Assembly: GCA_964619725.1 (NCBI GenBank)
Contig: CAZUFC010000001.1
Coordinates: 32,001-96,000 of the forward strand
DNA from: an uncultured bacterium
GTDB taxonomy: Bacteria; CSSED10-310; CAZUFC01
Direction: 5' to 3'
Length of the DNA stretch: 64,000 nucleotides
The position numbers and the translations under genes are program-made. Of the stretch, positions 1-64,000 are shown piece by piece. How positions within the stretch are numbered: position 1 is the stretch's first letter; the number at the start of each line of letters is the position of its first letter. A model generated the notes under the pieces. It made no database searches and had not been told where the DNA came from. It was given only the letters and a program-made list of their open reading frames with translations.

Positions 1-632
1 GGAACGGATTCTCCGTTCATGGTCGTAAAGGATTCAGCTGATTCTCCAGGATTGAGCCATATCATGCCTTCTATTCCGAGCAGACTGCTCACCAGTCCTC
101 CGATAAGGATAATAAGCAAACCGAGATGAGCGAAATAGAAGCCTGATCTGCCTGAAGCGCCTTTTTTACCTGACCACAGGCCGCTTCTGATTTTTTTCGG
201 TTTGAAGCCGAACCGTTTAAGAGCCGGAAAAACCGAATCCTCCATTTTTTCGAATTCGGCGTCGATTGTTATTTCTCTATACCTGGATTCTTTTATTTTC
301 TGCGGAAATTCATTTTTCTGTTTTTCTCTGCGCATTCGCTCCAGTTCACCCGGCAATCGATTGTAAGTGCAAACGATCAGATTGACGAATAAAAATGCCA
401 AGGCCCCTATGTACAAAGGCGAATGATAAATATCGAAAAAACCCAGCCGGGAAAAAATTCGAATAATCGCAGGCGAATATACATCGTGAATATGCCTGGC
501 TTCATCAGTCCCTTTCTGAATGATCAACGTTCCCAGGATGGAAAGAAGGGTCAGCACGATCAGCAGAAAGATCGTCAGCCTGGTGGAACCTAAAGATATC
601 ATGAATTGTTTTTTCGGTTTGTTCGATTTCAT
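1..632 (-). CDS. resB: Cytochrome c biogenesis protein, ResB/Ccs1 family (System II); 3' end runs off the window
   Basis: Not in the ORF track; translated by hand from ATG at 632 (GGCGGAGA upstream). MKSNKPKKQFMISLGSTRLTIFLLIVLTLLSILGTLIIQ...LGFFDIYHSPLY...NLIVCTYNRLP...GFYFAHLGLLIILIGG matches the ResB N-terminal TM motifs. It lies directly downstream of the multiheme genes. Confidence 0.88.
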   Translation of the reverse strand, partial: MKSNKPKKQFMISLGSTRLTIFLLIVLTLLSILGTLIIQKGTDEARHIHDVYSPAIIRIFSRLGFFDIYHSPLYIGALAFLFVNLIVCTYNRLPGELERMRREKQKNEFPQKIKESRYREITIDAEFEKMEDSVFPALKRFGFKPKKIRSGLWSGKKGASGRSGFYFAHLGLLIILIGGLVSSLLGIEGMIWLNPGESAESFTTMNGESV

Positions 633-657
633 TAAAGAGTTCTCCGCCGCCTTTCAT

Positions 658-1782
658 CTAAATAGAATGACATTTGCTGCACAGTTTCTGATAATCCCCG
701 GCCTTCAATAATCCCTTTGCATTGCTGAAATGAGGGGCATGACACGATACGCAACTCATTTCACTCTCCTTGTCCAGCGGGTCCTGAACTTTTTCTACCG
801 GATGATTGAATATGGGATGTTTGAGGTGCGCGTATATTTTTTTATCGTGACAGTTCCAACAGAGTTCATTAGGAGTCGTTTTGAGGAAAAAACGGTCGTC
901 AGCGGAATGGGGATCGTGACAGACAGTGCATCCTTGAACCTGTATCACGGCATGAATAGTTACTGACGTTTCGGTTTCCTTTTTCATATCCTCATGACAA
1001 TTAAAACACAGCGAGGGCTCATCCGCATGAAGCTGATATTTATATCCCGAACCATGCGGATCATGACATACGCCGCAATATCCCGCTCCCAGAGGACCAT
1101 GAACAAAAGCCTTCTTCTTTGTTTTCAGCGCGGTTTCATGGCATTTGCCGCACAATTCAGACTCCTTTTGAATGACTGCAAACCTGCCCTTTCCTTCTTC
1201 GCTCTTTTCCTGATGACAGGTGAAACAACGATAAGCGCCCAATGGTCCGTGAAGATATTCGGCTTGCGTTTTCCGGGCATGACATTCATTGCAAATGGAA
1301 TCCTGCCTGGATACCGGCTTTCTCGTCGATTCATTCACCGTCAGTTCATGACATTGCCTGCAGGTCCCGTCATGCCCGGCTTCATGAAATTCGTCGGTCT
1401 TTTCCCCATTTAACTCGCCGCTGCTGAAATAAGGCATTCTCTTTATCGTAATGCTTTTCTCGGCTGACCCTGAACCTACAGTGAGGGCATTACTTCCGGG
1501 GACGAGGTCGATTCTCCCATGAGAAAAATCAGAATAACGGTCGCTGCCCGCGAAAGGTTCGATCTTCTTTCCGTTTAATTTTACTTCAAGTGACGTCGAA
1601 GTGGATTCCACTATGAGAGTTATGGATGAAGCGCCCGTCACGTAGCCGTCTAAAGGAACTTTTACGTCGAATTCTTCGGACAATTCTGCGCAAAAAGCGA
1701 CTGATGCAAACAGAATGATCATGCCTGTCACTATTCTGCAACCATAATCGCCCATGCCCATATAATTTGTCCTGCGATTCAA
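658..1782 (-). CDS. Decaheme cytochrome c with N-terminal Ig-like region (cytochrome c3 / doubled-CxxCH type)
   Basis: 10 CxxCH motifs, HGP...CxxCHxPH repeats and a signal-like hydrophobic segment. The true start may be a downstream ATG. Confidence 0.9.
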   Translation of the reverse strand: MNRRTNYMGMGDYGCRIVTGMIILFASVAFCAELSEEFDVKVPLDGYVTGASSITLIVESTSTSLEVKLNGKKIEPFAGSDRYSDFSHGRIDLVPGSNALTVGSGSAEKSITIKRMPYFSSGELNGEKTDEFHEAGHDGTCRQCHELTVNESTRKPVSRQDSICNECHARKTQAEYLHGPLGAYRCFTCHQEKSEEGKGRFAVIQKESELCGKCHETALKTKKKAFVHGPLGAGYCGVCHDPHGSGYKYQLHADEPSLCFNCHEDMKKETETSVTIHAVIQVQGCTVCHDPHSADDRFFLKTTPNELCWNCHDKKIYAHLKHPIFNHPVEKVQDPLDKESEMSCVSCHAPHFSNAKGLLKAGDYQKLCSKCHSI

Positions 1783-1813
1783 ACTATCTCGACCTCAACG
1801 GTCAGTATTGCCC

Positions 1814-3496
1814 TCAGCGATAACTCACCGGATTCTTCCTGTCATAATCGAAGGGCTTGTGACAACCTACAATGCACCCGCCGCCCGTTTCCGTTTTCGT
1901 ATACTTAATTGGATAACTCCACATCTTACCGTACGGAACTTCTTCCCGTATATGCTTCCTCTGCGATCCCGCATGTATCTCATGACAGGCTTTGCAGCTT
2001 CGGCCCTTTCTCTCCTTGTTCACATGCACGTAATGAAGATTGCGGTCCCCGTTCCTGAAACCGGTCATATCATCGGTCCGCGCCTTTTTAGCTATGTCCG
2101 AACTGTGACAATCAAAACAGAGCGCATAATTTTCCTCATCATAGGAAACATAAAATTCATCAGGAAAATATTTCGTCAACAAATTCGGTTGCGTTGCCCC
2201 ATGCGTAAGGTGACACGAACCGCAATCTCCCCCTTCTACAGGACCATGCTGATATTCACTCGCCTTTACTTGAGCGCCCATTTCCTTGTGACAGATAAAA
2301 CATATTTCTTCCGATGATGCTTTTAAAAGGCTTGAGTGGGCCGAAGCATGAGCATCGTGACATTCTCCGCACCGGCCTTCCTGAACCGGTTCATGCCCCA
2401 CCGTCACCTGCTCCAGTTTCGCTGCAAAATCAGGCGTCATATCCTTGTGACACTCCATGCAGAATTTATCCTCCGCCGCAAAAAGCATGTTGGGGTGATT
2501 CGATGAATGAGCGTTATGACATTCCGTGCAGCCCTGAAACACAATCATATGCAGTGATTTGTCCTCGAATTCCTCCTTCTTGTCGGAGTGACAGGAATAA
2601 CAAGCTTCATTACCGTCCGCGCTCAACAGGGCTGCATGATCGGTCGAATGAGGATCATGACACATGGAACATTCCAGCATCTGAACAGGCGTATGAACCA
2701 CTTCGCCTCCCGTTATCGCTTCCTTTCCATGACACTCAAAACATAATTCGCTCTCGCTGTCATGCAGCAATTGATACCTGACCTCGGATTCATGCGGCGA
2801 ATGACAACCCGTGCATTCGCCCGCATCCAGCGGATAATGAATGTTGCTCTTCTTCCAGAAAGACTCAGCATCCACATGACATACAAGACATAATGATTTG
2901 TCCTCACGAGACAACTCATTCTCATCAAATGAACCATGAGGATTATGACAGTGTATGCACACTCCGGCCCCTACCGGCCCATGCACATACTGTTTTCGGC
3001 CCATATCAGAATGACAGTTCCCCGTCCCGCACGTCGAAACCGGCTTGATCATTCGATAACTCTCTTTCCCGGTCCCTGTTTCATGACATTCGGAACAACG
3101 TTCCATAACAGAAATGCCATCATGACGGTAGAATCTCCGGTAACCTGCCTTCGACGTCTCTCCACGGCGTAAAACATATGCCTCAACCTCCACCGATTCC
3201 AATTCCGAATCCAAGGCTTTCACCTCTATCACGCATTCACCACGCTTCAACTCCACCAGCTTCGAAAACGTCCCGTTCTCTACCCTGACCGTCCGGTCAC
3301 CCGGAGCCTTCCCGTTCGAAACAGAAAATTTTACCTCTTTCACCCCGGAAGGAACCGTCCCGACAACCTCAAAGACGCCCTCTTCCAACGCACTCTTTTC
3401 AGGAGGATAAATTATCCGGAATTCCTCCTCAGCCTCCGCCGAAAAAAACGGCATAATTAAAAAACACAGCATTACGATTAAAATTATCCTCAACAT
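1814..3496 (-). CDS. Multiheme cytochrome c, 14 CxxCH plus 2 atypical motifs
   Basis: Sec signal ending AEA; 14 CxxCH plus CGTGNCH and CIVGCH; AGGAG RBS upstream. Confidence 0.92.
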   Translation of the reverse strand: MLRIILIVMLCFLIMPFFSAEAEEEFRIIYPPEKSALEEGVFEVVGTVPSGVKEVKFSVSNGKAPGDRTVRVENGTFSKLVELKRGECVIEVKALDSELESVEVEAYVLRRGETSKAGYRRFYRHDGISVMERCSECHETGTGKESYRMIKPVSTCGTGNCHSDMGRKQYVHGPVGAGVCIHCHNPHGSFDENELSREDKSLCLVCHVDAESFWKKSNIHYPLDAGECTGCHSPHESEVRYQLLHDSESELCFECHGKEAITGGEVVHTPVQMLECSMCHDPHSTDHAALLSADGNEACYSCHSDKKEEFEDKSLHMIVFQGCTECHNAHSSNHPNMLFAAEDKFCMECHKDMTPDFAAKLEQVTVGHEPVQEGRCGECHDAHASAHSSLLKASSEEICFICHKEMGAQVKASEYQHGPVEGGDCGSCHLTHGATQPNLLTKYFPDEFYVSYDEENYALCFDCHSSDIAKKARTDDMTGFRNGDRNLHYVHVNKERKGRSCKACHEIHAGSQRKHIREEVPYGKMWSYPIKYTKTETGGGCIVGCHKPFDYDRKNPVSYR

Positions 3497-3559
3497 TTGC
3501 TCACTCCTATTTCCCGCTTCCTTTTATCAGACCCCGGCGGTTTTGACAACCGGTTTTAT

Positions 3560-4894
3560 GGAATTCAACCACGAATCATAATAATACCGGAATTCAACCG
3601 AGAATCACCCGAATCGCACGAATAAGAAGGGCAGATTTAACCCGTATCGCTTGTCGTCTGGGTTCGGGTCACATCGGATACTGCGAAAAATGTTCATTGA
3701 TGACTATATTCTTCTGATTCGATTGGTTCGGGAGATTCGCGGTTCCCAAAAAATACAACCACTGCAAATAAAACTACCCTATGCAAGGCTTTTACGGCGT
3801 TTCATCTGTACATTTGACGGAATTCAACCACGAATCTCACGAATCGCACGAATAAGAGGGAAAGACTTAACCCTTATCGCATGTCGTTGGAGTCCGGGTC
3901 ACATCGGATACTGCGAGAAATGTTCATTGATGACTATATTCTTCTGATTCGATTGATTCTGGAGATTCGCGGTTCCCAAAAAATACAACCACTGCAAATA
4001 AAACTACCCTATGCAAGGCTTTTACGGCGTTTCATCTGTACATTTGACGGAATTCAACCACGAATCTCACGAATCGCACGAATAAGAGGGAAAGACTTAA
4101 CCCGTCTCGCATGTCGTTGGAGTCCGGGTCACATCGGATACTGCTGAAAACGTTCACTAATGATTCTACTCTCCTGATTCGATGGATTCGCGAGATTCGT
4201 GGTTCCCAAAAAATACAACCACTGAAAATAAAACAACCCTATGCACAGATTTGATGACGGCGTTTCTTCTGCATATTTGACGGAATTCAACCACGAATCT
4301 CACGAATCGCACGAATAAGAGGGAAAGACTTAACCCGTCTCGCATGTCGTTGGAGTCCGGGTCACATCGGATACTGCGGAAAACGTTCATTAATGATTCT
4401 ACTCTCCTGATTCGATGGATTCGGGAGATTCGCGGTTCCCAAAAAATACAACCACTGAAAATAAAACAACCCTATGCACAGCCTTGATGACGGCGTTTCA
4501 TCTGTACATTTGACGGAATTCAACCACGAATCATCCGAATCGCGCGAATAAGAGGGGCAGGCTTAACCCGTATCGCATGTCGTCCGGGTCCGGGGCGCTT
4601 AGGATACTGAGAAAAACGTTCACTAATGATTCTACTCTCCTGATTCGATTGGTTCGGGAAATTCGCGGTTCCCAAAAAATACAACCATTGCAAATAAAAC
4701 AACCCTATGCACAGCTTTGATGACGGCGTTTCTTCTGCATGTTTGACGGAATTCAACCACGAATCACACGAATCGCACGAATAAGAGGGGCAGGTTTAAC
4801 CTGTATCGCATGTCGTTGGAGTCCGTGGCGCTTCGGATACTGAGAAAAACGTTCATTGATGATTCTACTTTCGTGATTCGATTGATTTCGTGGT
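3560..4894. repeat. Tandem array of 230-233 bp units, each containing a long inverted repeat
   Basis: GGAATTCAACC unit starts at 3589, 3819, 4049, 4282, 4515 and 4748 (last one partial), plus a stub at 3560. Each unit pairs AACCACGAATC.CACGAATC with GATTCG.GAGATTCG(T/C)GGTT about 150 bp later. Confidence 0.95.
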
Positions 4895-5194
4895 CTCATA
4901 TTAGACCTGGGTCGGCACTTTGAGCTCCTCTCCAGGATCAATCATTAAGCTGCCAGATGCATCAAAAATGTGTATCGATACATCGTTCCATTATGAGACA
5001 GTTTTATCTTTAAGCCTGCGTGTTAACCGGGGGCTATAAAAAAGGAGTATTCAGGGGAATGAATTATAGGCCGCACTGAGCGATGCTGCAGTTTTCTGCG
5101 GCATTAAGGAAAAGCGTATGGGTCTTATCATGAACTTTCAGCGTTTATCTTGCATGCCGCCGTGTCGGCAGAAGGAATCAGCGGTTAGCATTCG

Positions 5195-5857
5195 CTATTT
5201 ATCGTGGCAGGTCATGCAGAAGGCGCTGGCTTCATTGGATACTCTGAGAGAAAGAGTTTCCGTATTGGGCCCGAAATGGCATCCGGTGCATCCGGCGTCG
5301 TTTCTGGAGACATGGACGTCGTGGCAAGAGCTGCATTCGAGTCTGTCGTTGAACAGGAGGTCATCTGAGATGGTTCCGCCGAGACCCGAAGAGGCTGTTG
5401 CGGGATCGAAGAGTTCTCCGTCCTGGAGCGACAGACCGGTGTCATAGGTAATGGAGATGGGGTGATGTTTTTCGAAGTCGGTTCCCAGGAATCCGAAGTC
5501 GTTGCTGTTCAGAAAGTGTGTTCCGGTATTTCCTCCGAAGCTGTCGAGGGCGACGGAGCCGTCGTGGCATGAGAGGCAGAGTTTGGAGTGGCTTCCGGGT
5601 TGATTAGGTGTTGCATCGAGTGTCGGGCTGGTGTAGGGTTGGAAGACAGAAGAGGTAACTTCATGGTTCCACAGAGGAGCGTCGGCAACAGAGGTATCGG
5701 CATTATGAGGGATATGGCAGGGTTTACAGATTTCATCGTCGCCCCACCCTGCCCAACTGAAATCGTGATGAGAATCTTCAATGCCGCCGGAAGCGACCGA
5801 ACAGATAATGAAAAGGGTGATATGAATGCAAAGAAAGTGTCTCACAAAAGGTCTCAT
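5195..5857 (-). CDS. OmcE-like small multiheme cytochrome c with a fifth CxxCH
   Basis: Signal peptide; HDFS...CKPCHIPHNA..PLWN..SKLCLSCHDG..HHPIS..LECSSCHDVH..CTGCH..FCMTCHDK. Close paralogue of 14444..15073. Confidence 0.85.
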   Translation of the reverse strand: MRPFVRHFLCIHITLFIICSVASGGIEDSHHDFSWAGWGDDEICKPCHIPHNADTSVADAPLWNHEVTSSVFQPYTSPTLDATPNQPGSHSKLCLSCHDGSVALDSFGGNTGTHFLNSNDFGFLGTDFEKHHPISITYDTGLSLQDGELFDPATASSGLGGTISDDLLFNDRLECSSCHDVHVSRNDAGCTGCHFGPNTETLSLRVSNEASAFCMTCHDK

Positions 5858-5933
5858 TTATTCCTCCTTGGTACGACCTGCGGAAACTGCAAAAATAATC
5901 GGTTTCGATTGAATCACGGACTGTTGCGACTAA

Positions 5934-5949
5934 TGGTAAGAAAATTGCA
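5934..5949 (+). promoter_or_regulatory. Putative sigma54 (-24/-12) promoter of the NHL-barrel-cytochrome operon
   Basis: TGGTAAGAAAATTGCA, with GG(5935-36)-N10-GC(5947-48), 40 bp upstream of ATG 5989. Confidence 0.6.
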
Positions 5950-5988
5950 CCGTGTTCCTTTTTCCTTAAGAAAGGAGTCAATCTTAAC

Positions 5989-7059
5989 ATGTTAAGCAAA
6001 TTTCGTTCCATTTTACTGCCCCTGATATTCATTTTGATGTCGGGTTGCGCCAAAAGGCCGCCGGCGGCGCCTACGGTATTTTATCCTTCGTTGCCTGCCG
6101 AACCGCGGCTGCAGTTTTTGAAGAGTTACAGCAAGGCGGAGGACGTGCTGAAGGCGCCCGGGGCAGTGAGTTCGTTCATATTGGGTGATAAGGAGGAGAA
6201 AATAGAATTCGTAAAGCCTTATGGAGTAGCCGCCCGTAACGGACGCATATATGTATGCGACACAAAGCGGATGTGCGTGCATGTATTGAATCCTGGAGCG
6301 CATCAATACGAGGTAATGGGCAGGAATATTCTGAAGAAGCCGATAAATATAGCTTTCGATGAATCGGGGAGGTCTTATGTAGCGGACACGTCCCTGAAGC
6401 AGATATTGGTATTCGATGCGGAAGGACGGTATCTCAAGTCGCTGGGGGACCCTCTCATGATTCGCCCGACTGATGTAGCGGTAAGCGGTGACGAATTGTA
6501 TGTATGCGACATAAGGAATCACGTGATAAGGGTCTGGAACCGTGAGACGGGCGAGGAACTAAGGACTGTCGGCGAAGCTGGAAGCCAGGAAGGCGAATTA
6601 TTTCATCCCACCAACATTGTTGTGGATAAAGAGGGATATTTGTACGTTTCCGACACGGGCAACTTTCGCGTACAGAAGTTTGATGATCAGGGCAACCACT
6701 TTTTCACATACGGGGGCATAGGTTTTTCACTGGGTAAATTCGCCCGTCCGAAAGGGATAGCTCTGGACGACCAGGGACGTTTGTACGTGGTTGATTCGGG
6801 ATTTGAAAATATACAGATTTTCGACCAGGAGGGGAGGTTGCTGCTGTTTTTCGGGGAACCGGGGAATCAGCCCGGACAGATCAATCTTCCTGCCAAAGTG
6901 ACTGTATCACGCGAACTCACGGATTATTATCAACAATTTGCAGAAGCGGGGTTTGAACTGGAGTATCTGGTATTCGTAACCAGTCAGTACGGACTGAACA
7001 AAGTAAACATTTACGGCTTCGGACGATATGTTCCCGCTAGCGAACAGGAAATGGAATAA
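5989..7059 (+). CDS. NHL-repeat six-bladed beta-propeller lipoprotein
   Basis: Lipobox LMSGC; repeated PxxIAxD..GxLYVxD..NxRxQxFD units. Confidence 0.9.
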   Translation: MLSKFRSILLPLIFILMSGCAKRPPAAPTVFYPSLPAEPRLQFLKSYSKAEDVLKAPGAVSSFILGDKEEKIEFVKPYGVAARNGRIYVCDTKRMCVHVLNPGAHQYEVMGRNILKKPINIAFDESGRSYVADTSLKQILVFDAEGRYLKSLGDPLMIRPTDVAVSGDELYVCDIRNHVIRVWNRETGEELRTVGEAGSQEGELFHPTNIVVDKEGYLYVSDTGNFRVQKFDDQGNHFFTYGGIGFSLGKFARPKGIALDDQGRLYVVDSGFENIQIFDQEGRLLLFFGEPGNQPGQINLPAKVTVSRELTDYYQQFAEAGFELEYLVFVTSQYGLNKVNIYGFGRYVPASEQEME

Positions 7060-7079
7060 AGTTTTCGAGCACCCGAAAG

Positions 7080-9062
7080 ATGACCTGGAAGCATAGCGGC
7101 GCACTGAATATATTATTGAGATACTCATTGATCGTTTTACTTCTATGGGTTTCGTCCGATCCCGCTGCGGGACAGGAAACTCAATGGTTGTCCATCCGCA
7201 GCATAAGCGGTTGGGCGGGATTCGAGTTCATGCAGGAGTATGAAAAAAACGAAACTGAGCCGGGCGTTTATTATGAGGAGAGGACAGGCTCTTATCTGTA
7301 TGAGACTCTCAACCTGCGCCTACTTGGTTCAGTATACCATCCCCGTTTTTTGTCCTGGTCTTTGAACGGAGCGGCCGGTTTGACGCAGAGCTATTTTGAC
7401 TTTTACCGGGATTATGCGGAGGATGAGGAAACGGAGGAGACGGAATCCAACAATTTTATAGGTGATTATGAGTTTGAGGGGACGTTTTTTAAGGACCATG
7501 CATTCAGTTTCGGTTTTTTTTCTATTTATCATGATGCGGTGATCAACAGGCGGTTACGCGAAAGATTCGAAATAGAGGACCGGGCGCGAGGAATAATTTA
7601 CAGGCTGCTTTTACCGGTTTTTCGTTCAAGAGGCAAATACACGGTACGGAACAGCACGGGAAGGCGGTTCTCGGAGAACGTCGACGAGAGAAATGAGTTT
7701 TTTTCCGTTTACGGTGAAGGCGATATCGGAGCGAGGTGGGACTTACAGGGGAATTACGATCTTAACAAATACAGCGAGCGTAAATCGGAGCTGGAGCGCA
7801 CGACTCAATTCGCTCATTTTACGGTAAATACTCAATTGTCCGAAGACGCGTCGGACAGTTCAATTTTTTTCCTGCATTTTCACAAGCAGGAGGGATTCGT
7901 AAAGGCACGAACCATTACTGCAGACGAGAGGCTGTCGTATAAGATAAACGATATGTTTTCCATAAGACCAGCTATGAGCCTAACGGATGAGGAATACGAA
8001 AATTTTGAAGGCTTCCGTCAGTCTTATCAGGTGGAATGCGCTTTTCAACCCGTCCCTGAAGGGGGTTTCAGGGTAATTCCGGAGTATATAAGAGAAGATT
8101 TCACTTCTGCTGAAAGGGAAGAACGGGCCATTGAATTAGGCGGCTGGTATCGAAAAAGAGTGGGGAGGCATATCATTTCGGCATCGGAGAATTATCAGTT
8201 CCGCAGGACTTCGATCCGATCGGAAACCGGATATGCTGCAGTCATAAATGAAAGGCATGCATTTGATGAAGATGATCGGGTCGAGTTGCAGAAAAGTAAT
8301 ATACTGGCGGAAACCATAGTCGTTAAAAACGCTGCAGGCACATTTTTTTACGAAGAGGGGCGCGATTACGTCGTCAGGGTATTTGGAGGCGTAACAGCGC
8401 TGATCCGTTCAGCCGGCGGACTTATACCCCGTTTCGGTGAAATACTGACGGATTACCGTTATGAAGTACCGGGAATAATGGATTATGAAATGCATTATAA
8501 CGGAACCAGGGCTGAGCTGTCGCTGTTCGAGACCGCTTCAATGTATTACATGTTTTCAACGGCCCGTCCCGACATCATAAAAACGACGAACCAGGCGTTC
8601 CTGGAAAGATTCACCAGGCACACATTGGGTATTGAATTCATGCATTCGTCGGCATCCTTGAGGGCCGAATACCACGATAAAGATTCAAATATTCATCCTT
8701 TACACGGCTATATCTTTTCCGTCAAAGCTTCCTCGCCGGAATTCAGGGGAATAACGGCATCGGGCGAAGCGGGATACCAAAGTTTTCAATATCCCGCGGA
8801 CGACGACTTCAATGATTTAAAATACGCGCATCTGCGATCATCATGGGGCATATCCGACAGAATGCGCCTTTCCGGCGTCATCTATGGACGGGAAGACAAC
8901 AGCCGTTTCGCCGAAACGAAAGCCTGGGATATGGAAATTATCGCAGAATGGCGACTGCGTTCCTTGACATTGGAAGGTATTATTCTTTATCGTATAATAA
9001 GGGAGAACGAAGTTCGAAGTATCGAACGCATTTCCCAGGTGAGTATCCGGCGAAGTTTTTAG
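7080..9062 (+). CDS. Putative outer-membrane beta-barrel (porin) protein
   Basis: Signal peptide, alternating aromatic/polar strands throughout, C-terminal Phe (QVSIRRSF), located among cytochrome genes. Confidence 0.7.
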   Translation: MTWKHSGALNILLRYSLIVLLLWVSSDPAAGQETQWLSIRSISGWAGFEFMQEYEKNETEPGVYYEERTGSYLYETLNLRLLGSVYHPRFLSWSLNGAAGLTQSYFDFYRDYAEDEETEETESNNFIGDYEFEGTFFKDHAFSFGFFSIYHDAVINRRLRERFEIEDRARGIIYRLLLPVFRSRGKYTVRNSTGRRFSENVDERNEFFSVYGEGDIGARWDLQGNYDLNKYSERKSELERTTQFAHFTVNTQLSEDASDSSIFFLHFHKQEGFVKARTITADERLSYKINDMFSIRPAMSLTDEEYENFEGFRQSYQVECAFQPVPEGGFRVIPEYIREDFTSAEREERAIELGGWYRKRVGRHIISASENYQFRRTSIRSETGYAAVINERHAFDEDDRVELQKSNILAETIVVKNAAGTFFYEEGRDYVVRVFGGVTALIRSAGGLIPRFGEILTDYRYEVPGIMDYEMHYNGTRAELSLFETASMYYMFSTARPDIIKTTNQAFLERFTRHTLGIEFMHSSASLRAEYHDKDSNIHPLHGYIFSVKASSPEFRGITASGEAGYQSFQYPADDDFNDLKYAHLRSSWGISDRMRLSGVIYGREDNSRFAETKAWDMEIIAEWRLRSLTLEGIILYRIIRENEVRSIERISQVSIRRSF

Positions 9063-9082
9063 CCGGAGGGGGAAACCCGGGT

Positions 9083-9673
9083 TTGGCTAAAAAGACGAAT
9101 ATCATTGAAAAGAGTTTCTTTCCGGTTTATGAAACGAAACTCGCCCTGATATTTATCTTCAGCCTTCTTCTGTTTGCTCTCATCATCTATTTCCTTCTCG
9201 ACGAACCCCTGAAAACCGTTTACTTTGAAAGCCTCAGCGCCATTCACTATGCGGGAGAAATCGTCAACGTCTGCATCGGAGCGACCCTGCTGGCACAATG
9301 CCTTATCCTCGGTATAATTTTATTTTTCATAGGATTGTATGCGTCACACCGTCTGGCCGGGCCAATGTACCGCATGCTGCTGGTCAGCAGGGAACTGAAA
9401 AACGGCAAGTTGCCCGCCAGAGTCAAATTTCGTAAAACAGACAGAATACATCAGGTAGCCGAAGCAGCTAATGAGATGACGGCGCGTGTCAGGCGACAGG
9501 CACATCAGGCGAAAGCTGCCGCGGATCATATAAAAAAAGCAGAAGAAGGGCTGGATAAAGCAGCCGGTATTTCAGACAAAGAGCTGCAAGAGAGTGAAAC
9601 GCACATTGCCGCTGCAATTGCGTGTTTGAATTCGGCGCTTACCGTAGAAGCGCCGCCGGGACATGATACATGA
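9083..9673 (+). CDS. Small 2-TM membrane protein with HAMP-like domain
   Basis: Start reassigned to TTG 9083 after GGAGG, because the track start 8843 overlaps the barrel gene. Two TM helices, then SHRLAGPMYR..GKLP.RVKFRKTD. Confidence 0.7.
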   Translation: MAKKTNIIEKSFFPVYETKLALIFIFSLLLFALIIYFLLDEPLKTVYFESLSAIHYAGEIVNVCIGATLLAQCLILGIILFFIGLYASHRLAGPMYRMLLVSRELKNGKLPARVKFRKTDRIHQVAEAANEMTARVRRQAHQAKAAADHIKKAEEGLDKAAGISDKELQESETHIAAAIACLNSALTVEAPPGHDT

Positions 9674-10500
9674 CCGACCAGGGGTCTTTTCGGCGTTATT
9701 TCGCTGTAACATTATTCGGTATCATAACAATGCGGATGTTTTTCGTTTTCGTCAATGCAGATTCAGAGGTCCATAATTTTACGGGCCGATGCGGAACGTG
9801 TCACTTGAATCTGGATGAATCCGTTGAAGATATCCCGGACCGCCTTCTTTTTACAAAGGATGTAAACGTCCTGTGTCGGGAATGTCATGCGGAGCACGAC
9901 CAGAATTCGCATCCGACGGGAACAACGCCGACGATGCTCGTCCCGGCCGATATGCCGCTGAACAGCTCCGGTGAAATAAGCTGCATTACATGTCATTTTC
10001 CCCATGAATCCTATCAGAATCCGGCATCACAAAAGAACCTCATGCTGCTGCGTCGTCGCCGGCCGGGAAAAACGTTCTGTATGAACTGTCATCCCGGAGG
10101 ATTCGAAAGTATGCGTCTCAGTCATGAATCCGTCCTGACTCTCGCACATTCCCGAAAACGCAAATACCGGTCTACAGGAACTGAGATCATAGACAAAGCG
10201 TCCCAGGAATGTATTTCCTGCCATGACGATTCATTTGCTTTCGGGGCGGACATGAGCATTAGTACAGGGGAATGGCTTCACGATTCCGGCGTGAGGCATC
10301 CCATCGGAAAGGCTTATCCGGATACTTTTCCGGATAACAGGTATTACCGGCCTATCGAAACTCTGGACCCCGCAATAAGGTTGACGGAGAACGGCAAAAT
10401 AGGCTGTGCGACATGCCACGACAAATTTTCACCGCACGATAAATACCTGGTTATGTCCAACAATCGAAGCAGGTTGTGCCTTTCCTGTCACGACAAGTAA
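9670..10500 (+). CDS. Heptaheme cytochrome c
   Basis: 7 CxxCH; the C-terminal part (CISCHD..HPIG..CATCHD..LVMSN..SRLCLSCHDK) resembles the OmcE-like C-terminus. Confidence 0.9.
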   Translation: MTDQGSFRRYFAVTLFGIITMRMFFVFVNADSEVHNFTGRCGTCHLNLDESVEDIPDRLLFTKDVNVLCRECHAEHDQNSHPTGTTPTMLVPADMPLNSSGEISCITCHFPHESYQNPASQKNLMLLRRRRPGKTFCMNCHPGGFESMRLSHESVLTLAHSRKRKYRSTGTEIIDKASQECISCHDDSFAFGADMSISTGEWLHDSGVRHPIGKAYPDTFPDNRYYRPIETLDPAIRLTENGKIGCATCHDKFSPHDKYLVMSNNRSRLCLSCHDK

Positions 10501-10509
10501 GGAGCGTCC

Positions 10510-11106
10510 TTGAAGAATCCCGAAAAAAAATTCACGCACAGAAGAACCTATTTCGTCATGAAATCGTTCCAGGCCAGATTTATATTAGTATCCGCTCTGC
10601 TGATCATTGCAGGACTCGCCGCCGCAGCCTGGTATACTGCATACGAAGTCCGGGATGCCCTGGAAAACGCGCTTTATCGCTCGCACATTACTCAGGAATC
10701 CACCGGACAATTCATATTGCCCATCCTGCTTAGGGTTAACATACTCGCCGCGGCAGCTTTCCTGGCTCTCGCCCTCATCATCTTTACCGCTTTGAAAAGA
10801 CGCTATAACTCGTATTTCGAGCGTTTAACGCGAAAAATGAACTTCCTCCCAGACCAGGAGGATACGGTTCTTCCGGCAGTAAATTCACCTTTTTCAGACA
10901 TTGAAAAGAATCTGGAGCAATTCAAAAAAGATGTGGAGCAAAATCAAAGGGAATGCCGCAGCATGATGAAACAAGGACAGGATTTACTCCAGGATATACG
11001 ATCATTAAGGTCCCGTAATGACAAAAGAGAAGTTTTGATCTTAAAAGAAAAATTGGACGCCTATCGTTCCAATATGACAAAAATTTCAACTCGTTATTCA
11101 ATTTAA
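10510..11106 (+). CDS. Small 2-TM membrane protein with coiled-coil tail
   Basis: AAGGAG RBS and TTG start; RRTYFVMKSFQARF followed by two TM helices. Confidence 0.75.
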   Translation: MKNPEKKFTHRRTYFVMKSFQARFILVSALLIIAGLAAAAWYTAYEVRDALENALYRSHITQESTGQFILPILLRVNILAAAAFLALALIIFTALKRRYNSYFERLTRKMNFLPDQEDTVLPAVNSPFSDIEKNLEQFKKDVEQNQRECRSMMKQGQDLLQDIRSLRSRNDKREVLILKEKLDAYRSNMTKISTRYSI

Positions 11107-11108
11107 GC

Positions 11109-12212
11109 ATGAGTGTTCCAGAATCCAGCGAAATGAAGCCGGGCTGCGGACCTGAAAGGAAACAACGCCGATTCAGCAGCCGCCTGATTCAGCGAGGCGG
11201 TTTATGCCTGGGCGTGTTGTTCGCATTTTTCCTGCAGTCGATGCTCTGCTGGACCTGTATTTTGAAAAAGCCTCCTTCGGCAGATCAAATCATCCGCTGG
11301 CCTGATGCGGGGAAGGAGCGAATCAGGTTTTTGAAGACGGTATCGAGTCCGAAGGAAATGGGAGTGGGAATCGGATTAATGAAACAGGCGGTTTCTGTTT
11401 TCAGCGGGAGGAAAGCGACCCGGATAATGCATCCTGTGGGAGGGAGTTCGTATAAAAGCGACGTGGTGGTCGTTTTGGACTCTTATCAAAAGGGCATACA
11501 CCGTTTTGACCTTCGAGAAGGCAGATATAAGTTCATCGAGGGTATCGGGAATGTGAGACTGCAATCCCCGGTTGATGCAGCTTTTTCGAAAGACGGCCGC
11601 CTTTTCGTAACCGATTCGAAAGCAGGCCGGATATTCCGATTCAAAGCCGACGGGAAAGGGGATGCCGTTTTAAAGAGTGACCCTCCTTTGCAAAGACCAA
11701 CGGGCATATGCTACCATGCTGCTGATAATATGATTCTGGTCTCGGAAACCGTCGCCCACAGAGTAGCGAAACTGTCACTTGATGGAAAGCGGCTGGGTTT
11801 CATAGGCCGGAGGGGAACGGGAGAAGGTTGTTTCAATTTTCCGGTACACCTTGCCGTCGACCGGCAGGGAATGCTTTACGTATGCGATGCCATGAACTTC
11901 AGGATTCAGAAATTCAAAGAGGGGAAATATGCGGGAGAGTTCGGAACATTAGGCGACGGGTACGGCAGTTTTTCGAAACCAAAAGGTATCGCCGTTGATT
12001 CCAAAGGTCATATTTATGTCGCTGACTCATTTTTAGAAGCAGTGCAGATATTTTCGCCGGAAGGCGACCTGCTTCTTGTAATAGGACGGCCGGGACATGA
12101 AGCGGGAGAATTCTGGCTTATTTTGGGACTATGGATAGATGAACGGGACAGATTGTACGTCGCCGATTCTTATAACCAGAGACTTCAGATTTTTCGGTAC
12201 GTTGGAGGATAA
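11109..12212 (+). CDS. NHL-repeat beta-propeller protein
   Basis: NHL repeats (FSKPKGIAVDSKGHIYVADS); paralogue of 5989..7059; start uncertain. Confidence 0.88.
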   Translation: MSVPESSEMKPGCGPERKQRRFSSRLIQRGGLCLGVLFAFFLQSMLCWTCILKKPPSADQIIRWPDAGKERIRFLKTVSSPKEMGVGIGLMKQAVSVFSGRKATRIMHPVGGSSYKSDVVVVLDSYQKGIHRFDLREGRYKFIEGIGNVRLQSPVDAAFSKDGRLFVTDSKAGRIFRFKADGKGDAVLKSDPPLQRPTGICYHAADNMILVSETVAHRVAKLSLDGKRLGFIGRRGTGEGCFNFPVHLAVDRQGMLYVCDAMNFRIQKFKEGKYAGEFGTLGDGYGSFSKPKGIAVDSKGHIYVADSFLEAVQIFSPEGDLLLVIGRPGHEAGEFWLILGLWIDERDRLYVADSYNQRLQIFRYVGG

Positions 12213-12214
12213 TC

Positions 12215-13981
12215 ATGATCCAGGGCAAGGGCAGGAACTTATACGGCAGCCAAACCGCATTGATTGCCTGCGGCCTGTTGTTTTGCGCTCTCTCCGTCCG
12301 TGCAACGATAAAAATGGTCGACAGCCCCCATAACCTCTCTTCATCAGGCCCCGGACCGACCAGATTCCTGGACCGTGACGAAGTATGCGTCTTCTGCCAT
12401 ACGCCTCATGTTTCTGGTTCCGAAAAACCTCTCTGGAACGAAAAAATGCAATCCAGGCATCACAAGAAGCACGGTTCTCCGAACGTTCATTCCAGCCTTA
12501 GAGTCCCTACGGGAAAATCGAAGTTATGCCTGAGCTGTCACGACGGCACGGTAGCCCTGGGGACGGCGGGAGCATCGAACCAGCAGTCTTTGCAGAACCG
12601 GGACATGAATAAAGGTCAAAGAACGGATTTGGGAGTCGATCTGTCGAACGATCACCCCGTTTCCGTTCCATATCGTTCTCTTTCCTCATCATCGACCGCC
12701 TTGTCCTTACTCCCGTTAAGCGCCGCCGACCCCGTCAAACTCGATGAAACCGGCTGCATCCAGTGCACATCATGTCACGATCCTCATGACAACCAATACG
12801 GCGACTTCCTGGTTATGGATAACCATAAAAGCTCACTCTGCCTGCAATGTCACAACATACCCCATTGGGCGGGAAACGCACATCATACCTCCTCCGCCCG
12901 ATGGAACGGCCTTCCGCCCGATCCCTGGCCGGAATCCCGGAAAAAGAGGGTTTCAGATAACGGCTGCCTTAATTGTCATGATATTCACGGCGCAGCAGGA
13001 AAAAATGGACTGCTTAAAAATGCTGACGAAAATGAAGTCTGCCTCTCCTGCCACAATGCCAACGTCGCTGAATCCGACATCAAAAGCCGATTCGAAAAAT
13101 TCTCCAGGCACCCCCTGGCTGACTCAATGCGACAAACCGTCAGCCGGAAATGGAACGCTGCCCTTCCCAGGTACGTCCGATGCAGCGATTGCCATGACCC
13201 TCATAACGTCACTACCGCCCCGTCCGGAAATGTCATCGGTAAAATAAACGCCTCTCCTGACGATGCCTTACTGTCGCTTCCTCTTTCAACCGCGACAAAA
13301 AATGCTGAATACCGGTTATGCAGCCGATGCCACGGCGAACCCTCCGAAATGAGAAAACCCTATATCCCCCGACAAATCATTCAAACTAACGTCCAACGAG
13401 AATTCGATACGGATAATCCTTCCTACCACCCCATTGAAGCAGCCGGAAAAAATCCGGACGTCCCCAGCCTTATCCCGCCGTTAAATGAAAAAAGCCGGAT
13501 ATCCTGCACCGGTTGCCACGCTGATGACGACTCATCTCCCAACGCCTCCGGTCGATCAGGACCGCATGGCTCACGATACGCTCCGCTACTTCAAAAAAAA
13601 TACGAAACAATGGACTTCGCCATAGAATCCTCTGATTCATACGCCCTCTGCTATAAATGCCATGACAGAAATATCCTCCTCTCCGATCTCTCAGCCTTCC
13701 CCCTTCATCGCCTCCACGTCGTTGATTCCAAAACGCCCTGCGCAGCCTGTCATGACCCGCACGGCATAAGCGCCGAACAGGGAAATTCCCTCAATAACTC
13801 CAGGCTCATTAACTTCAATCTCCGCATCGCCTTCCCACACGCAAACGGACAATTGCGGTTTCTCTCCCACAGACCCCGGTCCGGAAACTGTACGCTCTTC
13901 TGCCACGGAAAAACTCACACAAGCTCTTCATACGGCGCAGGAACCAAAATTATAAATCGCCATATTCAACGGCCGAAATAA
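12215..13981 (+). CDS. Multiheme cytochrome c (11 CxxCH + CX3CH) with an OmcE-like N-terminal module
   Basis: HNLS..VCVFCHTPH..PLWN..SKLCLSCHDG..LGVDLSNDHPVS..CTSCHDPHDN..SLCLQCH, then 7 more CxxCH and CTLFCH. Confidence 0.9.
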   Translation: MIQGKGRNLYGSQTALIACGLLFCALSVRATIKMVDSPHNLSSSGPGPTRFLDRDEVCVFCHTPHVSGSEKPLWNEKMQSRHHKKHGSPNVHSSLRVPTGKSKLCLSCHDGTVALGTAGASNQQSLQNRDMNKGQRTDLGVDLSNDHPVSVPYRSLSSSSTALSLLPLSAADPVKLDETGCIQCTSCHDPHDNQYGDFLVMDNHKSSLCLQCHNIPHWAGNAHHTSSARWNGLPPDPWPESRKKRVSDNGCLNCHDIHGAAGKNGLLKNADENEVCLSCHNANVAESDIKSRFEKFSRHPLADSMRQTVSRKWNAALPRYVRCSDCHDPHNVTTAPSGNVIGKINASPDDALLSLPLSTATKNAEYRLCSRCHGEPSEMRKPYIPRQIIQTNVQREFDTDNPSYHPIEAAGKNPDVPSLIPPLNEKSRISCTGCHADDDSSPNASGRSGPHGSRYAPLLQKKYETMDFAIESSDSYALCYKCHDRNILLSDLSAFPLHRLHVVDSKTPCAACHDPHGISAEQGNSLNNSRLINFNLRIAFPHANGQLRFLSHRPRSGNCTLFCHGKTHTSSSYGAGTKIINRHIQRPK

Positions 13982-14131
13982 GCGTCCAGATTCCCGCAGA
14001 TTAGAGCAAGGAGTACCGGAGGATTGCGGAAGCATACCGGCGCCATGTTGAGCAAGCCCGCAGGGAGCAGCGCTTGATGGTAAGGTGATATGGACGTTCG
14101 TTACAGGGTTTGTATGAAAAATCCGGGTTGA
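13982..14131. repeat. Degenerate palindromic intergenic element (MITE-like)
   Basis: CGTCCA...TGGACG arms. The core GCAAGGA..GGATTGCG..TGAGCAAGCCCG loosely resembles the reverse complement of 35310-35390. Confidence 0.35.
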
Positions 14132-14364
14132 AACCGTATTGTAATGAAAGTTGTCTCATTATAGTTTTGAAACACACCGGCGGGGCTGCTTTCTTCTAAC
14201 TTCCAGTCTTTGCAGTAATTTCCTGTTCAAATGGCGATGAACGGTCCGCTGCGGGTTATTTCAGGAAAAAAGAGGATCGAAATATGTGAATTTTTATTTC
14301 GGCATGAATGAAACCTTGGGAACAGGATGATAGAGGATAGCGTCTCTGTTCGGACATGAGTGAC

Positions 14365-14380
14365 GGGCAGGAAAATTGCA
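14365..14380 (+). promoter_or_regulatory. Putative sigma54 promoter of the omcE-like gene
   Basis: GGGCAGGAAAATTGCA, with GG(14366-67)-N10-GC(14378-79). Shares GAAAATTGCA with the 5934 site. Confidence 0.65.
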
Positions 14381-14443
14381 TATTTTATTCTGATGAGAAC
14401 TTTTTTTGAAATGATACATTTTAATGGAGGAAATAGGAGGATT

Positions 14444-15073
14444 ATGAAAAAAGTATTATTTACAATGGGAGTTGCGGCAGTAGTGACGGCAATAATGAGT
14501 CTGGGAACGACGAGTTTTGCGGGCATAGTTGGTTCAGCGCATGATTTTTCTGCTGAAGCGTGGTCCGGCGGCAGGATTTGCATTGTTTGTCATACGCCTC
14601 ATAATGCAGACACGAGCATATCGGAAGCGCCCTTGTGGAATCATGAATTAACGACAGCGACCTTTACGCTGTATTCCAGTCCGACGTTGGATGCGACGCT
14701 CGGACAGCCCGGCGGAGCGTCGAAGCTTTGTTTAAGTTGTCATGACGGGACGGTAGCGATAGACAGTTTCGGAGGAGCGACGGGTACCGAGTTCATAACG
14801 GGTGCGGCTCTGTTAGGAACTGATTTAGCGAACGACCATCCGATTTCATTCACTTATGATACGGCGTTAGCGACGCAGGACGGCGAATTGTTCGATCCGG
14901 CGACCGCTCCCAGCGGATTGGGCGGAACGATTGACGATGATATGCTTTTTGAGGACATGATGCAGTGCGCATCCTGTCACGACGTCCACAACACGGTGAG
15001 TGAGGGCAACCAGAAGTTGCTGGTGATAGACAATACGGGCAGTCTTTTGTGCCTGACATGCCATGACAAGTAG
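14444..15073 (+). CDS. omcE: OmcE-like tetraheme cytochrome c (candidate nanowire subunit)
   Basis: Start moved to ATG 14444 after AGGAGG; signal ends SFA. Motif order HDFS, ICIVCHTPHNA, PLWN, FTLYSS, LCLSCHDG, LGTDLANDHPI, CASCHDVHN, SLLCLTCHDK matches what I recall of Geobacter OmcE. Confidence 0.8.
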   Translation: MKKVLFTMGVAAVVTAIMSLGTTSFAGIVGSAHDFSAEAWSGGRICIVCHTPHNADTSISEAPLWNHELTTATFTLYSSPTLDATLGQPGGASKLCLSCHDGTVAIDSFGGATGTEFITGAALLGTDLANDHPISFTYDTALATQDGELFDPATAPSGLGGTIDDDMLFEDMMQCASCHDVHNTVSEGNQKLLVIDNTGSLLCLTCHDK

Positions 15074-15121
15074 AACAAGGAACGCTATTCTTTTCTAACG
15101 AATAACAAGAGCTCAGCTAAC

Positions 15122-15166
15122 ATCAAACGGCATTTTCCGCAAGGGAAGATGCCGTTTGATTTTTTT
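15122..15166 (+). terminator. Intrinsic terminator after the omcE-like gene
   Basis: ATCAAACGGCATTTTCC-GCAA-GGGAAGATGCCGTTTGAT hairpin followed by a T-run. Confidence 0.85.
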
Positions 15167-15179
15167 GTTCTTCGTTTTT

Positions 15180-17039
15180 TTATTTTTTCAAATAGCGATA
15201 GAGAGTAGCTCTTCCGATTTTCAGGAGCGCCGCCGCTTTTACTTTATTGCCGCCGGTTTGCTTGAGCGCATCGAGGACGATTTCACGGGAGAGTTTTTTA
15301 GGTCGTCCTGCTTTGGGTTGTTTTTCTTTTTCTGAGGATTTCTTTGATATGTAGTGGGGCAGGTGGCAGGATTCCAGTGTAATGCTTTTGCATTTGATGG
15401 CGGCATATTGAAGTGCATTTTGCAGTTGCCTGATGTTTCCCGGCCAGGAGAAGTCGCGTAAAGCTGACAGAAAATCGGGCGAGCAGGTTATTTTGCGTCC
15501 GAATTCAGTAGCCAGTCCCTGGAGGAAAAAGTCCACCAGGAGATCGATGTCATCGAGGCGTTCGCGCAAAGGCGGAAGAGTAATCGGGAATCCGCACACC
15601 CGGTAATAGAGGTCTTCACGGAATTTACGTTTTCTCATCAGTTCTTCCAGGTTTCTATTGGTGGCGCTTATGACGCGGACATCAACCTTTTTAGTCTGTT
15701 CGCTTCCGACGCTCGAAAAGACGCCGCTTTGGAGGACCCGAAGGATTTTCACCTGCATGAAAAGACTCAGTTCACCGATTTCATCCAGGAAAATTGTTCC
15801 TCCGTCAGCCAGTTCGAACCTCCCTTTTTTATCCCTGACTGCGCCGGTAAAAGCGCCTTTGACGTGTCCGAACAGCTCGCTTTCCAGAAGTCCTTCGGGA
15901 ATGGCGCCGCAGTTGATAACTACAAAAGTTTTTTTTCTTCTTTTGCTGATCTTGTGGATGGCTTCCGCCACCAGCTCCTTGCCGGTACCGCTTTCGCCCT
16001 GGATAAGAACGGAGACGTCGGTAGGACCTACATCCTTTATGTTCTCGAATATCTCACGGATAAGCGAAGATTTTCCCACCACTCCCATGAAGTGATTTTT
16101 GGGATTATATCTTGTTTTTTTCTTTTCGCTGCGCTCAAAATCCCGGATGGAAACAACAGCGCCGATAACCTTCTCATTACAGTTCCTTATCGGCATGATT
16201 GAGATTTCGGCCGGACGTCTTTTTCCGTTTCTTAACTCTATCTGACGAAAATACCGGAACGCGTCGAATGAATTGCTTGCAGCTTCATAAAAAGGGCATT
16301 CGGAACCGCACAACGACCTGGGAAAAACTTTACGGCATTCCTTTCCCAGCACTTCTTCCCTCGAATACCCGAAAATAAGCTCTGCAGAACGGTTGAAATA
16401 AGTTATGCGCCCATGCTGATCGTGAATGACCATGGCTGAATCCGCATTTTCAAGATAGGACAGCCATTTAATCCGGTTTGACTTCAGTACGTTTATATTG
16501 CCCTTCATCAGGAGGTCCTTTATTTTAACCTCCAATCGGCGCCTCATATCCTCATATCGTTCGTCAGCAAATTCTTCATTACCTTCCCGCTCTCTATCAT
16601 AGGAAAAATCAGACCAGTGAATTATTGAAGGATTCCCCGGAAGAGCCTGCCATGGTTCAATGATACATTCTTCAAATGTTACGATGACGTCGCTGTTGAT
16701 GATTTTATTGATGGTGACGAATTGTGAAGACGCTTCGGCAATATTGAATCCTTTTTTTTTCAATGCTTTTAACACGCCCTCGTTCGGTTTTTCACTGTCC
16801 GTCACCGCGCATTCCACCCGGAAATCTCCCGGTAATTCTTGCTCGGCTATTGATTTGGATATCAGGCTTAATCCGTTCCGCCCCGACGATATGAACAAAA
16901 TATTCATCATCTTTTTCCGTAATTTATCACCTGGCTTATTCTGAAGATTATTATCGTCTGAAATCACGGAATTCTTTTCATTCCGCTGCCAGTCATCATT
17001 TTTAAAGCGCTGCCCAGAATCAGAAGATTCTATTCTCAT
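15180..17039 (-). CDS. Sigma54-dependent enhancer-binding protein (ArsC/LMW-PTP-like + PAS + AAA+ + Fis HTH)
   Basis: GESGTGKE, ESELFGHVKGAFTGA, FLDEIGE, WPGNIRQL and a C-terminal HTH; PAS (FNRSAELIFGYSREEVLGK). True start is probably ATG 16910. Confidence 0.93.
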   Translation of the reverse strand: MRIESSDSGQRFKNDDWQRNEKNSVISDDNNLQNKPGDKLRKKMMNILFISSGRNGLSLISKSIAEQELPGDFRVECAVTDSEKPNEGVLKALKKKGFNIAEASSQFVTINKIINSDVIVTFEECIIEPWQALPGNPSIIHWSDFSYDREREGNEEFADERYEDMRRRLEVKIKDLLMKGNINVLKSNRIKWLSYLENADSAMVIHDQHGRITYFNRSAELIFGYSREEVLGKECRKVFPRSLCGSECPFYEAASNSFDAFRYFRQIELRNGKRRPAEISIMPIRNCNEKVIGAVVSIRDFERSEKKKTRYNPKNHFMGVVGKSSLIREIFENIKDVGPTDVSVLIQGESGTGKELVAEAIHKISKRRKKTFVVINCGAIPEGLLESELFGHVKGAFTGAVRDKKGRFELADGGTIFLDEIGELSLFMQVKILRVLQSGVFSSVGSEQTKKVDVRVISATNRNLEELMRKRKFREDLYYRVCGFPITLPPLRERLDDIDLLVDFFLQGLATEFGRKITCSPDFLSALRDFSWPGNIRQLQNALQYAAIKCKSITLESCHLPHYISKKSSEKEKQPKAGRPKKLSREIVLDALKQTGGNKVKAAALLKIGRATLYRYLKK

Positions 17040-17176
17040 ATAAAAGAATTGTTGTATAAAGTCAAGAGACCATCAGTTTCTCTTTTCCTGAGACGGAGAG
17101 AGAGATGCTTTTGCTGAGACGAGACGGACGGGGCAGTTCAACGCGGGCTTTGGGGGATTGTTTTACTTTTGATTTC

Positions 17177-17204
17177 TTGACTTTTGTGCGCCGATTATTA
17201 TGAT
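17177..17204 (+). promoter_or_regulatory. Putative sigma70 promoter
   Basis: TTGACT-N16-TATGAT upstream of the 17383 gene. Confidence 0.45.
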
Positions 17205-17382
17205 TAAATTCAGATACTTCCGACTGGATAAGAATGGGTCAGCGAAGTCTCCATACATAATTGCCAGTGATCCGTAAATCCAGACAAGGGTTAACATCCG
17301 TCGCTTCTGCATTCTCATTTACAGACCGGCCATTTTTATCAGTCGAAAAGCGTCAAAGAAAAGAAAACGACAGGAGGAAATA

Positions 17383-19998
17383 ATGAGGGAAAAAAAGAAG
17401 GTATTTTTGTATTCATCGATACTGGTCATCATATTGGTTCTATATTCGGGTGAGCGTCAAACAACGTATCAGGAATCATTTTTGGATTCTGAACGGCGCT
17501 TGAGCAATCCCGAATATGACGATTTATTCAATCTTGACGACAGTAAGCAAAAGACTTTTTTTCATCATGTGGAGGATTGCACGGTTTGTCATTGTTTAAC
17601 ATCGCCTAATCTGGCGAATGTATGTGAAGTTATTTCGACTCCGAACGGAGGTGACAGGGAAGTCGTTTTCGTCTCTCGTACAGGAACCAACTCATTTGCT
17701 GACGGCGATGCCGTTTATGACGGGGTATGCGAGGTGTGTCATACGCAGACGAATTACCACCGCCATAATGGCGAGAACCCGGACCCTGATCCTCATTATG
17801 CGGGAGAAGATTGCATAGAGTGTCATGCTCACGAAAACGAATTCAGTCATGGCGGAGGTGAGGATTGCATAGCGTGTCACGGGCATGATGCGGGTTATGA
17901 GTATGCGCCGGGCGAAGTCAGTTCAGGAGCTGGGACATATTACAGTCATTCGACGCACACGGAGGATGATGCGGACGACAGGAAGGGCCCGTACTTAAGT
18001 TGCGCTGCCTGTCACGACACGGAGAATTTTCCATATTTCAAGTCAGGGTTGGGCGATCCGCCGTACAGTCTTGCAGCGACGGATGTGTGCGATGCCTGTC
18101 ACAGTCCCGGCGGCAGTTATGACGGATTGGACGATCCTGTGACGGGAGCTCGGTACAACTGGATTGACGGAGCTTATATAAAATCGAAAAACTTACGCCC
18201 CGGAATGGAAAAGTGGTGTGCGGGGTGTCACGATGAGGAGCCGGCCAACTGTAAAATGGAACCGTCGGGGGCCTGGGCGCCGTCGGTCATAGGCGATGAA
18301 ACGGCTGCGACGGATTACGGTATCGGATACGGGTATTATATGACCGGGCATGGACTTCCGGCTGATGAAGTCTATCCAGCGACGGAATCTTCCGGCGCGG
18401 GGCTGGAGTGCCTGGAATGTCATGATCCTGAAGTAAAACATATTGACTGTGCGCGCCGGACCTATGTTCCCGACAGCGATTACCTGACATATGATCCGGA
18501 AAGCGAGAGTTATATGAACGGATTCCGGTTGAGGGCAGTTGATTCGGGATATGACGGAATTTACCCCATGCATATTCCCCGTACCGGCCATGTTTATCCG
18601 CCGGGATTCAGAGAAAATTGGGAGTTCGCTCTGTGCTTCCGGTGTCATGATCGTAATACGTTGTTTGACGGAGGCGACTCCGTAACGGGGGCCGGCGGAG
18701 GAACGAATTTCCGCGCCGTCAGTGACGGCACGCCCGGTTACGGAGGGAATCCGAAGCCCACGGAAGGGGCATGGTACAGCATGCACGACGTCCATACCTG
18801 GGGAGCCAATGGACCGATAGAAGCAGAAACGCCTCAGTACGATTCCGATTTTGACGGCACGGCGGATTCGCGGTTGAGTTGTCCGGCCTGCCATAACGTC
18901 CACGGTTCGTATTCGCCGGCCATGGTGCGGCATGGAGAACTGATCAGTTCTATGGGCACGACGGATAAAGTCCCTTCAATCGAATTTCAGTATACCCCGG
19001 ATGAGACTTACCCTTTGCTCCTGGACAGCACGGGCGGACGAACCCGGTTTATAGGAACAGGCCCCGGAGATGTACTCAAAAACGGCATTTGCAATATGTG
19101 TCACAATGATTCAACTATTTACTCCAGGATAGCGCTCGGCGTTCCCGTTCCCGAAGCATCCGGATTTAACCCTCCGCATACGGCCATAAACGTTTCCGTC
19201 GATTCCGAATTGACGTTTACGCTGTCCCAGGAGGCGGAAGGCATTGACTGGACGACCTTTTCCATAGAGTTGTCCGGCGATCAGGGATATTATCAGGAGT
19301 ATACGGATGAAAACGGTTCGGTCGTTTCCATATCCGGAACGCCTCAATCCTATGACGTAACGGTCGCTCCTTCTGAGGATTTCGCCATGGGAGAAGTCAT
19401 CACCGTTACGATAAACGTCAATGATCTGGCGAATCCTCCGCATCCTTTGATACCGCCCCAATGGGTTTTCACTGCCGTACCGGACGGCCCGGGTACGCTG
19501 ACGTTACATCCGGCCGGCATCGCCGATAATTCGGGAGAATTCGGCACGCTGGGCGGCGACTGGAGCACGGTCATGGACGTTCACGACAGCGACGCATCAT
19601 ACGCGCACAGGTGCTGCGGACCGCCCGTCTATTCATGTCGCCTGGCAATGGATGATCCGATCGGGTTGGACAATTCGACCGTCACCGGCATTACGGTTTT
19701 CGCCTACGCCCGCTATCTTGAAGGCGCCTGGCCCGATGCCGCACCCACGACCGGAAACGTTATGCTCGGCTATAAAACCGGATCGGCCGTAATCTGGACA
19801 AGCGCTATCGGTACCGACGCTTCAGGAGAATACAACCTGATCTTTTCCAATACCTACACTGCCGATTCTGACGGAGGCGAACTCGACGTAAACGATATAA
19901 TAAACCTGGAAATCCCCGTCAAAAGATACATCGGCGGACCGCTGCAACTTAGAATCACGGAACTTTTTGCTGAAATAGAATATTTGCCCCCGGAATGA
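17383..19998 (+). CDS. Large exported multiheme cytochrome c (11 CxxCH) with C-terminal Ig-like/beta domains
   Basis: AGGAGG RBS, N-terminal hydrophobic anchor, 11 CxxCH, and about 290 heme-free residues at the C-terminus. Confidence 0.88.
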   Translation: MREKKKVFLYSSILVIILVLYSGERQTTYQESFLDSERRLSNPEYDDLFNLDDSKQKTFFHHVEDCTVCHCLTSPNLANVCEVISTPNGGDREVVFVSRTGTNSFADGDAVYDGVCEVCHTQTNYHRHNGENPDPDPHYAGEDCIECHAHENEFSHGGGEDCIACHGHDAGYEYAPGEVSSGAGTYYSHSTHTEDDADDRKGPYLSCAACHDTENFPYFKSGLGDPPYSLAATDVCDACHSPGGSYDGLDDPVTGARYNWIDGAYIKSKNLRPGMEKWCAGCHDEEPANCKMEPSGAWAPSVIGDETAATDYGIGYGYYMTGHGLPADEVYPATESSGAGLECLECHDPEVKHIDCARRTYVPDSDYLTYDPESESYMNGFRLRAVDSGYDGIYPMHIPRTGHVYPPGFRENWEFALCFRCHDRNTLFDGGDSVTGAGGGTNFRAVSDGTPGYGGNPKPTEGAWYSMHDVHTWGANGPIEAETPQYDSDFDGTADSRLSCPACHNVHGSYSPAMVRHGELISSMGTTDKVPSIEFQYTPDETYPLLLDSTGGRTRFIGTGPGDVLKNGICNMCHNDSTIYSRIALGVPVPEASGFNPPHTAINVSVDSELTFTLSQEAEGIDWTTFSIELSGDQGYYQEYTDENGSVVSISGTPQSYDVTVAPSEDFAMGEVITVTINVNDLANPPHPLIPPQWVFTAVPDGPGTLTLHPAGIADNSGEFGTLGGDWSTVMDVHDSDASYAHRCCGPPVYSCRLAMDDPIGLDNSTVTGITVFAYARYLEGAWPDAAPTTGNVMLGYKTGSAVIWTSAIGTDASGEYNLIFSNTYTADSDGGELDVNDIINLEIPVKRYIGGPLQLRITELFAEIEYLPPE

Positions 19999-20084
19999 AA
20001 GAACGAATTTCTCTCCAAATACGGCTATTTTCCCCTAACGCTTCGTCAGGTTGCGGATTCGTTCAGTCAACGTATAAGAAATCC

Positions 20085-20299
20085 GGCATTGATCAAAAAT
20101 GCGTCTTTTGAGGTTACAATTCGAAATAATATCTCATCATTTTGTTTCGATTGCGATTGAGACCCCGATGCCGACCCCGATACCGATGCCGATGCCGATA
20201 CCAATCCAGACCCCGAACTCAAAACCGAACCCGAACCCGATTACTGAAACAACCTGTAAAAAGTTTTGAAAGAAGTGTAACCCCGGTCTGATCAGTCCC
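20085..20299. mobile_element. MITE-like element A, copy 1
   Basis: Ends GGCATTGATCA...TGATCAGTCCC (imperfect inverted repeat), internal GA(T/C)(A/G/C)CC hexamers; collinear with 31072..31241. Confidence 0.65.
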
Positions 20300-20405
20300 A
20301 TAAATCCGCTTACATAAAGGCTTCAGCGTTACAAATTACGACTCATTCGTAAATCCTTCCCTTCCTTTCCATAAGAAAAAAATCCTCCCGCGTCGCGGTA
20401 TGGAT

Positions 20406-20469
20406 CAAAAACCGCAACGCCTGTCCAGCATTAAGTTTTGAATTGAGCTTCGAGTTTGCGGACAGGCGA
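20406..20469. repeat. REP-like hairpin element B
   Basis: CAAAAACCGCA-ACGCCTGTCC-AGCATTAAGTTTTGAAT..CGAGTTTGC-GGACAGGCG; homologous to 35413..35561. Confidence 0.7.
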
Positions 20470-20656
20470 TGTTCAATGATTAGGATACTTTCAACAACAT
20501 TCCCCTGAACGGGGTTTTTATGTTTCACAAAGGACTCACGTCAAAAAAAGTTATGGAAACGATTTGATTTTTTCCCGTGGTTCATAATAGATTAGATTAT
20601 GGGAGCTTGATGAATTTTTGACAGCGGGTAGGGCTGCTCATCACGGGAGAGTAAAA

Positions 20657-23600
20657 TTGAAAAAAGAGAATATAATTCAAGTCAATGCGGTTTTGACTGT
20701 GATCATTGTGTTTCTGATTGTTTTTTCAGGCGCGGCAGGAGCATGGACGGTAGTGGAGGATTTTGAGCCGCCTCATGAGGAATGGAGGTTCACCAGTTAT
20801 TCGGGCCAGGATCAGCAGCCGAATTTTTTTGATTATTCGGATGATCATGCAGCGGGGGGAACGGATTATTCGTTGAAGATATGGGGCAACTGCTGGAAGC
20901 TTGAAGATATATCTGACAGGGAGGTATATATACACCGGTCGAGCATCTGGCGCATAAGTCTTTATACTCCGTGGAAGGGGACATTGCAGGCATTCGGGAT
21001 TACGGACGGGACTAATGCCGTGATTTATCCGTTGAACAGCAGCGCTGAGCCTCCGGACGGCGAGGAATGGGTGACGGCATATGACGGCTGGAAGGACACG
21101 GAAGATCAATTCAAGTATTACAAGCTGCCGGTTGGAGAGGACTGGTACGACAGGTACGGTGGAGGAGACTGGACGCAGGTAACGGGATTGATATTCATCA
21201 ATGACGAAGATACGGACAACGGGATTGTTTATTTTGATCAGATACTGGATATAACGGAGGACGAGCCGGCACGGCCTGTTGTCGACGCAGGACCCGACAA
21301 GTATGCAGCGGTGGGGGAATCGGTATATTTTGAGGCATCGATCGAGGACCCGGACAGCATAGCTTTTGATTGTTTCTGGGATTTCGGCGACGGTACGGTT
21401 AGCGGAAGCATGACGGCAGAGCATTCATTTTCATCGCCGGGAGGATACAACGTTCTTTTTTGCGCGACCGATGAAAACGGCTGGAAGGATTGCGATTCCC
21501 TTCTGGTTATTGTAGGCGGCGACGATTCTTCCCGGATCGCAAAGCTTCTTTTCGGCGGAGACGCCATGTTTGGAAGGCGATATGAGGATGCCGACGAGGA
21601 CGGCATACCCGGAAACAATGACGGATCGTTGATACTGCCCGGTGATGACGGTGAGGGAGCCCAGGCCATCGGTCACTGGACTCGCCGCCATTCTGCGGAC
21701 CTGAAGATAATCAACCTGGAAACGCCCTTGTCGAACCAGGGTTCACCTCATCCCACCAAGACGTATACTTTCCGCAGCCGCCCGGACTCCGTTGCCGGCT
21801 TGACCGAAAACGGCGCGGACGTGGTGAGTCTGGCCAACAACCACATCATGGACTATGGAGAACAGGCGCTGACCCAGACGATGGATGTCCTTGCCGACCC
21901 TCAGGCTTACAGCGAATATGCCCGTGATTATCCCATAAGTTTCACGGGCGCGGGAAACAGGCGTTATGATGCCGCTTTCCCCGTTACGAAAGCGATAGAC
22001 GGCCTAAGGATCGGTTTCGTGGGATTATGTTCCATTGACGGCGTCAGCAACAATCATCAGCCGTTTCTTCACGCCGGTTACGACAAACCCGGATTCAGTC
22101 AGCTCAATCTGTATAATTTGACCAGAAGCGTTCAGAAATGCGAACAGATGGCTGATTTGACCGTTGTTATGATGCACGGCGGGTATGAATACGAAGTTTC
22201 GCCGTCCGGAACCGTTCTGGAGCTGGCGCATGAAGCCGTCAATTTAGGCGCTGACCTGGTTATTGCGCACCATCCTCATGTGAGCCAGGGAATAGAAATA
22301 TACAACGGCGTTCCTATCGTTTTCAGTCTGGGAAATTACATTTTTGAGCAGAAATTTTTGCGGACCATGAAGACCTTTATGGCTGAAGTGCAGTGCAGTC
22401 GTGACGGAGTATTGAATCTTCTGACGGTACCGGTTTTTATCGAGGATTACGTGCCCAAGTTCGTGGTCGGAGGCACAGGTGATGAGCTGATTTACAGAAT
22501 AGGCGCATTTTCAAGCGAATTCGACACCACGATAATTCCCTGCAGAAGTAAAGGCATAGTCTCATTGACAGGTGATGAATTCGATAAAACATTAATTCCT
22601 TTTGAGGAATCGATACCTCTGACTTACAGGAACCTTATCCAGGACTATGGATCGACTGTGATAGAGCTTTCGCCGGGGCTTCATCTACAGAGCATCGATC
22701 AATTGCATAACGTTCCGGGGTCTTTCAGCGTTTTAACCGGCTATGACCGGCTGGTCTTCGGCAACATGGAGGATGATGACCTGGATGACGAGGTTAACGA
22801 GGGAACAGGATGGGCGCTGGAACCCGGAGCGACTCAGACCATTTCTCAGTATAATCCTTTTGACGGCGAGAACAGTCTCCGCTTACGGCTGCACGAATCA
22901 GCCTATTATCCGACCGAGGTGGAGACCGACGGCCGTATGCCCATCATCCACTCGGAATTATACTCCATATGCGGTTATGCAAGAACGTCTGACGCAGGCA
23001 GTTCCTATGTCGATATTTACTGGATGTATTATCCTTACACCTGGGATTCCTGGGATGATTATCGCCAGGTCTGCTACGGCCCCATTTCGGAATTTAACGA
23101 CTGGCACTGGTTCGACAGTTACTGCCGGGCCCCTTACGATCTGGAGTATGCTCGCGTTCAGGCGCGACAGTATCCGCCCGATGACGGTTCGGACTACGGA
23201 TACTTCTACATGGATAATGTAAGGCTGATCGAGTGGACGGAACATGAACAGCCTTTTATGCCGATGTATTTCAATGCTCCGGGAGGAATAAGATTCATAG
23301 CCGTCAAGGCCGGAAGTTCAGCCGCGGACAGCTCCGTCTCATATACTGTCGCTGAATACGACGCAGAAGATTACGACGAAGACGGACTGTATGATTTCCT
23401 GGAAGATGCAGACGGCGACGGCGTTGTCGATTTCGGTGAAAGCGATCCGATGCTATATGATACGGACGGCGACGGCCTTTCAGACGGCGAGGAATTCTAT
23501 TTCGGCGATGACGGTTATGTGACGTTTGCATATCTGATCGATTCTGACGGCGATATGTTTTCCGATTATCAGGAATGGGATGCCGGAACCGATCCCACCG

Positions 23601-24235
23601 ACGATCAGTCATTCCCCGACTGGCCTACCCCCACTTTTACCGCCACTCTTTCACCGACTCCATCTCCCACCGCATCTCCAACCCGAACGCCTACATCCAC
23701 TCTCACCCCTTACCCGACGTCAACTCTTTCACCGACCCATTCCCCTACCTATACGCCTACACTCACGCCCACCCTATCACCTACTCACACTCCCAGTTTA
23801 ACGCCTACGGATTCTCCCTCCTGGTCTCCCACATCAACCGCCGCGCCGACAGACACCATAACTCCTGTTCAGACCGGTACGCCTGTCCCCCTTCGCAACG
23901 GCGTTCGACTGATCCTCAACGACACATTCTTCCAAGCCGGCGACAACTTTCATCTCCACGTCGAAATTGGCAACGACGGAGCCGACGTATACCTTGACCT
24001 CTATGTCCTGCTCGAAGTCTACGGCGCTTTCTGGTTCTACCCTTCCTGGCTCCAGGAACTGGATTCGGAATTACACTTTGCTTCCTACGGAATTACTCCC
24101 GTACAAATTCTCGATTTCATCTGGCCGGATAATGCCGGACAAATGAACGGCGTTATATTCTGGTCTGCCGTTTTCCACCGGGGCTCCTTCGACATATTCG
24201 GCCATTTTGATTCAGTCGAATGGAATTTCGGTTGA
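20657..24235 (+). CDS. Secreted CapA/PgsA-family metallophosphoesterase-like protein with PKD domain, DxDxDG repeats, Pro/Thr linker and conserved CTD
   Basis: [50 protein letters not shown] (PKD). Likely TTG start 20657 (track gives 20618). Confidence 0.85.
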
Positions 24236-24549
24236 TGAAATTTGCTTTTAATACCTCGTTTAATATTATTATGCTTGACGGGCTCGCGAGTTTTAAGCCC
24301 CATATTCGACAGTTTTCCACGCCGGCTCAGCCGACATTGCTTGAGAAAAATTGTGAATTGTATGACGAAATGCGACAATCGAAAAAACAATACTAATAGA
24401 AAAAAGTTCTTCCGCTCGATGAGGTTTTTGGAGGGGCTAAAAACGGCACAATCTTTATGCCGACTCGCATTGTGAATACAACTAATTCAACAGCTCAGGA
24501 TATCTTTGTCAAGATTGCTGCACCTGCTTTTTCGCTCCAGGGTAAAGGA

Positions 24550-27519
24550 ATGAATACTAAAAACAAAAAACAGATTTTTGCGCTTTCAGCTCCTGCTGTC
24601 ATATTGGCAGCGTTCATCGTTCTGACGGTCCTTCAACCGGCCTTTTGCCTCGCTCAATCGCTGCAGGACCGTTGGATAGTCCGGATTACTCTTTCAGAAT
24701 ACCTGGAAATGGCCGGCCGGCATGAAGATTGGTTTGGAGATATATTCGACGTTGTGGGGCGGTCACAGGAAGATCAAACCGTCGATGTGCTGACGGAGGC
24801 AGATGGTCTTGAAGCATTGGAAGCCAGGTTCGGAACTATGCGTATCGTAATGACGCCCGGGGAAATCAATGACAGGGACATTGATCCGCAATACCTCAAT
24901 TATGATGAGCTGGAAGGGCTTTTGACCGATTATGCTGCGGATTACCCGGATATCACGGAATTGCATGATCTGGGAACCACGCATGAAAACCGGACAATCT
25001 GGGGCATTAAAATTTCCGATAATGCTGAAACCATTGAGGACGAACCCTCCATACTGATAATGGGGTTGCACCACGCCCGGGAAATCATGTCGACGGAAAT
25101 CGCTGTGGACGTCGTGGAACAACTTACCGGATATTACGGATCAGACCCCGACGTCGACAGATGGGTGGAGGAACTGCAGATATGGGTCGTTCCTATGGTC
25201 AATCCTGACGGCAGCGCTTACTGCTGGAGCGACGACATGTGGTGGACCAAAAACAGAAGAGAAAACATCGACGGCTCCTATGGCGTTGACTTGGACCATA
25301 ATTATCCGTTCCAGTGGGGCGAATGTTTCGGGTCCAGCAGCGATCCTGAGAGCGCGGGATACCGCGGTCCCGAACCGGGTTCTGAACCGGAAGTGCAAGC
25401 GATAATGAACCTGGCTTCTCAATATCGCTTCATCCTGGCGCTTTCCTACCACAGCTTTGACGAATTGCTCATCATGCCGTACGGTTGCAGCTTTCAGTAT
25501 GTCCCGGACCGTTTCGCCCTCCAGAATTACGGCAACCGGATCGCTCAGGAAATACGAAAGGAAAACGGCTATTACGGATATGATGCCGGCGTCTGGTGGG
25601 AAATCCTTTATCCTACGGACGGAGTGGAAACGGACTGGTTCTACGGCGAATGGGGAACGTTCTGCTACCAGATTGAAGTTAACGCGGAAAGTTATTATCC
25701 TCCTTATTCGCTCAGGGATGAAACCGTGGAACGTAACCGTCCGGGATGGCAGAAGATGCTGGACCTGGCGCTGGACGGGAGCATGATCACAGGACATATC
25801 TTTGATGAATGCACGGGCGAGCCCCTGTCAGCCGCTTATTCGGTCGAAGAAATAACCCTGGAAAACGGCGAAAAAGAAAGAATGTCCGATCCGCTCTTCG
25901 GCAGTTTCTATTATCCCGCTTTACCTCTGGCTTATCATCTCTGCGTTTCTGCAGAGGGTTATGCTGAAAGAATACGCTTCGTCTCCTTAAGCGATGAACC
26001 GCTGTCAGTCGAACTGGGGATTGTGCCGCTGGATGAGTTCGGACTGCTTTACGAAACCAATACTGTATACGATCAGGAGGGCGACGACGACAGGACCCTC
26101 GATCCCGGGGAAACAGCGAATCTCATGGTCGCCGTCAGATCGCCGGGGTATGGCCTGTCGGGCATATCGGCCCTGCTGACCTCAGATGATTCCTATATCG
26201 ACATCATAACCGACACCGCATACGTCGGCGATCTTTTCGGAGGCCAATTGGGTTGGACCCTCGATACGGGATTCAGAATACACGCTTCTCCTTATACGCC
26301 CGATAATCATATCGCTGATTTTAATCTGTTTCTCTCTTCAGACCAGCCTTTATGCGACGATGTGGAACATTTTGAATTAAAAATCTGCAGCTATGTGGAC
26401 GTTTGTCCTCTCTACGAAGAATCCCTTGATTCAAACCCCCAGTGGGATATCGAAAATACCGGCGAAGGGGGATGGGAATTCGGCATACCCGCAACCGGTC
26501 CGCCGGGACCTTACACCGGAAACTTCGTTTACGGAACCAACCTTACCGGGCACTACGGAGACAACGGTTTTTATCAGTTGACTTCCGATCCTTTCGACTG
26601 CTCCGAACTTTCCCAGACTGAACTTCGTTTCATGCGATGGCTGCACAATGAGGAGAACTACGATGAAGCCTACGTGCAGGTCAGCGCCGACGGTTCCAAT
26701 TTCATTACCGTTTACGAAGGATATGAAAGCGACGCCCAATGGATGGATATGCGCTACGACATCGCTTCGGTAGCTGACGGGGAAGACTCCGTGTACGTCC
26801 GGTTCATCCTGGATACCGACGTCAGCATAAACTGGGAAGGCTTCTATATCGACGATTTGAAAATTTGCGGACGTTTTGAAGGTCAGGTCCCGCCCACATT
26901 CATTCCCACGGAATCGCCCATGCCGACCTTCTCAACCCGGACGCCTACACCCACGCCCACTTCATCACCCACTCTCTCACCCACAGAAACCTGCTCGCCG
27001 CCGCCCACAGCCACACCGACCGTCACATCTTCGCCTACCCTTTCGCCTACGCCTTCGTCTACTCCCACGCGCTCGCCTACCCGCACAGTAACCCGGACCC
27101 CTACCGCCACTTCCAGCCCCACACTTACCGCTACACCCAGCGGAACACCTGAAATGTCGCCTACTCCCGCTGAATTCTTCCTTACCGATATACAACTCAG
27201 CCAGAACCTTTTCCACGCCGGAGACATGTTTATTCTCAACCTTGAAATCAAAAGAAACGGTCCGGCCGTCGACGTGATGATATTTATTATTCTGGACGTC
27301 TGGAACGATTATTTCTTCTGGCCGGGTTGGACGCCTGAAGCCGACTGGCAGGAAGAACACATATATCACGGCTATTCCGACATGACCAATATCCTTTCAT
27401 TCATCTGGCCGGACGATGCCGGAGCCGCCCAGGGACTGAGATTCTGGGCCGGCTGCGTCAACCAGGCCGATAATGATTTGATCGGCAATATCGATTTTGA
27501 GGACTTCAGTTATGAATAA
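24550..27519 (+). CDS. Secreted M14 zinc carboxypeptidase (carboxypeptidase T-like) with Pro/Thr linker and conserved CTD
   Basis: [32 protein letters not shown]. Likely ATG 24550 after AAAGGA (track gives 24457). Confidence 0.88.
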
Positions 27520-27633
27520 TACTATTTTGTTTGCTTTATTACGCCTTTCGAAAAAATATAAATTGAATCGAACTTGTCCTGCAGAATTCTCTTTTTATCC
27601 TCAGCTTTTTTTTCAACATGGAGGATGCAAATT

Positions 27634-30357
27634 ATGAAAAAAATCGGCCTATTGACGGTTGCCATCGGATTCCTGGGCATAATTGCAGCCGGAACTGCCG
27701 CTCAAGCCGGCATATTCGGCGACGGCTACTCCCTTAAGGTTACTAAAAACGACAGGGAAACCAGAGTCTCCATTAAGATAAAAATCGACGACTTTCAACT
27801 TTCTACTAAACGTGTGCAGGGAGTTCCCTATACCATACCTGTAATAGCCGATGCCGGATACGCCGGCGCTCCGGGCGAACCTTATCTCCCCATTATCGGT
27901 CATTTCATACAAATATCAGACACTCAAAGGGCGGAACTCTCAATGACCGAACTTAAAACCGCCGAGTATTTCCTGGATTCTGAAATATTGCCTGTCCAGG
28001 ATGACCAGGAACCTGTCGATGTAAACAGGATAACGAGTTACGACGAAACAGCTTACTCAAGTTCACATATTTTACCGGAAAAGACCGTTTTCATAAGCAA
28101 GCCTATGATATTGAGAGACGTCCGCGTGGTTCAGCTCGGATATTGTCCTGTCCGTTACGATCCTGTAAGGAATTCTATAATGTTGATCGAAGAGGCTGAA
28201 GTGCATCTGACCATGCAGGGTCCGGACGACGTAAACGTAAAAACCGTCAACCGGGGGATCACGCCGTCCTGGAAAAAGTTGTATGAAGCTGTTGTGATAA
28301 ATTTTGAGCGAGGTTCGAATGATCGAACGGGCGAACTGGAGCATTACCTGCTGGTGATGCCGGACGAATACGAATCGAGATGCCAGGCTTTTATACACTG
28401 GAAGGAGGAGCAGGGATACATCGTGGATATTCTGCGTCTTTCGGAAATCGACGATAATCCTACGACTTACCAGGTGAAAACGGCCATAAGGGATATATAT
28501 GAAAGTGCCTCGCAGCCTTCCTACATGATACTTTTCGGCAATCACAACAACTTTCCTCTGGCTGAATCATACGATAATTACATGCCCGGATGGTATACCG
28601 ACGACGTTTATTATACCTTGATGGAAGGCGACGATTTCCTGCCTGATATATGCAGTTCCCGCATCCCCGCAGAAACGCCCAACGGCGCATCAGTGATATT
28701 GAATCGCGACCTCTACTGGGAACTCACCCCCAATTTGGATAACGAAGAATATTATAAGTCGGCTCTCATGGCCTGTTCGGGACTCTATCAGAGCCAGCAG
28801 ACCGTTAAAGAGCAAAATGCCGTCAGACTCACGGATTATCTGGACTACGAATCGATCCATACCATGTATGACTGGACCGGCCAGTCGCTGAGCCAGGTTA
28901 AAAGCTGGATAAACGACGGAGTTTCGATCATCAATTACCGGGGCGAAGGGTGGCAGTCCGGATGGAACCCCGGACACGCCTACAGCTTCCACTATGACGA
29001 CGTCTGGACATTGCAGAATGAAGACCGTTTTCCCATCATAACCAGCGTGGGATGCGGCGTCAGTATGTTCGGCGACGGTTCAACATGCTTCAGCGAAGCC
29101 TGGATTCTTCTGGGCGACATGATTACCGTCAGAGGCGCTGCCGCCATATACGGTCCCTCCTGGAATACGCGCACCACCTTCAACAACTGGATGGACAGGG
29201 GCATCTACCGCGGGTTCGCCTATCACGACGTCAACCAGCTTGGAATGGCTTGTCTCTACGGAAAACTATACATGTACAACCATTTCCCGGAACCGCAAAA
29301 CCAGGGATACAATGAAACTCACATCAGGCAATATGTCCTTTTCGGCGCACCCGATATTTGGTGGAGAACAGAATTGCCCCGGGAACCGCTCGTAGGACTG
29401 ACATTTTATCCCGGCTCTTCAAGACCCGCCGTGTGGGTCAGACAGGGGCACAACAAACATATCTGCCCCAACGCACTGCTCAGCGTCATGCTTGAAGACG
29501 ACCGGAGAACATTCTTTACCGACCACGGCGGAGGACATTCCATTACCATCTACGGCATTTGGGAAGAAGAAGGCTTCGACCTCACCGTATCAGGCTTTAA
29601 CCTCCTGCCTTACCAGACATTCATTGAACTCCCCTGGCAACTCAATCCCGACCGAAACCTCATCATAACAGAAATCAAACCCGATATCCCCACCACAGGC
29701 TCCCAAGGCGATATGGTCGAATTGTACAATAACGGCGATGCCGACATCGATCTCCACCGCTGGATCATGACCGACCTCGACGGTTACGATGCCGTCATTA
29801 TTCAGGACCACGCCATACTGCAACCGCAAAAAATCGCAGTCATTGAATTCGTCGGTCCAAACGGCCAGGAAACTATCCAAGAAACTGATTACGGTTTCCG
29901 CATTACTTCGACCGCCTTGCCCTGCTTCTCCTCACTGGAAGACCAGGCCGTCCTAAGAAGCCCCACAGGCATCCCCGTCGACAGCATCGTATGGACGGAC
30001 AAAACAGGACAATCCGCCACCAATGAAGCCCTCGACATGTCAAGATTAACCCCTCCCACCGCACCCTACGACGCAATGGATGAGGAAGCCTGGTGGTCCG
30101 CTCCAGACGAAATATCGCAAATGACTTACGAAAACTACGCCGTCGACTGGTCGGAATTCGCAGGCAACGGAGGCCCAGGATCAATCCAACGAATTTATCA
30201 ACCCGTAAACGCCCTCACTGACCCCGCTGCCCTGCCGGACGACCGCTACGACAGCAAAGACGACTTTATCGTCTCTTCATCGGATAGTTTCGGACAATAC
30301 GGCGCTGCTAATAATCGACTACGACCCGGCTCATTTCTTCGTGTCGACAGCAAATAA
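27634..30357 (+). CDS. C25 (gingipain-like) peptidase homologue with propeptide and a C-terminal lamin-tail-like domain
   Basis: Propeptide (GAPGEPYLP; PMILRDVRVVQL..CPVRYDP), WKEEQGY, YTDDVYYTLMEGDDFLPD, GVSIINYRGEG, SVGC. ATG 27634 after GGAGG. Confidence 0.85.
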   Translation: MKKIGLLTVAIGFLGIIAAGTAAQAGIFGDGYSLKVTKNDRETRVSIKIKIDDFQLSTKRVQGVPYTIPVIADAGYAGAPGEPYLPIIGHFIQISDTQRAELSMTELKTAEYFLDSEILPVQDDQEPVDVNRITSYDETAYSSSHILPEKTVFISKPMILRDVRVVQLGYCPVRYDPVRNSIMLIEEAEVHLTMQGPDDVNVKTVNRGITPSWKKLYEAVVINFERGSNDRTGELEHYLLVMPDEYESRCQAFIHWKEEQGYIVDILRLSEIDDNPTTYQVKTAIRDIYESASQPSYMILFGNHNNFPLAESYDNYMPGWYTDDVYYTLMEGDDFLPDICSSRIPAETPNGASVILNRDLYWELTPNLDNEEYYKSALMACSGLYQSQQTVKEQNAVRLTDYLDYESIHTMYDWTGQSLSQVKSWINDGVSIINYRGEGWQSGWNPGHAYSFHYDDVWTLQNEDRFPIITSVGCGVSMFGDGSTCFSEAWILLGDMITVRGAAAIYGPSWNTRTTFNNWMDRGIYRGFAYHDVNQLGMACLYGKLYMYNHFPEPQNQGYNETHIRQYVLFGAPDIWWRTELPREPLVGLTFYPGSSRPAVWVRQGHNKHICPNALLSVMLEDDRRTFFTDHGGGHSITIYGIWEEEGFDLTVSGFNLLPYQTFIELPWQLNPDRNLIITEIKPDIPTTGSQGDMVELYNNGDADIDLHRWIMTDLDGYDAVIIQDHAILQPQKIAVIEFVGPNGQETIQETDYGFRITSTALPCFSSLEDQAVLRSPTGIPVDSIVWTDKTGQSATNEALDMSRLTPPTAPYDAMDEEAWWSAPDEISQMTYENYAVDWSEFAGNGGPGSIQRIYQPVNALTDPAALPDDRYDSKDDFIVSSSDSFGQYGAANNRLRPGSFLRVDSK

Positions 30358-30783
30358 ACCGCCGCCCCCCTCCGAAAAAACATCATCCAAGTCGGAAAGC
30401 CTCGTGCCTTCCAAATAATCCCGGAACAGCTTCTGCATCTTGCCCAGAACTCCACCGAATATGCACTTCTTTCCGTCACATACTGACTCGTCGAACAAAC
30501 ACGCCCGCAAAACCGGCGGCCCTTCTATCGCTTCGTATAGCTCCATGAGCGTTATCGAATCAGCTTCCCGGCCTAATACGAATCCGCCGCGAGGGCCTCT
30601 CGTCGATTTAACCAACCCCGTTTTCGACAACCTCTGGAGCACCTTGGATAAATGAGCAGCCGATACATTGAGTCGTTCTGAAATTTGACGGGTCGTCAGC
30701 GATTTGCCTTTATTTGATGCCAGCAATGCCGCCGCATGAAACGCTATCGTCGACGCCTCCGATAATCGAAATATTCCCGACAT
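30331..30783 (-). CDS. Rrf2-family transcriptional regulator with three Cys (probable Fe-S)
   Basis: HLSKVLQRL..GLVKSTRGPRGGFVL; C-LFDESV-C-DGKK-C. Confidence 0.92.
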   Translation of the reverse strand: MSGIFRLSEASTIAFHAAALLASNKGKSLTTRQISERLNVSAAHLSKVLQRLSKTGLVKSTRGPRGGFVLGREADSITLMELYEAIEGPPVLRACLFDESVCDGKKCIFGGVLGKMQKLFRDYLEGTRLSDLDDVFSEGGGGLFAVDTKK

Positions 30784-31071
30784 CCTACCTCCTCTTCACT
30801 TGCTCCTCTTTCTTTTACTCCAAATATCCCTTCCATTTCAACCATTGCTGTATCGAAATGATGAAAGCCCCTGTTACCGACAATCGATTAAGGGGAAGAA
30901 GACCCGCTGGAACAGTCTCCGACCCCTCCGCAAAGAAAGAACTCAGCATAAAAGCCGAAAAAAAAATCGTATACGGTCATAAAGACTTGACGGCTCATCT
31001 CGGCGTGTTCGATATTCACACCGGGAAAGCGGCAGGATGCCGCTTCTACATTTAATTCTTCGATTATTATT

Positions 31072-31241
31072 GGCATTGATCAAAAAATCGTCTTTTGAGG
31101 TTAAAATTCTACAGAAACTCACATCATTTTATTTCGAATTTGATCCCGGCGATACCGATTCAGACCCCGATAACGAATCCGATCACTGAAACAAACTGTC
31201 GAAAGTTTTGAAACAAGTGTAACCTCTGTTTGATCAGTCCC
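31072..31241. mobile_element. MITE-like element A, copy 2
   Basis: Same termini and blocks as 20085..20299 (CGTCTTTTGAGGTTA, ACTGAAACAA.CTGT, AAAGTTTTGAAA.AAGTGTAACC) with a shorter hexamer tract. Confidence 0.65.
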
Positions 31242-31477
31242 CGGTTTTCAATGAAATTTGCTTTCTTCCGACATCTGAGATTCAGCATTCTGCAGTGTTT
31301 CGTTCAGCTCTATAGAATCCATACGTTGCGGGGACGGACAGGCGATGTGATTTTATAAACAAAAACTGGCTACTTTTATTCTGCCAGGTAGGTCTTTTTC
31401 TTGATCGGTTCTGAATGCTGCGGCTTAATGATCGCAGCGGTTTCAATTTATGAAACAAAAAAAAATTAAAAAAAGTC

Positions 31478-31505
31478 TTGACACAAAAAATTATTCTGGT
31501 ATTCT
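31478..31505 (+). promoter_or_regulatory. Putative sigma70 promoter with A-rich UP element
   Basis: TTGACA-N16-TATTCT preceded by A-tracts. Confidence 0.55.
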
Positions 31506-31670
31506 AATACCACAATGCTGTTTCGGCTTGCGCCGGAGGGCATTGCTGATGAAACGAGGATGCAGGTCTTTCGTTAAGGACGTTTGAAGGGCCTGTTGGA
31601 TAAAAAGAAAAACTGATCGGTTCAGAGGGGCTATTCCGATGAACTGATTTAATTTGAAGGGAGACAAATC

Positions 31671-33179
31671 ATGAAACGGTTAAATTTTTTACAGACATCA
31701 ATAACGCTGTTGGTTTTTCTGACAGCTTTTGTTTCGGTAAGTAAAGCTCAGTATGCGAATCATTTTCAGAAAATTTTCGATACGGGAACGGATACGGATA
31801 TAACGGCCATGACGAACACGTTTGACGGCGGATACGCAATGGTCGGGACCTACATGGACGACGGAAGATACAAGTATCCGCTTATGATGAAGCTTCACGA
31901 CGATTTTTCTGAGGAATGGACTCGAACGTATGACGTTCTGCAGCTTCCCTACCCCGGCATCATTTTGCCGAAGGACGTTCAGCAGACACATGATGAGGGG
32001 TACATCATAAGCGGCAAATTTATAGCGCCGTCCGTAGCGACGGGGGCTTTTTTGATGAGGACCGATTCCTGGGGCGAGGTGACGTGGTTTCGGGTTTATC
32101 CGGGGATACGCCGGTTGAATTCGGTTGTGGAGACGATGAGCGGTGGCAAGCCTGACGGTTTTGGAGCAGCGGGATATACCTATTATGATGCCGGCGAAAG
32201 GACCGGGGTCATTTTGCGAACGGACGCGGACGGATATGTGGAGTGGACCCGTTACTCCATGGGCATGAAGCATGGATTACCCGGAGCGGCGGATTACAAT
32301 CAGATCGTGCGTTATGGCGAGGGCCTGCTGGCTGCTGCCGGATATGCGAATTACGATCCGGTTCACCATGATGCGGATGTGCTTTTAACGGTAATAAAAT
32401 ATGACGGCAATCCGGTTCTTCACAGGACGTATGGAATGTATTTTTCTGATGCAGGGGATCTGCTTTGGGAACAGGGGACATCGCTGGTAGAACTGAATGA
32501 CGGATCGGGCGATCTGGCGGTTGTCGGCAATTACGCAGCAGGGGACATTGAAGCGACCCGTGATCCATATTTTGAAAACATCTTCGCCTTCCGCGTCACG
32601 CCGGAGGGGGATGTTGTATGGTCCAGGCGTTACGGACCTTTTGAAAGGGACTCCTTTGCGAACAGGGTAATCACCGACGGCGGCAAATACCTCTACATAA
32701 CGGGAAGGACCTATACGGCCAGCCTGGGATATCCCACCGTCTCCAGTGCAGAGGTCCTTCTGCTGAAAATCGATATTGCGGGAAACAGCATGTATCATGA
32801 TCTTTTGGGCGATTCTGGAGACGAAGAGGGAGTATCTGTGGTTCGTAACGACTCTGGTCATTTGACCATAGTCGGAAACACGACGAGTTTTCATCCCGTC
32901 GACAGGCAGATATATCTTATGGAAAGATACGAGAATCCTTTGCGAAATTGCAGGGACTTACGAGAAAAGAACAGGGATCAGAAAATAGACCTACCTGCCG
33001 TAAAAGCGCTGATGAGAGGAATGGAGGAAAAATCTGCAACATTCGTCGTGAGAGCTGATAAATCAAAGGTCCGCGACAGAATTCTTTGCAGGAAAACTTT
33101 CATTGGCTCACTGCAGGAACAAGAAAAAGAGCTTCAATATCATTTCAAACTTTCCGACAATAACATTTCTGAGGAATAA
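31671..33179 (+). CDS. Secreted beta-repeat (probable propeller) protein, paralogue 1
   Basis: Signal peptide; repeats of T.DGGY..VG / L.KxD..G.V.W.R.Y. Confidence 0.75.
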   Translation: MKRLNFLQTSITLLVFLTAFVSVSKAQYANHFQKIFDTGTDTDITAMTNTFDGGYAMVGTYMDDGRYKYPLMMKLHDDFSEEWTRTYDVLQLPYPGIILPKDVQQTHDEGYIISGKFIAPSVATGAFLMRTDSWGEVTWFRVYPGIRRLNSVVETMSGGKPDGFGAAGYTYYDAGERTGVILRTDADGYVEWTRYSMGMKHGLPGAADYNQIVRYGEGLLAAAGYANYDPVHHDADVLLTVIKYDGNPVLHRTYGMYFSDAGDLLWEQGTSLVELNDGSGDLAVVGNYAAGDIEATRDPYFENIFAFRVTPEGDVVWSRRYGPFERDSFANRVITDGGKYLYITGRTYTASLGYPTVSSAEVLLLKIDIAGNSMYHDLLGDSGDEEGVSVVRNDSGHLTIVGNTTSFHPVDRQIYLMERYENPLRNCRDLREKNRDQKIDLPAVKALMRGMEEKSATFVVRADKSKVRDRILCRKTFIGSLQEQEKELQYHFKLSDNNISEE

Positions 33180-33195
33180 AATGATCCGGAAGTTA

Positions 33196-33227
33196 CACGG
33201 CGATCGAGCTCATCATCGGTCGCCGTG
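33196..33227 (+). terminator. Hairpin after paralogue 1
   Basis: CACGGCGATCGA-loop-TCGGTCGCCGTG with a weak T tail. Confidence 0.45.
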
Positions 33228-33485
33228 ACGTTCATTTTCGGTCCTCACGCTATTACTGCAGCCTGTTTGATTTCCTGTTTCATCGGAAGCAAAGCGAACG
33301 GACGAAAGAATCAGTCAGGCATACTTAGCGGATAATGTTTTTTATCTGGATATTGGAAGAGCTGATCATAAATTGACGAAGGGCCCGATGCAGGAGAGAT
33401 TTTCGGAAGCATCGGGCTTAAAAATAGAGAATATCGCCGGAGAGTTTTTTCCCGGCGCTAAGTTCCCGGAAAAAAGGAGAAAAAA

Positions 33486-34973
33486 ATGAAACGGTTAAAT
33501 TTTTCAATAAAGATGACAGCAGCGGTCTTGTTTTTTATGACGGCGTTCATATCGGCGAGTGAAGCGCAATTCATTTACAATCATCAGAGGGTTTACGATC
33601 CTCTGGCCAACTCAAACGTAACGGCAATGGCTAAAACGACGGACGGAGGATACGTGATCGTCGGGACTTATCTTCCGGCCTGGAGCGGGGTAGGCCGTGC
33701 AATAATGATGAAACTTGACGGGGGATTCTCAACGGCATGGAGCAGGACTTTCGACGTACCAGGGGCGCCTTATCCTGCGATGATCTCTCCCCGAGACGTT
33801 TACCAGACGCTGGACCGCGGGTATATAATTTGCGGTAAATTCATTGCAGAGTCGCTTGTAACGGGTTCTTTTCTGATGAAAACGAACTATGTAGGCGACG
33901 TGCAATGGTTTCAGGTTTACCCGGAAATACAGCAGTTGAACTCAGTCGTTCAAACCACAATGTCGGGACAGGCTGACGGTTATGCCGCGGGCGGATTCAC
34001 GCGATACGACAATAATGAAACGGTGGGCGTGATTTTAAGAACGGACGTTAACGGCGGCGTCACGTGGAAACGATATGCGAGGGGATTGAAGTATTCGGTT
34101 CCCGGAGCTGCGGCCTACAATCAGATCATCCGGTATGACGAGGAGTATCTGGCGCTGACGGGATATGCGAATTACGACCTGGCGTATCAGGATATGGACG
34201 TTCTTTTAACGGTGATCAGTCATGACGGCGTGCCGGTTCTTCATCAGACCTACGGAATGTATCTTTCCGATAAAAACAACGGAATACGGGAAAAAGGCGT
34301 ATCGCTTGTCCGGCTTGAAGACGGAACAAAGGACCTGGTGATAACAGGCAATTATACTTCTGCAGTGATAGGAGTCTGTACGGACCCCAACTTTGAAAAC
34401 ATATTCGCCTTCAGAGTAAACAGCGGCGGTCAGGTGTTATGGGCCAGGCATTACGGGCCGCGACACACAAAGATGTTCGCGAATAGAATCGAACTCGGAC
34501 GCAAAGACGACCTCTACATAACCGGATGGACCCGTTCCAACAGCCTGGGCGCTCCTTCCAACATATCGTCGGAAGTATTGCTGTTGAAAATCAATGATTC
34601 AGGAACCGGCATATATCGTGAGATGTTCGGCGACGACGGTCAGGAAGGCGGAGTTTCGCTTGTTCGGAACAACCATGGTCATATGGTCATAGCGGGGAAT
34701 ACGACGAGTTTCAACTCGGCGAACAATGAAATTTACCTGATTGAAAGGTATGATCACCGTTGGAGAACATGTAAGGATTCACGCGAAAAACAAAGGACCG
34801 TCAAAATTCTAATGCCTGCTTTGGAAGCTGACCTCATCGAGGTCGGCGAGGAAGCGATACCTTATGAAGTTGAATCGATCGTGATCAGAATCGATGAAAG
34901 GGTCCTCTGTGAAAAACGTAAACTTCCCTGGTATTTCCAGCAGATATCCATAGCAGACCCATTCAAACCTTAA
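33486..34973 (+). CDS. Secreted beta-repeat protein, paralogue 2
   Basis: Collinear with 31671..33179 (MKRLNF, PGAA.YNQI.RY, DP.FENIFAFRV, AGNTTSF). Confidence 0.75.
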   Translation: MKRLNFSIKMTAAVLFFMTAFISASEAQFIYNHQRVYDPLANSNVTAMAKTTDGGYVIVGTYLPAWSGVGRAIMMKLDGGFSTAWSRTFDVPGAPYPAMISPRDVYQTLDRGYIICGKFIAESLVTGSFLMKTNYVGDVQWFQVYPEIQQLNSVVQTTMSGQADGYAAGGFTRYDNNETVGVILRTDVNGGVTWKRYARGLKYSVPGAAAYNQIIRYDEEYLALTGYANYDLAYQDMDVLLTVISHDGVPVLHQTYGMYLSDKNNGIREKGVSLVRLEDGTKDLVITGNYTSAVIGVCTDPNFENIFAFRVNSGGQVLWARHYGPRHTKMFANRIELGRKDDLYITGWTRSNSLGAPSNISSEVLLLKINDSGTGIYREMFGDDGQEGGVSLVRNNHGHMVIAGNTTSFNSANNEIYLIERYDHRWRTCKDSREKQRTVKILMPALEADLIEVGEEAIPYEVESIVIRIDERVLCEKRKLPWYFQQISIADPFKP

Positions 34974-35282
34974 AAAAAAATCAAACCGGCAGTTTCCTGG
35001 TCTTCGGCAGCATTCTCAACTCTTCTGCCGGAGACCAGGAAAGCGAAAGAGAGGGGCATGAAAATTTTGCCTCCCATTCGTTCAGACCCTGAAATACCTA
35101 TGCATGACAGGGGCTGACAAAAGGATTACAGGACGCCGTGACCTTTCCGGGCATACATCTTTTCACTTTTATTCTTGAAGCTTCGCGGACAGACCAGGCG
35201 GAAGCCCGGAGTCATCGGACCGCTATGACCTGCACAATGACGCAATCTGATCGCAGGAGAGCTCTGATCCTCATTAGTTTTT

Positions 35283-35412
35283 ATCCATAAACGGCGAATT
35301 TTTCCCAATATTGCGTCAGTCTTCGGATTTGCTCAGGCAACGTATAAGCAACACCCCTGCCTCGCAAATCCTTACCATCCTTGTCTTAATAAAAATTCGC
35401 TCGTTTATGGAT
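35283..35412. repeat. Palindromic element C (MITE-like)
   Basis: Arms ATCCATAAACGGCGAATTTTT and AAAAATTCGCTCGTTTATGGAT; an interrupted homologue lies at 20014..20405. Confidence 0.65.
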
Positions 35413-35561
35413 CAAAAACCGCAGTGACTGTCCAGCATTAAATTTTGAATCGACAATCGAGTTTATGGACAGTCACTCATTAGTTTTTGTCCAAAAACCG
35501 CAGTGACTGTCCGGCATTAAATTTTGAATCGACAATCGAGTTTGTGGACAGTCACTCATTA
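35413..35561. repeat. Two tandem copies (79-bp period) of REP-like element B
   Basis: CAAAAACCGCAGTGACTGTCC(A/G)GCATTAAATTTTGAATCGACAATCGAGTTT(A/G)TGGACAGTCACTCATTA, twice. Confidence 0.9.
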
Positions 35562-35714
35562 TAATTCTTTAATCCAAGCTTCTATAATTTTTTGCATTTT
35601 GAACGGAATGTTGATAAGAAAGAAAAGGAGCCGCCGACTGGGTTAGGCTTGAAGTTGACGCAGTAAGGATATATTTTTCTTGATTGAAATCTGACAAAAA
35701 ATGAAGAGGTCATT

Positions 35715-38700
35715 ATGACGATTAAAAAGCTGAAAAAGCACTTTTTATGCCTGATAATCTGCCTGACGGCGATATCCCTGAACATCATGGCGGGACATGT
35801 TTCAGCGGGGGATGAGCGAGATGCCCGATGGACGATGATCATGATGCTGGCGGGCGAATATGCGGACATGGAGGAGACGCTGGAGCTGGAGGGAGCAGGA
35901 GATGATGTGGATGTAGTCGTTCTGCACGATCCTTATGGAGTGGGGAACTCGCACGCATACTATCTTCCTGTGGGTCCCGGTCCGGCGGTGGACATTCCTC
36001 TGGATGAAATTTTTTATCCTGATCCCGGCGATGAGATCAGCATCAGAAACAAATGGGTCGTAGATGACTTTTTAAATTACGTTCAGACTAATTTCCCGTC
36101 TCAGCATTATCTTTTGTCCATCAGAAGCGGGATGGATTTTTATTCTTTCCTGGAAGACATCGATTATCCGGCGAATGATTTCAATATGTATGAGGAGCCG
36201 GCATGCGGTGAAAAGGATGATCGTTATACGGGGATAACCATCGTGGATTTCGCCTGGGTGATGGACCGATTCGTTCAGAGGAACGGAGGCGAAAAACTGG
36301 ACGTTTTGAATCTGGGATTATGTCTCAGTTCAGTAGCAGACTGGGTTTACGAAATGGTCGATTATGCGGATTATTTTTCCGGTTCCGAAACGTATACGAA
36401 TCCTCCGGTGGCCGCATACTGGCGGAATTATCGCTGGCTTTATGAAATGAAGAATAATCCGGCAATCACGCCCGAAGAGCTGGTTATAAGGATAGCGGAA
36501 ATATTTGCGAGTCATGCGTATTACGGTTATAAAACGGATGAACCTTTTCAAGTTTCCTCAATAGACCTGTCGCTGATGCCGGATGTAGCTACGAAGTTCA
36601 GTCTGGTCATTGACCGGCTGCTGGAATTGTTTCCTTCACAGGCCGACGAATTTGTGGAAGCCGTATCCATATCTGAACGCTTCGGTCAATACCGGCGTTG
36701 CGATATGACTCACCTGCTGGAGAATACTCTTCGTTATATTTCCGATACTCAACTGGAAATGAAAATAAACGATGCCGTAAATTCAATCGATGCCGCGGTA
36801 ATAGCCAACGAATACGAACATTTTCGGAATTGCTGCGGCTTAATGGTACCCCTATTGACTTTTTCCGACTGGCACGGAAGCGCCGGAGACCTTTATCTGG
36901 AACGTTGCGGAAGCTTTGCGGAAGAAGTGGGCATGGAAAACCTCATGGATGCTCTGCCGCCGCCCGAACCGCCCGTGGAAGGACTGATAATCACTGAGGT
37001 AGACCCTCATCCCAACGATGAAGCGGGAACGGAAGGCGACGTTATGGAAATTTACAATTACGAGGATGAATCAGTGGACCTGAGAGGGCTCATCATTGAC
37101 GATCTTGACGGACCGAGGCGTTATTCTTTCATCGACGAACACGACGTCAATCATAACCAGGCGATATTGGCTCCCGGCGAATTCGCAGTCGTCAGATTCA
37201 GACGAACCGAAGCCAATCCCTACGTCGCTCCTGCTGATGCGGAAGTTACAGTTACCGGGTACGGGCTGGAAATTACTTCCTATACCGTTCATGAATACAG
37301 GGAATTTTCAGATCACGACGACCAGGCGGTCCTCATCGACGGCGACGTCATCCTGGACGCTGTAGCCTGGTGCAACAGGGACGGCGAGTCCAACGGCATC
37401 GAAGCCGTCAATCTTGAGCGCCTGGTCGAATACGACGGATGGGACGCTCCTGAAGACGTGGCCGAGCATTACTTCAGAGAAAACTATGCTGAAGGCAATC
37501 AATACGAAAAAAATACCGTTAACTTCAGCTTCATCGCCGGGGGAGAATCCGGCTCACTCCAAAGAAAATACGACGGCTCATTCTTCAGTCAGGGCCTTCA
37601 GGGCATCGATTCGCCCGATCATTTCACCGTTCTGAACGATACTACTTTCGGCGATTTCACTCCCGTCGATGCCGAATTCCAACCCCAGGCCTGCCCCCAC
37701 CTGATGATTACAGAGCTCGCCCCCAACATCTCCATTACGGAAAACGCCGGCGATCTGATAGAAATCTATAACGCCGGACTCCAGCAGGCGGATATCTATT
37801 ACGTTATTCTCAGCGATATAGACCCGGGCGAAAATGAAGAAGACCTGCCCGGTTCCGAAATAGAAATCGTCGGAGACGACATAGGACCCGGCATCGTCAT
37901 GCTGAATCCAGGCGAAATGATCGTCGTCGAACTTATCTCTGACTCCGTTCAAACTCAACCCGATCCCGTCGTCACTGACTACGGCTTCTACGTGAAAACG
38001 CCGGCCGGACAGCAGTTCGACGCCAGAGGAGACCAAACCGTCCTCGTCAACCGCAACGGAGGCGATCTCATCGATTCATTCGCCTATATCAATACCGATC
38101 TCGCAGAATTCGACAACGATGCCGCCAAAAGAGACTACCTCTTCGATTTCGACGCCCTGACACTAAGCGAAGGAGGATTCGGTTTCGTCCTGGATAATAC
38201 CGACGCCTGGGCCGGCGACGATGATATGTCCGGCATGCCGCTCACCGATGCCTTCGATTACAGAATCAACCAGGCCGTCACCTTCCCCTTCGCAGAAAAT
38301 GAAGGCGGCTCCATCCAGAGAAACATCTCTGGATACCAGTTCCAGGAAGGTCTTCCCGACTCTAAAAATATCTTCTTTACCTCAAACGTTACTTCATTCG
38401 GCGTCCTTCCCTCATGGACCCAAACTCCATCTCCTACCGGCACGCTCCCTACCTATACCCCCACAAGAACACCGACGCCTACCTTCTCCTTCTCCGCCAC
38501 TCCTACAAATACTCCGACTTTTACACCTACCATGGAACATTCCTTCACGCCGCCTCCTTCGCCCACTCAACCCCATACAGGTATCGAATGCGCCATTCTC
38601 ACTAATCAGGAAATCTATGAAGCCGACGACCTCTTCCTCCTCGATGCCGAATACTTCAACCACCACAACTATTCCGTTACCGCCGCCGAAATGATCGTCC

Positions 38701-38924
38701 TCGACGTCTACCAGGAATACTGGTTCTGGCCCGACTGGACCCAAAACTTCAATTTCCGCTCCGTTAATATGCCCCCCAATCATTACGAAACTGAAAATAT
38801 ACTCAGCTTCGTCTGGCCTCCCAATGCCGGACAGGCCGACGACCTGAAATTCTGGATCGCCTTCATGGATACAGACTTCATTGAACTGCACTGCTTCCAC
38901 AATACAGCCTTCGGTTTCCGTTGA
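35715..38924 (+). CDS. C11 (clostripain-like) peptidase homologue with two lamin-tail-like domains, Pro/Thr linker and conserved CTD
   Basis: WTMIMMLAG, VDVVVLHD, NFPSQHYLL, KLDVLNLGLC, YEMVDYADYFSGSE, SSIDLS; two LxITE..P..GD..EIYN domains. Confidence 0.75.
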   Translation: MTIKKLKKHFLCLIICLTAISLNIMAGHVSAGDERDARWTMIMMLAGEYADMEETLELEGAGDDVDVVVLHDPYGVGNSHAYYLPVGPGPAVDIPLDEIFYPDPGDEISIRNKWVVDDFLNYVQTNFPSQHYLLSIRSGMDFYSFLEDIDYPANDFNMYEEPACGEKDDRYTGITIVDFAWVMDRFVQRNGGEKLDVLNLGLCLSSVADWVYEMVDYADYFSGSETYTNPPVAAYWRNYRWLYEMKNNPAITPEELVIRIAEIFASHAYYGYKTDEPFQVSSIDLSLMPDVATKFSLVIDRLLELFPSQADEFVEAVSISERFGQYRRCDMTHLLENTLRYISDTQLEMKINDAVNSIDAAVIANEYEHFRNCCGLMVPLLTFSDWHGSAGDLYLERCGSFAEEVGMENLMDALPPPEPPVEGLIITEVDPHPNDEAGTEGDVMEIYNYEDESVDLRGLIIDDLDGPRRYSFIDEHDVNHNQAILAPGEFAVVRFRRTEANPYVAPADAEVTVTGYGLEITSYTVHEYREFSDHDDQAVLIDGDVILDAVAWCNRDGESNGIEAVNLERLVEYDGWDAPEDVAEHYFRENYAEGNQYEKNTVNFSFIAGGESGSLQRKYDGSFFSQGLQGIDSPDHFTVLNDTTFGDFTPVDAEFQPQACPHLMITELAPNISITENAGDLIEIYNAGLQQADIYYVILSDIDPGENEEDLPGSEIEIVGDDIGPGIVMLNPGEMIVVELISDSVQTQPDPVVTDYGFYVKTPAGQQFDARGDQTVLVNRNGGDLIDSFAYINTDLAEFDNDAAKRDYLFDFDALTLSEGGFGFVLDNTDAWAGDDDMSGMPLTDAFDYRINQAVTFPFAENEGGSIQRNISGYQFQEGLPDSKNIFFTSNVTSFGVLPSWTQTPSPTGTLPTYTPTRTPTPTFSFSATPTNTPTFTPTMEHSFTPPPSPTQPHTGIECAILTNQEIYEADDLFLLDAEYFNHHNYSVTAAEMIVLDVYQEYWFWPDWTQNFNFRSVNMPPNHYETENILSFVWPPNAGQADDLKFWIAFMDTDFIELHCFHNTAFGFR

Positions 38925-39246
38925 TCACGATTTCCTCTAAACTTAATTCCGCAGCCGCACATAACGCGCACGCCCCTGTAAAATTTCCCTGCAATATTTT
39001 TTTATTTTTTACCCTTTAAAACCGATTAAAAAAAATTATGAGTTTTCATCGGGCGGGAATCATTTTTTTTCGGAAAATTGCGGTTATGGAAACATAACAA
39101 AGTCAATTCGTTAGCGCCGGGTGAGGAAAATTTCCCAGTATTGCCATTATGCCTGAATGGCTGTAACGCACTATATTCAAACCCCTTCCGATTCCCCCTT
39201 TCTTGCAAAATTTTTCTGAATTTTTTACTCCCTGTCGCTTTTTTAC

Positions 39247-39274
39247 TTGACATAGGTGAGAATATCCTTAAAAT
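39247..39274 (+). promoter_or_regulatory. Putative sigma70 promoter
   Basis: TTGACA-N16-TAAAAT upstream of the 39388 gene. Confidence 0.55.
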
Positions 39275-39387
39275 GACTATGAGATAAAGCTTTTAGAGTT
39301 TTGAGGCGATTTTGAGAAGCGGATCGCATATAAATTAGCGTTCGAAAAGGCTTTAAAAATTTCAGTTAAAAGATGTAACGCGGGAGC

Positions 39388-40677
39388 GTGATGAGAAGCG
39401 AGGGAATCAGACATTGGTGGGAAGAGTTCCGCAGGGGCAGGGTGGAGGCGCGTCGAAAATTGCGTGACGAATTGGGTCGTCGTTTGTATATGATTGTGAG
39501 TCGCTGGAGTGTGGACAGCATAGCTTTATCGACGGTGGAAGAGACGTTGAGCATGATAAATGAGCGTTTGCCTGATTATTTGAGTTTGGAGCAGATGGTA
39601 GACGATGCTTATGCGACGGCGGAGGCGAGTTTTGGGCGTCATGCGGAGCGAAGGATGCGGAGCAGCGTGGAGTCGGGGCGCGAGGGGAGCGGCGTCGGCG
39701 CAGGATTCAGTTTTGAGGATCATCGTCGAGAGACTGCGGATACTGAGATTGCTGAGGATATATTTCGCAGGGGTATGAAGTCGGCGGACCCTTGGACGAG
39801 GCGACTGGCTATGCTGGTATATTCCGGAAGATCGCCGGATGAAGTTCGCCGGATGATGATACTGGGCGAGGACGAGGAAGAGAGTATATTTGCGGGTTTA
39901 GAAAGGATCCGTAGCGCGTTTTTGAGGAATATGGGTGAGGAATCGTGTTTGCGTGAATGCATTGATGCGGAGCAGGGATACATGGTGGGATATTATGAAG
40001 CGGGATTGGCGAGCAAGCGTCTTAGGAGCGAGATAGAGCGTCATTTATTGTTATGTGATTCCTGTTTTCACAGTTTCAGGATACTGGGACCCATCATGTC
40101 GTTCATCCGTGGAGCGGACCGGGAATGGCTTTTCGGCGGATTTAATTTAGCGAAGCCAGTGTATGCGAGGCCTGCGCGCAAGCAGAGGAAGTATAAGAGA
40201 ATGAGCAGGCGTCGGATCATGAAGGAGTTTTTCGGAAAGTTCCAGGTCAAGGCGGCGCTGTTATTAAGCGGGAGCATCTGCATTTTAATCGGCGTCATTT
40301 GGATTTTTAATAAAGTAACGCCCACGGGATTGTCATATCGTGAACCTGTAAATCAATCGAGGGTGCAAACCGAAAAGCAGGCGGACAAGTCCATTCTGCT
40401 GATCAGTCCTCTGGGCAAAATAGAAGATTCAGCGTTGAAATTCGATTGGAAGATGTTGACTGAGACAGAAGAGGGGGAATTGATATACTCGGTTCAACTG
40501 GCTGATGCCGGGATGAATTTCATGTGGAAAAAATCTGTGGACGGTTCAAGCATTACCTTGCCTTCAGAAAATTTAAAATTAAAAAGGAAAACTAGGTATT
40601 TTTGGAAGGTTACGGCCCAAAACGAACAAGGTCAATGTTTTGAATCGGAAATGGGCGCATTTGAGATATTAAAATAA
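39388..40677 (+). CDS. Membrane protein with a ZAS zinc-finger anti-sigma motif, long N-terminal extension and periplasmic beta domain
   Basis: IERHLLLCDSC (HxxxCxxC), one TM helix, C-terminal FDW..YSVQL..YFWKVTA. Confidence 0.65.
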   Translation: MMRSEGIRHWWEEFRRGRVEARRKLRDELGRRLYMIVSRWSVDSIALSTVEETLSMINERLPDYLSLEQMVDDAYATAEASFGRHAERRMRSSVESGREGSGVGAGFSFEDHRRETADTEIAEDIFRRGMKSADPWTRRLAMLVYSGRSPDEVRRMMILGEDEEESIFAGLERIRSAFLRNMGEESCLRECIDAEQGYMVGYYEAGLASKRLRSEIERHLLLCDSCFHSFRILGPIMSFIRGADREWLFGGFNLAKPVYARPARKQRKYKRMSRRRIMKEFFGKFQVKAALLLSGSICILIGVIWIFNKVTPTGLSYREPVNQSRVQTEKQADKSILLISPLGKIEDSALKFDWKMLTETEEGELIYSVQLADAGMNFMWKKSVDGSSITLPSENLKLKRKTRYFWKVTAQNEQGQCFESEMGAFEILK

Positions 40678-40922
40678 TGAAGACGAGCGACAAGAAGAAG
40701 CCGGTGGTGTGCATGATATGCGGTAAAGTGACGAACCCGCCGGCAAGCATATGTCCTTCCTGTTCCGAGAAGCTGAAGTCAGAGGCCCGTTCCCGGTCCA
40801 AGACATTCAGCAAGCAGGCTGAGGATCAGTTAAAACGATACGGGGCCAAAGGCCGGCACAAAAAATCCGTGAGAAAAAAAACGCCTCTGGAGCAAAAAAA
40901 AGAGGATAAAAAGAGGGAATAG
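40677..40922 (+). CDS. Small basic Zn-ribbon protein
   Basis: CMIC...CPSC; start overlaps the upstream stop (TAATG). Confidence 0.65.
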   Translation: MKTSDKKKPVVCMICGKVTNPPASICPSCSEKLKSEARSRSKTFSKQAEDQLKRYGAKGRHKKSVRKKTPLEQKKEDKKRE

Positions 40923-40927
40923 CCGGA

Positions 40928-41236
40928 TCAGGTTTTGAGTTTCTCGGAGAGTTTACTGAGTTGCGGCTTCAGTTTTTGATAAAGATGTTTCATCAGCATT
41001 TCGCGGGCGAAAACCAGGCGGTTGTTTTCGTATTTAGCTCCACTCATCCGGCGGTCCCAATCTTCTTGCAATGTCTTGAGTTTTTCCTGAAGTTCAGGCG
41101 GAGAGTTCTCGATCAATTTTTCTATCTCTTTTTTTCTTTCCAGCTCGAACAGAAGCCGGTTATTTTTGAGCAGGCGGGAAAATCTTTTATGTTTTTCAAG
41201 AGCTTTTTTTTCGATTTTATCATCGTTCGAGTTCAT
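40928..41236 (-). CDS. Hypothetical helical protein (DUF3135-like)
   Basis: FELERKKEIEKLIENSP..KL..LQ..WD; likely ATG 41236. Confidence 0.55.
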   Translation of the reverse strand: MNSNDDKIEKKALEKHKRFSRLLKNNRLLFELERKKEIEKLIENSPPELQEKLKTLQEDWDRRMSGAKYENNRLVFAREMLMKHLYQKLKPQLSKLSEKLKT

Positions 41237-41431
41237 TTTACCGTTTCGGGATAAGGGTCCGACGCCGGTCATTGCCCAAAAGCGTCGGGATCAAAGACCG
41301 TTCTGTTTTCTTTATGCCTTAATTTCACATCAAAAAGCAAATGGGGCTGAATTCGGCATTAATCAGCGGCTTTCCGCGAAGTAATTTTCAACTCGTAACG
41401 CAGCGTGCCGGGACGGACAGGCGCTGTTTCA

Positions 41432-44218
41432 TCAGAACGCGTGACCGATGGCGAAATGGAGAGCGAAAGAATCTTCCTGGTTTCGTCTGTCAAGATTAAA
41501 GCCGATATCGCCTCGAAGCGGGCCCAGTGGTGTTTGGATGCGTATGCCGAGACCAGCCGAAGGTCTCAGATAGGGAGGTTCCGGATTATGGAAGTAATTA
41601 TTTCCGGCATCGACGAAGATACCGCCGTGCAATATACGCCAGACGGGGAAGCGCAGTTCCAGGTTTGTCAGGAGGAATGATACGCCGCCCAAGGGGTCGT
41701 TTTTTTCGCTCTTGGGTCCCAACTCTTTATATCCGAAACCTCTGTTCGTTGAAGCTCCGCCCAGGAAAAAACGTTCTCCAATAGGCAAAGCGATGTCTCC
41801 GCCGGTCACCCAGATTTTGCCTCCTCTGAAAGCTGCCGCAACGGTAAAGAAATCATTGAACGTATGAAACCAGCGATTATCCGTTTCCCACCGGTAAAAA
41901 TTCAATTGCGCCCCCAGAACATCGTGCGAAATTTTTAACCTTGAAGATAAATAAAGTCCCTTAGTCGTAACGAAGGGATCATCGCGCGTATCCCAGGCGG
42001 CATCCGGGGTAATTGAAGCAACGCTTCCCGAATCGAAATCCAGTTCGTCGGCCGTTGCGGGGTCCACGTCGAAAGCCGTTTCCCGTTCATAAAGATACGT
42101 TAGTGAAGTGTGAAGGTTCTTTTTAAACTTCCTGGATATCCCGGCTCCTGCCCCGAATACGGACAAATTGAATCCTTCGTTTGTTCTGTCGTCGGAATAG
42201 TAAAGTCTCACAAAATTATGGAGCCGCATACCAAAGAAAAAAGGTTGCGACAGCTTGCCCGATATATTGCTGCGAAGCCTTCCGGCCAATCCATGCACAG
42301 ACAGGTCAACCGCACGGCCGAACAAATTCCGATCTCCAGCCTGACCCGTCAACTCAAAACCCTGATCCGTGTTTATGTCGAAACCGCCCTGAAAATAACC
42401 CGTCTTGCTCTCCAGCACCTCAATAATCACATCTTTTTTAACAGGATTCTCTTCCGTTTGATCAACCGTTTTTATACTTACCCAATCAAATATATCGAAA
42501 TCATATAATTGCTGCTGGAGTTCCGCCACAGGTTCATAATGAAACGCTCCTCCTTCTTCGATACTTTCAGCGTCATAAATCAGGCTGGAACGCGTTTTAA
42601 AATTGTCCTGAACGATAGTCGTCCCCAGGACATAACGATTGCCTTCAGCGATATCGAATTTTATATTCGCTCTGGTCGGCTCAGGCTGCGTCAACGAAAC
42701 CTTTAATTTGACATCCGTGTAACCTCTTTCCCAGTAAGCTTTCTGCAGCTTTCCCACAGACTCTTTTATCGCGCTCTTTATATAAAGATCGCCTTCACCT
42801 AAACCGCTTATCCGAACCAGTTCTTCTCGGGAAAAAACTACCGCTCCGACATAATCTATAATTCCTAAAATCCTCTGTGGACCCTCATTTATCGTAAATA
42901 CCACTCCAGTTTTCGTTTTATCCTCGAATTCATTTTCGGCTTCCACACTCGCCGTCGGATATCCTTTACCCGCGTAGTATCCTTCAAGAGTCTGCACGGC
43001 CTCCCCCAATGCCTCTTGCGAAGGTCTCGACTTGAAAATTCCAAAAAATTTGGGCGGATGCAACGTCGCCGCATGCTTTAACTCCTCCGCCGTTAAATTG
43101 TCATTGCCTTTAAATTTCAATGATTCCACATAATATCGAAAACCTTTATCAACGACGATTTCTACTGTGATTTCTTCTTCCGTTTCCTCACGCTCCACGT
43201 GAGCTTTAACTTCTAAATATCCCTTCTCCTGTAAGACCTCGCGCGTTCGACGCAACAATCTCTCTTCTTCACGCTCATCCAGCTCGATGTTCCTGTCTCT
43301 CCAAGGCTTTATGATATTCCGTTCCGTAAAAAATCCCACATTGCGTATTTTTATTTTTATTTTTCTGCCGATATCCAGATTGACCTTCACTGCATCAGGT
43401 TCCTTCTCATCCTCACCCAATTTCGCATAACTTAATACAGCATTCTGATATCCTGACTTTCTTATACGTCGCTCATACTTCCTCAGCAAGTCTTTAAGAG
43501 TCTCCTCGTTGAATCCCCTTTGCAACGCCCTCCGCCGGAATAATTTCAACGATAGTGATAACCGCAGATGATTCCACCAGCCCGGCGCTCCTTCATATTT
43601 ATAGTTAAATTTTTCCAGGGACGGCAGAGGCTTTTCCTTGATGATAAATGTAACGGAGGACGCTCCGTCTTCTCCGGTTTTTTCTATCTCATAAGAAAGC
43701 TCCGGTTCCGGAAATCCTTCATTCACATAAAATTCTTTGATTTTTACAACGGCTTGCTCTGCCGTTTTGTCAGATACCCCCTTATATTTTTTCAGATCAA
43801 TTGCGGCTTCCAAACGTCCCTTGTCTATCGCTGCGGCGCCCCTGAATCTCAGCTCCTTGACGTAAGCTTGAGGCGTCAGTTCAAACATAAGGATATTCTT
43901 GCCGTCTTTTACGTTCCAATTCACTTCCACTTTGGAAACGCGTCCCGTTCGCAAAATATTACTTGTGGTTTTCTCTATCCCTTCTTCATCCACGGGACCA
44001 GGAAAATCGAATTCTCGCAGCGCCGTCATTTCGCCTCTTTTCAGAAAACCCCTGGGAACGACTTTTATTTTATCGACGGTTTGCGGCGTCTCAGCGGCTT
44101 GCAGGCATGCGCATGAAAAATTAAAAATAAAGGGGAAACCGGCAGAAAAACCGTTAATGAGGATCAAGATCAACAATATGGGAACAGAATTTCTTTTCAT
44201 TTTTTCAATGGAATTCAA
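41432..44218 (-). CDS. Omp85 (BamA/TamA) family protein with multiple POTRA domains
   Basis: POTRA repeats, RNLFG, ERFFLGGASTNRGF, GLGIRIQTPLGPLRGD, C-terminal IGHAF. Confidence 0.9.
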   Translation of the reverse strand: MNSIEKMKRNSVPILLILILINGFSAGFPFIFNFSCACLQAAETPQTVDKIKVVPRGFLKRGEMTALREFDFPGPVDEEGIEKTTSNILRTGRVSKVEVNWNVKDGKNILMFELTPQAYVKELRFRGAAAIDKGRLEAAIDLKKYKGVSDKTAEQAVVKIKEFYVNEGFPEPELSYEIEKTGEDGASSVTFIIKEKPLPSLEKFNYKYEGAPGWWNHLRLSLSLKLFRRRALQRGFNEETLKDLLRKYERRIRKSGYQNAVLSYAKLGEDEKEPDAVKVNLDIGRKIKIKIRNVGFFTERNIIKPWRDRNIELDEREEERLLRRTREVLQEKGYLEVKAHVEREETEEEITVEIVVDKGFRYYVESLKFKGNDNLTAEELKHAATLHPPKFFGIFKSRPSQEALGEAVQTLEGYYAGKGYPTASVEAENEFEDKTKTGVVFTINEGPQRILGIIDYVGAVVFSREELVRISGLGEGDLYIKSAIKESVGKLQKAYWERGYTDVKLKVSLTQPEPTRANIKFDIAEGNRYVLGTTIVQDNFKTRSSLIYDAESIEEGGAFHYEPVAELQQQLYDFDIFDWVSIKTVDQTEENPVKKDVIIEVLESKTGYFQGGFDINTDQGFELTGQAGDRNLFGRAVDLSVHGLAGRLRSNISGKLSQPFFFGMRLHNFVRLYYSDDRTNEGFNLSVFGAGAGISRKFKKNLHTSLTYLYERETAFDVDPATADELDFDSGSVASITPDAAWDTRDDPFVTTKGLYLSSRLKISHDVLGAQLNFYRWETDNRWFHTFNDFFTVAAAFRGGKIWVTGGDIALPIGERFFLGGASTNRGFGYKELGPKSEKNDPLGGVSFLLTNLELRFPVWRILHGGIFVDAGNNYFHNPEPPYLRPSAGLGIRIQTPLGPLRGDIGFNLDRRNQEDSFALHFAIGHAF

Positions 44219-47200
44219 CGTTAAACCTAATTCCTGCGGATATGGAACCGTCGGGATTTTGCCTGGCTTTCAACTCGGTAACAGGCGTCAGTTCTAATTC
44301 TACTTCAACTGCATCGCCTTCTCCGCTTTCAGTATTTTTGTAGTAAACGATCTTAAAATCGTCGCCGATCCTTTTTCCCGCTGAAAAGAGGAATTTTTCT
44401 CCTTCTGAAGTAGTGGGAAAGGGTATGATTTCCAGATCGGTCTGTTCGCTCAGATAGTCGGCCCAGGCAGCGGCAGCTCCGCCCACGGCGTACTCCGTCG
44501 CCATTTCTGTCAGAGTCATATCCTGATTGCCGCTCGGAGGCGGAGCGCCGACCAGTATTTTCATTATTTCTGACTGTGATTTTCCGCTTGAAGAGCTCAA
44601 CTGCAAATTAGGCTGCGAAGCCTTGCCGGTTATTTTAAGCGTAATTTCTTCACCTTCCTTAAAAGTGGCAGCGGTAATATTCAAATCCGGGTCCATTTGA
44701 TATGGTTCTGTAAATTGAATCAGTCCCTGAACGATCTCGAATTCAGCCCGAAGCAGGTCTAAAAACCCCCGTTTCAAGGTAACTCTGCCCAGGATGCCGG
44801 GGACGTCCGCACTGCCGACTAATTGCAGTTTCGCCCCCATTTCAAGCTCAATATTGGGATTCTCAATTCGAATATTCTCCGGCGCCTGAATGCCAATGTC
44901 CAGATTAACGGTCAGCTCAGGCTCCTCCCCGAATTCCCCGGTTTCCTCGGTAACGATGCTCTTGCTCGTCAAAGCTCTTAAAATGCCTAAAAAATCAATC
45001 TCAGGCGTGTACAAAGCCTCGGCTATGTTGACCTCGCCCGATAACTTCAATTCCGGAAAAGCGCCTTTCATAAAGAGATCAGTATCAAAAAGGGCCCGTA
45101 ATTCATGGGAATAAACCAGATCGATATCGCGTACCCGCAAAGAGAGGTCCAAATTTTCAGGAGTAAAATTCTTCAAGCCGGCATCGCCTTGAACTTCAAA
45201 ATATCCCTTGGCGAAATTGCCCTTGAATTCCGTTATGCTTGCCTTCTCATCTGAAAAAGTCAGTTCGGAACGTATATCCTCGACCGGAGCGGGAAGTGAA
45301 GGGCCGTCTAAAGCGGCCTGTTTAAGGGTAATTTTTCCGTCGAACCGGGGATCGTTCAATGCGCCCGAAAGATTCGCTCTGACGTCAAGCTCGCCTTCCA
45401 GCCGGTCAAGCATATCGATCATAGGCAGCAATGAGTGAAGATCACCGTCAACGCGGACTGATAAACCGGATTTACTCTGTGGTATTGCATCCGGGGCTGC
45501 AGCTCCCGATGCGAATTCGCCGTTTTCTGCAAAGAGGTCTATGTTTCCGGAAATATTAATGCCGGCGACGCCGTCAAACTGAAAAGAAATCACATTCAAA
45601 CGATTCTCGTGAAGATTCAATTTAACCGTTTCCTTTGTTTTTAATTCCATATCGTAAGCGCTCACCGTTAATTCATCAAACTCTGCAGCGGCATCCCAGA
45701 CGCCAATGTTCGCCAGAGGACCTTCCAGGCTGATTTTACCGTTAATGGCGCCGTTCAGAGACGAGAGAGAGGCTGAAGCTGCGGCGAGAGGGCCGACCTC
45801 CAGTTCGTTAAAATCTATCTCCGCATCTATTCCTGGAGCTTCATCCAAAAGAATCCTTGACGGTTTGATGTTGATCTGAGTACCGAGGAGATTTCCTTGC
45901 AGATTGATCTCAGATTCCGTCATGGAAATTTGCACAGCGCTGTCAGGAAATGATTGATCTTTAAGCTGCAATCCCGCAACGGAGAGATTTGAATTGATAG
46001 CTGATTCTTTCTGTCCCGGGGTAAAAAGCGCTTTTAATTTGTCCAATCTTATCATGTCGTAATGAAAGTCGCTGATCGTCAAGCTCCCCTCAATCACCGG
46101 GAGCGTCAACGAACCGTTTGCGGTAAGATCGGCTTCTGCCGTTCCCTGGAGCGTTTCAATTCCTGCTGTTTTTTTCCAGGACGCCAAATCCGGTTCCGAT
46201 AATGTGAATCGCAGATTCGTGAATGTTTGTTCCTCCAGGTTCAAGGCCCCCTCAACCGTCAAGCGGCTTTGCGTCTCCGTCTCCAGGCTCAATGAATCGA
46301 TCTGGAGTCGATTATCGATCATTTGCAGCTTCAGGGGTTCCGTATTATGCAAGGATACGCCTGCAGCCTGGAGTTTGAGCCGACTGAAATCGGCCTTGAT
46401 CTCCGGACTTTTACCCGACCCGGGTATTTCAGCAGATACCTCGCCGGATATGGAACCCTTCAAGTCCGAAAAACGTTCCGGCATAAACGGTCCGATGACA
46501 TCGGGCCGGAAATTGCTCATTTGCGCCCTGATCCGTACAGGACCCTCTGAAGGCATATCCGCCGTCGCTTTGATCTGTTCATCAGCGGAACTGATTTTTA
46601 CCGTGATCCCTTTTTCACTCCATCGTCCTTCCCCTTCAAAATCCGGAAAATTATTGTCGCGATACTCTAAATTTGAAATGGATGCCTTAAACGTCTTGGG
46701 ATACTTCTCAACAGGCAAGATGTCATCGACAATCGCTGCAGCTTCGCAGGCCAAATCCATACCCTGGAATTCCGTAACCGACAATACCAGCTTATGAGCC
46801 GAGAGATCGAAATCCGCTGCTGCAGTTTCTATTTCCGTCCCGCTGATTTTTAAACCCCGGATATGCAGACTTCCGCTGCCCGCCGGATTATCCAGGCTTC
46901 CCGTCCCCTCAGCCTCCAGCTTCAAAGCTCCCCCGCCGTCAACGTTGAACAACCGAAGATATTTCCCTGTCTCCGATACATCCAGATCAACGTTGAACTG
47001 ATAACTTCGCTTCAATATATCGTACCGTCCTGCTAAATCGACATCAAAACCATCGTCGCTTATGTTCAGTTTTTTTACTGCGATACTGCCGGAATCGGCA
47101 GCGAGAATAACCTCCGCCTCAGGCGAAAAAACAACCTCCGAAGGAATCGAATCCGCTTCAGGCGATAAAGTAAGAGAAACCTCAGCCTTTGTGTTTTTCA

Positions 47201-48458
47201 AATTGAGTTCCGAAGCGTTGACCTGGATGCTGCCGTTCAGTTCCCCCTTTATTTTCGTTCGCGCTTTATTCACTGCGGGAATCCGGCCCGTCTGCAAATT
47301 CTTTAACATTACTGAGGCTCTTAGATTCTCCAAAGTCGGATACACGCGCCCTTCTCCCTCCAGATGCACGCTGCCCTGAAAAACGTCGGCATCTATCACC
47401 GCAGCCTCGATTATACCTCCCTTGGATGTCGCCGTCACATTCAGCGCGTCAATCCTGTTTCCGAAAATATCGCTGTCTCGCGCCGAAAGCGTAATGTCCG
47501 CATCTGGAAAAGAACCAAGCTCTCCTGTCGCTTCCGCATTGAGATCGATGTTTCCTGTCGGCCTCTCTTCCATATTTATGAAACGGGTTATTGCTTCGAG
47601 TTTTCCCTTCACTTCCAGCGTCAATGCGTATTTTAAACCGGAAAGGATATCCTGTGCCGTCAAGGTAACCTTTGAATCCAGTTCCGGCATTTCTATTGTC
47701 ATATCGACATCAGCGCTGCCGTCACCGGGCAATTTCCATTTCATATTCAATGGATTCCGTATCTCTTCCGTTTTATTCGCAGACAATTTTAAATACCCTA
47801 TCTTAAACAACCCTTCCGAACGCAACTCCGCCAGGTCAAGTTCCGTTTTCAAAGAGATTTCATCTCCTGTGACAGAGAATCCGTCTTCTTTCTCACTTTT
47901 GAATCCCACTCTAACATTCGTTATTTCCAGCTCCTTTATCCGTACATCAGGCATTTGCAGCTCAGTCTCATCCGTTCCGGCGCTCTCCTCCTCCAGAATC
48001 TCTCCCTCCGCTCTCTCCTCCTCCTTCAACTCAACCGGCAATACGATCCTTCCTTTTTTATCTTCATAAAGATGCGCGTTCACTTCATTAACGGATATTT
48101 CATCAAACGCCGGAATGCCCCGCAACAGTTCAGTCATGGATACATTGACGAACACTTCCCCCACCTCAATATAAGATTCGCTCCCTGAACTTATCCTCAA
48201 CCCTTTTAACCGTATCTTTCCCGCCGGCAGGTTCCAGGAGAGTCCTTCAAGCTCCAGCGAACCTTCGATAAACTCCGAAGCCTTTTCCGTCAGCAGATTT
48301 GCCGTCATATTCCTGACGGGAGGGATATGTATAAGCAGCGCCGTCGAAAAAATCAAAAGTAATATCGCGATAAGCAGGTAAATCATCAGGCGTAAAAACC
48401 GCCTGAATCCTTTTGATTTACTTGCATCCGAACTTTCTTTTTTTTCAACGCGGCTCAT
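44205..48458 (-). CDS. tamB: TamB / AsmA-like translocation and assembly module protein
   Basis: N-terminal TM, long beta-taco-like repeats, DUF490-like end (DPDLNITA..ITGKASQPNLQLSS); overlaps the Omp85 gene. Confidence 0.85.
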   Translation of the reverse strand: MSRVEKKESSDASKSKGFRRFLRLMIYLLIAILLLIFSTALLIHIPPVRNMTANLLTEKASEFIEGSLELEGLSWNLPAGKIRLKGLRISSGSESYIEVGEVFVNVSMTELLRGIPAFDEISVNEVNAHLYEDKKGRIVLPVELKEEERAEGEILEEESAGTDETELQMPDVRIKELEITNVRVGFKSEKEDGFSVTGDEISLKTELDLAELRSEGLFKIGYLKLSANKTEEIRNPLNMKWKLPGDGSADVDMTIEMPELDSKVTLTAQDILSGLKYALTLEVKGKLEAITRFINMEERPTGNIDLNAEATGELGSFPDADITLSARDSDIFGNRIDALNVTATSKGGIIEAAVIDADVFQGSVHLEGEGRVYPTLENLRASVMLKNLQTGRIPAVNKARTKIKGELNGSIQVNASELNLKNTKAEVSLTLSPEADSIPSEVVFSPEAEVILAADSGSIAVKKLNISDDGFDVDLAGRYDILKRSYQFNVDLDVSETGKYLRLFNVDGGGALKLEAEGTGSLDNPAGSGSLHIRGLKISGTEIETAAADFDLSAHKLVLSVTEFQGMDLACEAAAIVDDILPVEKYPKTFKASISNLEYRDNNFPDFEGEGRWSEKGITVKISSADEQIKATADMPSEGPVRIRAQMSNFRPDVIGPFMPERFSDLKGSISGEVSAEIPGSGKSPEIKADFSRLKLQAAGVSLHNTEPLKLQMIDNRLQIDSLSLETETQSRLTVEGALNLEEQTFTNLRFTLSEPDLASWKKTAGIETLQGTAEADLTANGSLTLPVIEGSLTISDFHYDMIRLDKLKALFTPGQKESAINSNLSVAGLQLKDQSFPDSAVQISMTESEINLQGNLLGTQINIKPSRILLDEAPGIDAEIDFNELEVGPLAAASASLSSLNGAINGKISLEGPLANIGVWDAAAEFDELTVSAYDMELKTKETVKLNLHENRLNVISFQFDGVAGINISGNIDLFAENGEFASGAAAPDAIPQSKSGLSVRVDGDLHSLLPMIDMLDRLEGELDVRANLSGALNDPRFDGKITLKQAALDGPSLPAPVEDIRSELTFSDEKASITEFKGNFAKGYFEVQGDAGLKNFTPENLDLSLRVRDIDLVYSHELRALFDTDLFMKGAFPELKLSGEVNIAEALYTPEIDFLGILRALTSKSIVTEETGEFGEEPELTVNLDIGIQAPENIRIENPNIELEMGAKLQLVGSADVPGILGRVTLKRGFLDLLRAEFEIVQGLIQFTEPYQMDPDLNITAATFKEGEEITLKITGKASQPNLQLSSSSGKSQSEIMKILVGAPPPSGNQDMTLTEMATEYAVGGAAAAWADYLSEQTDLEIIPFPTTSEGEKFLFSAGKRIGDDFKIVYYKNTESGEGDAVEVELELTPVTELKARQNPDGSISAGIRFNVEFH

Positions 48459-48966
48459 TATTCCAACACTTGCTTCCTGCGAGTTACTGTTTTGCTTGAT
48501 ACCTCTTAATATTCGGCGCCCGGCTGATCCTGCCGGCTTTCGTTTTTAAAACGAAACCATTACCCCTGCCGCCGTCAGACATCATACCATCTCTCGAATT
48601 ATTTCAAAATACCGACTTCCCTTAAAGACATCGAGAGAAACTCTCATAGGTCAGGATGAGAAAATAAGTTTTCGGTCTATGTTCGGACTGCCGGACTCGC
48701 TGCAAAAGCTGCAAAACAGCTTCAAATTTGCATTTTTTCGTAGTTATCATTATAATGAATATAACTTGTGAGGAGGTTGGTCCTCGAATGATTAGCACAT
48801 TTTTTGCCGCAAAGAGAATTTTACAGCCAGGAAGTTATGAAAGCCACAAACGGAAGCGGGCCCGTGATCTAATCGTTCATCATCGGCTGTCAGCGTCAAA
48901 CGTATTGACATCCAAAGGGCTCTTACAGTCAAGAGTAAGATTTAATCAATTCAAGAAGGAGGTAAC

Positions 48967-50661
48967 ATGGAGAGTAAAATTACTGTATTCCTTGCGCTGG
49001 TCTTTTTCAGCGCAGGCATAACGTATGCGGCTATCCCTCAGCAGATTAATTATCAGGGACATCTGACGGATAGCCTGGGCGAGCCTGTTGACGGAGTTTA
49101 TACTTTTGATTTTGCTATTTACGATCAGGCATCGGGCGGAAATTTAATGTGGTCTGAAACTCAAAATAATGTATCCGTCAACGCAGGCGTTTTTCATGTC
49201 ATGTTGGGAGACGTAATGCCCATCACGGGATTCGATTTTGACGGCACTTACTGGCTTGAAGTCGAAGTGGACGGCGAAGTTTTTACGCCGCGACAGATGT
49301 TGACGAGCGTTGGTCAGGCATATCGGGCGCAGAATGCCGAGGATGTGATGGGACAGGATATCAATCCGAACAGCGTTACAATTTCCGGCTACGGCCTGGT
49401 CATTAATTCTTCAGGGGAATGGGTCGGAGAAGCCTCAGGATTAGCCGGTCCCACGGGGCCGAGCGGCCCCACCGGACCGCAAGGTCTTAACGGCTCACCG
49501 GGACCGACAGGCCCCACCGGACCGCCCGGACCGCAAGGCGTGACAGGAGCGACCGGGCCGACAGGACCTATGGGACCGGGAGGGTCTCGCGGGCCTTCCG
49601 GACCGTCAGGACCGCAGGGTTTGACCGGATCACAGGGACCGACCGGACCGGCAGGATCACGTGGGCCGTCAGGTCCTACAGGCTCCACAGGTTCCCGCGG
49701 ACCGTCAGGTCCTCAAGGCTCCACCGGCTCCCGCGGACCGTCAGGCCCCGGCATGGAATGCGGATTCAGTTTGTATTGTTCTACTTCTTACGGCCTGCAT
49801 TGTTCAAATTCAGACGGAGACGCTTATCGAGGCTACTCATCCGACAATTCCATCATCTATGCGGGATTCTATGGGGCTTCCTACAACAGCGCCAGCGGCG
49901 TTTATGTGACCGCAGCGAACGGTTACGGCGTAAGAGGCCGGTCGGCAGGCAACTACGGCTTGTACGGATTGAGTTCAGGTGATGCGGCTATTTACGGCTC
50001 ATCATCCAGCGGCGCCGGGACTTACGCCAGGTCCTATTCCTGGCGAGGCGTCATGGGTATAGGAAGTTCCGTTTGCGGCATATGGGGCAGCAACGGCAAC
50101 AGCAGTTATTACAGCTCTGAATTCTACAATCCCAGCTCCTCAAACGGCGCCATTTACGCCAACGGATACGGCTCAGCGGACAACTGGTACACACATAAAA
50201 AATTGGGTAAGGAAATCCTGACGTTGGGTAACGTGACCACGCTCAACAATCGCGACCTGATCGATTGGGGAACCGTTGAATTGACCAAAGGCCAGGCGAT
50301 CGTTCAATTAAAACCGGAAATTACTCAAATGCTGAACGGAAAAACCAGTTACATCGTCATCGCTACTCCCGGTAAGGACTGCAACGGAGTCGCCGTGGCC
50401 GATAAAACCGACGATTCCTTTGAAATTGTTGAAATAGGAGACGGAGAAGGTTCCGGAGTATGCGATTACCTCATCATCATGAATGACGAATCGGTCGTAC
50501 GAAATGAAACCCAAACCACAGGAAGCTCTGTAGTCTCCAGACCCGGAATTTCAGAAGAAGAATATCTCAGAGAATTGCAAATCAAAGAACAAGAGGAAAG
50601 AGAAGCCGAAGAACTCAAAAGAATGCAGATTTCCCGGGAATTGAATCAGGACAGCTTTTAA
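48967..50661 (+). CDS. Secreted collagen-like protein
   Basis: Signal peptide, [14 protein letters not shown] domain, ~100 aa of Gly-X-Y at ~49440-49752, then GxYG beta-repeats. Confidence 0.85.
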
Positions 50662-50766
50662 CAGATTGTTTCTGTTCAATTGTTAATAATGTTACCCGGA
50701 CGCGATCTGGAAAGTTCGCGTCCGGGTAAAGTTTTGTGTGTTCAATATCTCAACGCATTGTAAACA

Positions 50767-53220
50767 ATGACCGGCTGGAGAGCAGCCAGGAAACGTCGGC
50801 CTATGCAATATGAAAAGGCAAAAGATAAAATCCCGGCCGGGCAATATGCCGTCGGACTTTTTTTCCTTCTGATCGTCATCATTATAATCTGTTTCTACCA
50901 GGTCAACGACATGGATTACTGGCTCCATCTCGCCAACGGCCGTTACATCCTTGAACATCACGATATCCCCCTCAAAGATATATTCTCCTATACCGCTTAC
51001 GGACACGAATGGGTCAATCATGCCTGGCTGAGCGGCGTCGTTTTTTATCTCGTATATGAGCTCGGAGGACCCTGCCTTCAAGTCGTTTTTCGCATCATTC
51101 TGATGATGCTTACTTTCTATTTCCTGTTCACGGCTTTGTCTCGGCTGAAAGTTCATCCTGTCATATCCTTCACATTTCTGGGGATTGGACTCTCAGTCAT
51201 GCGTTTTCATATCCTGGACCGTCCCCAACTGTTTTCATATTTATTTTCAGCCCTGTTTCTTTTCATAATAACGAACCACATTCTTTTCCGGTCTAAATTG
51301 ATACTGCTGATTCCCCTCCAGGCGCTGTGGGCGAACATGCATTCCGCCTGTCTTCTGGGCCTGATTATTTTTGCATTTTTCTTCGCCGGGCAGGTCATTC
51401 AAAACTTTATCCGTAAACAAATCAAATACCCCTCGTCTTATTATGAAAAAATAACGCTGCTTTTCTTCGCCCTGTTCCTGGCAACCCTGGTCAATCCCAA
51501 CACGTACAAATTATTCCTGTATCCTTTCAACATGTTTGAAATTCAAACCGTGTCCAACATATCTGAATGGAAAAACACTTTTAATGAAAGCGGTTTCGGC
51601 TTATTCTGGGGATTTGCCGTCGTTTATCTGTTCATGCTGGCCGCATCGCTCTTCCGCATTCACCCCTTTTATACTCTTATCAGCCTTTTTTCATTCTTTT
51701 CAGCCGTCAAATATGTCCGCAATGTTGAACTTTTCGGGCTGTTCGGTTCTTTTTTCACGGCCTGTTCAGTTCAAATGCTGCTCGACGTTTATTCAACAAA
51801 ACTGTCCTCCTTCCTTCGAAAGGCGAACAAGTATGCGCTTTCGGCCATATGCATAATAATTCTTTTTCTCCTTATCGATCTTAACTTTTTCAGTCCTTTC
51901 AGGCAGCACGCCATTCTTTTCAAACCGGGATGCGGGACTAATCATCAACTCTTTCCGGAAGAAATCATGCGATTCATGAAAAAAAATGAAATTGAAGGGA
52001 GAATATACAGCGACAGTAATCTCAGTTCTTACCTGACTTTTCACTGGTTTCCCGGCAAGCGGATATTCACCGACGGCAGGGCTGAAGTTTTTTATGAATT
52101 GCACAAGCGTATACAGAATCGTCCCTTTGGGGATGCCATGGACCGGTACGAAGTGGATTGCGTTATGCTTGATTTTCGTACGAGAATACAGCCTGTCGTG
52201 ATGGAATTGAATTACCGTCAGGACGAATGGGCGCTGGTTTTGTATAACGACCGGACAGCTCTCTATCTGCGTCGGATTCCACGCTATGCGGACATTATCG
52301 TCCGTTATGAATATAAAATTCTTTATCCGACCATAAACATCCGTCAGATAGAACCGGAACGCCGTACCCAGGCTATCGATGAACTGGAAAATCCGCTCCA
52401 CAATACGGAAAAGTCCTATTACAAACTTTTTCAACTGGGCTGTCTCTATTTACTGGAAAACTCATTAGACAAAGCTGAAAGATCATTATTGCAATCCATA
52501 GCGATTTATGATGAAGACTCTCTTGCTTTTTCAACTCTCGCTAACGTTTACTTTCATAAAGGAGAGACGACCAGGGCTCTGCGGTATGCGAAACGTTCCT
52601 TTAAAGCGCTGGCTCAAAACGAAGACAGCTACCTTCAACTGGCATTCATTAACCGCCGGTTAAACAATTATGATCGGGCGATAGAGATGTTCCGGGAGTT
52701 CCTGGAATTTCAGCCGGACAACATTAATGTCATGGATATGCTGATAGGGACGTTATATGAAGCCGGGCGGGAAGAAGAGGCAAAAATGGAAATCAGTCAG
52801 AAGGAAGTGACGGTCCTGATGCAATCAGAGGAGCATCTGAAAATAGCGAGAGAATTCAGGAATACTGATATTGTGAGGTCCATAGGGGCTTATGAGATGG
52901 TTCATCGGCTTTCTCCGGACAATGACGCCGCGACCTTGGAATATGCTGATGCGCTTCTGGACCTGGGCCTGGACGACCGGGCGTCTCAATTGCTGACGGA
53001 AGTAAAGGAACAAGGAGCTGTGGAAGAGCATCCATTTTATTATTTCGTGGAAGGACGCCTTCATTTTCAGGCTGATGAGCCGTCAAAAGCGGCGGCTTCA
53101 TTGAAGCAATATATGAACTTGACGGAAACTCAACCGAACGACCCATATCGAAAAACAGCCGGAATGATGCTGGACAGGTTATTGTCTGAAGAACAAAGAA
53201 GGCAGCTCAATACCCCGTAA
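50767..53220 (+). CDS. Polytopic membrane protein (GT-C-like) with C-terminal TPR repeats
   Basis: DYWLHLANG, WVNHAWLS, RPQLFS, WANMH; many TM helices; TPR-like helices. Confidence 0.7.
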   Translation: MTGWRAARKRRPMQYEKAKDKIPAGQYAVGLFFLLIVIIIICFYQVNDMDYWLHLANGRYILEHHDIPLKDIFSYTAYGHEWVNHAWLSGVVFYLVYELGGPCLQVVFRIILMMLTFYFLFTALSRLKVHPVISFTFLGIGLSVMRFHILDRPQLFSYLFSALFLFIITNHILFRSKLILLIPLQALWANMHSACLLGLIIFAFFFAGQVIQNFIRKQIKYPSSYYEKITLLFFALFLATLVNPNTYKLFLYPFNMFEIQTVSNISEWKNTFNESGFGLFWGFAVVYLFMLAASLFRIHPFYTLISLFSFFSAVKYVRNVELFGLFGSFFTACSVQMLLDVYSTKLSSFLRKANKYALSAICIIILFLLIDLNFFSPFRQHAILFKPGCGTNHQLFPEEIMRFMKKNEIEGRIYSDSNLSSYLTFHWFPGKRIFTDGRAEVFYELHKRIQNRPFGDAMDRYEVDCVMLDFRTRIQPVVMELNYRQDEWALVLYNDRTALYLRRIPRYADIIVRYEYKILYPTINIRQIEPERRTQAIDELENPLHNTEKSYYKLFQLGCLYLLENSLDKAERSLLQSIAIYDEDSLAFSTLANVYFHKGETTRALRYAKRSFKALAQNEDSYLQLAFINRRLNNYDRAIEMFREFLEFQPDNINVMDMLIGTLYEAGREEEAKMEISQKEVTVLMQSEEHLKIAREFRNTDIVRSIGAYEMVHRLSPDNDAATLEYADALLDLGLDDRASQLLTEVKEQGAVEEHPFYYFVEGRLHFQADEPSKAAASLKQYMNLTETQPNDPYRKTAGMMLDRLLSEEQRRQLNTP

Positions 53221-55402
53221 AGTGATCCGAGGACGAGTTTTTCTTTTTGAATGGATGGAGGGGTTCCAGGCTGGAAATATTATCTTCACAGGTTGCGGAG
53301 GTCGATGTTCCTGACCCGTGGCATGGGCCGCATGCGAAGACGTTGTGATAAGGTCTGTAGTATTCGAGATAAGTTCCCCAGGCGCTTCCCGAAGCATCAT
53401 AGCTGCTTGCGGGAGGCGGATCGGGGTCATCATGACACAAGGAACCTCCGCACATGTCCCCTGTATTGTTTCTGAACACGGCGCCTACGCTGTTCATTTT
53501 GTTTGCGTACTGTGAAGTTACCCAGGGGTATCCTCCGGCGGCAGTATCCTCAATGACGTAACTGAATCCGTAACCGTTTCTTTCTACCAGAACGCCGTCC
53601 CTGATCATCGCCTCATTCGTCGAGCCGTGCGTTCCGGAAGCGCCGTGAACATTATGACAGGAGGTGCATGTCGTCATGGTGTCTCTGCCGTTCTGCCCTC
53701 CGGGACCCGATGTATTAACGTCCCAATCCGAGTCTGCAAACGGTCCCACATAGTTCAATATGTGCGCCACGTGTTCGTTCGTCGATTCCCCGCTGCCCCA
53801 GGCATAGGAATAATTGCGGGGCGGATTCGGCGGCGTGGCTTTGAAATTCGTTTTAAGTCCGTTTCCGGGAATATTATCGAAAACATTGTCCGAAAGGTGG
53901 CATTCAAAGCATAATCTGAAGGCTGTTTCTTTCATCAACTGAGCATCATAACCGAATGTTATGTAGTAATTGGAAGGTATCATCAGCGGCGCTTCGCCCG
54001 AAATTTCCCGCAGCCTGTAACCGTCGGCGTATGCCCTGCCGGATTCAGCAGGAGCGTAATAGTTGGAATTAAATGAATATGTATCGGGTTCTCCGTCGAT
54101 GTGAGTCTTATTTACGTCATGGCAATCAACGCATGTAATGAAGCCGTGCCGGCCCCCATGCCCGCTTACGAAGTATCCCCAGGTTGAATTGTCGCCTGCC
54201 GCAGGCGGCGCGCTTACTCCCTGTATCGTGGAATTTCCCGTGTCATGACATCCCTGGCAACTGACCTGCGACCCGCTAGACCAATTCGTTTTTCCCTCCG
54301 TCACTCCGTCAAACGGTCCGTCAGGACTGTGACAATCATCGCAAACCATTGTTTCTTCCAGCGTTTCCGCCGCACCCGGCTCGCCGAATAACGGGTAATT
54401 ATCGATATCGTGGCAGGCCCCGCAGGTCAACGGAGGATTAGGCCCCCTGCTGTTGAGGACAGTGTGTACCGCATGAGCTCCGGAATGTCCGTGACAATCC
54501 GCACAATCATCGCCGTCGCCGCCGTGTAAAAAATTCGCCCTGTGACTGTGGCAACGGATGCAATCCTCACCGCTGTAATGCTCGCCCGATTCTCCTCCAG
54601 CCGTCCAGTAATGAGTCAAACTGTGACATACCTGGCATACCCCGTCAGGCGTCGAATCGTCTCCGGAACTCAAACCGTCGTTATGAGCAAACTGTCCCGG
54701 ATTAAATAATTTTACATCTCTTGCTCCGCCGTATCCCGTCACTGTCGATTTCAACATCTGTCCGTAAATCAGTCCGAATCCGTCTTCCCAATTCAGATCA
54801 TTTAAATAGGATGGTATCTCATCCACGTTTCCCTGAACCGTAATGTAATCTGAACCAGCTTCCAGAACTTCAAAAGTGACGTCAGGATCGTCCGTGTCCG
54901 CCACGAAAATAAGTCCCCGTCCCGGACCGTTCTTCTCGCTCCAATCGCCCGGATCGCTCCAATCCGGGTCGTGCACGGTATAATTCTGAATGGAAAAAGT
55001 AGTCGTGTAATTTCCCGGATGCCCCGTGAATCCGTAATAAACGCCTGTGACCAAATATAAGTCGGACACGCCCCAGGAAAGTTGGTCCTGCGAATGAGCA
55101 TCATGACAATCAACGCAATCACGCGACCAACCGCCAAAATTATCGCTCTCATGCCGGCTTACTTCCGGCGCGGTCACATCATCATGACAACTGAAACAAT
55201 CTACATCCTCACGACTGTATTTCCCCTCTTCTCTGCCCTGACCCTTATGCCCATGACAATCCACGCATCCGATCCCGCTGGTCTGATTATGGGGCGCATC
55301 GATGCTTAAAACGGAGTTCGTCACGGTCAACGCCGCCGACAAACTCAATAAAATTAAATATAACCGACTTCCTGATCCTCGTTTCACATGAAAAAAATTC
55401 AA
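53207..55402 (-). CDS. Exported multiheme cytochrome c (13 CxxCH + CX4CH)
   Basis: Signal-like N-terminus; shares blocks with 17383..19998. Confidence 0.88.
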   Translation of the reverse strand: MNFFHVKRGSGSRLYLILLSLSAALTVTNSVLSIDAPHNQTSGIGCVDCHGHKGQGREEGKYSREDVDCFSCHDDVTAPEVSRHESDNFGGWSRDCVDCHDAHSQDQLSWGVSDLYLVTGVYYGFTGHPGNYTTTFSIQNYTVHDPDWSDPGDWSEKNGPGRGLIFVADTDDPDVTFEVLEAGSDYITVQGNVDEIPSYLNDLNWEDGFGLIYGQMLKSTVTGYGGARDVKLFNPGQFAHNDGLSSGDDSTPDGVCQVCHSLTHYWTAGGESGEHYSGEDCIRCHSHRANFLHGGDGDDCADCHGHSGAHAVHTVLNSRGPNPPLTCGACHDIDNYPLFGEPGAAETLEETMVCDDCHSPDGPFDGVTEGKTNWSSGSQVSCQGCHDTGNSTIQGVSAPPAAGDNSTWGYFVSGHGGRHGFITCVDCHDVNKTHIDGEPDTYSFNSNYYAPAESGRAYADGYRLREISGEAPLMIPSNYYITFGYDAQLMKETAFRLCFECHLSDNVFDNIPGNGLKTNFKATPPNPPRNYSYAWGSGESTNEHVAHILNYVGPFADSDWDVNTSGPGGQNGRDTMTTCTSCHNVHGASGTHGSTNEAMIRDGVLVERNGYGFSYVIEDTAAGGYPWVTSQYANKMNSVGAVFRNNTGDMCGGSLCHDDPDPPPASSYDASGSAWGTYLEYYRPYHNVFACGPCHGSGTSTSATCEDNISSLEPLHPFKKKNSSSDHFTGY

Positions 55403-55731
55403 AATCCCCGCCCTGCCTGTTATGCCTGAACTGTTGCCGTTTCACTCTAACATTCTGGTCGCAATTTCTCCTTCAAAATTCTCAGAATGAACTTACTATA
55501 ACCAGTTATAAGAGAATAATCCAGGAAGTCAATTTTCAAGAGAGTTTCTTTCTGATCAAAAATGCGTCTTCCGAGGCTGCCTTTCTGAAGACTATCCGAT
55601 GATTTTTAATGGAGCTTCAAGAACAGATGTGACGACTGTGACTTATAAGAAGAACAAGCCCCCGATCCTCAAATGCTGAAATTTCGACTCCCTCTCGTTT
55701 CAGTATAATCTTTCTGATTTATCCCCGCGAA

Positions 55732-56706
55732 CTACAGGTATTCGCTGAGCGAAGATTCGATCACTCCTTTCAACAACCTTATTTTATAGGCGTTTTCGCT
55801 GAGCGGCGAAGCGTTTTTTACTGCTGCGTCGGCGGCTTTTTTGATAAGGCTTTCGCTCAATTTTTCACCTGTTATTGTTTGTTCGATTTCTTTCGATACC
55901 CAGGGAACGGGAGCCACTCCGCTCAAGACGGCTTTCGCATTTTTAACATTTTTATCGTCATCGAGCGTTATGGACAGCGCTATGCCGGACAGAGCGAAAT
56001 CCCAGGAACGTCTGGCCCTGATTTTTTTGTAGGAACTTTTTCGGCCTTTTTCCGGTGAAGGCAGCACAATCTCGGTAACCATTTCATCAGCATCCAGGAT
56101 GGTTTCTTTTTGAACGTCAACTTCCGGCGAAACGAAAAATTCATCTATGGGTACGCTTCTTTTTCCGTTTTTCCCGGCGATTTTAACGACTGCATCAAGA
56201 GCGACCAGCGCGGTGCAGGGATCGGAAGGATGAACGATATAGCACATGTTTCCGCCCAGTATGCAGTGATAGGCATTCTTACCGTTGATTGCGAAACAGG
56301 TGTCGCCTCCTTTTCTCAAACAATGGAATTCACCGCGGTAATACCAGCATCGGGGTTTCTGGCAGATATTGCCGCCTATGGTTCCCTGATTGCGCAGTTG
56401 AGGCGAAGCCGCCGCTGCAGCAGCCTGGGCCAGGGCCGTATAATGTTCCAGGATAAGAGGATTTTCAGCGATTTCCGTCAGAGTGACCAGAGCGCCCAGT
56501 CTCAGGCCTTTATCGTTCGTTCTGCTGATGCCTTTCAGAGAATCGATATTGCTTATGCTCAACAGGCGTTCTGCCTGAAATACGTCATCTCGAAGACAAC
56601 CCAGCAAGTCAGTTCCCCCGGCATGAATATGCATATCTTTTGAGGATAACAGATTTATCGCATCTTTAACCGATTCGGCTCTTGCGTATTTGAAAGCGGG
56701 AAACAT
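55732..56706 (-). CDS. Xanthine dehydrogenase-family FAD subunit with 4Fe-4S insert (PaoB/YagS-like)
   Basis: AGGTDLL, ASPQLRNQGTIGGN, QKPRCWYYR..CLRKGGDTC..HC, HPSD. Confidence 0.92.
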   Translation of the reverse strand: MFPAFKYARAESVKDAINLLSSKDMHIHAGGTDLLGCLRDDVFQAERLLSISNIDSLKGISRTNDKGLRLGALVTLTEIAENPLILEHYTALAQAAAAAASPQLRNQGTIGGNICQKPRCWYYRGEFHCLRKGGDTCFAINGKNAYHCILGGNMCYIVHPSDPCTALVALDAVVKIAGKNGKRSVPIDEFFVSPEVDVQKETILDADEMVTEIVLPSPEKGRKSSYKKIRARRSWDFALSGIALSITLDDDKNVKNAKAVLSGVAPVPWVSKEIEQTITGEKLSESLIKKAADAAVKNASPLSENAYKIRLLKGVIESSLSEYL

Positions 56707-56708
56707 GA

Positions 56709-59036
56709 TTAACCCTCCTTCCTTTGAGTATCCAGAAGCCGGTTCAGAGATACGGGATTAGCAGGCGTTCCGGTTATTTTTATTCCGACAGCATGGTATA
56801 TCGCATTGGCTATAGCGGCTGCAGTGGGAATAGTGACCGGTTCTCCCAATCCTTTCGCACCCGTGGTATTAGCTTTATCATCCGGTTTTTCGATGGGGAC
56901 CGAAATCATATCGGCCGGAACGTCCAGGGCCGTCGGCAATTTATAATCATGCCAGTTTTTCGTCACCAGCTTCCCGGTCTGCCCTGTATCAATAACTCTC
57001 TCTTCCGTCATGCCCAATCCTATCCCCATAGTAATGCCGCCGTATACCTGACTGTCGAAAGTCAACCTGTTCATGACCCTTCCGCTTTCATGCGCCCCCA
57101 CGAACCGCAAAACTTCTATCTCGCCGGTCTTCATGTTGACGGCGACTTCGCAGAACTGAGCCGCAAAGGGATTGATGGTTACTCCGCTCGGATTCGGACA
57201 GCGGTAACCGGTTCCAATCAGAACGCCCCGCTTTTTCAAACCGGAGATGTCCGTAATTTTTATGCTGTTGGATTCGTCGTTCCGGGATACGATGACGTCT
57301 CCTTCGAATCGAAGGTTTTCAACATCCTCTTCCAGGTCTTCCGCTGCGAACTTCAGCAATTGTCTTTTGACCGCTATTGCTGCAGCTCTTACCGCCGGCG
57401 CTTCAGTGGGAACCGTTTTGCTTCCGCCGCTGGGCGTCGCAAACTGTGTCGTCCCCGTATCCGCATGCTCAATCTGTATCATCTCCGGTCTTACTCCCAG
57501 CTCCTCCGCTGCTGTCATCGCCATAACGGTTTTCGTGCCCGTCCCTATGTCGCTCGCCCCCATGTTCAAATTAACGCTTCCATCAGAAAATAACTTTATA
57601 ACTATGGTTGACGGCGGTCCTCCGTCTCCGACGATCCACAAGCAGGCGCCCATTCCTGCGCCTTTACGGATAATCTCGTTTTTCCCGTTCCATTCTTCCG
57701 CTTCCTGCCTCGATTTCCGCCACTCGAATGCCGCTGCCCCCTGGGTTATGCATTCCCGCAGCCCGTCAGACGTGTAAGGAGGATTGCCCATTCTGGCTTG
57801 ACTATACTCCGGTATATTCTTGAGTCTTATCTCAACCGGGTCCGCGCCTATGGCCTCTGCCAGCGCATCCATCATCTGTTCCAACGCCCAGGCTCCCTGA
57901 GGATGTCCGGGCGCCCGAAAAGGTCTTGCAGGTCCGGCATTAATGAAAACATCCGTCGCCTCTGTCCTGACGTTCGGGCACTTATACAGGTCCCTCACCA
58001 GCCAGTCCACCAGCGACGTCCCGCCCGCGGGATAAACCCCGCCCGTACCTGTGCATGAAAATTCCAGAGCCGTCAGAGTCCCATCATTTTTTACCCCGGC
58101 TTTTAATTTCATATTGCTCGGCGGACGATTTCCCGTCACAAGATAAGTCTCTTCACGGGATAAAAACAGTTTCACCGGACAAGCCGTACGGGAAGACAAA
58201 AGAGAAGCTATAATCGTGTATTTGCCGGCCTGCAGCTTACTGCCGAATCCGCCGCCCATGTAATTGCCGATTACTCTCACGCGGGACATCGGCAATCCCA
58301 AAACCTGAGACAACTTTGACTGAACCGCATATACACCCTGCGTCGATTCCCATACCGTCAACCGGGAACCGTCCCAGGACGCCACGCACCCATGACGCTC
58401 CAATGGCGTATGCAACTCGCACTCCGTCCTGTATTCCTCTTCCAGGACCACATCCGCTTCGCCGAAACCCTTCTTAATATCCCCCCGTTCATATATTACC
58501 GGCTCGCTTACCAGGTTGCCCTCCTTATGCACCAACGGACTCTGCTTTTCCAGGGCCTTCCTTTCGTCACTCACAAAAGGCAACTCTTCATATTCCACTT
58601 TTATCTTCCTTAGAGCATCTGCAGCCTGATAAGGCGTCTCGGCCGCTACCGCCGCCACAGCTTCTCCTTCAAAACGACAGTGTGGATTAAATATTTTCGA
58701 TTCCGCAGAACCGTAAGTCCACTTTAAATTCGCGCCCTTCGTCTTGCCGCTGATTACGGCATGCACGCCCGGAAGCTTCTCAGCCTCTTTTACATCAACC
58801 TTCTTTACCCTGGCATGAGGATACGGACACCGTAATATCGCTCCGTAAAGCATCCGGGGCAACAATACATCCGACGGATACATCGCTGTTCCGGTTACTC
58901 GCTCATACGCATCAACACGGGGATCAGAACGTCCCACCACGTTGGTCCTGCCCCAGGCTTTCGGCTCCTCTCCGCTTTCAGGCGTTTCGGGTATAGGAAC
59001 ATCATCTTTATAATACAATCCTTCGTCTTTGTTCAT
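56709..59036 (-). CDS. Xanthine dehydrogenase-family molybdopterin-binding subunit (PaoC/YagR-like)
   Basis: STQG, GGGFGSK, FRAPGHPQ, DIGTG, GGS, AKGLGEP. Confidence 0.93.
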   Translation of the reverse strand: MNKDEGLYYKDDVPIPETPESGEEPKAWGRTNVVGRSDPRVDAYERVTGTAMYPSDVLLPRMLYGAILRCPYPHARVKKVDVKEAEKLPGVHAVISGKTKGANLKWTYGSAESKIFNPHCRFEGEAVAAVAAETPYQAADALRKIKVEYEELPFVSDERKALEKQSPLVHKEGNLVSEPVIYERGDIKKGFGEADVVLEEEYRTECELHTPLERHGCVASWDGSRLTVWESTQGVYAVQSKLSQVLGLPMSRVRVIGNYMGGGFGSKLQAGKYTIIASLLSSRTACPVKLFLSREETYLVTGNRPPSNMKLKAGVKNDGTLTALEFSCTGTGGVYPAGGTSLVDWLVRDLYKCPNVRTEATDVFINAGPARPFRAPGHPQGAWALEQMMDALAEAIGADPVEIRLKNIPEYSQARMGNPPYTSDGLRECITQGAAAFEWRKSRQEAEEWNGKNEIIRKGAGMGACLWIVGDGGPPSTIVIKLFSDGSVNLNMGASDIGTGTKTVMAMTAAEELGVRPEMIQIEHADTGTTQFATPSGGSKTVPTEAPAVRAAAIAVKRQLLKFAAEDLEEDVENLRFEGDVIVSRNDESNSIKITDISGLKKRGVLIGTGYRCPNPSGVTINPFAAQFCEVAVNMKTGEIEVLRFVGAHESGRVMNRLTFDSQVYGGITMGIGLGMTEERVIDTGQTGKLVTKNWHDYKLPTALDVPADMISVPIEKPDDKANTTGAKGLGEPVTIPTAAAIANAIYHAVGIKITGTPANPVSLNRLLDTQRKEG

Positions 59037-59668
59037 TATTTACCTCCCCCTTTACGCCTGAACTCCGCCGCCCGACTCACGGCCTCGAAAATATTCTTGT
59101 AAGCCCCGCAACGACACAGATTGCCGCTGTCGCCTGTCATTATCTCCTCCATCGTCGGATCGGAATTCTTCCTCAACAGTCCCTCCGCCGCCATTACATG
59201 TCCGGGAGTGCAATATCCGCATTGAAACGCATCCGACTCCATAAATGCCTTCTGCACCGGTCCGGGATTCTCGCCATCCATTAACCCTTCAATCGTGGTG
59301 ATCTCCTTGCCCTCAGCCTCCAACGCCAACGTCATGCATGAATAACGCGGCTTGTCGTCGATTAATACCGTGCATGCCCCGCATTCGCCCCGCTCACATC
59401 CCGGCTTCGGCCCCGTTAATCCCAGCTTCTCCCGCAATACAAACAGCAACGTCCATCGCGGCTCGACCAAAAGTCGATACTCCTCACCGTTTACACGTAA
59501 TCTCACCGGCACATTCTCCTCTTCCGCCGGACCCTCCTTCGTCTTTCCCTGCGCTCTGACCCGTATGAACGTCGCTGCCGCCGCTCCCGCTCCCACTGTC
59601 TTTATGAAATTACGCCGCGACATCCCTCCTTTTACCTTACCTTCACTCCTGCTCTCCTTTTCCTCCAT
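59036..59668 (-). CDS. 2x[2Fe-2S] subunit with Tat signal (PaoA/YagT-like)
   Basis: SRRNFIK, GCERGECGACTV, QCGYCTPG, NLCRC. Confidence 0.93.
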   Translation of the reverse strand: MEEKESRSEGKVKGGMSRRNFIKTVGAGAAAATFIRVRAQGKTKEGPAEEENVPVRLRVNGEEYRLLVEPRWTLLFVLREKLGLTGPKPGCERGECGACTVLIDDKPRYSCMTLALEAEGKEITTIEGLMDGENPGPVQKAFMESDAFQCGYCTPGHVMAAEGLLRKNSDPTMEEIMTGDSGNLCRCGAYKNIFEAVSRAAEFRRKGGGK

Positions 59669-60168
59669 GGATTATTCTCCTCTCGTTTAAATTGTCAGCC
59701 TCTAATAGATATAAACCCATTCTCTGTTCGACACAGGCGCCGAACTTTTGCCAATCCCGTTAATCATTGTAATTATCAAAAATGTATGACCAAGTCAAAA
59801 CTCCGTCCGAAAAAGACGGCAGTTTCAGTTGTGTTCTCCTGATTGATTTATGTGGTCGCTAAGGTTATATTCTGCGTGGATGACTGAGCGTACAAGTTCC
59901 GCCGAAGCCGAACTCAAAGTCAATGTTTGATTGATTGTTGTGTTTACGTAAAGCATTTCGCAATTTCTTATGACGCCGACTGAATAATAATTTTCATACC
60001 CTAATAATTGACTTCGCATCACGATTCAGTTAATTACTTGTGCTGACGGACGTTTTCTGTCTTGATTGAGGTTGAACGCTTCCCTTATAGATATGACCGG
60101 TTTCCGGCCGTCTAATCTGGAAAATTTATTACTGCTGACAAAAATATGAAAATGAATCTCAGGGGCAA

Positions 60169-61005
60169 ATGAGAATAACGGAAATAAATACGGAGAGAGG
60201 GCTGGCGCCCAGCGGCATAGAAATCGCCGATTATGTGGTCAATCCTTACCGGGGTTGCGAATTCGGCTGCCTTTACTGTTATGTCAGAAAAAATAAAATC
60301 GCGCAAAGAGCCAAAGAAAACTGGGGCGAATTCGTCGACGTTAAAGTAAACATTCCTGAACTCATTCAAAAAGACATCAGGTCCAAAAAACCTTCCAGAA
60401 TCCTCGTCGGCTCCATCACAGACCCTTACCAGCCTCTAGAACTGAAATATCAGCTCACCCGCCGCTCGCTCCTCGCCGCCGTCGAACATCAAATCCCCGT
60501 AACGTTACTCACCCGCTCCAGCCACATCCTGCGCGATCTGGATATACTGAAAAAAATACCCGGCATGAGCGTTTATTTCACGATCAACTGGCCTGAAGTC
60601 CGAAAACTCCGGATATTCGAACCCAGGTCCTTTACCTTCACAGAACGCCTGAAAACAATCGAAATCCTTTCTCAAAACGGCATCGGCGCCGTCCCCAACG
60701 TCAGTCCCCTTTTCCCGGGACTCTTCAACCTCCAAACCTATTTCAAAAGTCTCGCTCCCCTCGTCGATGCTCTCAGCTTTGAAAGCTTGAATCTGAAAGT
60801 CATGACGGGAAATGAAATAGATAAGCTGTCGGCAAAGCATTTTCCTGCCGAACGACGGCTTTTTCAACGGGTCTATTCATGCAGGCGATCTTTTGATGAA
60901 TACTGGAATTCCGTCAAACGGCAGATCATCGCTATGAACGAAAGCTATGGATTGAATATTGAATTCCGGTTCCACAGCTTCGATTCCTATTTCGGTCGAG
61001 ACTGA
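60169..61005 (+). CDS. Radical SAM protein, spore photoproduct lyase-like family
   Basis: NPYRGCEFGCLYCY, GSITDPYQPLE, LTRS..ILRDLD. Confidence 0.88.
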   Translation: MRITEINTERGLAPSGIEIADYVVNPYRGCEFGCLYCYVRKNKIAQRAKENWGEFVDVKVNIPELIQKDIRSKKPSRILVGSITDPYQPLELKYQLTRRSLLAAVEHQIPVTLLTRSSHILRDLDILKKIPGMSVYFTINWPEVRKLRIFEPRSFTFTERLKTIEILSQNGIGAVPNVSPLFPGLFNLQTYFKSLAPLVDALSFESLNLKVMTGNEIDKLSAKHFPAERRLFQRVYSCRRSFDEYWNSVKRQIIAMNESYGLNIEFRFHSFDSYFGRD

Positions 61006-61070
61006 AACGGTTCATCCGGGCGGAAATTTTTTGATGATGATGATCATGATCATGATGATGACACGGGACT

Positions 61071-62318
61071 TCAGGTCAATTCTTTCCAATTTCTGCCCGT
61101 TACTTTCAATGTTGTTTTGAAATGAAGTTTGGCGATATGCGACAATCCCTCTATGCCCCATCTTTTATATATTGCAGTTGCGGTTTCCACTGTCTTGGCG
61201 GAAGCCCCGCGGGGAATATTAATACCAGAGCGGTCCGACGCGTTTTTCAGGTATTTCAGGAAAGCATTTCTCGCCAGTATAGACGCCGCAGCCACGCCGG
61301 TATACCTCTCTCCCCCGGCAAACTGGTTCAGTTTAATTTCCGCAGCGGCATCCCCCAGCCTTTGTTTTAAATAAGCCTGGCGAGTAAACCTGTCTGTGAT
61401 TATCATCTTCGGTCGCAGGCCGTGTTGAAGGATGTTTTTTACGGCACGGGCGTGAGTCCAGGCGAGAAGATGATTCAATTTTTTTCCTTCGCTGAAAAAT
61501 TGAGAATAAAGCGTATTATAACGAGCGGGCGGAAGTTCGACGATTGAACAGGAGTTTTCTCCGCAAACCTGTTTTATTTGCCCGGCCAGTTCGAATATTT
61601 TTTTGTCCGATAATGTTTTGCTGTCCTTCACGCCCAGAGTCTGCAGAATTTCTTCCTTGTTGCTGTCAACCATCACCGCGGCCGAAACCAACGGGCCGAA
61701 ATAATCTCCCTTGCCGGCTTCATCCGTGCCGATATAGGGATAAAGCATGGGTTCTTCAGAGAATATTCTGATCTGTTCATCTTCGGAGACCCTTGATTGA
61801 ACGGCATTCAAATCGGCAGAAGCGGCGGCGGCCCCCTTTCCTTCCATGCAGAACAAACCGGAGCGGTATTGTTTGATCTCATAACTTTCTTTGTTTGATT
61901 TTACTTTGTATACATACTCATATTTTTTCCCGGGCGAGAAGGCCGGCTGACCGTATTTTTCCTGAAAATAGTTCCTGACCTTTGCGCGGCTTTCTTCTGA
62001 TAAACGGGTACAAAGATTCTCCAGAGGCTTCGGATCGAAATCGTTTTTTATTTTGTTCAATTCACCGGTCAGCTCATCAGGAAGACGCTTACCGTCAAGA
62101 ACGTAAAATTTCCCCGTTCGATAAGCATTAAGGCACAGAGAAAACGCGCTTTCAGAGCTGAGATGAAATTGAATGCCGTAGTCAATTTTTCGTGACGTTA
62201 AAGCAAAGCCCCGCTTTCCGGCAAACCGGTTCAGGACCGCTTCAAAACGCTCCAGGGGATCGCCCGGACCAGCGGCTTTGGAATTCTCGCCGGCGCTATG
62301 ATCCGAAATGACGGTCAT
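61071..62318 (-). CDS. rnhC: Ribonuclease HIII with extended N-terminus
   Basis: YIGTDEAGKGDYFGPLV, DSK, YNTLY, VAAASILAR, KLHFKT. Confidence 0.9.
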   Translation of the reverse strand: MTVISDHSAGENSKAAGPGDPLERFEAVLNRFAGKRGFALTSRKIDYGIQFHLSSESAFSLCLNAYRTGKFYVLDGKRLPDELTGELNKIKNDFDPKPLENLCTRLSEESRAKVRNYFQEKYGQPAFSPGKKYEYVYKVKSNKESYEIKQYRSGLFCMEGKGAAAASADLNAVQSRVSEDEQIRIFSEEPMLYPYIGTDEAGKGDYFGPLVSAAVMVDSNKEEILQTLGVKDSKTLSDKKIFELAGQIKQVCGENSCSIVELPPARYNTLYSQFFSEGKKLNHLLAWTHARAVKNILQHGLRPKMIITDRFTRQAYLKQRLGDAAAEIKLNQFAGGERYTGVAAASILARNAFLKYLKNASDRSGINIPRGASAKTVETATAIYKRWGIEGLSHIAKLHFKTTLKVTGRNWKELT

Positions 62319-62338
62319 GCGGAATACCCTTTCAACCT

Positions 62339-63043
62339 TTATTCATTTTCCCAATATTTATAAATCTTCCGGTGTTTTCCTATTTTTGTCTTCGGCTCTT
62401 TGCCTGATTTCAAATCTTTTCTGTCGGAAAGTTTTACCGCTTTGGCCTTCAATTTCACCTTATCGTCTTCAAGAACTACACGGAAATTCACAGCATTAGA
62501 TTTGTGCCGCTCGCTCATACTCTCCATCTTCTTCCGAATGACTCCGCGGAATTCTTCAAATTTAAGAGGTTGCGTCGATGATTTAAGTTTCTTCATGTTC
62601 CTCATGTAGGAAATGTATAATAACCGCATATCGCCCTTCTGTTTGAAAGGGTCCTTTATGAGTTTATTAACGTCTTTACTCACCTGGTGCGATCTGTGTT
62701 TATCCGCCGGGTCCCCTATCACGCCTTCGGGCGTAGTCTCAATGTGCGCTCTCGTCCCTATGTTGATCCCCTCTTCCATGGTTCTGATGCGTCTTCCCCA
62801 GTATTCCCTCAGGGTATTGTATTTCGCTATAAAATTGTAATAGCGAAAGCGATCTACGCCTCTCAGCAGCTTATCCGAACCGGCATACTTCCGTATCACT
62901 TTTCTTATCTGAATTTCCGTTACATTCGGCGGAGATTTGCGGGCTCCTACAAAATACTGATTAAACTCAGCCCTCAATTGTTTCAGCTTGGTCTCCAACC
63001 ACTTGAAATCATTTTCAAGCTGCTGTCGCTCTTGTTCGTCCAT
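62339..63043 (-). CDS. Hypothetical protein resembling the MXAN_5187 C-terminal domain family
   Basis: QYFVG..PP..RFRY...YW.R..R.MEEG and V.FRVV.EDDKVKLKAK, recognised from memory. Confidence 0.6.
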   Translation of the reverse strand: MDEQERQQLENDFKWLETKLKQLRAEFNQYFVGARKSPPNVTEIQIRKVIRKYAGSDKLLRGVDRFRYYNFIAKYNTLREYWGRRIRTMEEGINIGTRAHIETTPEGVIGDPADKHRSHQVSKDVNKLIKDPFKQKGDMRLLYISYMRNMKKLKSSTQPLKFEEFRGVIRKKMESMSERHKSNAVNFRVVLEDDKVKLKAKAVKLSDRKDLKSGKEPKTKIGKHRKIYKYWENE

Positions 63044-63049
63044 AAAATA

Positions 63050-63439
63050 TCAATCCCTCGCATATTGAAAAAAAGACAAAAGGGGATACCATAACTCACG
63101 ACCGAAAGGATACTCGCATCCGTTAAACAAAAGCTTCCAGGGAGTCTCCCCGGCCATTTTATCGGTCAGCCGGAACAAATGATCCGCCTGATGCGTTTCA
63201 AACAGAACGTAATGAACATTTTCTTTTTTCTTATACGCTATGTCGCCGGGCAGTTCTGAAAAAAAATCGCCGCAGGATGTTCTGATACCCTCGTCAGCTT
63301 CCGGAATCGCCAGAGTAATCACATAATGTTCACGAGCTTCTTCGCGAAAAATTTCCTTTTTCAGGTCTGAAGCATCTCCGCATAACGGGCACGGGCGTTC
63401 ACCGCCGGGAAATCCGCAACGGAAACATTTGATATTCAT
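63050..63439 (-). CDS. Hypothetical protein with N-terminal Zn finger
   Basis: CFRC...CPLC; GGAGG upstream; TTGACA on the minus strand at 63500-63505. Confidence 0.65.
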   Translation of the reverse strand: MNIKCFRCGFPGGERPCPLCGDASDLKKEIFREEAREHYVITLAIPEADEGIRTSCGDFFSELPGDIAYKKKENVHYVLFETHQADHLFRLTDKMAGETPWKLLFNGCEYPFGRELWYPLLSFFQYARD

Positions 63440-63731
63440 CCTTGTTGAACCTCCCCGAAACTCATCCCTTAAACGACATTAATAAAGAGACAAACAGACT
63501 GTCAAGCCCCACATCCGCCGCCCGTTTTGAGCGCCGAAAGTGTCGATAATACCGAAAATAAAGAATCATGCTGTGAATTGGGATGAAGCGAGCCATTCAT
63601 CAATACGGTATTTTTATTTCATTGTATAATAAGGAAGCTGAAGCTTTAACGGCGAACTCTGCAGGGTCATGGTCTCGATCTGCTTATCTCGTTCAACGGT
63701 ACTCAGGGGGAAGTGAGTTTGCCGGCATAAG

Positions 63732-64000
63732 TTAATCGGCAGTGAGCGCACTTTTAATCTTTATTCTGGTCAAGCAAGCGGATATATGGCGCTTAATAGG
63801 TTCAGAGCGATCATAAAGCTCAAAAATGACCTTATATATCCCTTCAGGCATCCGATAAGGCGCTCTCACGACATAACTTTCTACTCCGCCTTTTCCTATT
63901 CCAGCGAATGCGGGATCAAAACGGCGACGAAGAAATATTCTGTCATTTTTCGATAAAAGTATCGCAGGCGTCTTTTCCTCAATTGCATCGACTGAACCGG
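63732..64000 (-). CDS. 3' end of an unidentified CDS entering from the window edge
   Basis: Open frame from 63998 to TAA at 63732 (..APYRMPEGIYKVIFELYDRS..LTAD*), translated by hand. Confidence 0.5.
   Translation of the reverse strand, partial: GSVDAIEEKTPAILLSKNDRIFLRRRFDPAFAGIGKGGVESYVVRAPYRMPEGIYKVIFELYDRSEPIKRHISACLTRIKIKSALTAD

Follow-up and report, generated by a model that had tools for sequence, protein, structure and literature searches.

A probable OmcE-type cytochrome 'nanowire' and outer-membrane conduit cluster in a microbial-mat bacterium

Does the cytochrome-rich block at positions 1..17039 of a 64-kb stretch of DNA from an uncultured bacterium (the window, which is the whole stretch analyzed here) encode a cytochrome filament, as an earlier note on this DNA proposed, and would such a system be new? 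The block is a genuine relative of the Geobacter OmcE gene set, carried by a microbial-mat bacterium, and taken as a whole it is probably an OmcE-type cytochrome 'nanowire' and outer-membrane electron-conduit cluster. All of the genes listed in the earlier note are present at or near the coordinates it gave, and its heme-motif counts of 10, 14+2, 5, 7, 11+1 and 4 match ours exactly. Its reading of a cytochrome-filament-type locus is supported by the homology of the tetraheme protein, by the model of that protein and by the omcE-cluster neighbors; polymerization itself we infer. The implied novelty does not stand. The cluster type is already published (Petersen et al. 2026) and widespread, recurring in more than 12 phyla (79 related loci, many of which are cut contigs), and the present locus adds one case.

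Sequence, predicted fold and heme-ligand pattern place the tetraheme cytochrome E4 (14444..15073, plus strand; 209 aa, signal peptide, four CxxCH) in the OmcE family, and it is the presumed filament subunit. OmcE has been solved as a Geobacter sulfurreducens filament (PDB 7TFS) and a Desulfuromonas soudanensis bundle (PDB 9YUQ), as given in the sections of Petersen et al. on these clusters (mBio 2026, PMC13712944). Alignment to OmcE, which the earlier note had suggested as a check, gave near-full-length homology to both subunits with the axial histidines kept (phmmer E 1.5e-23 to 7tfs_A, query 10-209 on chain 11-232; 2.3e-22 to 9yuq_N). H33, C46xxCH50, H53, C96xxCH100, H132, C175xxCH179, H182 and C203xxCH207 align to identical residues in 7TFS and 9YUQ. 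E4 keeps eight heme-ligating residues, the four CxxCH histidines and four further histidines, matching both solved chains; His33 is close to the N-terminus of the mature protein. All 25 close relatives examined keep the ligand positions and CxxCH motifs unchanged. A wider set of 106 relatives likewise shows no variation in the CxxCH motifs, H132 or H182, with conservation of 90% or more at H33 and H53. With the AlphaFold2 model of E4 (pLDDT 83.5), Foldseek returned 7TFS as the sole PDB match at E<=10 (E 1.7e-7, TM 0.57/0.59, 35% identity).

No other protein of the cluster is as conserved as E4: it has 44-69% identity across phyla in the related loci compared to 20-33% for the barrel, and this fits a subunit constrained over its whole surface. 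Its subfamily is separate and tightly conserved (60-72% identity across phyla), and a ninth histidine, H67 in PLWNH, is invariant throughout the close family and is an arginine in both solved filament subunits. Petersen et al. argue, in the part of the paper concerned, that nine histidines and four hemes would fit a non-propagating 'anchor' (PMC13712944). Because of this argument and the presence of H67, E4 may, judged from its sequence, be a self-satisfied, non-polymerizing protein. No imaged filament is reported, in the literature examined, for organisms with the close subfamily of E4.

OmcE-like sequence recurs within the cluster. E5 (5195..5857, minus strand; five CxxCH) is a five-heme paralog, 52% identical to E4, that matches 9YUQ (1e-16) and 7TFS (9e-13) and has an additional CTGCH between heme motifs 3 and 4 as well as an N-terminal His-His doublet. 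The 18 five-heme sequences aligned are of two insertion types; that of E5, 'type A', accounts for ten, all with the doublet, which is present in none of the eight others. We found no such split in the sections that Petersen et al. 2026 devote to these clusters, where five-CxxCH OmcE-like proteins are proposed as a possible new nanowire family (section 9, PMC13712944). By the description given there, E5 resembles those proteins in being OmcE-like, of similar length, with a fifth CxxCH and from an uncultured bacterium, and differs in sharing its cluster with a four-heme subunit. A five-heme OmcE-like gene stands beside the four-heme one in 11 of the 79 related loci.

Residues ~7-214 of MHC12 (12215..13981, plus strand; 11 CxxCH and one CxxxCH) are a complete OmcE-like tetraheme module (E 1.2e-26 and 1.2e-30 against E4). 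This head is kept in 47 of 49 MHC12 homologs of at least 500 aa, and in the tree the heads make a separate clade (47/47, support 0.80). MHC12 is a candidate adaptor or anchor for the filament. The C-terminal 100 aa of the heptaheme cytochrome MHC7 (9670..10500, plus strand; seven CxxCH) resemble the C-terminal half of E4 (BLASTP E 8.9e-11 to E4 residues 92-209), and MHC7 homologs occur in four of the 79 loci.

Structure prediction of the 660-aa product of 7080..9062 (plus strand) alone gave a barrel, as the earlier note had proposed. The AlphaFold2 model (pLDDT 82.5) has a signal helix and ~30 strands, a predicted large outer-membrane beta-barrel, with a conserved small insert at ~residues 395-445. 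Foldseek with this model returned only large outer-membrane barrels, with the best TM (0.40) for MtrB, and VIA likewise placed MtrB at the top (Z 20.7, 412 aligned residues). Pfam and NCBIfam gave no family match; the barrel in the cluster of a Geobacter sp. MAG is of the same family (hhalign 99.7%, E 1.1e-25). Since a barrel homolog is detected in 33 of the 79 loci, a nutrient transporter unrelated to cytochrome export and co-located only here is unlikely.

The two NHL propellers named in the earlier note are both NHL by Pfam: NHL1 (5989..7059, plus strand; 1.5e-25), a six-bladed beta-propeller and first gene of a seven-gene operon, and NHL2 (11109..12212, plus strand; 9.8e-30). NHL1 is probably the lipoprotein of the two, with a lipobox-like ILMSGC read by eye only. 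Both proposed 2-TM proteins, TM2a (9083..9673, with a HAMP-like stretch) and TM2b (10510..11106), each on the plus strand, have two hydrophobic segments in a TM scan, but the start of the first was revised and is most likely the TTG at 9083. The two show no sequence similarity to one another. TM2a has weak kinase-linker matches and its atlas look-alikes are 2TM/HAMP hypotheticals; with a homolog in one of the 79 loci, it is outside the conserved cluster membership.

On the minus strand, an operon runs from MHC16 (1814..3496; 14 CxxCH, one CxxxCH, one CxxxxCH; Paired_CXXCH_1 5e-68) through the decaheme cytochrome MHC10 (658..1782; ten CxxCH; Paired_CXXCH_1 3.8e-41) to ResB and CcsA. In related loci, MHC16 homologs with 8-14 hemes sit after the barrel gene and MHC10 homologs after the NHL lipoprotein gene. 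MHC10, MHC16 and MHC12 have sub-cut-off matches to decaheme models of the MtrC/MtrF and DmsE/MtrA/GSU2203 types. The ResB sequence in the window (System II cytochrome c maturation; 3..632, minus strand; Pfam ResB 8.9e-40) is the N-terminal 210 aa of a 471-aa protein (ORF C1:31217-32632) that runs off the left edge and is followed by a CcsA gene (Cytochrom_C_asm 3.5e-53). The cluster carries its own ResB/CcsA heme-attachment pair; a second ResB lies on contig C14 of the genome, and ResB adjoins the cluster in none of the 79 related loci. The bounds 1..17039 are too narrow on the left and also on the right, where a gene for an 871-aa, 11-heme protein follows (17383..19998, plus strand; 11 CxxCH; Cytochrome_C7 1.4e-11; Big_5, bacterial Ig-like, 5.7e-5). 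It may be one more surface cytochrome belonging to the island; homologs of it occur in four of the 79 loci. The cluster's contig holds ten of the 16 genome ORFs with at least four CxxCH. All cluster genes are intact, and GC across the window is even (0.44-0.54).

The sigma-54 activator of the earlier note (15180..17039, minus strand) is borne out by Pfam as a PAS-sensor protein without a receiver domain (Sigma54_activat 4.3e-70, PAS_9 1e-13, HTH_8 4.1e-10); a homolog occurs in 20 of the 79 loci, immediately upstream of the E4 gene in 16. The E4 gene does have the strong RBS ascribed to it (AGGAGG just ahead of ATG 14444) and the terminator, an intrinsic-terminator-like hairpin with a 17-pair stem and then TTTTTTG (15122..15167, plus strand) between the convergent E4 and activator genes. 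Its own promoter fared less well: no sigma-70-like promoter was found upstream, but a candidate sigma-54 -24/-12 element, GGGCAGGAAAATTGCA, lies at 14365..14380 (plus strand), 64 nt before the start codon. The divergent promoter region between E5 and the NHL1 operon (5934..6010) has two such elements, at 5934-5949 (plus strand) before the operon and 5995-6010 (minus strand) before E5. In all, the 64-kb window has four sigma-54-like sites, and three of them directly precede E4, NHL1 and E5, with the activator adjoining. The total of four is no higher than chance (3.1 +/- 1.8), and a site of this kind precedes E4 in only 5 of 76 related loci. Between E5 and MHC16 are six tandem repeats of 230-233 bp (3564..4887); each unit is predicted to fold into a long hairpin (minus strand, z -3.65), and Rfam gave no match. 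Contig C70 has another such array, next to unrelated genes, and the repeat is probably a genome-wide element with no functional part in the system.

Among the 79 related loci, an NHL1 homolog stands directly after the E4 gene in 64, NHL2 and MHC12 are adjacent in 44 and always paired, and 26 have E4, NHL1, the barrel, NHL2 and MHC12 together. The host is not a member of the Geobacterales, in keeping with the impression of the earlier note. None of the 40 GTDB relatives searched is closer to the host than 'same phylum', and its rpoB core is nearest to '[bacterium]' records, followed by NC10, Nitrospirota and Schekmanbacteria (71-72%). Two of 13 same-phylum genomes have an E4 homolog (46-54% identity). 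The MAG has an estimated contamination of 6.5%, and the cluster and its flanks are all on one 204-kb contig.

We propose that E4 would be exported by Sec, loaded with four hemes by ResB/CcsA and stacked head to tail outside the cell to give an insulated wire of hemes. A heme of one E4 would be completed by the N-terminal histidine of the neighboring subunit, as it is in OmcE. The barrel may serve as an outer-membrane pore or mount, through which MHC10 and MHC16 could pass electrons from the periplasm in an MtrA-like manner, while the NHL propellers may be periplasmic or lipoprotein assembly helpers. It is tempting to speculate that the OmcE-like head of MHC12 uses the same subunit interface as E4; MHC12 would then be an anchor or tip that connects an end of the E4 polymer with seven additional hemes. 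E5 may be an alternative subunit, or a minor one, bearing an additional exposed heme. On sensing a redox or small-molecule signal, the PAS-sigma-54 activator could turn on E4, E5 and the helper units via the -24/-12 promoters.

The same genes could instead make a non-polymeric conduit: a fixed complex across the outer membrane, like MtrCAB/Pcc, built from the barrel, the propellers and the large cytochromes. In this reading E4 and E5 would be monomers at the surface or in the periplasm, acting as terminal reductases or shuttles. MtrB is the best structural match of the barrel, the sub-cut-off matches of MHC10, MHC16 and MHC12 are to MtrC/MtrF- and DmsE/GSU2203-type decaheme models, and with nine invariant histidines for four hemes in the E4 subfamily, all hemes could be ligated inside one subunit. 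Such a complex is what Deng et al. 2018 propose, in the portion dealing with it, for the NHL/cytochrome cluster of D. ferrophilus (PMC5815863). We nonetheless consider a fixed complex unlikely: E4 retains the N-terminal histidine and every other ligand of two solved filament subunits, its conservation fits a subunit with its whole surface constrained, and the head of MHC12 is easier to explain with OmcE-type subunit contacts.

The filament reading is compatible with electron flow in either direction, as sequence does not fix this and the matter concerns physiology. Uptake from reduced minerals, Fe(0) or syntrophic partners, in place of discharge, is conceivable though somewhat doubtful. Close homologs are found in MAGs labeled Thiodiazotropha, Thiobacillaceae, Chromatiales, Thioalkalispiraceae and Woeseiaceae, and the D. 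ferrophilus cluster is tied to electron uptake under donor limitation in the relevant passages of PMC5815863; however, homologs are common too in MAGs labeled Geobacter, Desulfobacteraceae, Ignavibacteria and Calditrichota. We find it rather improbable that the block is a horizontally acquired island, maybe poorly integrated or silent, which tells little of host physiology. Identity of E4 to proteins of other phyla reaches 72%, well above that to its same-phylum homologs, the tree puts E4, E5 and the MHC12 head each beside sequences of differently labeled phyla, and an IS200-like transposase lies ~5 kb left of the window, whose TamA/BamA-like gene, by contrast, has no relative above 26% identity. 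The even GC and intact genes argue against this reading, as does the host's addition of its own ResB/CcsA pair, PAS-type activator and candidate promoters.

How does an OmcE-type cluster in this host compare with known systems? Petersen et al. define a nanowire-competent omcE cluster by a large barrel, a beta-propeller lipoprotein, multiheme cytochromes and resB/ccsB, and their section 8 gives the signature as subunit, two propellers, large barrel, multiheme cytochromes and resB/ccsA (PMC13712944). The present gene set is that signature, and the Geobacter omcE neighborhood described in the earlier note agrees with these sections as well. With the Desulfuromonadia cluster so described, the locus shares two beta-propellers, the large barrel, multiheme cytochromes and neighboring resB/ccsA, and in E4 the same four CxxCH, four distal histidines and predicted fold. 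It differs in that E4 is just 35% identical to OmcE and in a separate subfamily with the extra invariant His67, in having four to five multiheme cytochromes where two are described, and in including a five-heme paralog, two 2-TM proteins and the PAS-sigma-54 activator. No glycosylation gene block was seen within 1..17039, another difference, and the host is outside the five phyla named in those sections.

The clusters DFE_0448-0451 and DFE_0461-0465 of D. ferrophilus IS5, which encode outer-membrane cytochromes, are alike by description in the pertinent part of Deng et al. 2018, with 12- and 14-heme proteins and two NHL or six-bladed propellers (PMC5815863). The cytochromes and propellers are proposed there to form an electron-transfer complex of the outer membrane, one that is conserved in sediment bacteria, and no filament is proposed. 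For D. ferrophilus, deletions of cytochrome genes in a similar-looking cluster, likened by description, left Fe(III) oxide reduction unimpaired, according to the part of PMC9769857 that concerns them.

With MtrCAB/Pcc the locus has in common a large barrel, best matched by MtrB in structure, and periplasmic and surface multiheme cytochromes; it differs in a barrel without a family-level match, with ~30 predicted strands and a conserved internal insert. To our knowledge, the Mtr and Pcc systems have neither NHL propellers nor an OmcE-type subunit. The hexaheme OmcS nanowire is more distant, as neither E4 nor E5 has a sequence match to OmcS chains at E<=1. As set out in the relevant part of an eLife 2022 study (PMC9473688), OmcS and OmcE have in common their heme stacking and one heme ligated by the histidine of an adjacent subunit; the OmcE filament repeats with a rise of 34 Å (review, PMC12954529).

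The tetraheme protein E4 (14444..15073, plus strand; 209 aa) is significantly similar over its full length to a solved OmcE filament subunit, which bears out the alignment proposed in the earlier note. Two distinct PDB sequences match it: 7tfs_A, from the Geobacter sulfurreducens OmcE filament (E 1.5e-23, query 10-209), and 9yuq_N (E 2.3e-22), which by length and description would belong, as part of a 16-chain entry, to the D. soudanensis OmcE bundle of Petersen et al. 2026. The available text of that paper characterizes OmcE by four CxxCH motifs and four additional conserved His that ligate heme. In E4, C46xxCH50, C96xxCH100, C175xxCH179 and C203xxCH207 face identical residues in both solved chains, as do H33, H53, H132 and H182, and all four motifs and all four His are conserved across the family. 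The AlphaFold2 model of E4, heme-free and built on an alignment of 106 relatives (pLDDT 83.5), has the OmcE fold, with 7TFS its sole PDB match at E<=10 (E 1.7e-7, TM 0.57/0.59, 197 columns).

Filament formation by E4, presumably head to tail with a His of one subunit completing a heme of its neighbor, is inferred, as are its export route, the direction of electron flow and the identity of the His that crosses the OmcE subunit interface. The close E4 subfamily carries a ninth invariant His, His67 in the motif PLWNH (25 of 25 close relatives), which is less than 90% conserved among the wider 106 relatives and is an Arg in both solved subunits. Judged from sequence, His67 could make E4 self-sufficient in heme ligation, and it is mainly because E4 may thus ligate its own hemes that we retain the alternative of a non-polymeric protein, one that we consider rather unlikely. 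E4 remains a putative filament subunit.

The genes around E4 are those previously listed. The ORF list and the translation of each frame reproduced the earlier inventory exactly, including the heme motifs of each cytochrome: 10 in MHC10 (658..1782, minus strand), 14+1+1 in MHC16 (1814..3496, minus), 5 in E5 (5195..5857, minus), 7 in MHC7 (9670..10500, plus), 11+1 in MHC12 (12215..13981, plus) and 4 in E4. Pfam and NCBIfam likewise recovered the N-terminal part of ResB (3..632, minus), the two NHL propellers NHL1 (5989..7059, plus) and NHL2 (11109..12212, plus), and the PAS plus sigma-54 activator (15180..17039, minus). Two small proteins with two hydrophobic segments apiece, TM2a (9083..9673, plus) and TM2b (10510..11106, plus), are present as well. 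The one family-less protein in the inventory, of 660 aa, is the product of the barrel gene (7080..9062, plus). NHL1, barrel, TM2a, MHC7, TM2b, NHL2 and MHC12 form one operon on the plus strand from 5989 to 13981, with intergenic distances of -4 to 20 nt; a gap of 462 nt separates MHC12 from the E4 gene, which is followed by a terminator hairpin of 17 pairs. The minus-strand operon MHC16-MHC10-ResB extends out of the window on its left side, where a CcsA gene follows (Cytochrom_C_asm 3.5e-53), and a second ResB lies elsewhere in the host genome. Of 16 ORFs with at least four CxxCH genome-wide, 10 are on this contig.

An omcE cluster, in the available text of Petersen et al. 2026, comprises a large outer-membrane barrel, two beta-propeller lipoprotein genes in the minimal cluster and at least two further multiheme cytochromes. 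The window has a gene for a predicted large outer-membrane barrel near the subunit gene, two NHL propellers (lipoprotein status was judged by eye, for NHL1) and four further multiheme cytochromes, MHC10, MHC16, MHC7 and MHC12, with adjoining ResB and CcsA. The island may also extend beyond its earlier right edge, given a protein of 871 aa, encoded at 17383-19998 just past the activator gene, that carries 11 CxxCH as well as a Big_5 Ig-like domain and has homologues in 4 of 79 related loci. Left of the window, at 23637-25892 of the contig, a 751-aa fusion joins a CopD-like membrane domain, a cytochrome b5-like domain and a 9-CxxCH multiheme domain (Multi-haem_cyto 1e-31), a possible inner-membrane electron-input module for the island. 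MHC7 was considered as a NapC/NrfH quinol dehydrogenase and rejected: TIGR03153 scores 27.6 bits against a cut-off of 134.2, and residues 17-80 alone match.

Modeling, with an alignment of 29 homologues from related loci, confirms the earlier reading of 7080..9062 as a barrel at the level of prediction: the model (pLDDT 82.5) has a signal helix, then about 30 beta strands, and a small, strongly conserved insert near residues 395-445. Foldseek and VIA-align returned large outer-membrane barrels exclusively. MtrB ranks first on both measures (TM 0.40; Z 20.7 over 412 aligned residues, rmsd 8.1; 8% identity), and TonB-dependent receptors, LptD and ushers come a few Z units behind it. No Pfam family matches at E<=0.01 and no NCBIfam family at E<=0.001. 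With no family-level match, the likeness to MtrB/porin-cytochrome barrels is one of generic fold; the predicted barrel takes no family assignment from its fold matches.

E4 has a great many relatives: of 8000 scored candidates, 7336 reached E<=1e-5. With one genome per GTDB species, at least 628 stretches matched E4, of which at least 559 were confirmed. The best 80 of these confirmed stretches yielded 79 related loci, many on cut contigs, and all their ORFs were compared by BLAST with the window proteins. MAGs labelled Ignavibacterium album and Draconibacterium orientale are among the sources of these loci, which points to cultured relatives. A recurring order emerged: NHL2, MHC12, [sigma-54 activator], E4, NHL1, a small cytochrome, barrel, a large cytochrome and [a five-heme or further four-heme paralogue]. 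NHL1 directly follows E4 in 64 of the 79 loci and NHL2 adjoins MHC12 in 44; a barrel homologue was detected in 33, and all five core parts occur together in 26. The sigma-54 activator is present in 20 loci, directly upstream of E4 in 16. In proteobacterial and Desulfobacterota-type loci BLAST missed the barrel; in a Geobacter sp. MAG, a 913-aa ORF at the barrel position matches the barrel profile (99.7% probability, E 1.1e-25). All the conserved components are thus present in the window, but in another arrangement: MHC16 and MHC10 have shifted to a divergent operon with ResB/CcsA.

Some genes of the window do not belong to this conserved set. ResB occurs in 0/79 related loci, so that its adjacency is rejected as a conserved feature; resB/ccsB adjacency is described for Desulfuromonadia in the available text of PMC13712944. 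MHC7 has an OmcE-like C-terminal half that is real in the window (E 8.9e-11 to E4), and was rejected as a conserved filament base since similarity to E4 is found in 5 of 100 other cytochromes of the related loci and MHC7 homologues in 4 of the 79. TM2a, with a homologue in a single related locus, and TM2b, to which it is unrelated, were likewise set aside as conserved parts.

Searching the host genome with E4 gave a third match, inside MHC12 (E 1.2e-26), and BLASTP aligned E4 3-208 to MHC12 7-214 (E 1.2e-30). In the related loci, 49 MHC12-like ORFs reach 500 aa or more, and 47 of them have a full-length OmcE-like N-terminal module (31-45% identity, E 1e-24 to 1e-44); one further such ORF has a match of 33 residues only. 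These heads form a pure clade (47/47, support 0.80) in a FastTree phylogeny of 156 OmcE-like modules. Shared so widely and monophyletic, the fusion is therefore old and co-inherited.

E5, the second paralogue, has 220 aa and five CxxCH, is 52% identical to E4, and matches 9YUQ at 1e-16 and also 7TFS. It thus combines the OmcE likeness, similar length and fifth CxxCH of the proposed five-heme OmcE-like family, and a five-heme paralogue accompanies the four-heme gene in 11 of the 79 related loci. Aligning 18 five-heme sequences with E4 separated two types. In 10, E5 included, the extra CxxCH lies between motifs 3 and 4, and in the other eight it takes the place of the DGELFDP region. A His-His doublet replaces the single N-terminal His in all 10 of E5's type and in none of the eight. 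This doublet could plausibly ligate the fifth heme.

Solved cytochrome nanowires come from a handful of organisms. We tentatively propose a model, which we rate as possible but rather doubtful, of a wire in three parts, each an ancient OmcE paralogue, that have moved as a set across phyla. E4 would form the shaft of the wire. MHC12, with its complete OmcE-like head and seven more hemes, would sit at one defined end of the shaft as its cap or anchor, and its gene always has that of its own NHL propeller for a neighbor; a protein that starts as an OmcE subunit would be an obvious choice to link an E4 polymer, at one end, with the remaining pathway. E5, marked by its His-His doublet, might serve as the tip or as a "leaky" contact subunit.

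Regulation of the locus may involve sigma-54. Scanning for TGGCACG-N4-TTGCW, with GG and GC fixed and up to two other mismatches, found four sites in the 64-kb window against 3.1 +/- 1.8 by chance, which is no excess. Three of the four lie at 14365, 64 nt before E4; at 5934, 40 nt before NHL1; and at 5995 (minus strand), 138 nt before E5. Together with the adjoining PAS-type activator, these predicted sites suggest a small sigma-54 regulon. A site upstream of E4 was found in 5 of 76 related loci; this is about 7x background density but shows that relatives do not generally have the element. There is no sigma-70-like promoter upstream of E4 on the plus strand, Rfam gave no match at E<=0.1 over 1..20000, and the sequencing runs listed for 5150..15100 are four DNA runs from one microbial-mat study, none of RNA. 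Between the E5 gene and MHC16, at 3564-4887, are six tandem copies of a 230-233-bp unit with no Rfam match. Within the unit, triple CACGAAT heptads form an inverted pair, and each copy folds into a long hairpin (minus strand, z -3.65). Another array, of three copies, lies beside unrelated genes on another contig of the MAG (C70), and a core of about 37 nt recurs on many contigs.

The host lies outside the Geobacterales, as the earlier note had surmised. The 204-kb contig belongs to a 9.17-Mb MAG (344 contigs, 90.9% complete, 6.5% contamination), and the closest of 40 GTDB relatives are 13 genomes at the level of "same phylum". Its rpoB core shares 79% identity with one protein, about 75% with several "[bacterium]" records and 71-72% with NC10, Nitrospirota, Schekmanbacteria and Nitrospinota. 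A TamA/BamA-like Omp85 protein (928 aa; 41432-44218, minus), paired with a 1417-aa TamB-like protein (44205-48458, minus), finds nothing closer than 24-26% identity in a search of 5.8 billion proteins. These results together place the host in a poorly sampled deep lineage. E4 has homologues in 2 of the 13 same-phylum genomes, at 46-54% identity, and its best matches among the scored candidates (60-72%) are labelled Dadabacteria, Verrucomicrobia, Aminicenantes, Chlorobi, Calditrichaeota, Oligoflexia, Gemmatimonadota and Acidobacteria. Some 5 kb to the left of the cluster, at 26839-27468 of the contig, is an IS200-like Y1 transposase. Because E4 is closer to other phyla than to its phylum-mates and because this transposase is nearby, the cluster was probably acquired horizontally.

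Other features of this genome merit mention. Besides the regular rpoB on contig C180, a weaker rpoB-like open frame of 1903 aa (C78:14707-17577; E 6.8e-74 for its best stretch, short of the family cut-off) may stem from contamination or represent an unusual paralogue. A 731-aa cytochrome with 13 CxxCH (53207-55402, minus), 36 kb from the cluster, adjoins a xanthine-dehydrogenase-type molybdoenzyme operon. Adjacent paralogous exported proteins of about 500 aa (31671-33179 and 33486-34973), both starting MKRLNF and having no Pfam family, sit among C25, C11 and M14 peptidase genes bearing lamin-tail domains.

In terms of homology and gene content, the OmcE-type interpretation is thus supported, and the locus presents the OmcE-type gene set in full, in a deep microbial-mat lineage that is unclassified. 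Taken with the 79 related loci, it shows that more than 12 phyla carry this set as a strongly conserved, mobile module. Novelty of the cluster type, left open in the earlier note, does not survive: the type is published and widespread, so the locus adds a member and defines no new kind. As available, Petersen et al. (mBio 2026; PMC13712944) report OmcE homologues with porin and propeller in five phyla, and five-CxxCH OmcE-like proteins of uncultured bacteria that may be a new nanowire family with an exposed heme. The accessible text of Deng et al. 2018 (PMC5815863) describes clusters of NHL propellers and multiheme cytochromes in D. ferrophilus; later work detected cluster proteins, and deletion of several cluster genes gave no Fe(III) oxide phenotype in the available text of PMC9769857. 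Among the papers listed by our literature search, none joined OmcE with Ignavibacteria, Calditrichota, Bacteroidota or the NHL repeat. The value of the locus lies in its unusual host and in two conserved proteins, the 12-heme cytochrome with its OmcE-like head and the five-heme paralogue with its His-His doublet, as candidates for the anchor, tip or contact parts that are still missing. If MHC12 does cap or anchor the shaft, its head would be the in-cluster "anchor cytochrome" that Petersen et al. sought and, in the available text (PMC13712944), did not find in D. soudanensis, and the start, end and cell mounting of cytochrome nanowires would become directly testable.

Follow-up and report, generated by a model that had tools for sequence, protein, structure and literature searches.

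Three exported proteins encoded on the forward strand of the window (the whole stretch of 64,000 nucleotides analysed here, from an uncultured bacterium) have unrelated main parts and end in one common domain, here called the tag. Gene 1 (20618..24235) codes for a 1205-aa protein with a PKD domain, a PGA_cap metallophosphatase-like domain, TSP3-like repeats and the tag (Pfam PGA_cap 1.7e-55, PKD_4 7.3e-15); its start codon is uncertain (TTG at 20618), and a signal-like hydrophobic segment is present near the N-terminus. Gene 2 (24457..27519) codes for a 1020-aa M14 carboxypeptidase with an InhA-like MAM domain (Pfam Peptidase_M14 4.7e-65) and gene 3 (35715..38924) for a 1069-aa C11 (clostripain-like) peptidase with two LTD (lamin-tail) domains (Pfam LTD 2.7e-15, Peptidase_C11 2.5e-6), both again with the tag at the end. 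Translation of the three ORFs bore out the original prediction that their last 112-115 residues are one domain, and the Pfam assignments agreed that the cargo is unrelated. The Pro/Thr/Ser stalk proposed to precede all three copies was recovered by a composition walk with a length of 63-101 residues: 101 residues (23594..23896) lead to tag copy 1 (112 residues, 23897..24232, ending in ...VEWNFG; profile match 4.3e-49 at residues 1104-1214 of the stop-to-stop frame), 94 residues (26890..27171) to copy 2 (115 residues, 27172..27516, ...EDFSYE) and 63 residues (38391..38579) to copy 3 (114 residues, 38580..38921, ...TAFGFR; recognised by translation, alignment and profile match).

The alignment of the three copies comprises 118 columns, 21 of them invariant, at a pairwise identity of 29-30%, and contains the motifs F.A.D.F.L, L(D/E)V, (F/W)F(W/Y)P.W, IL.F.WP..AG and FW that had been quoted for the domain. 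A fixed aromatic-x-aromatic-stop ending had to be corrected: the last strand reads F/W-G/S-Y/W/F and is followed by 0-5 variable residues. Apart from this tail-end motif, the observation on the three copies is confirmed exactly as it was described. A profile built from them matched 216 six-frame ORFs of the same genome at E<=1e-3, and the sharing of the domain is therefore not a matter of chance.

No Pfam or NCBIfam model describes this domain. The three copies had no match in either collection at E<=0.1, and a search of 76 copies against Pfam at E<=1 gave only single chance-level matches, each by one of the 76 (MG4 0.07, A2M 0.2). The tag of ~113 residues (about 112-115) is soluble and has no TM helix. 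AlphaFold2 modelled copy 2 with a pLDDT of 98.2 as an all-beta, eight-strand Ig-like sandwich, for which Foldseek returned generic Ig-like sandwiches, with a TM-score of 0.65 to RbmA. The top structural matches were 5axg (Z 10.3), RbmA 4be5 (Z 10.1) and CARDB 3idu (Z 8.8). CARDB (3idu), the FnIII domains of RbmA (4be5, 4kkp), macroglobulin MG domains and the N-domain of GH66 (5axg) resemble the tag in fold and size (Z 8.8-10.3, 95-101 aligned residues, rmsd 2.8-3.0), whereas sequence identity is only 10-13% and no profile matches. Since the Z values are within the range of common arrangements, function cannot be transferred from these structural neighbours. The Foldseek and VIA matches listed include no T9SS CTD, a result that does not exclude a family outside those listed. 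The 76-copy alignment features the conserved aromatic motifs Y-W-F-W-P-x-W and F-x-W-P, and the tag motifs in the loops are strongly conserved across the two lineages in which the domain occurs (see below).

With a profile of 76 sequences the tag was detected in 223 ORFs (224 domains on 123 contigs) of this 9.2 Mb genome (G000), that is on ~4% of its ORFs of >=120 residues (223 of about 5,700). The cargo carries signal peptides and flexible stalks, as had been expected. By a crude test, which 32% of control ORFs passed, 159 of 206 tag ORFs have a signal-peptide-like N-terminus, compared to 1206 among 3772 other ORFs, and at least half of the 40 residues upstream of the tag are Pro/Thr/Ser in 104 of 211 copies but in only 5 of 500 random windows. 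A strictly C-terminal position, by contrast, did not hold, whereas a mostly C-terminal one did. The stop is <=15 residues away in 215 of the 224 copies of this genome, in 30 of 33 copies of five relatives and, among 2607 cluster representatives world-wide, in 146 of the 150 best. The other copies (9/224, 3/33 and 4/150, respectively) are N-terminal, internal or tandem. An order of signal peptide, tag and cargo is found in C153 and C40 of G000, in P0082 (with PEBP) and in L108; C179, C104 and P0116 have an internal tag, and tandem pairs occur within giant ORFs of the second lineage. These real exceptions indicate that the tag is an autonomous module and not a tail in need of a free C-terminus. 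The near-exclusive C-terminal position (91-97% of copies) would fit a processed signal, too.

The restriction to a lineage that the original prediction had assumed was supported by the genome survey: 10 of 13 other genomes of the phylum contain the tag, with 57 to >148 copies each, compared to 4 of 387 genomes of other phyla, which have a divergent form and are referred to here as the second lineage. The phylum is probably candidate division CSSED10-310. The carrier set thus amounts to 15 genomes, namely 11 of the phylum (G000 included) and four of the second lineage. Conventional T9SS tags are absent in 13 of these 15, the exceptions being G012 and G013. The sequence of the tag was correctly said not to resemble the T9SS CTD, as the 76-copy profile reached a probability of 3.5% when compared by hhalign with eight T9SS type A tags. 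TIGR04183 and PF18962 were matched by none of the 76 copies at E<=1, and TIGR04183 was found at no place in G000 but at 64-104 places in the controls G015, G017, G024 and G029. SprA was not detected in any of 14 genomes of the phylum or four of the second lineage, and was found in 10 of 17 other genomes and in the G029 control. In the 11 carriers of the phylum PorV gave no hit or a marginal one (E about 5e-4), and outside the phylum the hits were strong; PorU was above the cut-off only in the controls G015 and G029. The GldM model matched nothing, the controls included, so that this search was uninformative. The missing model match, the hhalign result and the absence of SprA hits in all 15 carriers speak against identity of the tag with the T9SS type A CTD.

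Among 58 representatives, Pfam identified M14 (six) and C25 (four) peptidases, three S8 proteins, C11, two PAD_porph, Amidase_3, phosphatases and BNR and Kelch propellers as cargo, while 23 of the 58 had cargo without a Pfam match; a combination of AhpC/TSA redoxin and tag also occurs. A Pfam Cohesin domain stands beside the tag in one of these 58 world-wide representatives (P0070). Homologous C25 proteins differ by genome in what they carry: a T9SS tag in G015, G017 and G029, an IPTL-CTERM-like tail in the tag-negative G001, and the new tag in G000. In the window, a tagless C25 peptidase with a propeptide and a lamin-tail domain (27574..30357, forward strand) is encoded downstream of tag-bearing gene 2. 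Full-length orthologs of this C25-LTD protein (42-47% identity) exist in seven of ten tag-positive relatives and are missing from G009, G010 and G011; a tag gene immediately precedes them in G003 (twice), G005, G007, G008 and G013, hence in six genomes together with G000. PorU-like proteins, which score 230-255 bits on NF033707 (cut-off 420), are present in G000, G003, G007, G008, G011 and all three f47 genomes, and those of f47, in the second lineage, terminate in the tag. Strong orthologs occur in four of ten tag-positive relatives and distant homologs in the tag-negative G001 and G002; of the 11 genomes of the phylum with the tag, six yielded no ortholog, among them G006 (90% complete, about 20 contigs). 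Two unknown paralogs that were tested as further partner candidates are specific to G000. The co-occurring machinery that had been anticipated was thus not recovered in the form of a strict partner, as none of the three candidates (C25-LTD, PorU-like, the two paralogs) strictly co-occurs with the tag. No gene family was enriched around the tag genes of this genome, and co-occurrence and neighbourhood searches yielded neither a receptor nor an export pathway, an attachment pathway or a translocon.

We conclude that the tag is a real, unmodelled and lineage-restricted domain for a surface address, which probably marks proteins for delivery to or holding at the surface by a candidate new route. 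For its mode of action we favour, with about even confidence, an autonomously folding Ig-like module that serves as common surface address in a phylum that is probably CSSED10-310 and in at least one other lineage, a substitute of the T9SS CTD without translocon. The cargo would be exported via Sec, in line with the signal-peptide-like N-termini, and cargo and tag are kept apart by the long Pro/Thr/Ser stalk. One shared component of the envelope may then recognise the folded tag and deliver it to the surface, hold it there, or both; surface location, binding and retention of the tagged proteins are what we infer from these features. Recognition is most likely directed to the folded module via its conserved aromatic loops, with a shared receptor, protein or glycan, as partner. 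The N-terminal, internal and tandem copies of the module make it less likely that a free C-terminal tail is cleaved. In function, the tag presumably replaces the T9SS CTD and, in a sister family, the IPTL-CTERM tail on cargo of the same families. What stands of the proposed lineage-specific secretion or anchoring tag is therefore an unmodelled, lineage-restricted domain on exported cargo in the slot of the T9SS tags of neighbouring phyla and of IPTL-CTERM tails; the export or attachment pathway that the proposal implied was not found.

A more far-reaching version can be put forward only tentatively: an undescribed outer-membrane pathway for export and attachment could recognise its substrates by the tag, and would have replaced T9SS in at least two T9SS-less two-membrane lineages for about 60 to >220 proteins per genome, possibly with processing by a PorU-like C25 protein. 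As a rival to the favoured explanation, the tag could be a true sorting signal of a T9SS-analogous pathway, in which a putative outer-membrane translocon would export the cargo and a C25-family or PorU-like sortase would remove the tag and join the cargo by a covalent bond to a lipid or glycan of the surface. The cargo families are indeed those of T9SS, C25 and PAD_porph included, and the carriers are without detected SprA and mostly without conventional T9SS tags. The f47 PorU-like proteins end in the tag as PorU does in a T9SS tag, the tagless C25-LTD gene directly follows a tag gene in six genomes, and the C-terminal position prevails. We nevertheless regard this rival as rather unlikely. 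The PorU-like and C25-LTD orthologs are missing from the tag-positive genomes named above, a translocon candidate was not found, and a sortase acting at the tag boundary would split the proteins with N-terminal or internal copies or leave them unprocessed. Moreover, C25 peptidases are common as cargo, so that the PorU-like proteins may be mere cargo.

The same tolerance of position is compatible with a CBM-like module that binds a substrate or matrix and targets an external polymer, particles or the cell's own exopolysaccharide instead of the cell envelope. The Ig-like sandwich is the fold of many binding modules, with RbmA, which binds biofilm polysaccharide, and GH66 N-domains as neighbours; the conserved aromatic motifs and the Pro/Thr/Ser stalks, typical for CBM-bearing enzymes, point in this direction as well. 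The chance of this explanation is small in our view, since the cargo consists mainly of peptidases, deiminases, amidases, phosphatases, redoxins and propellers and not of glycoside hydrolases, a thiol-redoxin would presumably need a cellular reducing system nearby, and homologous cargo elsewhere bears cell-surface sorting signals in the place of the tag. A single ligand for about 220 unrelated enzymes also suits a component of the cell or matrix better than a nutrient. Very improbable is a passive structural or folding domain without address function, such as a stabilising cap or a PPC-like C-terminal pro-domain, even though the beta-sandwich fold is generic, no partner was found and many peptidases are among the cargo. 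One conserved family on so large a share of ORFs would be hard to account for, the long flexible stalks leave the tag structurally uncoupled from the cargo, and the cargo includes dozens of unrelated folds. Strong conservation of the loop motifs in two lineages and the restriction of the tag to genomes without T9SS tags, save G012 and G013, likewise disagree with a passive role. Secreted proteases with a PPC domain likewise end in a small beta-sandwich, but no Pfam family, PPC included, matched the 76 copies beyond chance at E<=1, and the cargo of the tag extends far beyond peptidases.

New secretion and sorting machines have repeatedly been traced from shared C-terminal tags, as for LPXTG and sortase, PEP-CTERM and exosortase, and the T9SS CTD. 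In the present case a single unmodelled domain marks ~4% of the ORFs in a 9 Mb genome and dozens of proteins or more in each of ten relatives, on cargo families that are handled elsewhere by type IX, although searches of these genomes yielded no type IX translocon. The profile and the 15 carrier genomes provide a handle on how uncultured bacteria place hydrolases on their surface, and a domain model would annotate about 2,600 'hypothetical' protein clusters and flag the secretome of a rare phylum.

In comparison to known systems, PEP-CTERM, LPxTG, SLH and dockerin had been named as dissimilar, which the missing model matches and the lack of a TM helix corroborate. IPTL-CTERM / PEP-CTERM tails (TIGR04174) take the same slot on C25 homologs in the tag-negative G001 of the same phylum, and G000 holds both kinds of tag, with about 7 IPTL-like tails. 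These tails are ~30 residues long with a motif, a membrane helix and a basic cluster, whereas the tag is a folded, soluble domain of 113 residues without a helix. An IPTL-CTERM, PEP-CTERM or LPXTG signal is ruled out by the absence of a hydrophobic helix and a basic tail in the three copies and the 76-copy alignment and of an NCBIfam match, and an SLH domain by the absence of a Pfam SLH match (E<=0.1 for the three copies, E<=1 for the 76). In anatomy the dockerin of the cellulosome comes close: up to about 200 secreted enzymes that are otherwise unrelated carry this one module behind a linker rich in Pro/Thr, as a rule at the C-terminus but now and then N-terminally, internally or in tandem; the tag would correspondingly bind a common partner non-covalently. 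The dockerin is a calcium-binding helical pair, and the all-beta model and the missing Pfam match rule out that the tag is one. The giant proteins with IPTL tails in G000, which are of beta-helix, FG-GAP and PKD type, included no scaffold with repeated partner modules.

The T9SS type A CTD (TIGR04183 / Por_Secre_tail) is, like the tag, a C-terminal beta-sandwich on Sec-exported cargo with dozens to hundreds of copies per genome. Two published accounts (PMC8545088, PMC12152298) state that the CTD of T9SS cargo signals translocation across the outer membrane and that in P. gingivalis it is cleaved off and A-LPS takes its place. The CTD has ~75-95 residues compared to ~113 in the tag, there is no similarity in sequence or profile, and unlike in T9SS, SprA was found in 0/15 tag carriers and 3-9% of tag copies are not C-terminal. 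Both nevertheless share the cargo families C25, M14, S8, PAD_porph, redoxins and even PorU-like proteins: true PorU bears its own T9SS tag, and the PorU-like proteins of the second lineage bear the new tag in that place.

The final 112–115 residues of three long open reading frames (ORFs) of the window (23897–24232, 27172–27516 and 38580–38921) share one ending, as the original prediction had claimed, with 21 invariant columns and 29–30% pairwise identity. The carriers of this domain, here called the tag, are indeed unrelated proteins that combine PKD with PGA_cap, Peptidase_M14 with an InhA-like MAM domain, and Peptidase_C11 with two lamin-tail domains (LTD), respectively, and the Pro/Thr/Ser linkers described upstream were confirmed (63–101 residues before each of the three copies). 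The proposed comparison with Pfam (to 2025) and NCBIfam (release 20) revealed no existing model for the three copies at E ≤ 0.1. A larger alignment of 76 copies, comprising the three of the window, 40 others of the same genome (every fifth by rank among its other 213 matches) and 33 from five relatives, matched no known family of Pfam or NCBIfam either, apart from single chance matches, and its profile found among PDB sequences only chance matches to YWTD propellers of LRP proteins (best E 0.0036). In the ESM Atlas the tag retrieved only clusters without names and a protein of a second lineage outside the phylum one uninformative match; a word-indexed protein search with the tag gave only two proteins, and a related-locus search from a single tag protein gave one locus, in a MAG. 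A description of the domain was not found by literature search.

The hidden Markov model built from the three copies for a genome-wide count matched 216 six-frame ORFs of the source genome G000 (9.17 Mb, 344 contigs, 47% G+C, 90.9% complete, 6.5% contaminated; the window is C1:32001–96000), and the 76-copy profile matched 224 domains in 223 ORFs on 123 contigs. Tag ORFs represent ≈4% of the ≈5,700 non-overlapping ORFs with a length of 120 residues or more. A signal-peptide-like start was present in 159 of 206 assessable tag ORFs compared to 1206 of 3772 other ORFs, a crude odds ratio of 7.2 from a test that is lax because a third of the control ORFs pass it. At least 50% Pro/Thr/Ser in the 40 residues before the tag was found for 104 of 211 copies versus 5 of 500 random windows.

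The strictly C-terminal position that the original prediction had put up for testing stood for 215 of the 224 domains of G000, which lie within 15 residues of the stop codon, but not for the other nine. Two of these (C153, C40) directly follow a signal peptide and precede the cargo, two are internal (C104 and, between two similar halves, C179), one ORF on C112 harbours two copies, two copies are followed by a tail of 31–32 residues and two are fragments. Three of 33 copies from relatives have 150–175 extra residues after the tag, and four non-terminal cases occur among the best 150 of the world-wide matches described below, such as P0082 (signal peptide, tag and PEBP; its cluster is present on several contigs) and P0116 with an internal copy. 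The N-terminal, internal and tandem copies indicate that the tag is an autonomous module with a strong although not absolute preference for the C-terminus.

Within the phylum, the tag is present in ten of 13 other genomes (families f4, f6 and f7) with 57–102, or at least 148, matches each, and is absent from the remaining three (families f2, f3 and f5) by profile search. At E ≤ 1e-6, 15 of 401 genomes matched, namely the 11 carriers of the phylum and four of 387 genomes of other phyla. The latter constitute the second lineage, which carries a divergent tag (28–37 matches in three f47 genomes, four in one f51 genome) that has kept the core motif and ends at most 12 residues from the stop codon in 21 of 24 fetched copies; one copy is N-terminal after a signal peptide, and some tandem pairs lie inside giant ORFs. 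World-wide, matches at E ≤ 0.001 numbered 2607 among 1.84 billion cluster representatives. One family member bears the NCBI name ‘candidate division CSSED10-310 bacterium’, and this division is therefore probably the phylum of the window; the metabolism of five of its MAGs is described in the one paper devoted to it, which mentions neither the secretome nor the tag domain (PMC8248873). A tree of the tag showed two subfamilies, one greatly expanded in G000 and the other with copies of different genomes interleaved. Because of this interleaving most cargo-tag fusions appear to be old and not homogenised within genomes, as far as can be read from a quick search in which the relatives are represented by best matches to the three-copy model and their spread is therefore biased.

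No family was convincingly enriched beside the 223 tag genes of G000 (in the best case 17 of 39 members lay nearby, with p = 0.002 uncorrected for multiple families), and no tested candidate family matched the distribution of the tag. A tagless C25-LTD gene (window 27574–30357) has full-length orthologs in seven of ten carriers (42–47% identity), and a conserved pair of a tag gene and a tagless C25-LTD gene directly downstream occurs in six genomes (window 27574–30357; G003:C67, G003:C87, G005:C64, G007:C10, G008:C80, G013:C217); as a partner of the tag it was rejected since strict co-occurrence fails, with the ortholog missing in G009–G011. The same applies to two secreted paralogs between the tag genes (31671–33179 and 33486–34973; ≈500 aa, 51% identical, no Pfam match), which are specific to G000, with no orthologs in 30 relatives and weak matches in G001 only. 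A short exosortase-like ORF (≈195 residues) is not specific for tag carriers because none of the phylum's 14 genomes lacks it (C134:13003–13455 in G000 and one place in each of G001–G013); these ORFs of ≈180–265 aa cover only the C-terminal half of the EpsH model (positions ≈100–252), and G001 has a full-length exosortase in addition. IPTL-CTERM-like tails ([IVP]PT[LVM][ST], a helix and a basic cluster) are present in G000 (C32, C33, C38, C40, C137, C245) and on the C25 peptidases of G001 (L085–L088), only one of all reaching the TIGR04174 cut-off. The idea that the IPTL-tailed giants of G000 serve as a scaffold was dismissed: in these beta-helix, FG-GAP and PKD proteins, partner repeats are not evident. 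A tag-bearing Kelch protein among the world-wide representatives (P0070) has a Pfam Cohesin domain as well (8.5e-12).

Other genes of the window include multihaem cytochromes (Paired_CXXCH and MtrC/MtrF-like domains) that alternate with NHL-repeat propellers at 658–19998, together with unassigned ORFs (7080–9062, 8843–9673 and 10510–11106) and a sigma-54 activator (15180–17039); this large cluster resembles a locus for extracellular electron transfer. An ORF of 429 aa (39388–40677), directly downstream of the C11 gene, combines a sigma-factor-like region at the N-terminus with a Cys-rich segment, a membrane helix and, C-terminally, an Ig-like domain that weakly matches Rha78A-N; it possibly encodes a regulator of the cluster. 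At 41432–48458, on the minus strand and 2.5 kb away from the last tag gene, lie two general outer-membrane assembly genes: one codes for a 928-aa Omp85/BamA-like protein that has POTRA repeats and overlaps the beginning of the other, which codes for a TamB-like protein of 1417 aa.

Type IX secretion system (T9SS) markers were nearly absent from the phylum. The type A tag model TIGR04183 matched at no place in 12 of 14 genomes, at one in G012 and at ten in G013, compared to 64–104 places in each of four control genomes of other phyla (G015, G017, G024, G029). SprA was found in none of the 14 genomes and in ten of 17 others, including every genome with T9SS tags; PorV was absent or marginal in the phylum and strong in T9SS-tag genomes of other phyla. 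The conventional T9SS tags of G013 (69% complete) and G012 (78% complete) are unaccompanied by SprA or PorV and may be bin contamination or remnants. The second lineage has neither SprA nor T9SS tags by searches in which G029 was positive. The GldM model matched in no genome, a search that is uninformative because the T9SS-positive controls were also without a match. A profile-profile comparison of the tag with eight control T9SS tags gave a probability of 3.5%.

True PorU, over the cut-off and adjoining PorV, was detected only in the controls G015 and G029. G000 codes for two tagless PorU-like paralogs (C69:23976–27275 and C70:1674–4955; L096, L097; 49% mutual identity) that score 230 bits on the PorU model (cut-off 420) and end in a different, beta-rich segment of ≈100 residues. 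Their orthologs are present in four of ten tag-positive relatives and distant homologs in tag-negative G001 and G002; as partners they thus fail strict co-occurrence. The PorU-like proteins of f47 (243–255 bits, Propeptide_C25 and Peptidase_C25) end in the tag, which there occupies the position of PorU's own T9SS tag; ordinary T9SS tags match the PorU model over its final ≈95 positions. No other observation hints as strongly that the tag performs the task of a T9SS tag, although the PorU-like proteins may be plain cargo. The tag-bearing PorU-like genes of the second lineage (L128 in G053:C49, L129 in G371:C17, L130 in G221:C15) adjoin a conserved pair, a PqqD-radical SAM-SPASM enzyme and an HPr-kinase-like protein, that looks like a peptide-modification cassette.

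The tag is a real, unmodelled and lineage-restricted family on Sec-exported, stalk-borne and otherwise unrelated cargo, and we infer that it addresses these proteins to the cell surface. A putative envelope receptor, shared by the cargo proteins, would recognise the folded tag and thereby provide delivery, retention or both, a reading in which our confidence is evenly balanced. Recognition of a folded module is favoured because the position of the tag is tolerated and no dedicated enzyme was found. The tag can also be read as a cleaved signal, processed by a sortase of a T9SS-like pathway; given the same tolerance of position and lack of an enzyme, we consider this less likely.

AlphaFold2 predicts eight strands from the 76-copy alignment (pLDDT 98.2, pTM 0.88), and the structural search that had been suggested returned matches by Foldseek and VIA-align; these are generic Ig-like sandwiches and none points to a function. 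They comprise the GH66 N-domain (5axg, Z 10.3), RbmA (4be5, Z 10.1), Spo0M, CARDB (3idu, Z 8.8) and macroglobulin and transglutaminase domains. No function can be derived from them since this type of fold often reaches Z values of that size. A matrix- or substrate-binding module is an unlikely identity of the tag. A passive structural domain, for which an Ig-like sandwich would be ordinary enough, is very improbable for a module found on so many exported proteins. Recognition of the folded tag by an envelope receptor is the reading that we prefer.

A comparison with the T9SS is instructive in terms of cargo. Among 58 representatives (≈500–1300 residues, from the first 126 of the 150 best world-wide matches listed), the tag was borne by peptidases and deiminases (M14, six; C25, four; S8, three; C11; PAD_porph, two), Amidase_3, metallophosphatases and BNR/Kelch propellers; 23 had no Pfam match. 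AhpC/TSA redoxins are also found among the tag cargo. In Porphyromonas gingivalis, the cargo of the T9SS includes gingipains, PPAD, CPG70 and HBP35. The cargo of the tag is that of the T9SS. Gingipains as T9SS cargo and the role of the T9SS CTD are stated in PMC8545088 and PMC12152298. The C25 family itself carries three alternative C-terminal tags across genomes: G015, G017 and G029 use the T9SS tag (identical ORFs were found by the C25 and the T9SS-tag searches), G000 uses the new tag, and G001, a tag-negative member of the same phylum as G000, uses an IPTL-CTERM-like tail; of the four tails there, one passes TIGR04174 and two have weak matches of the XrtH type, and the motif is visible by eye in all four. 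In genomes that lack the T9SS translocon, the tag stands in for known signals of surface sorting.
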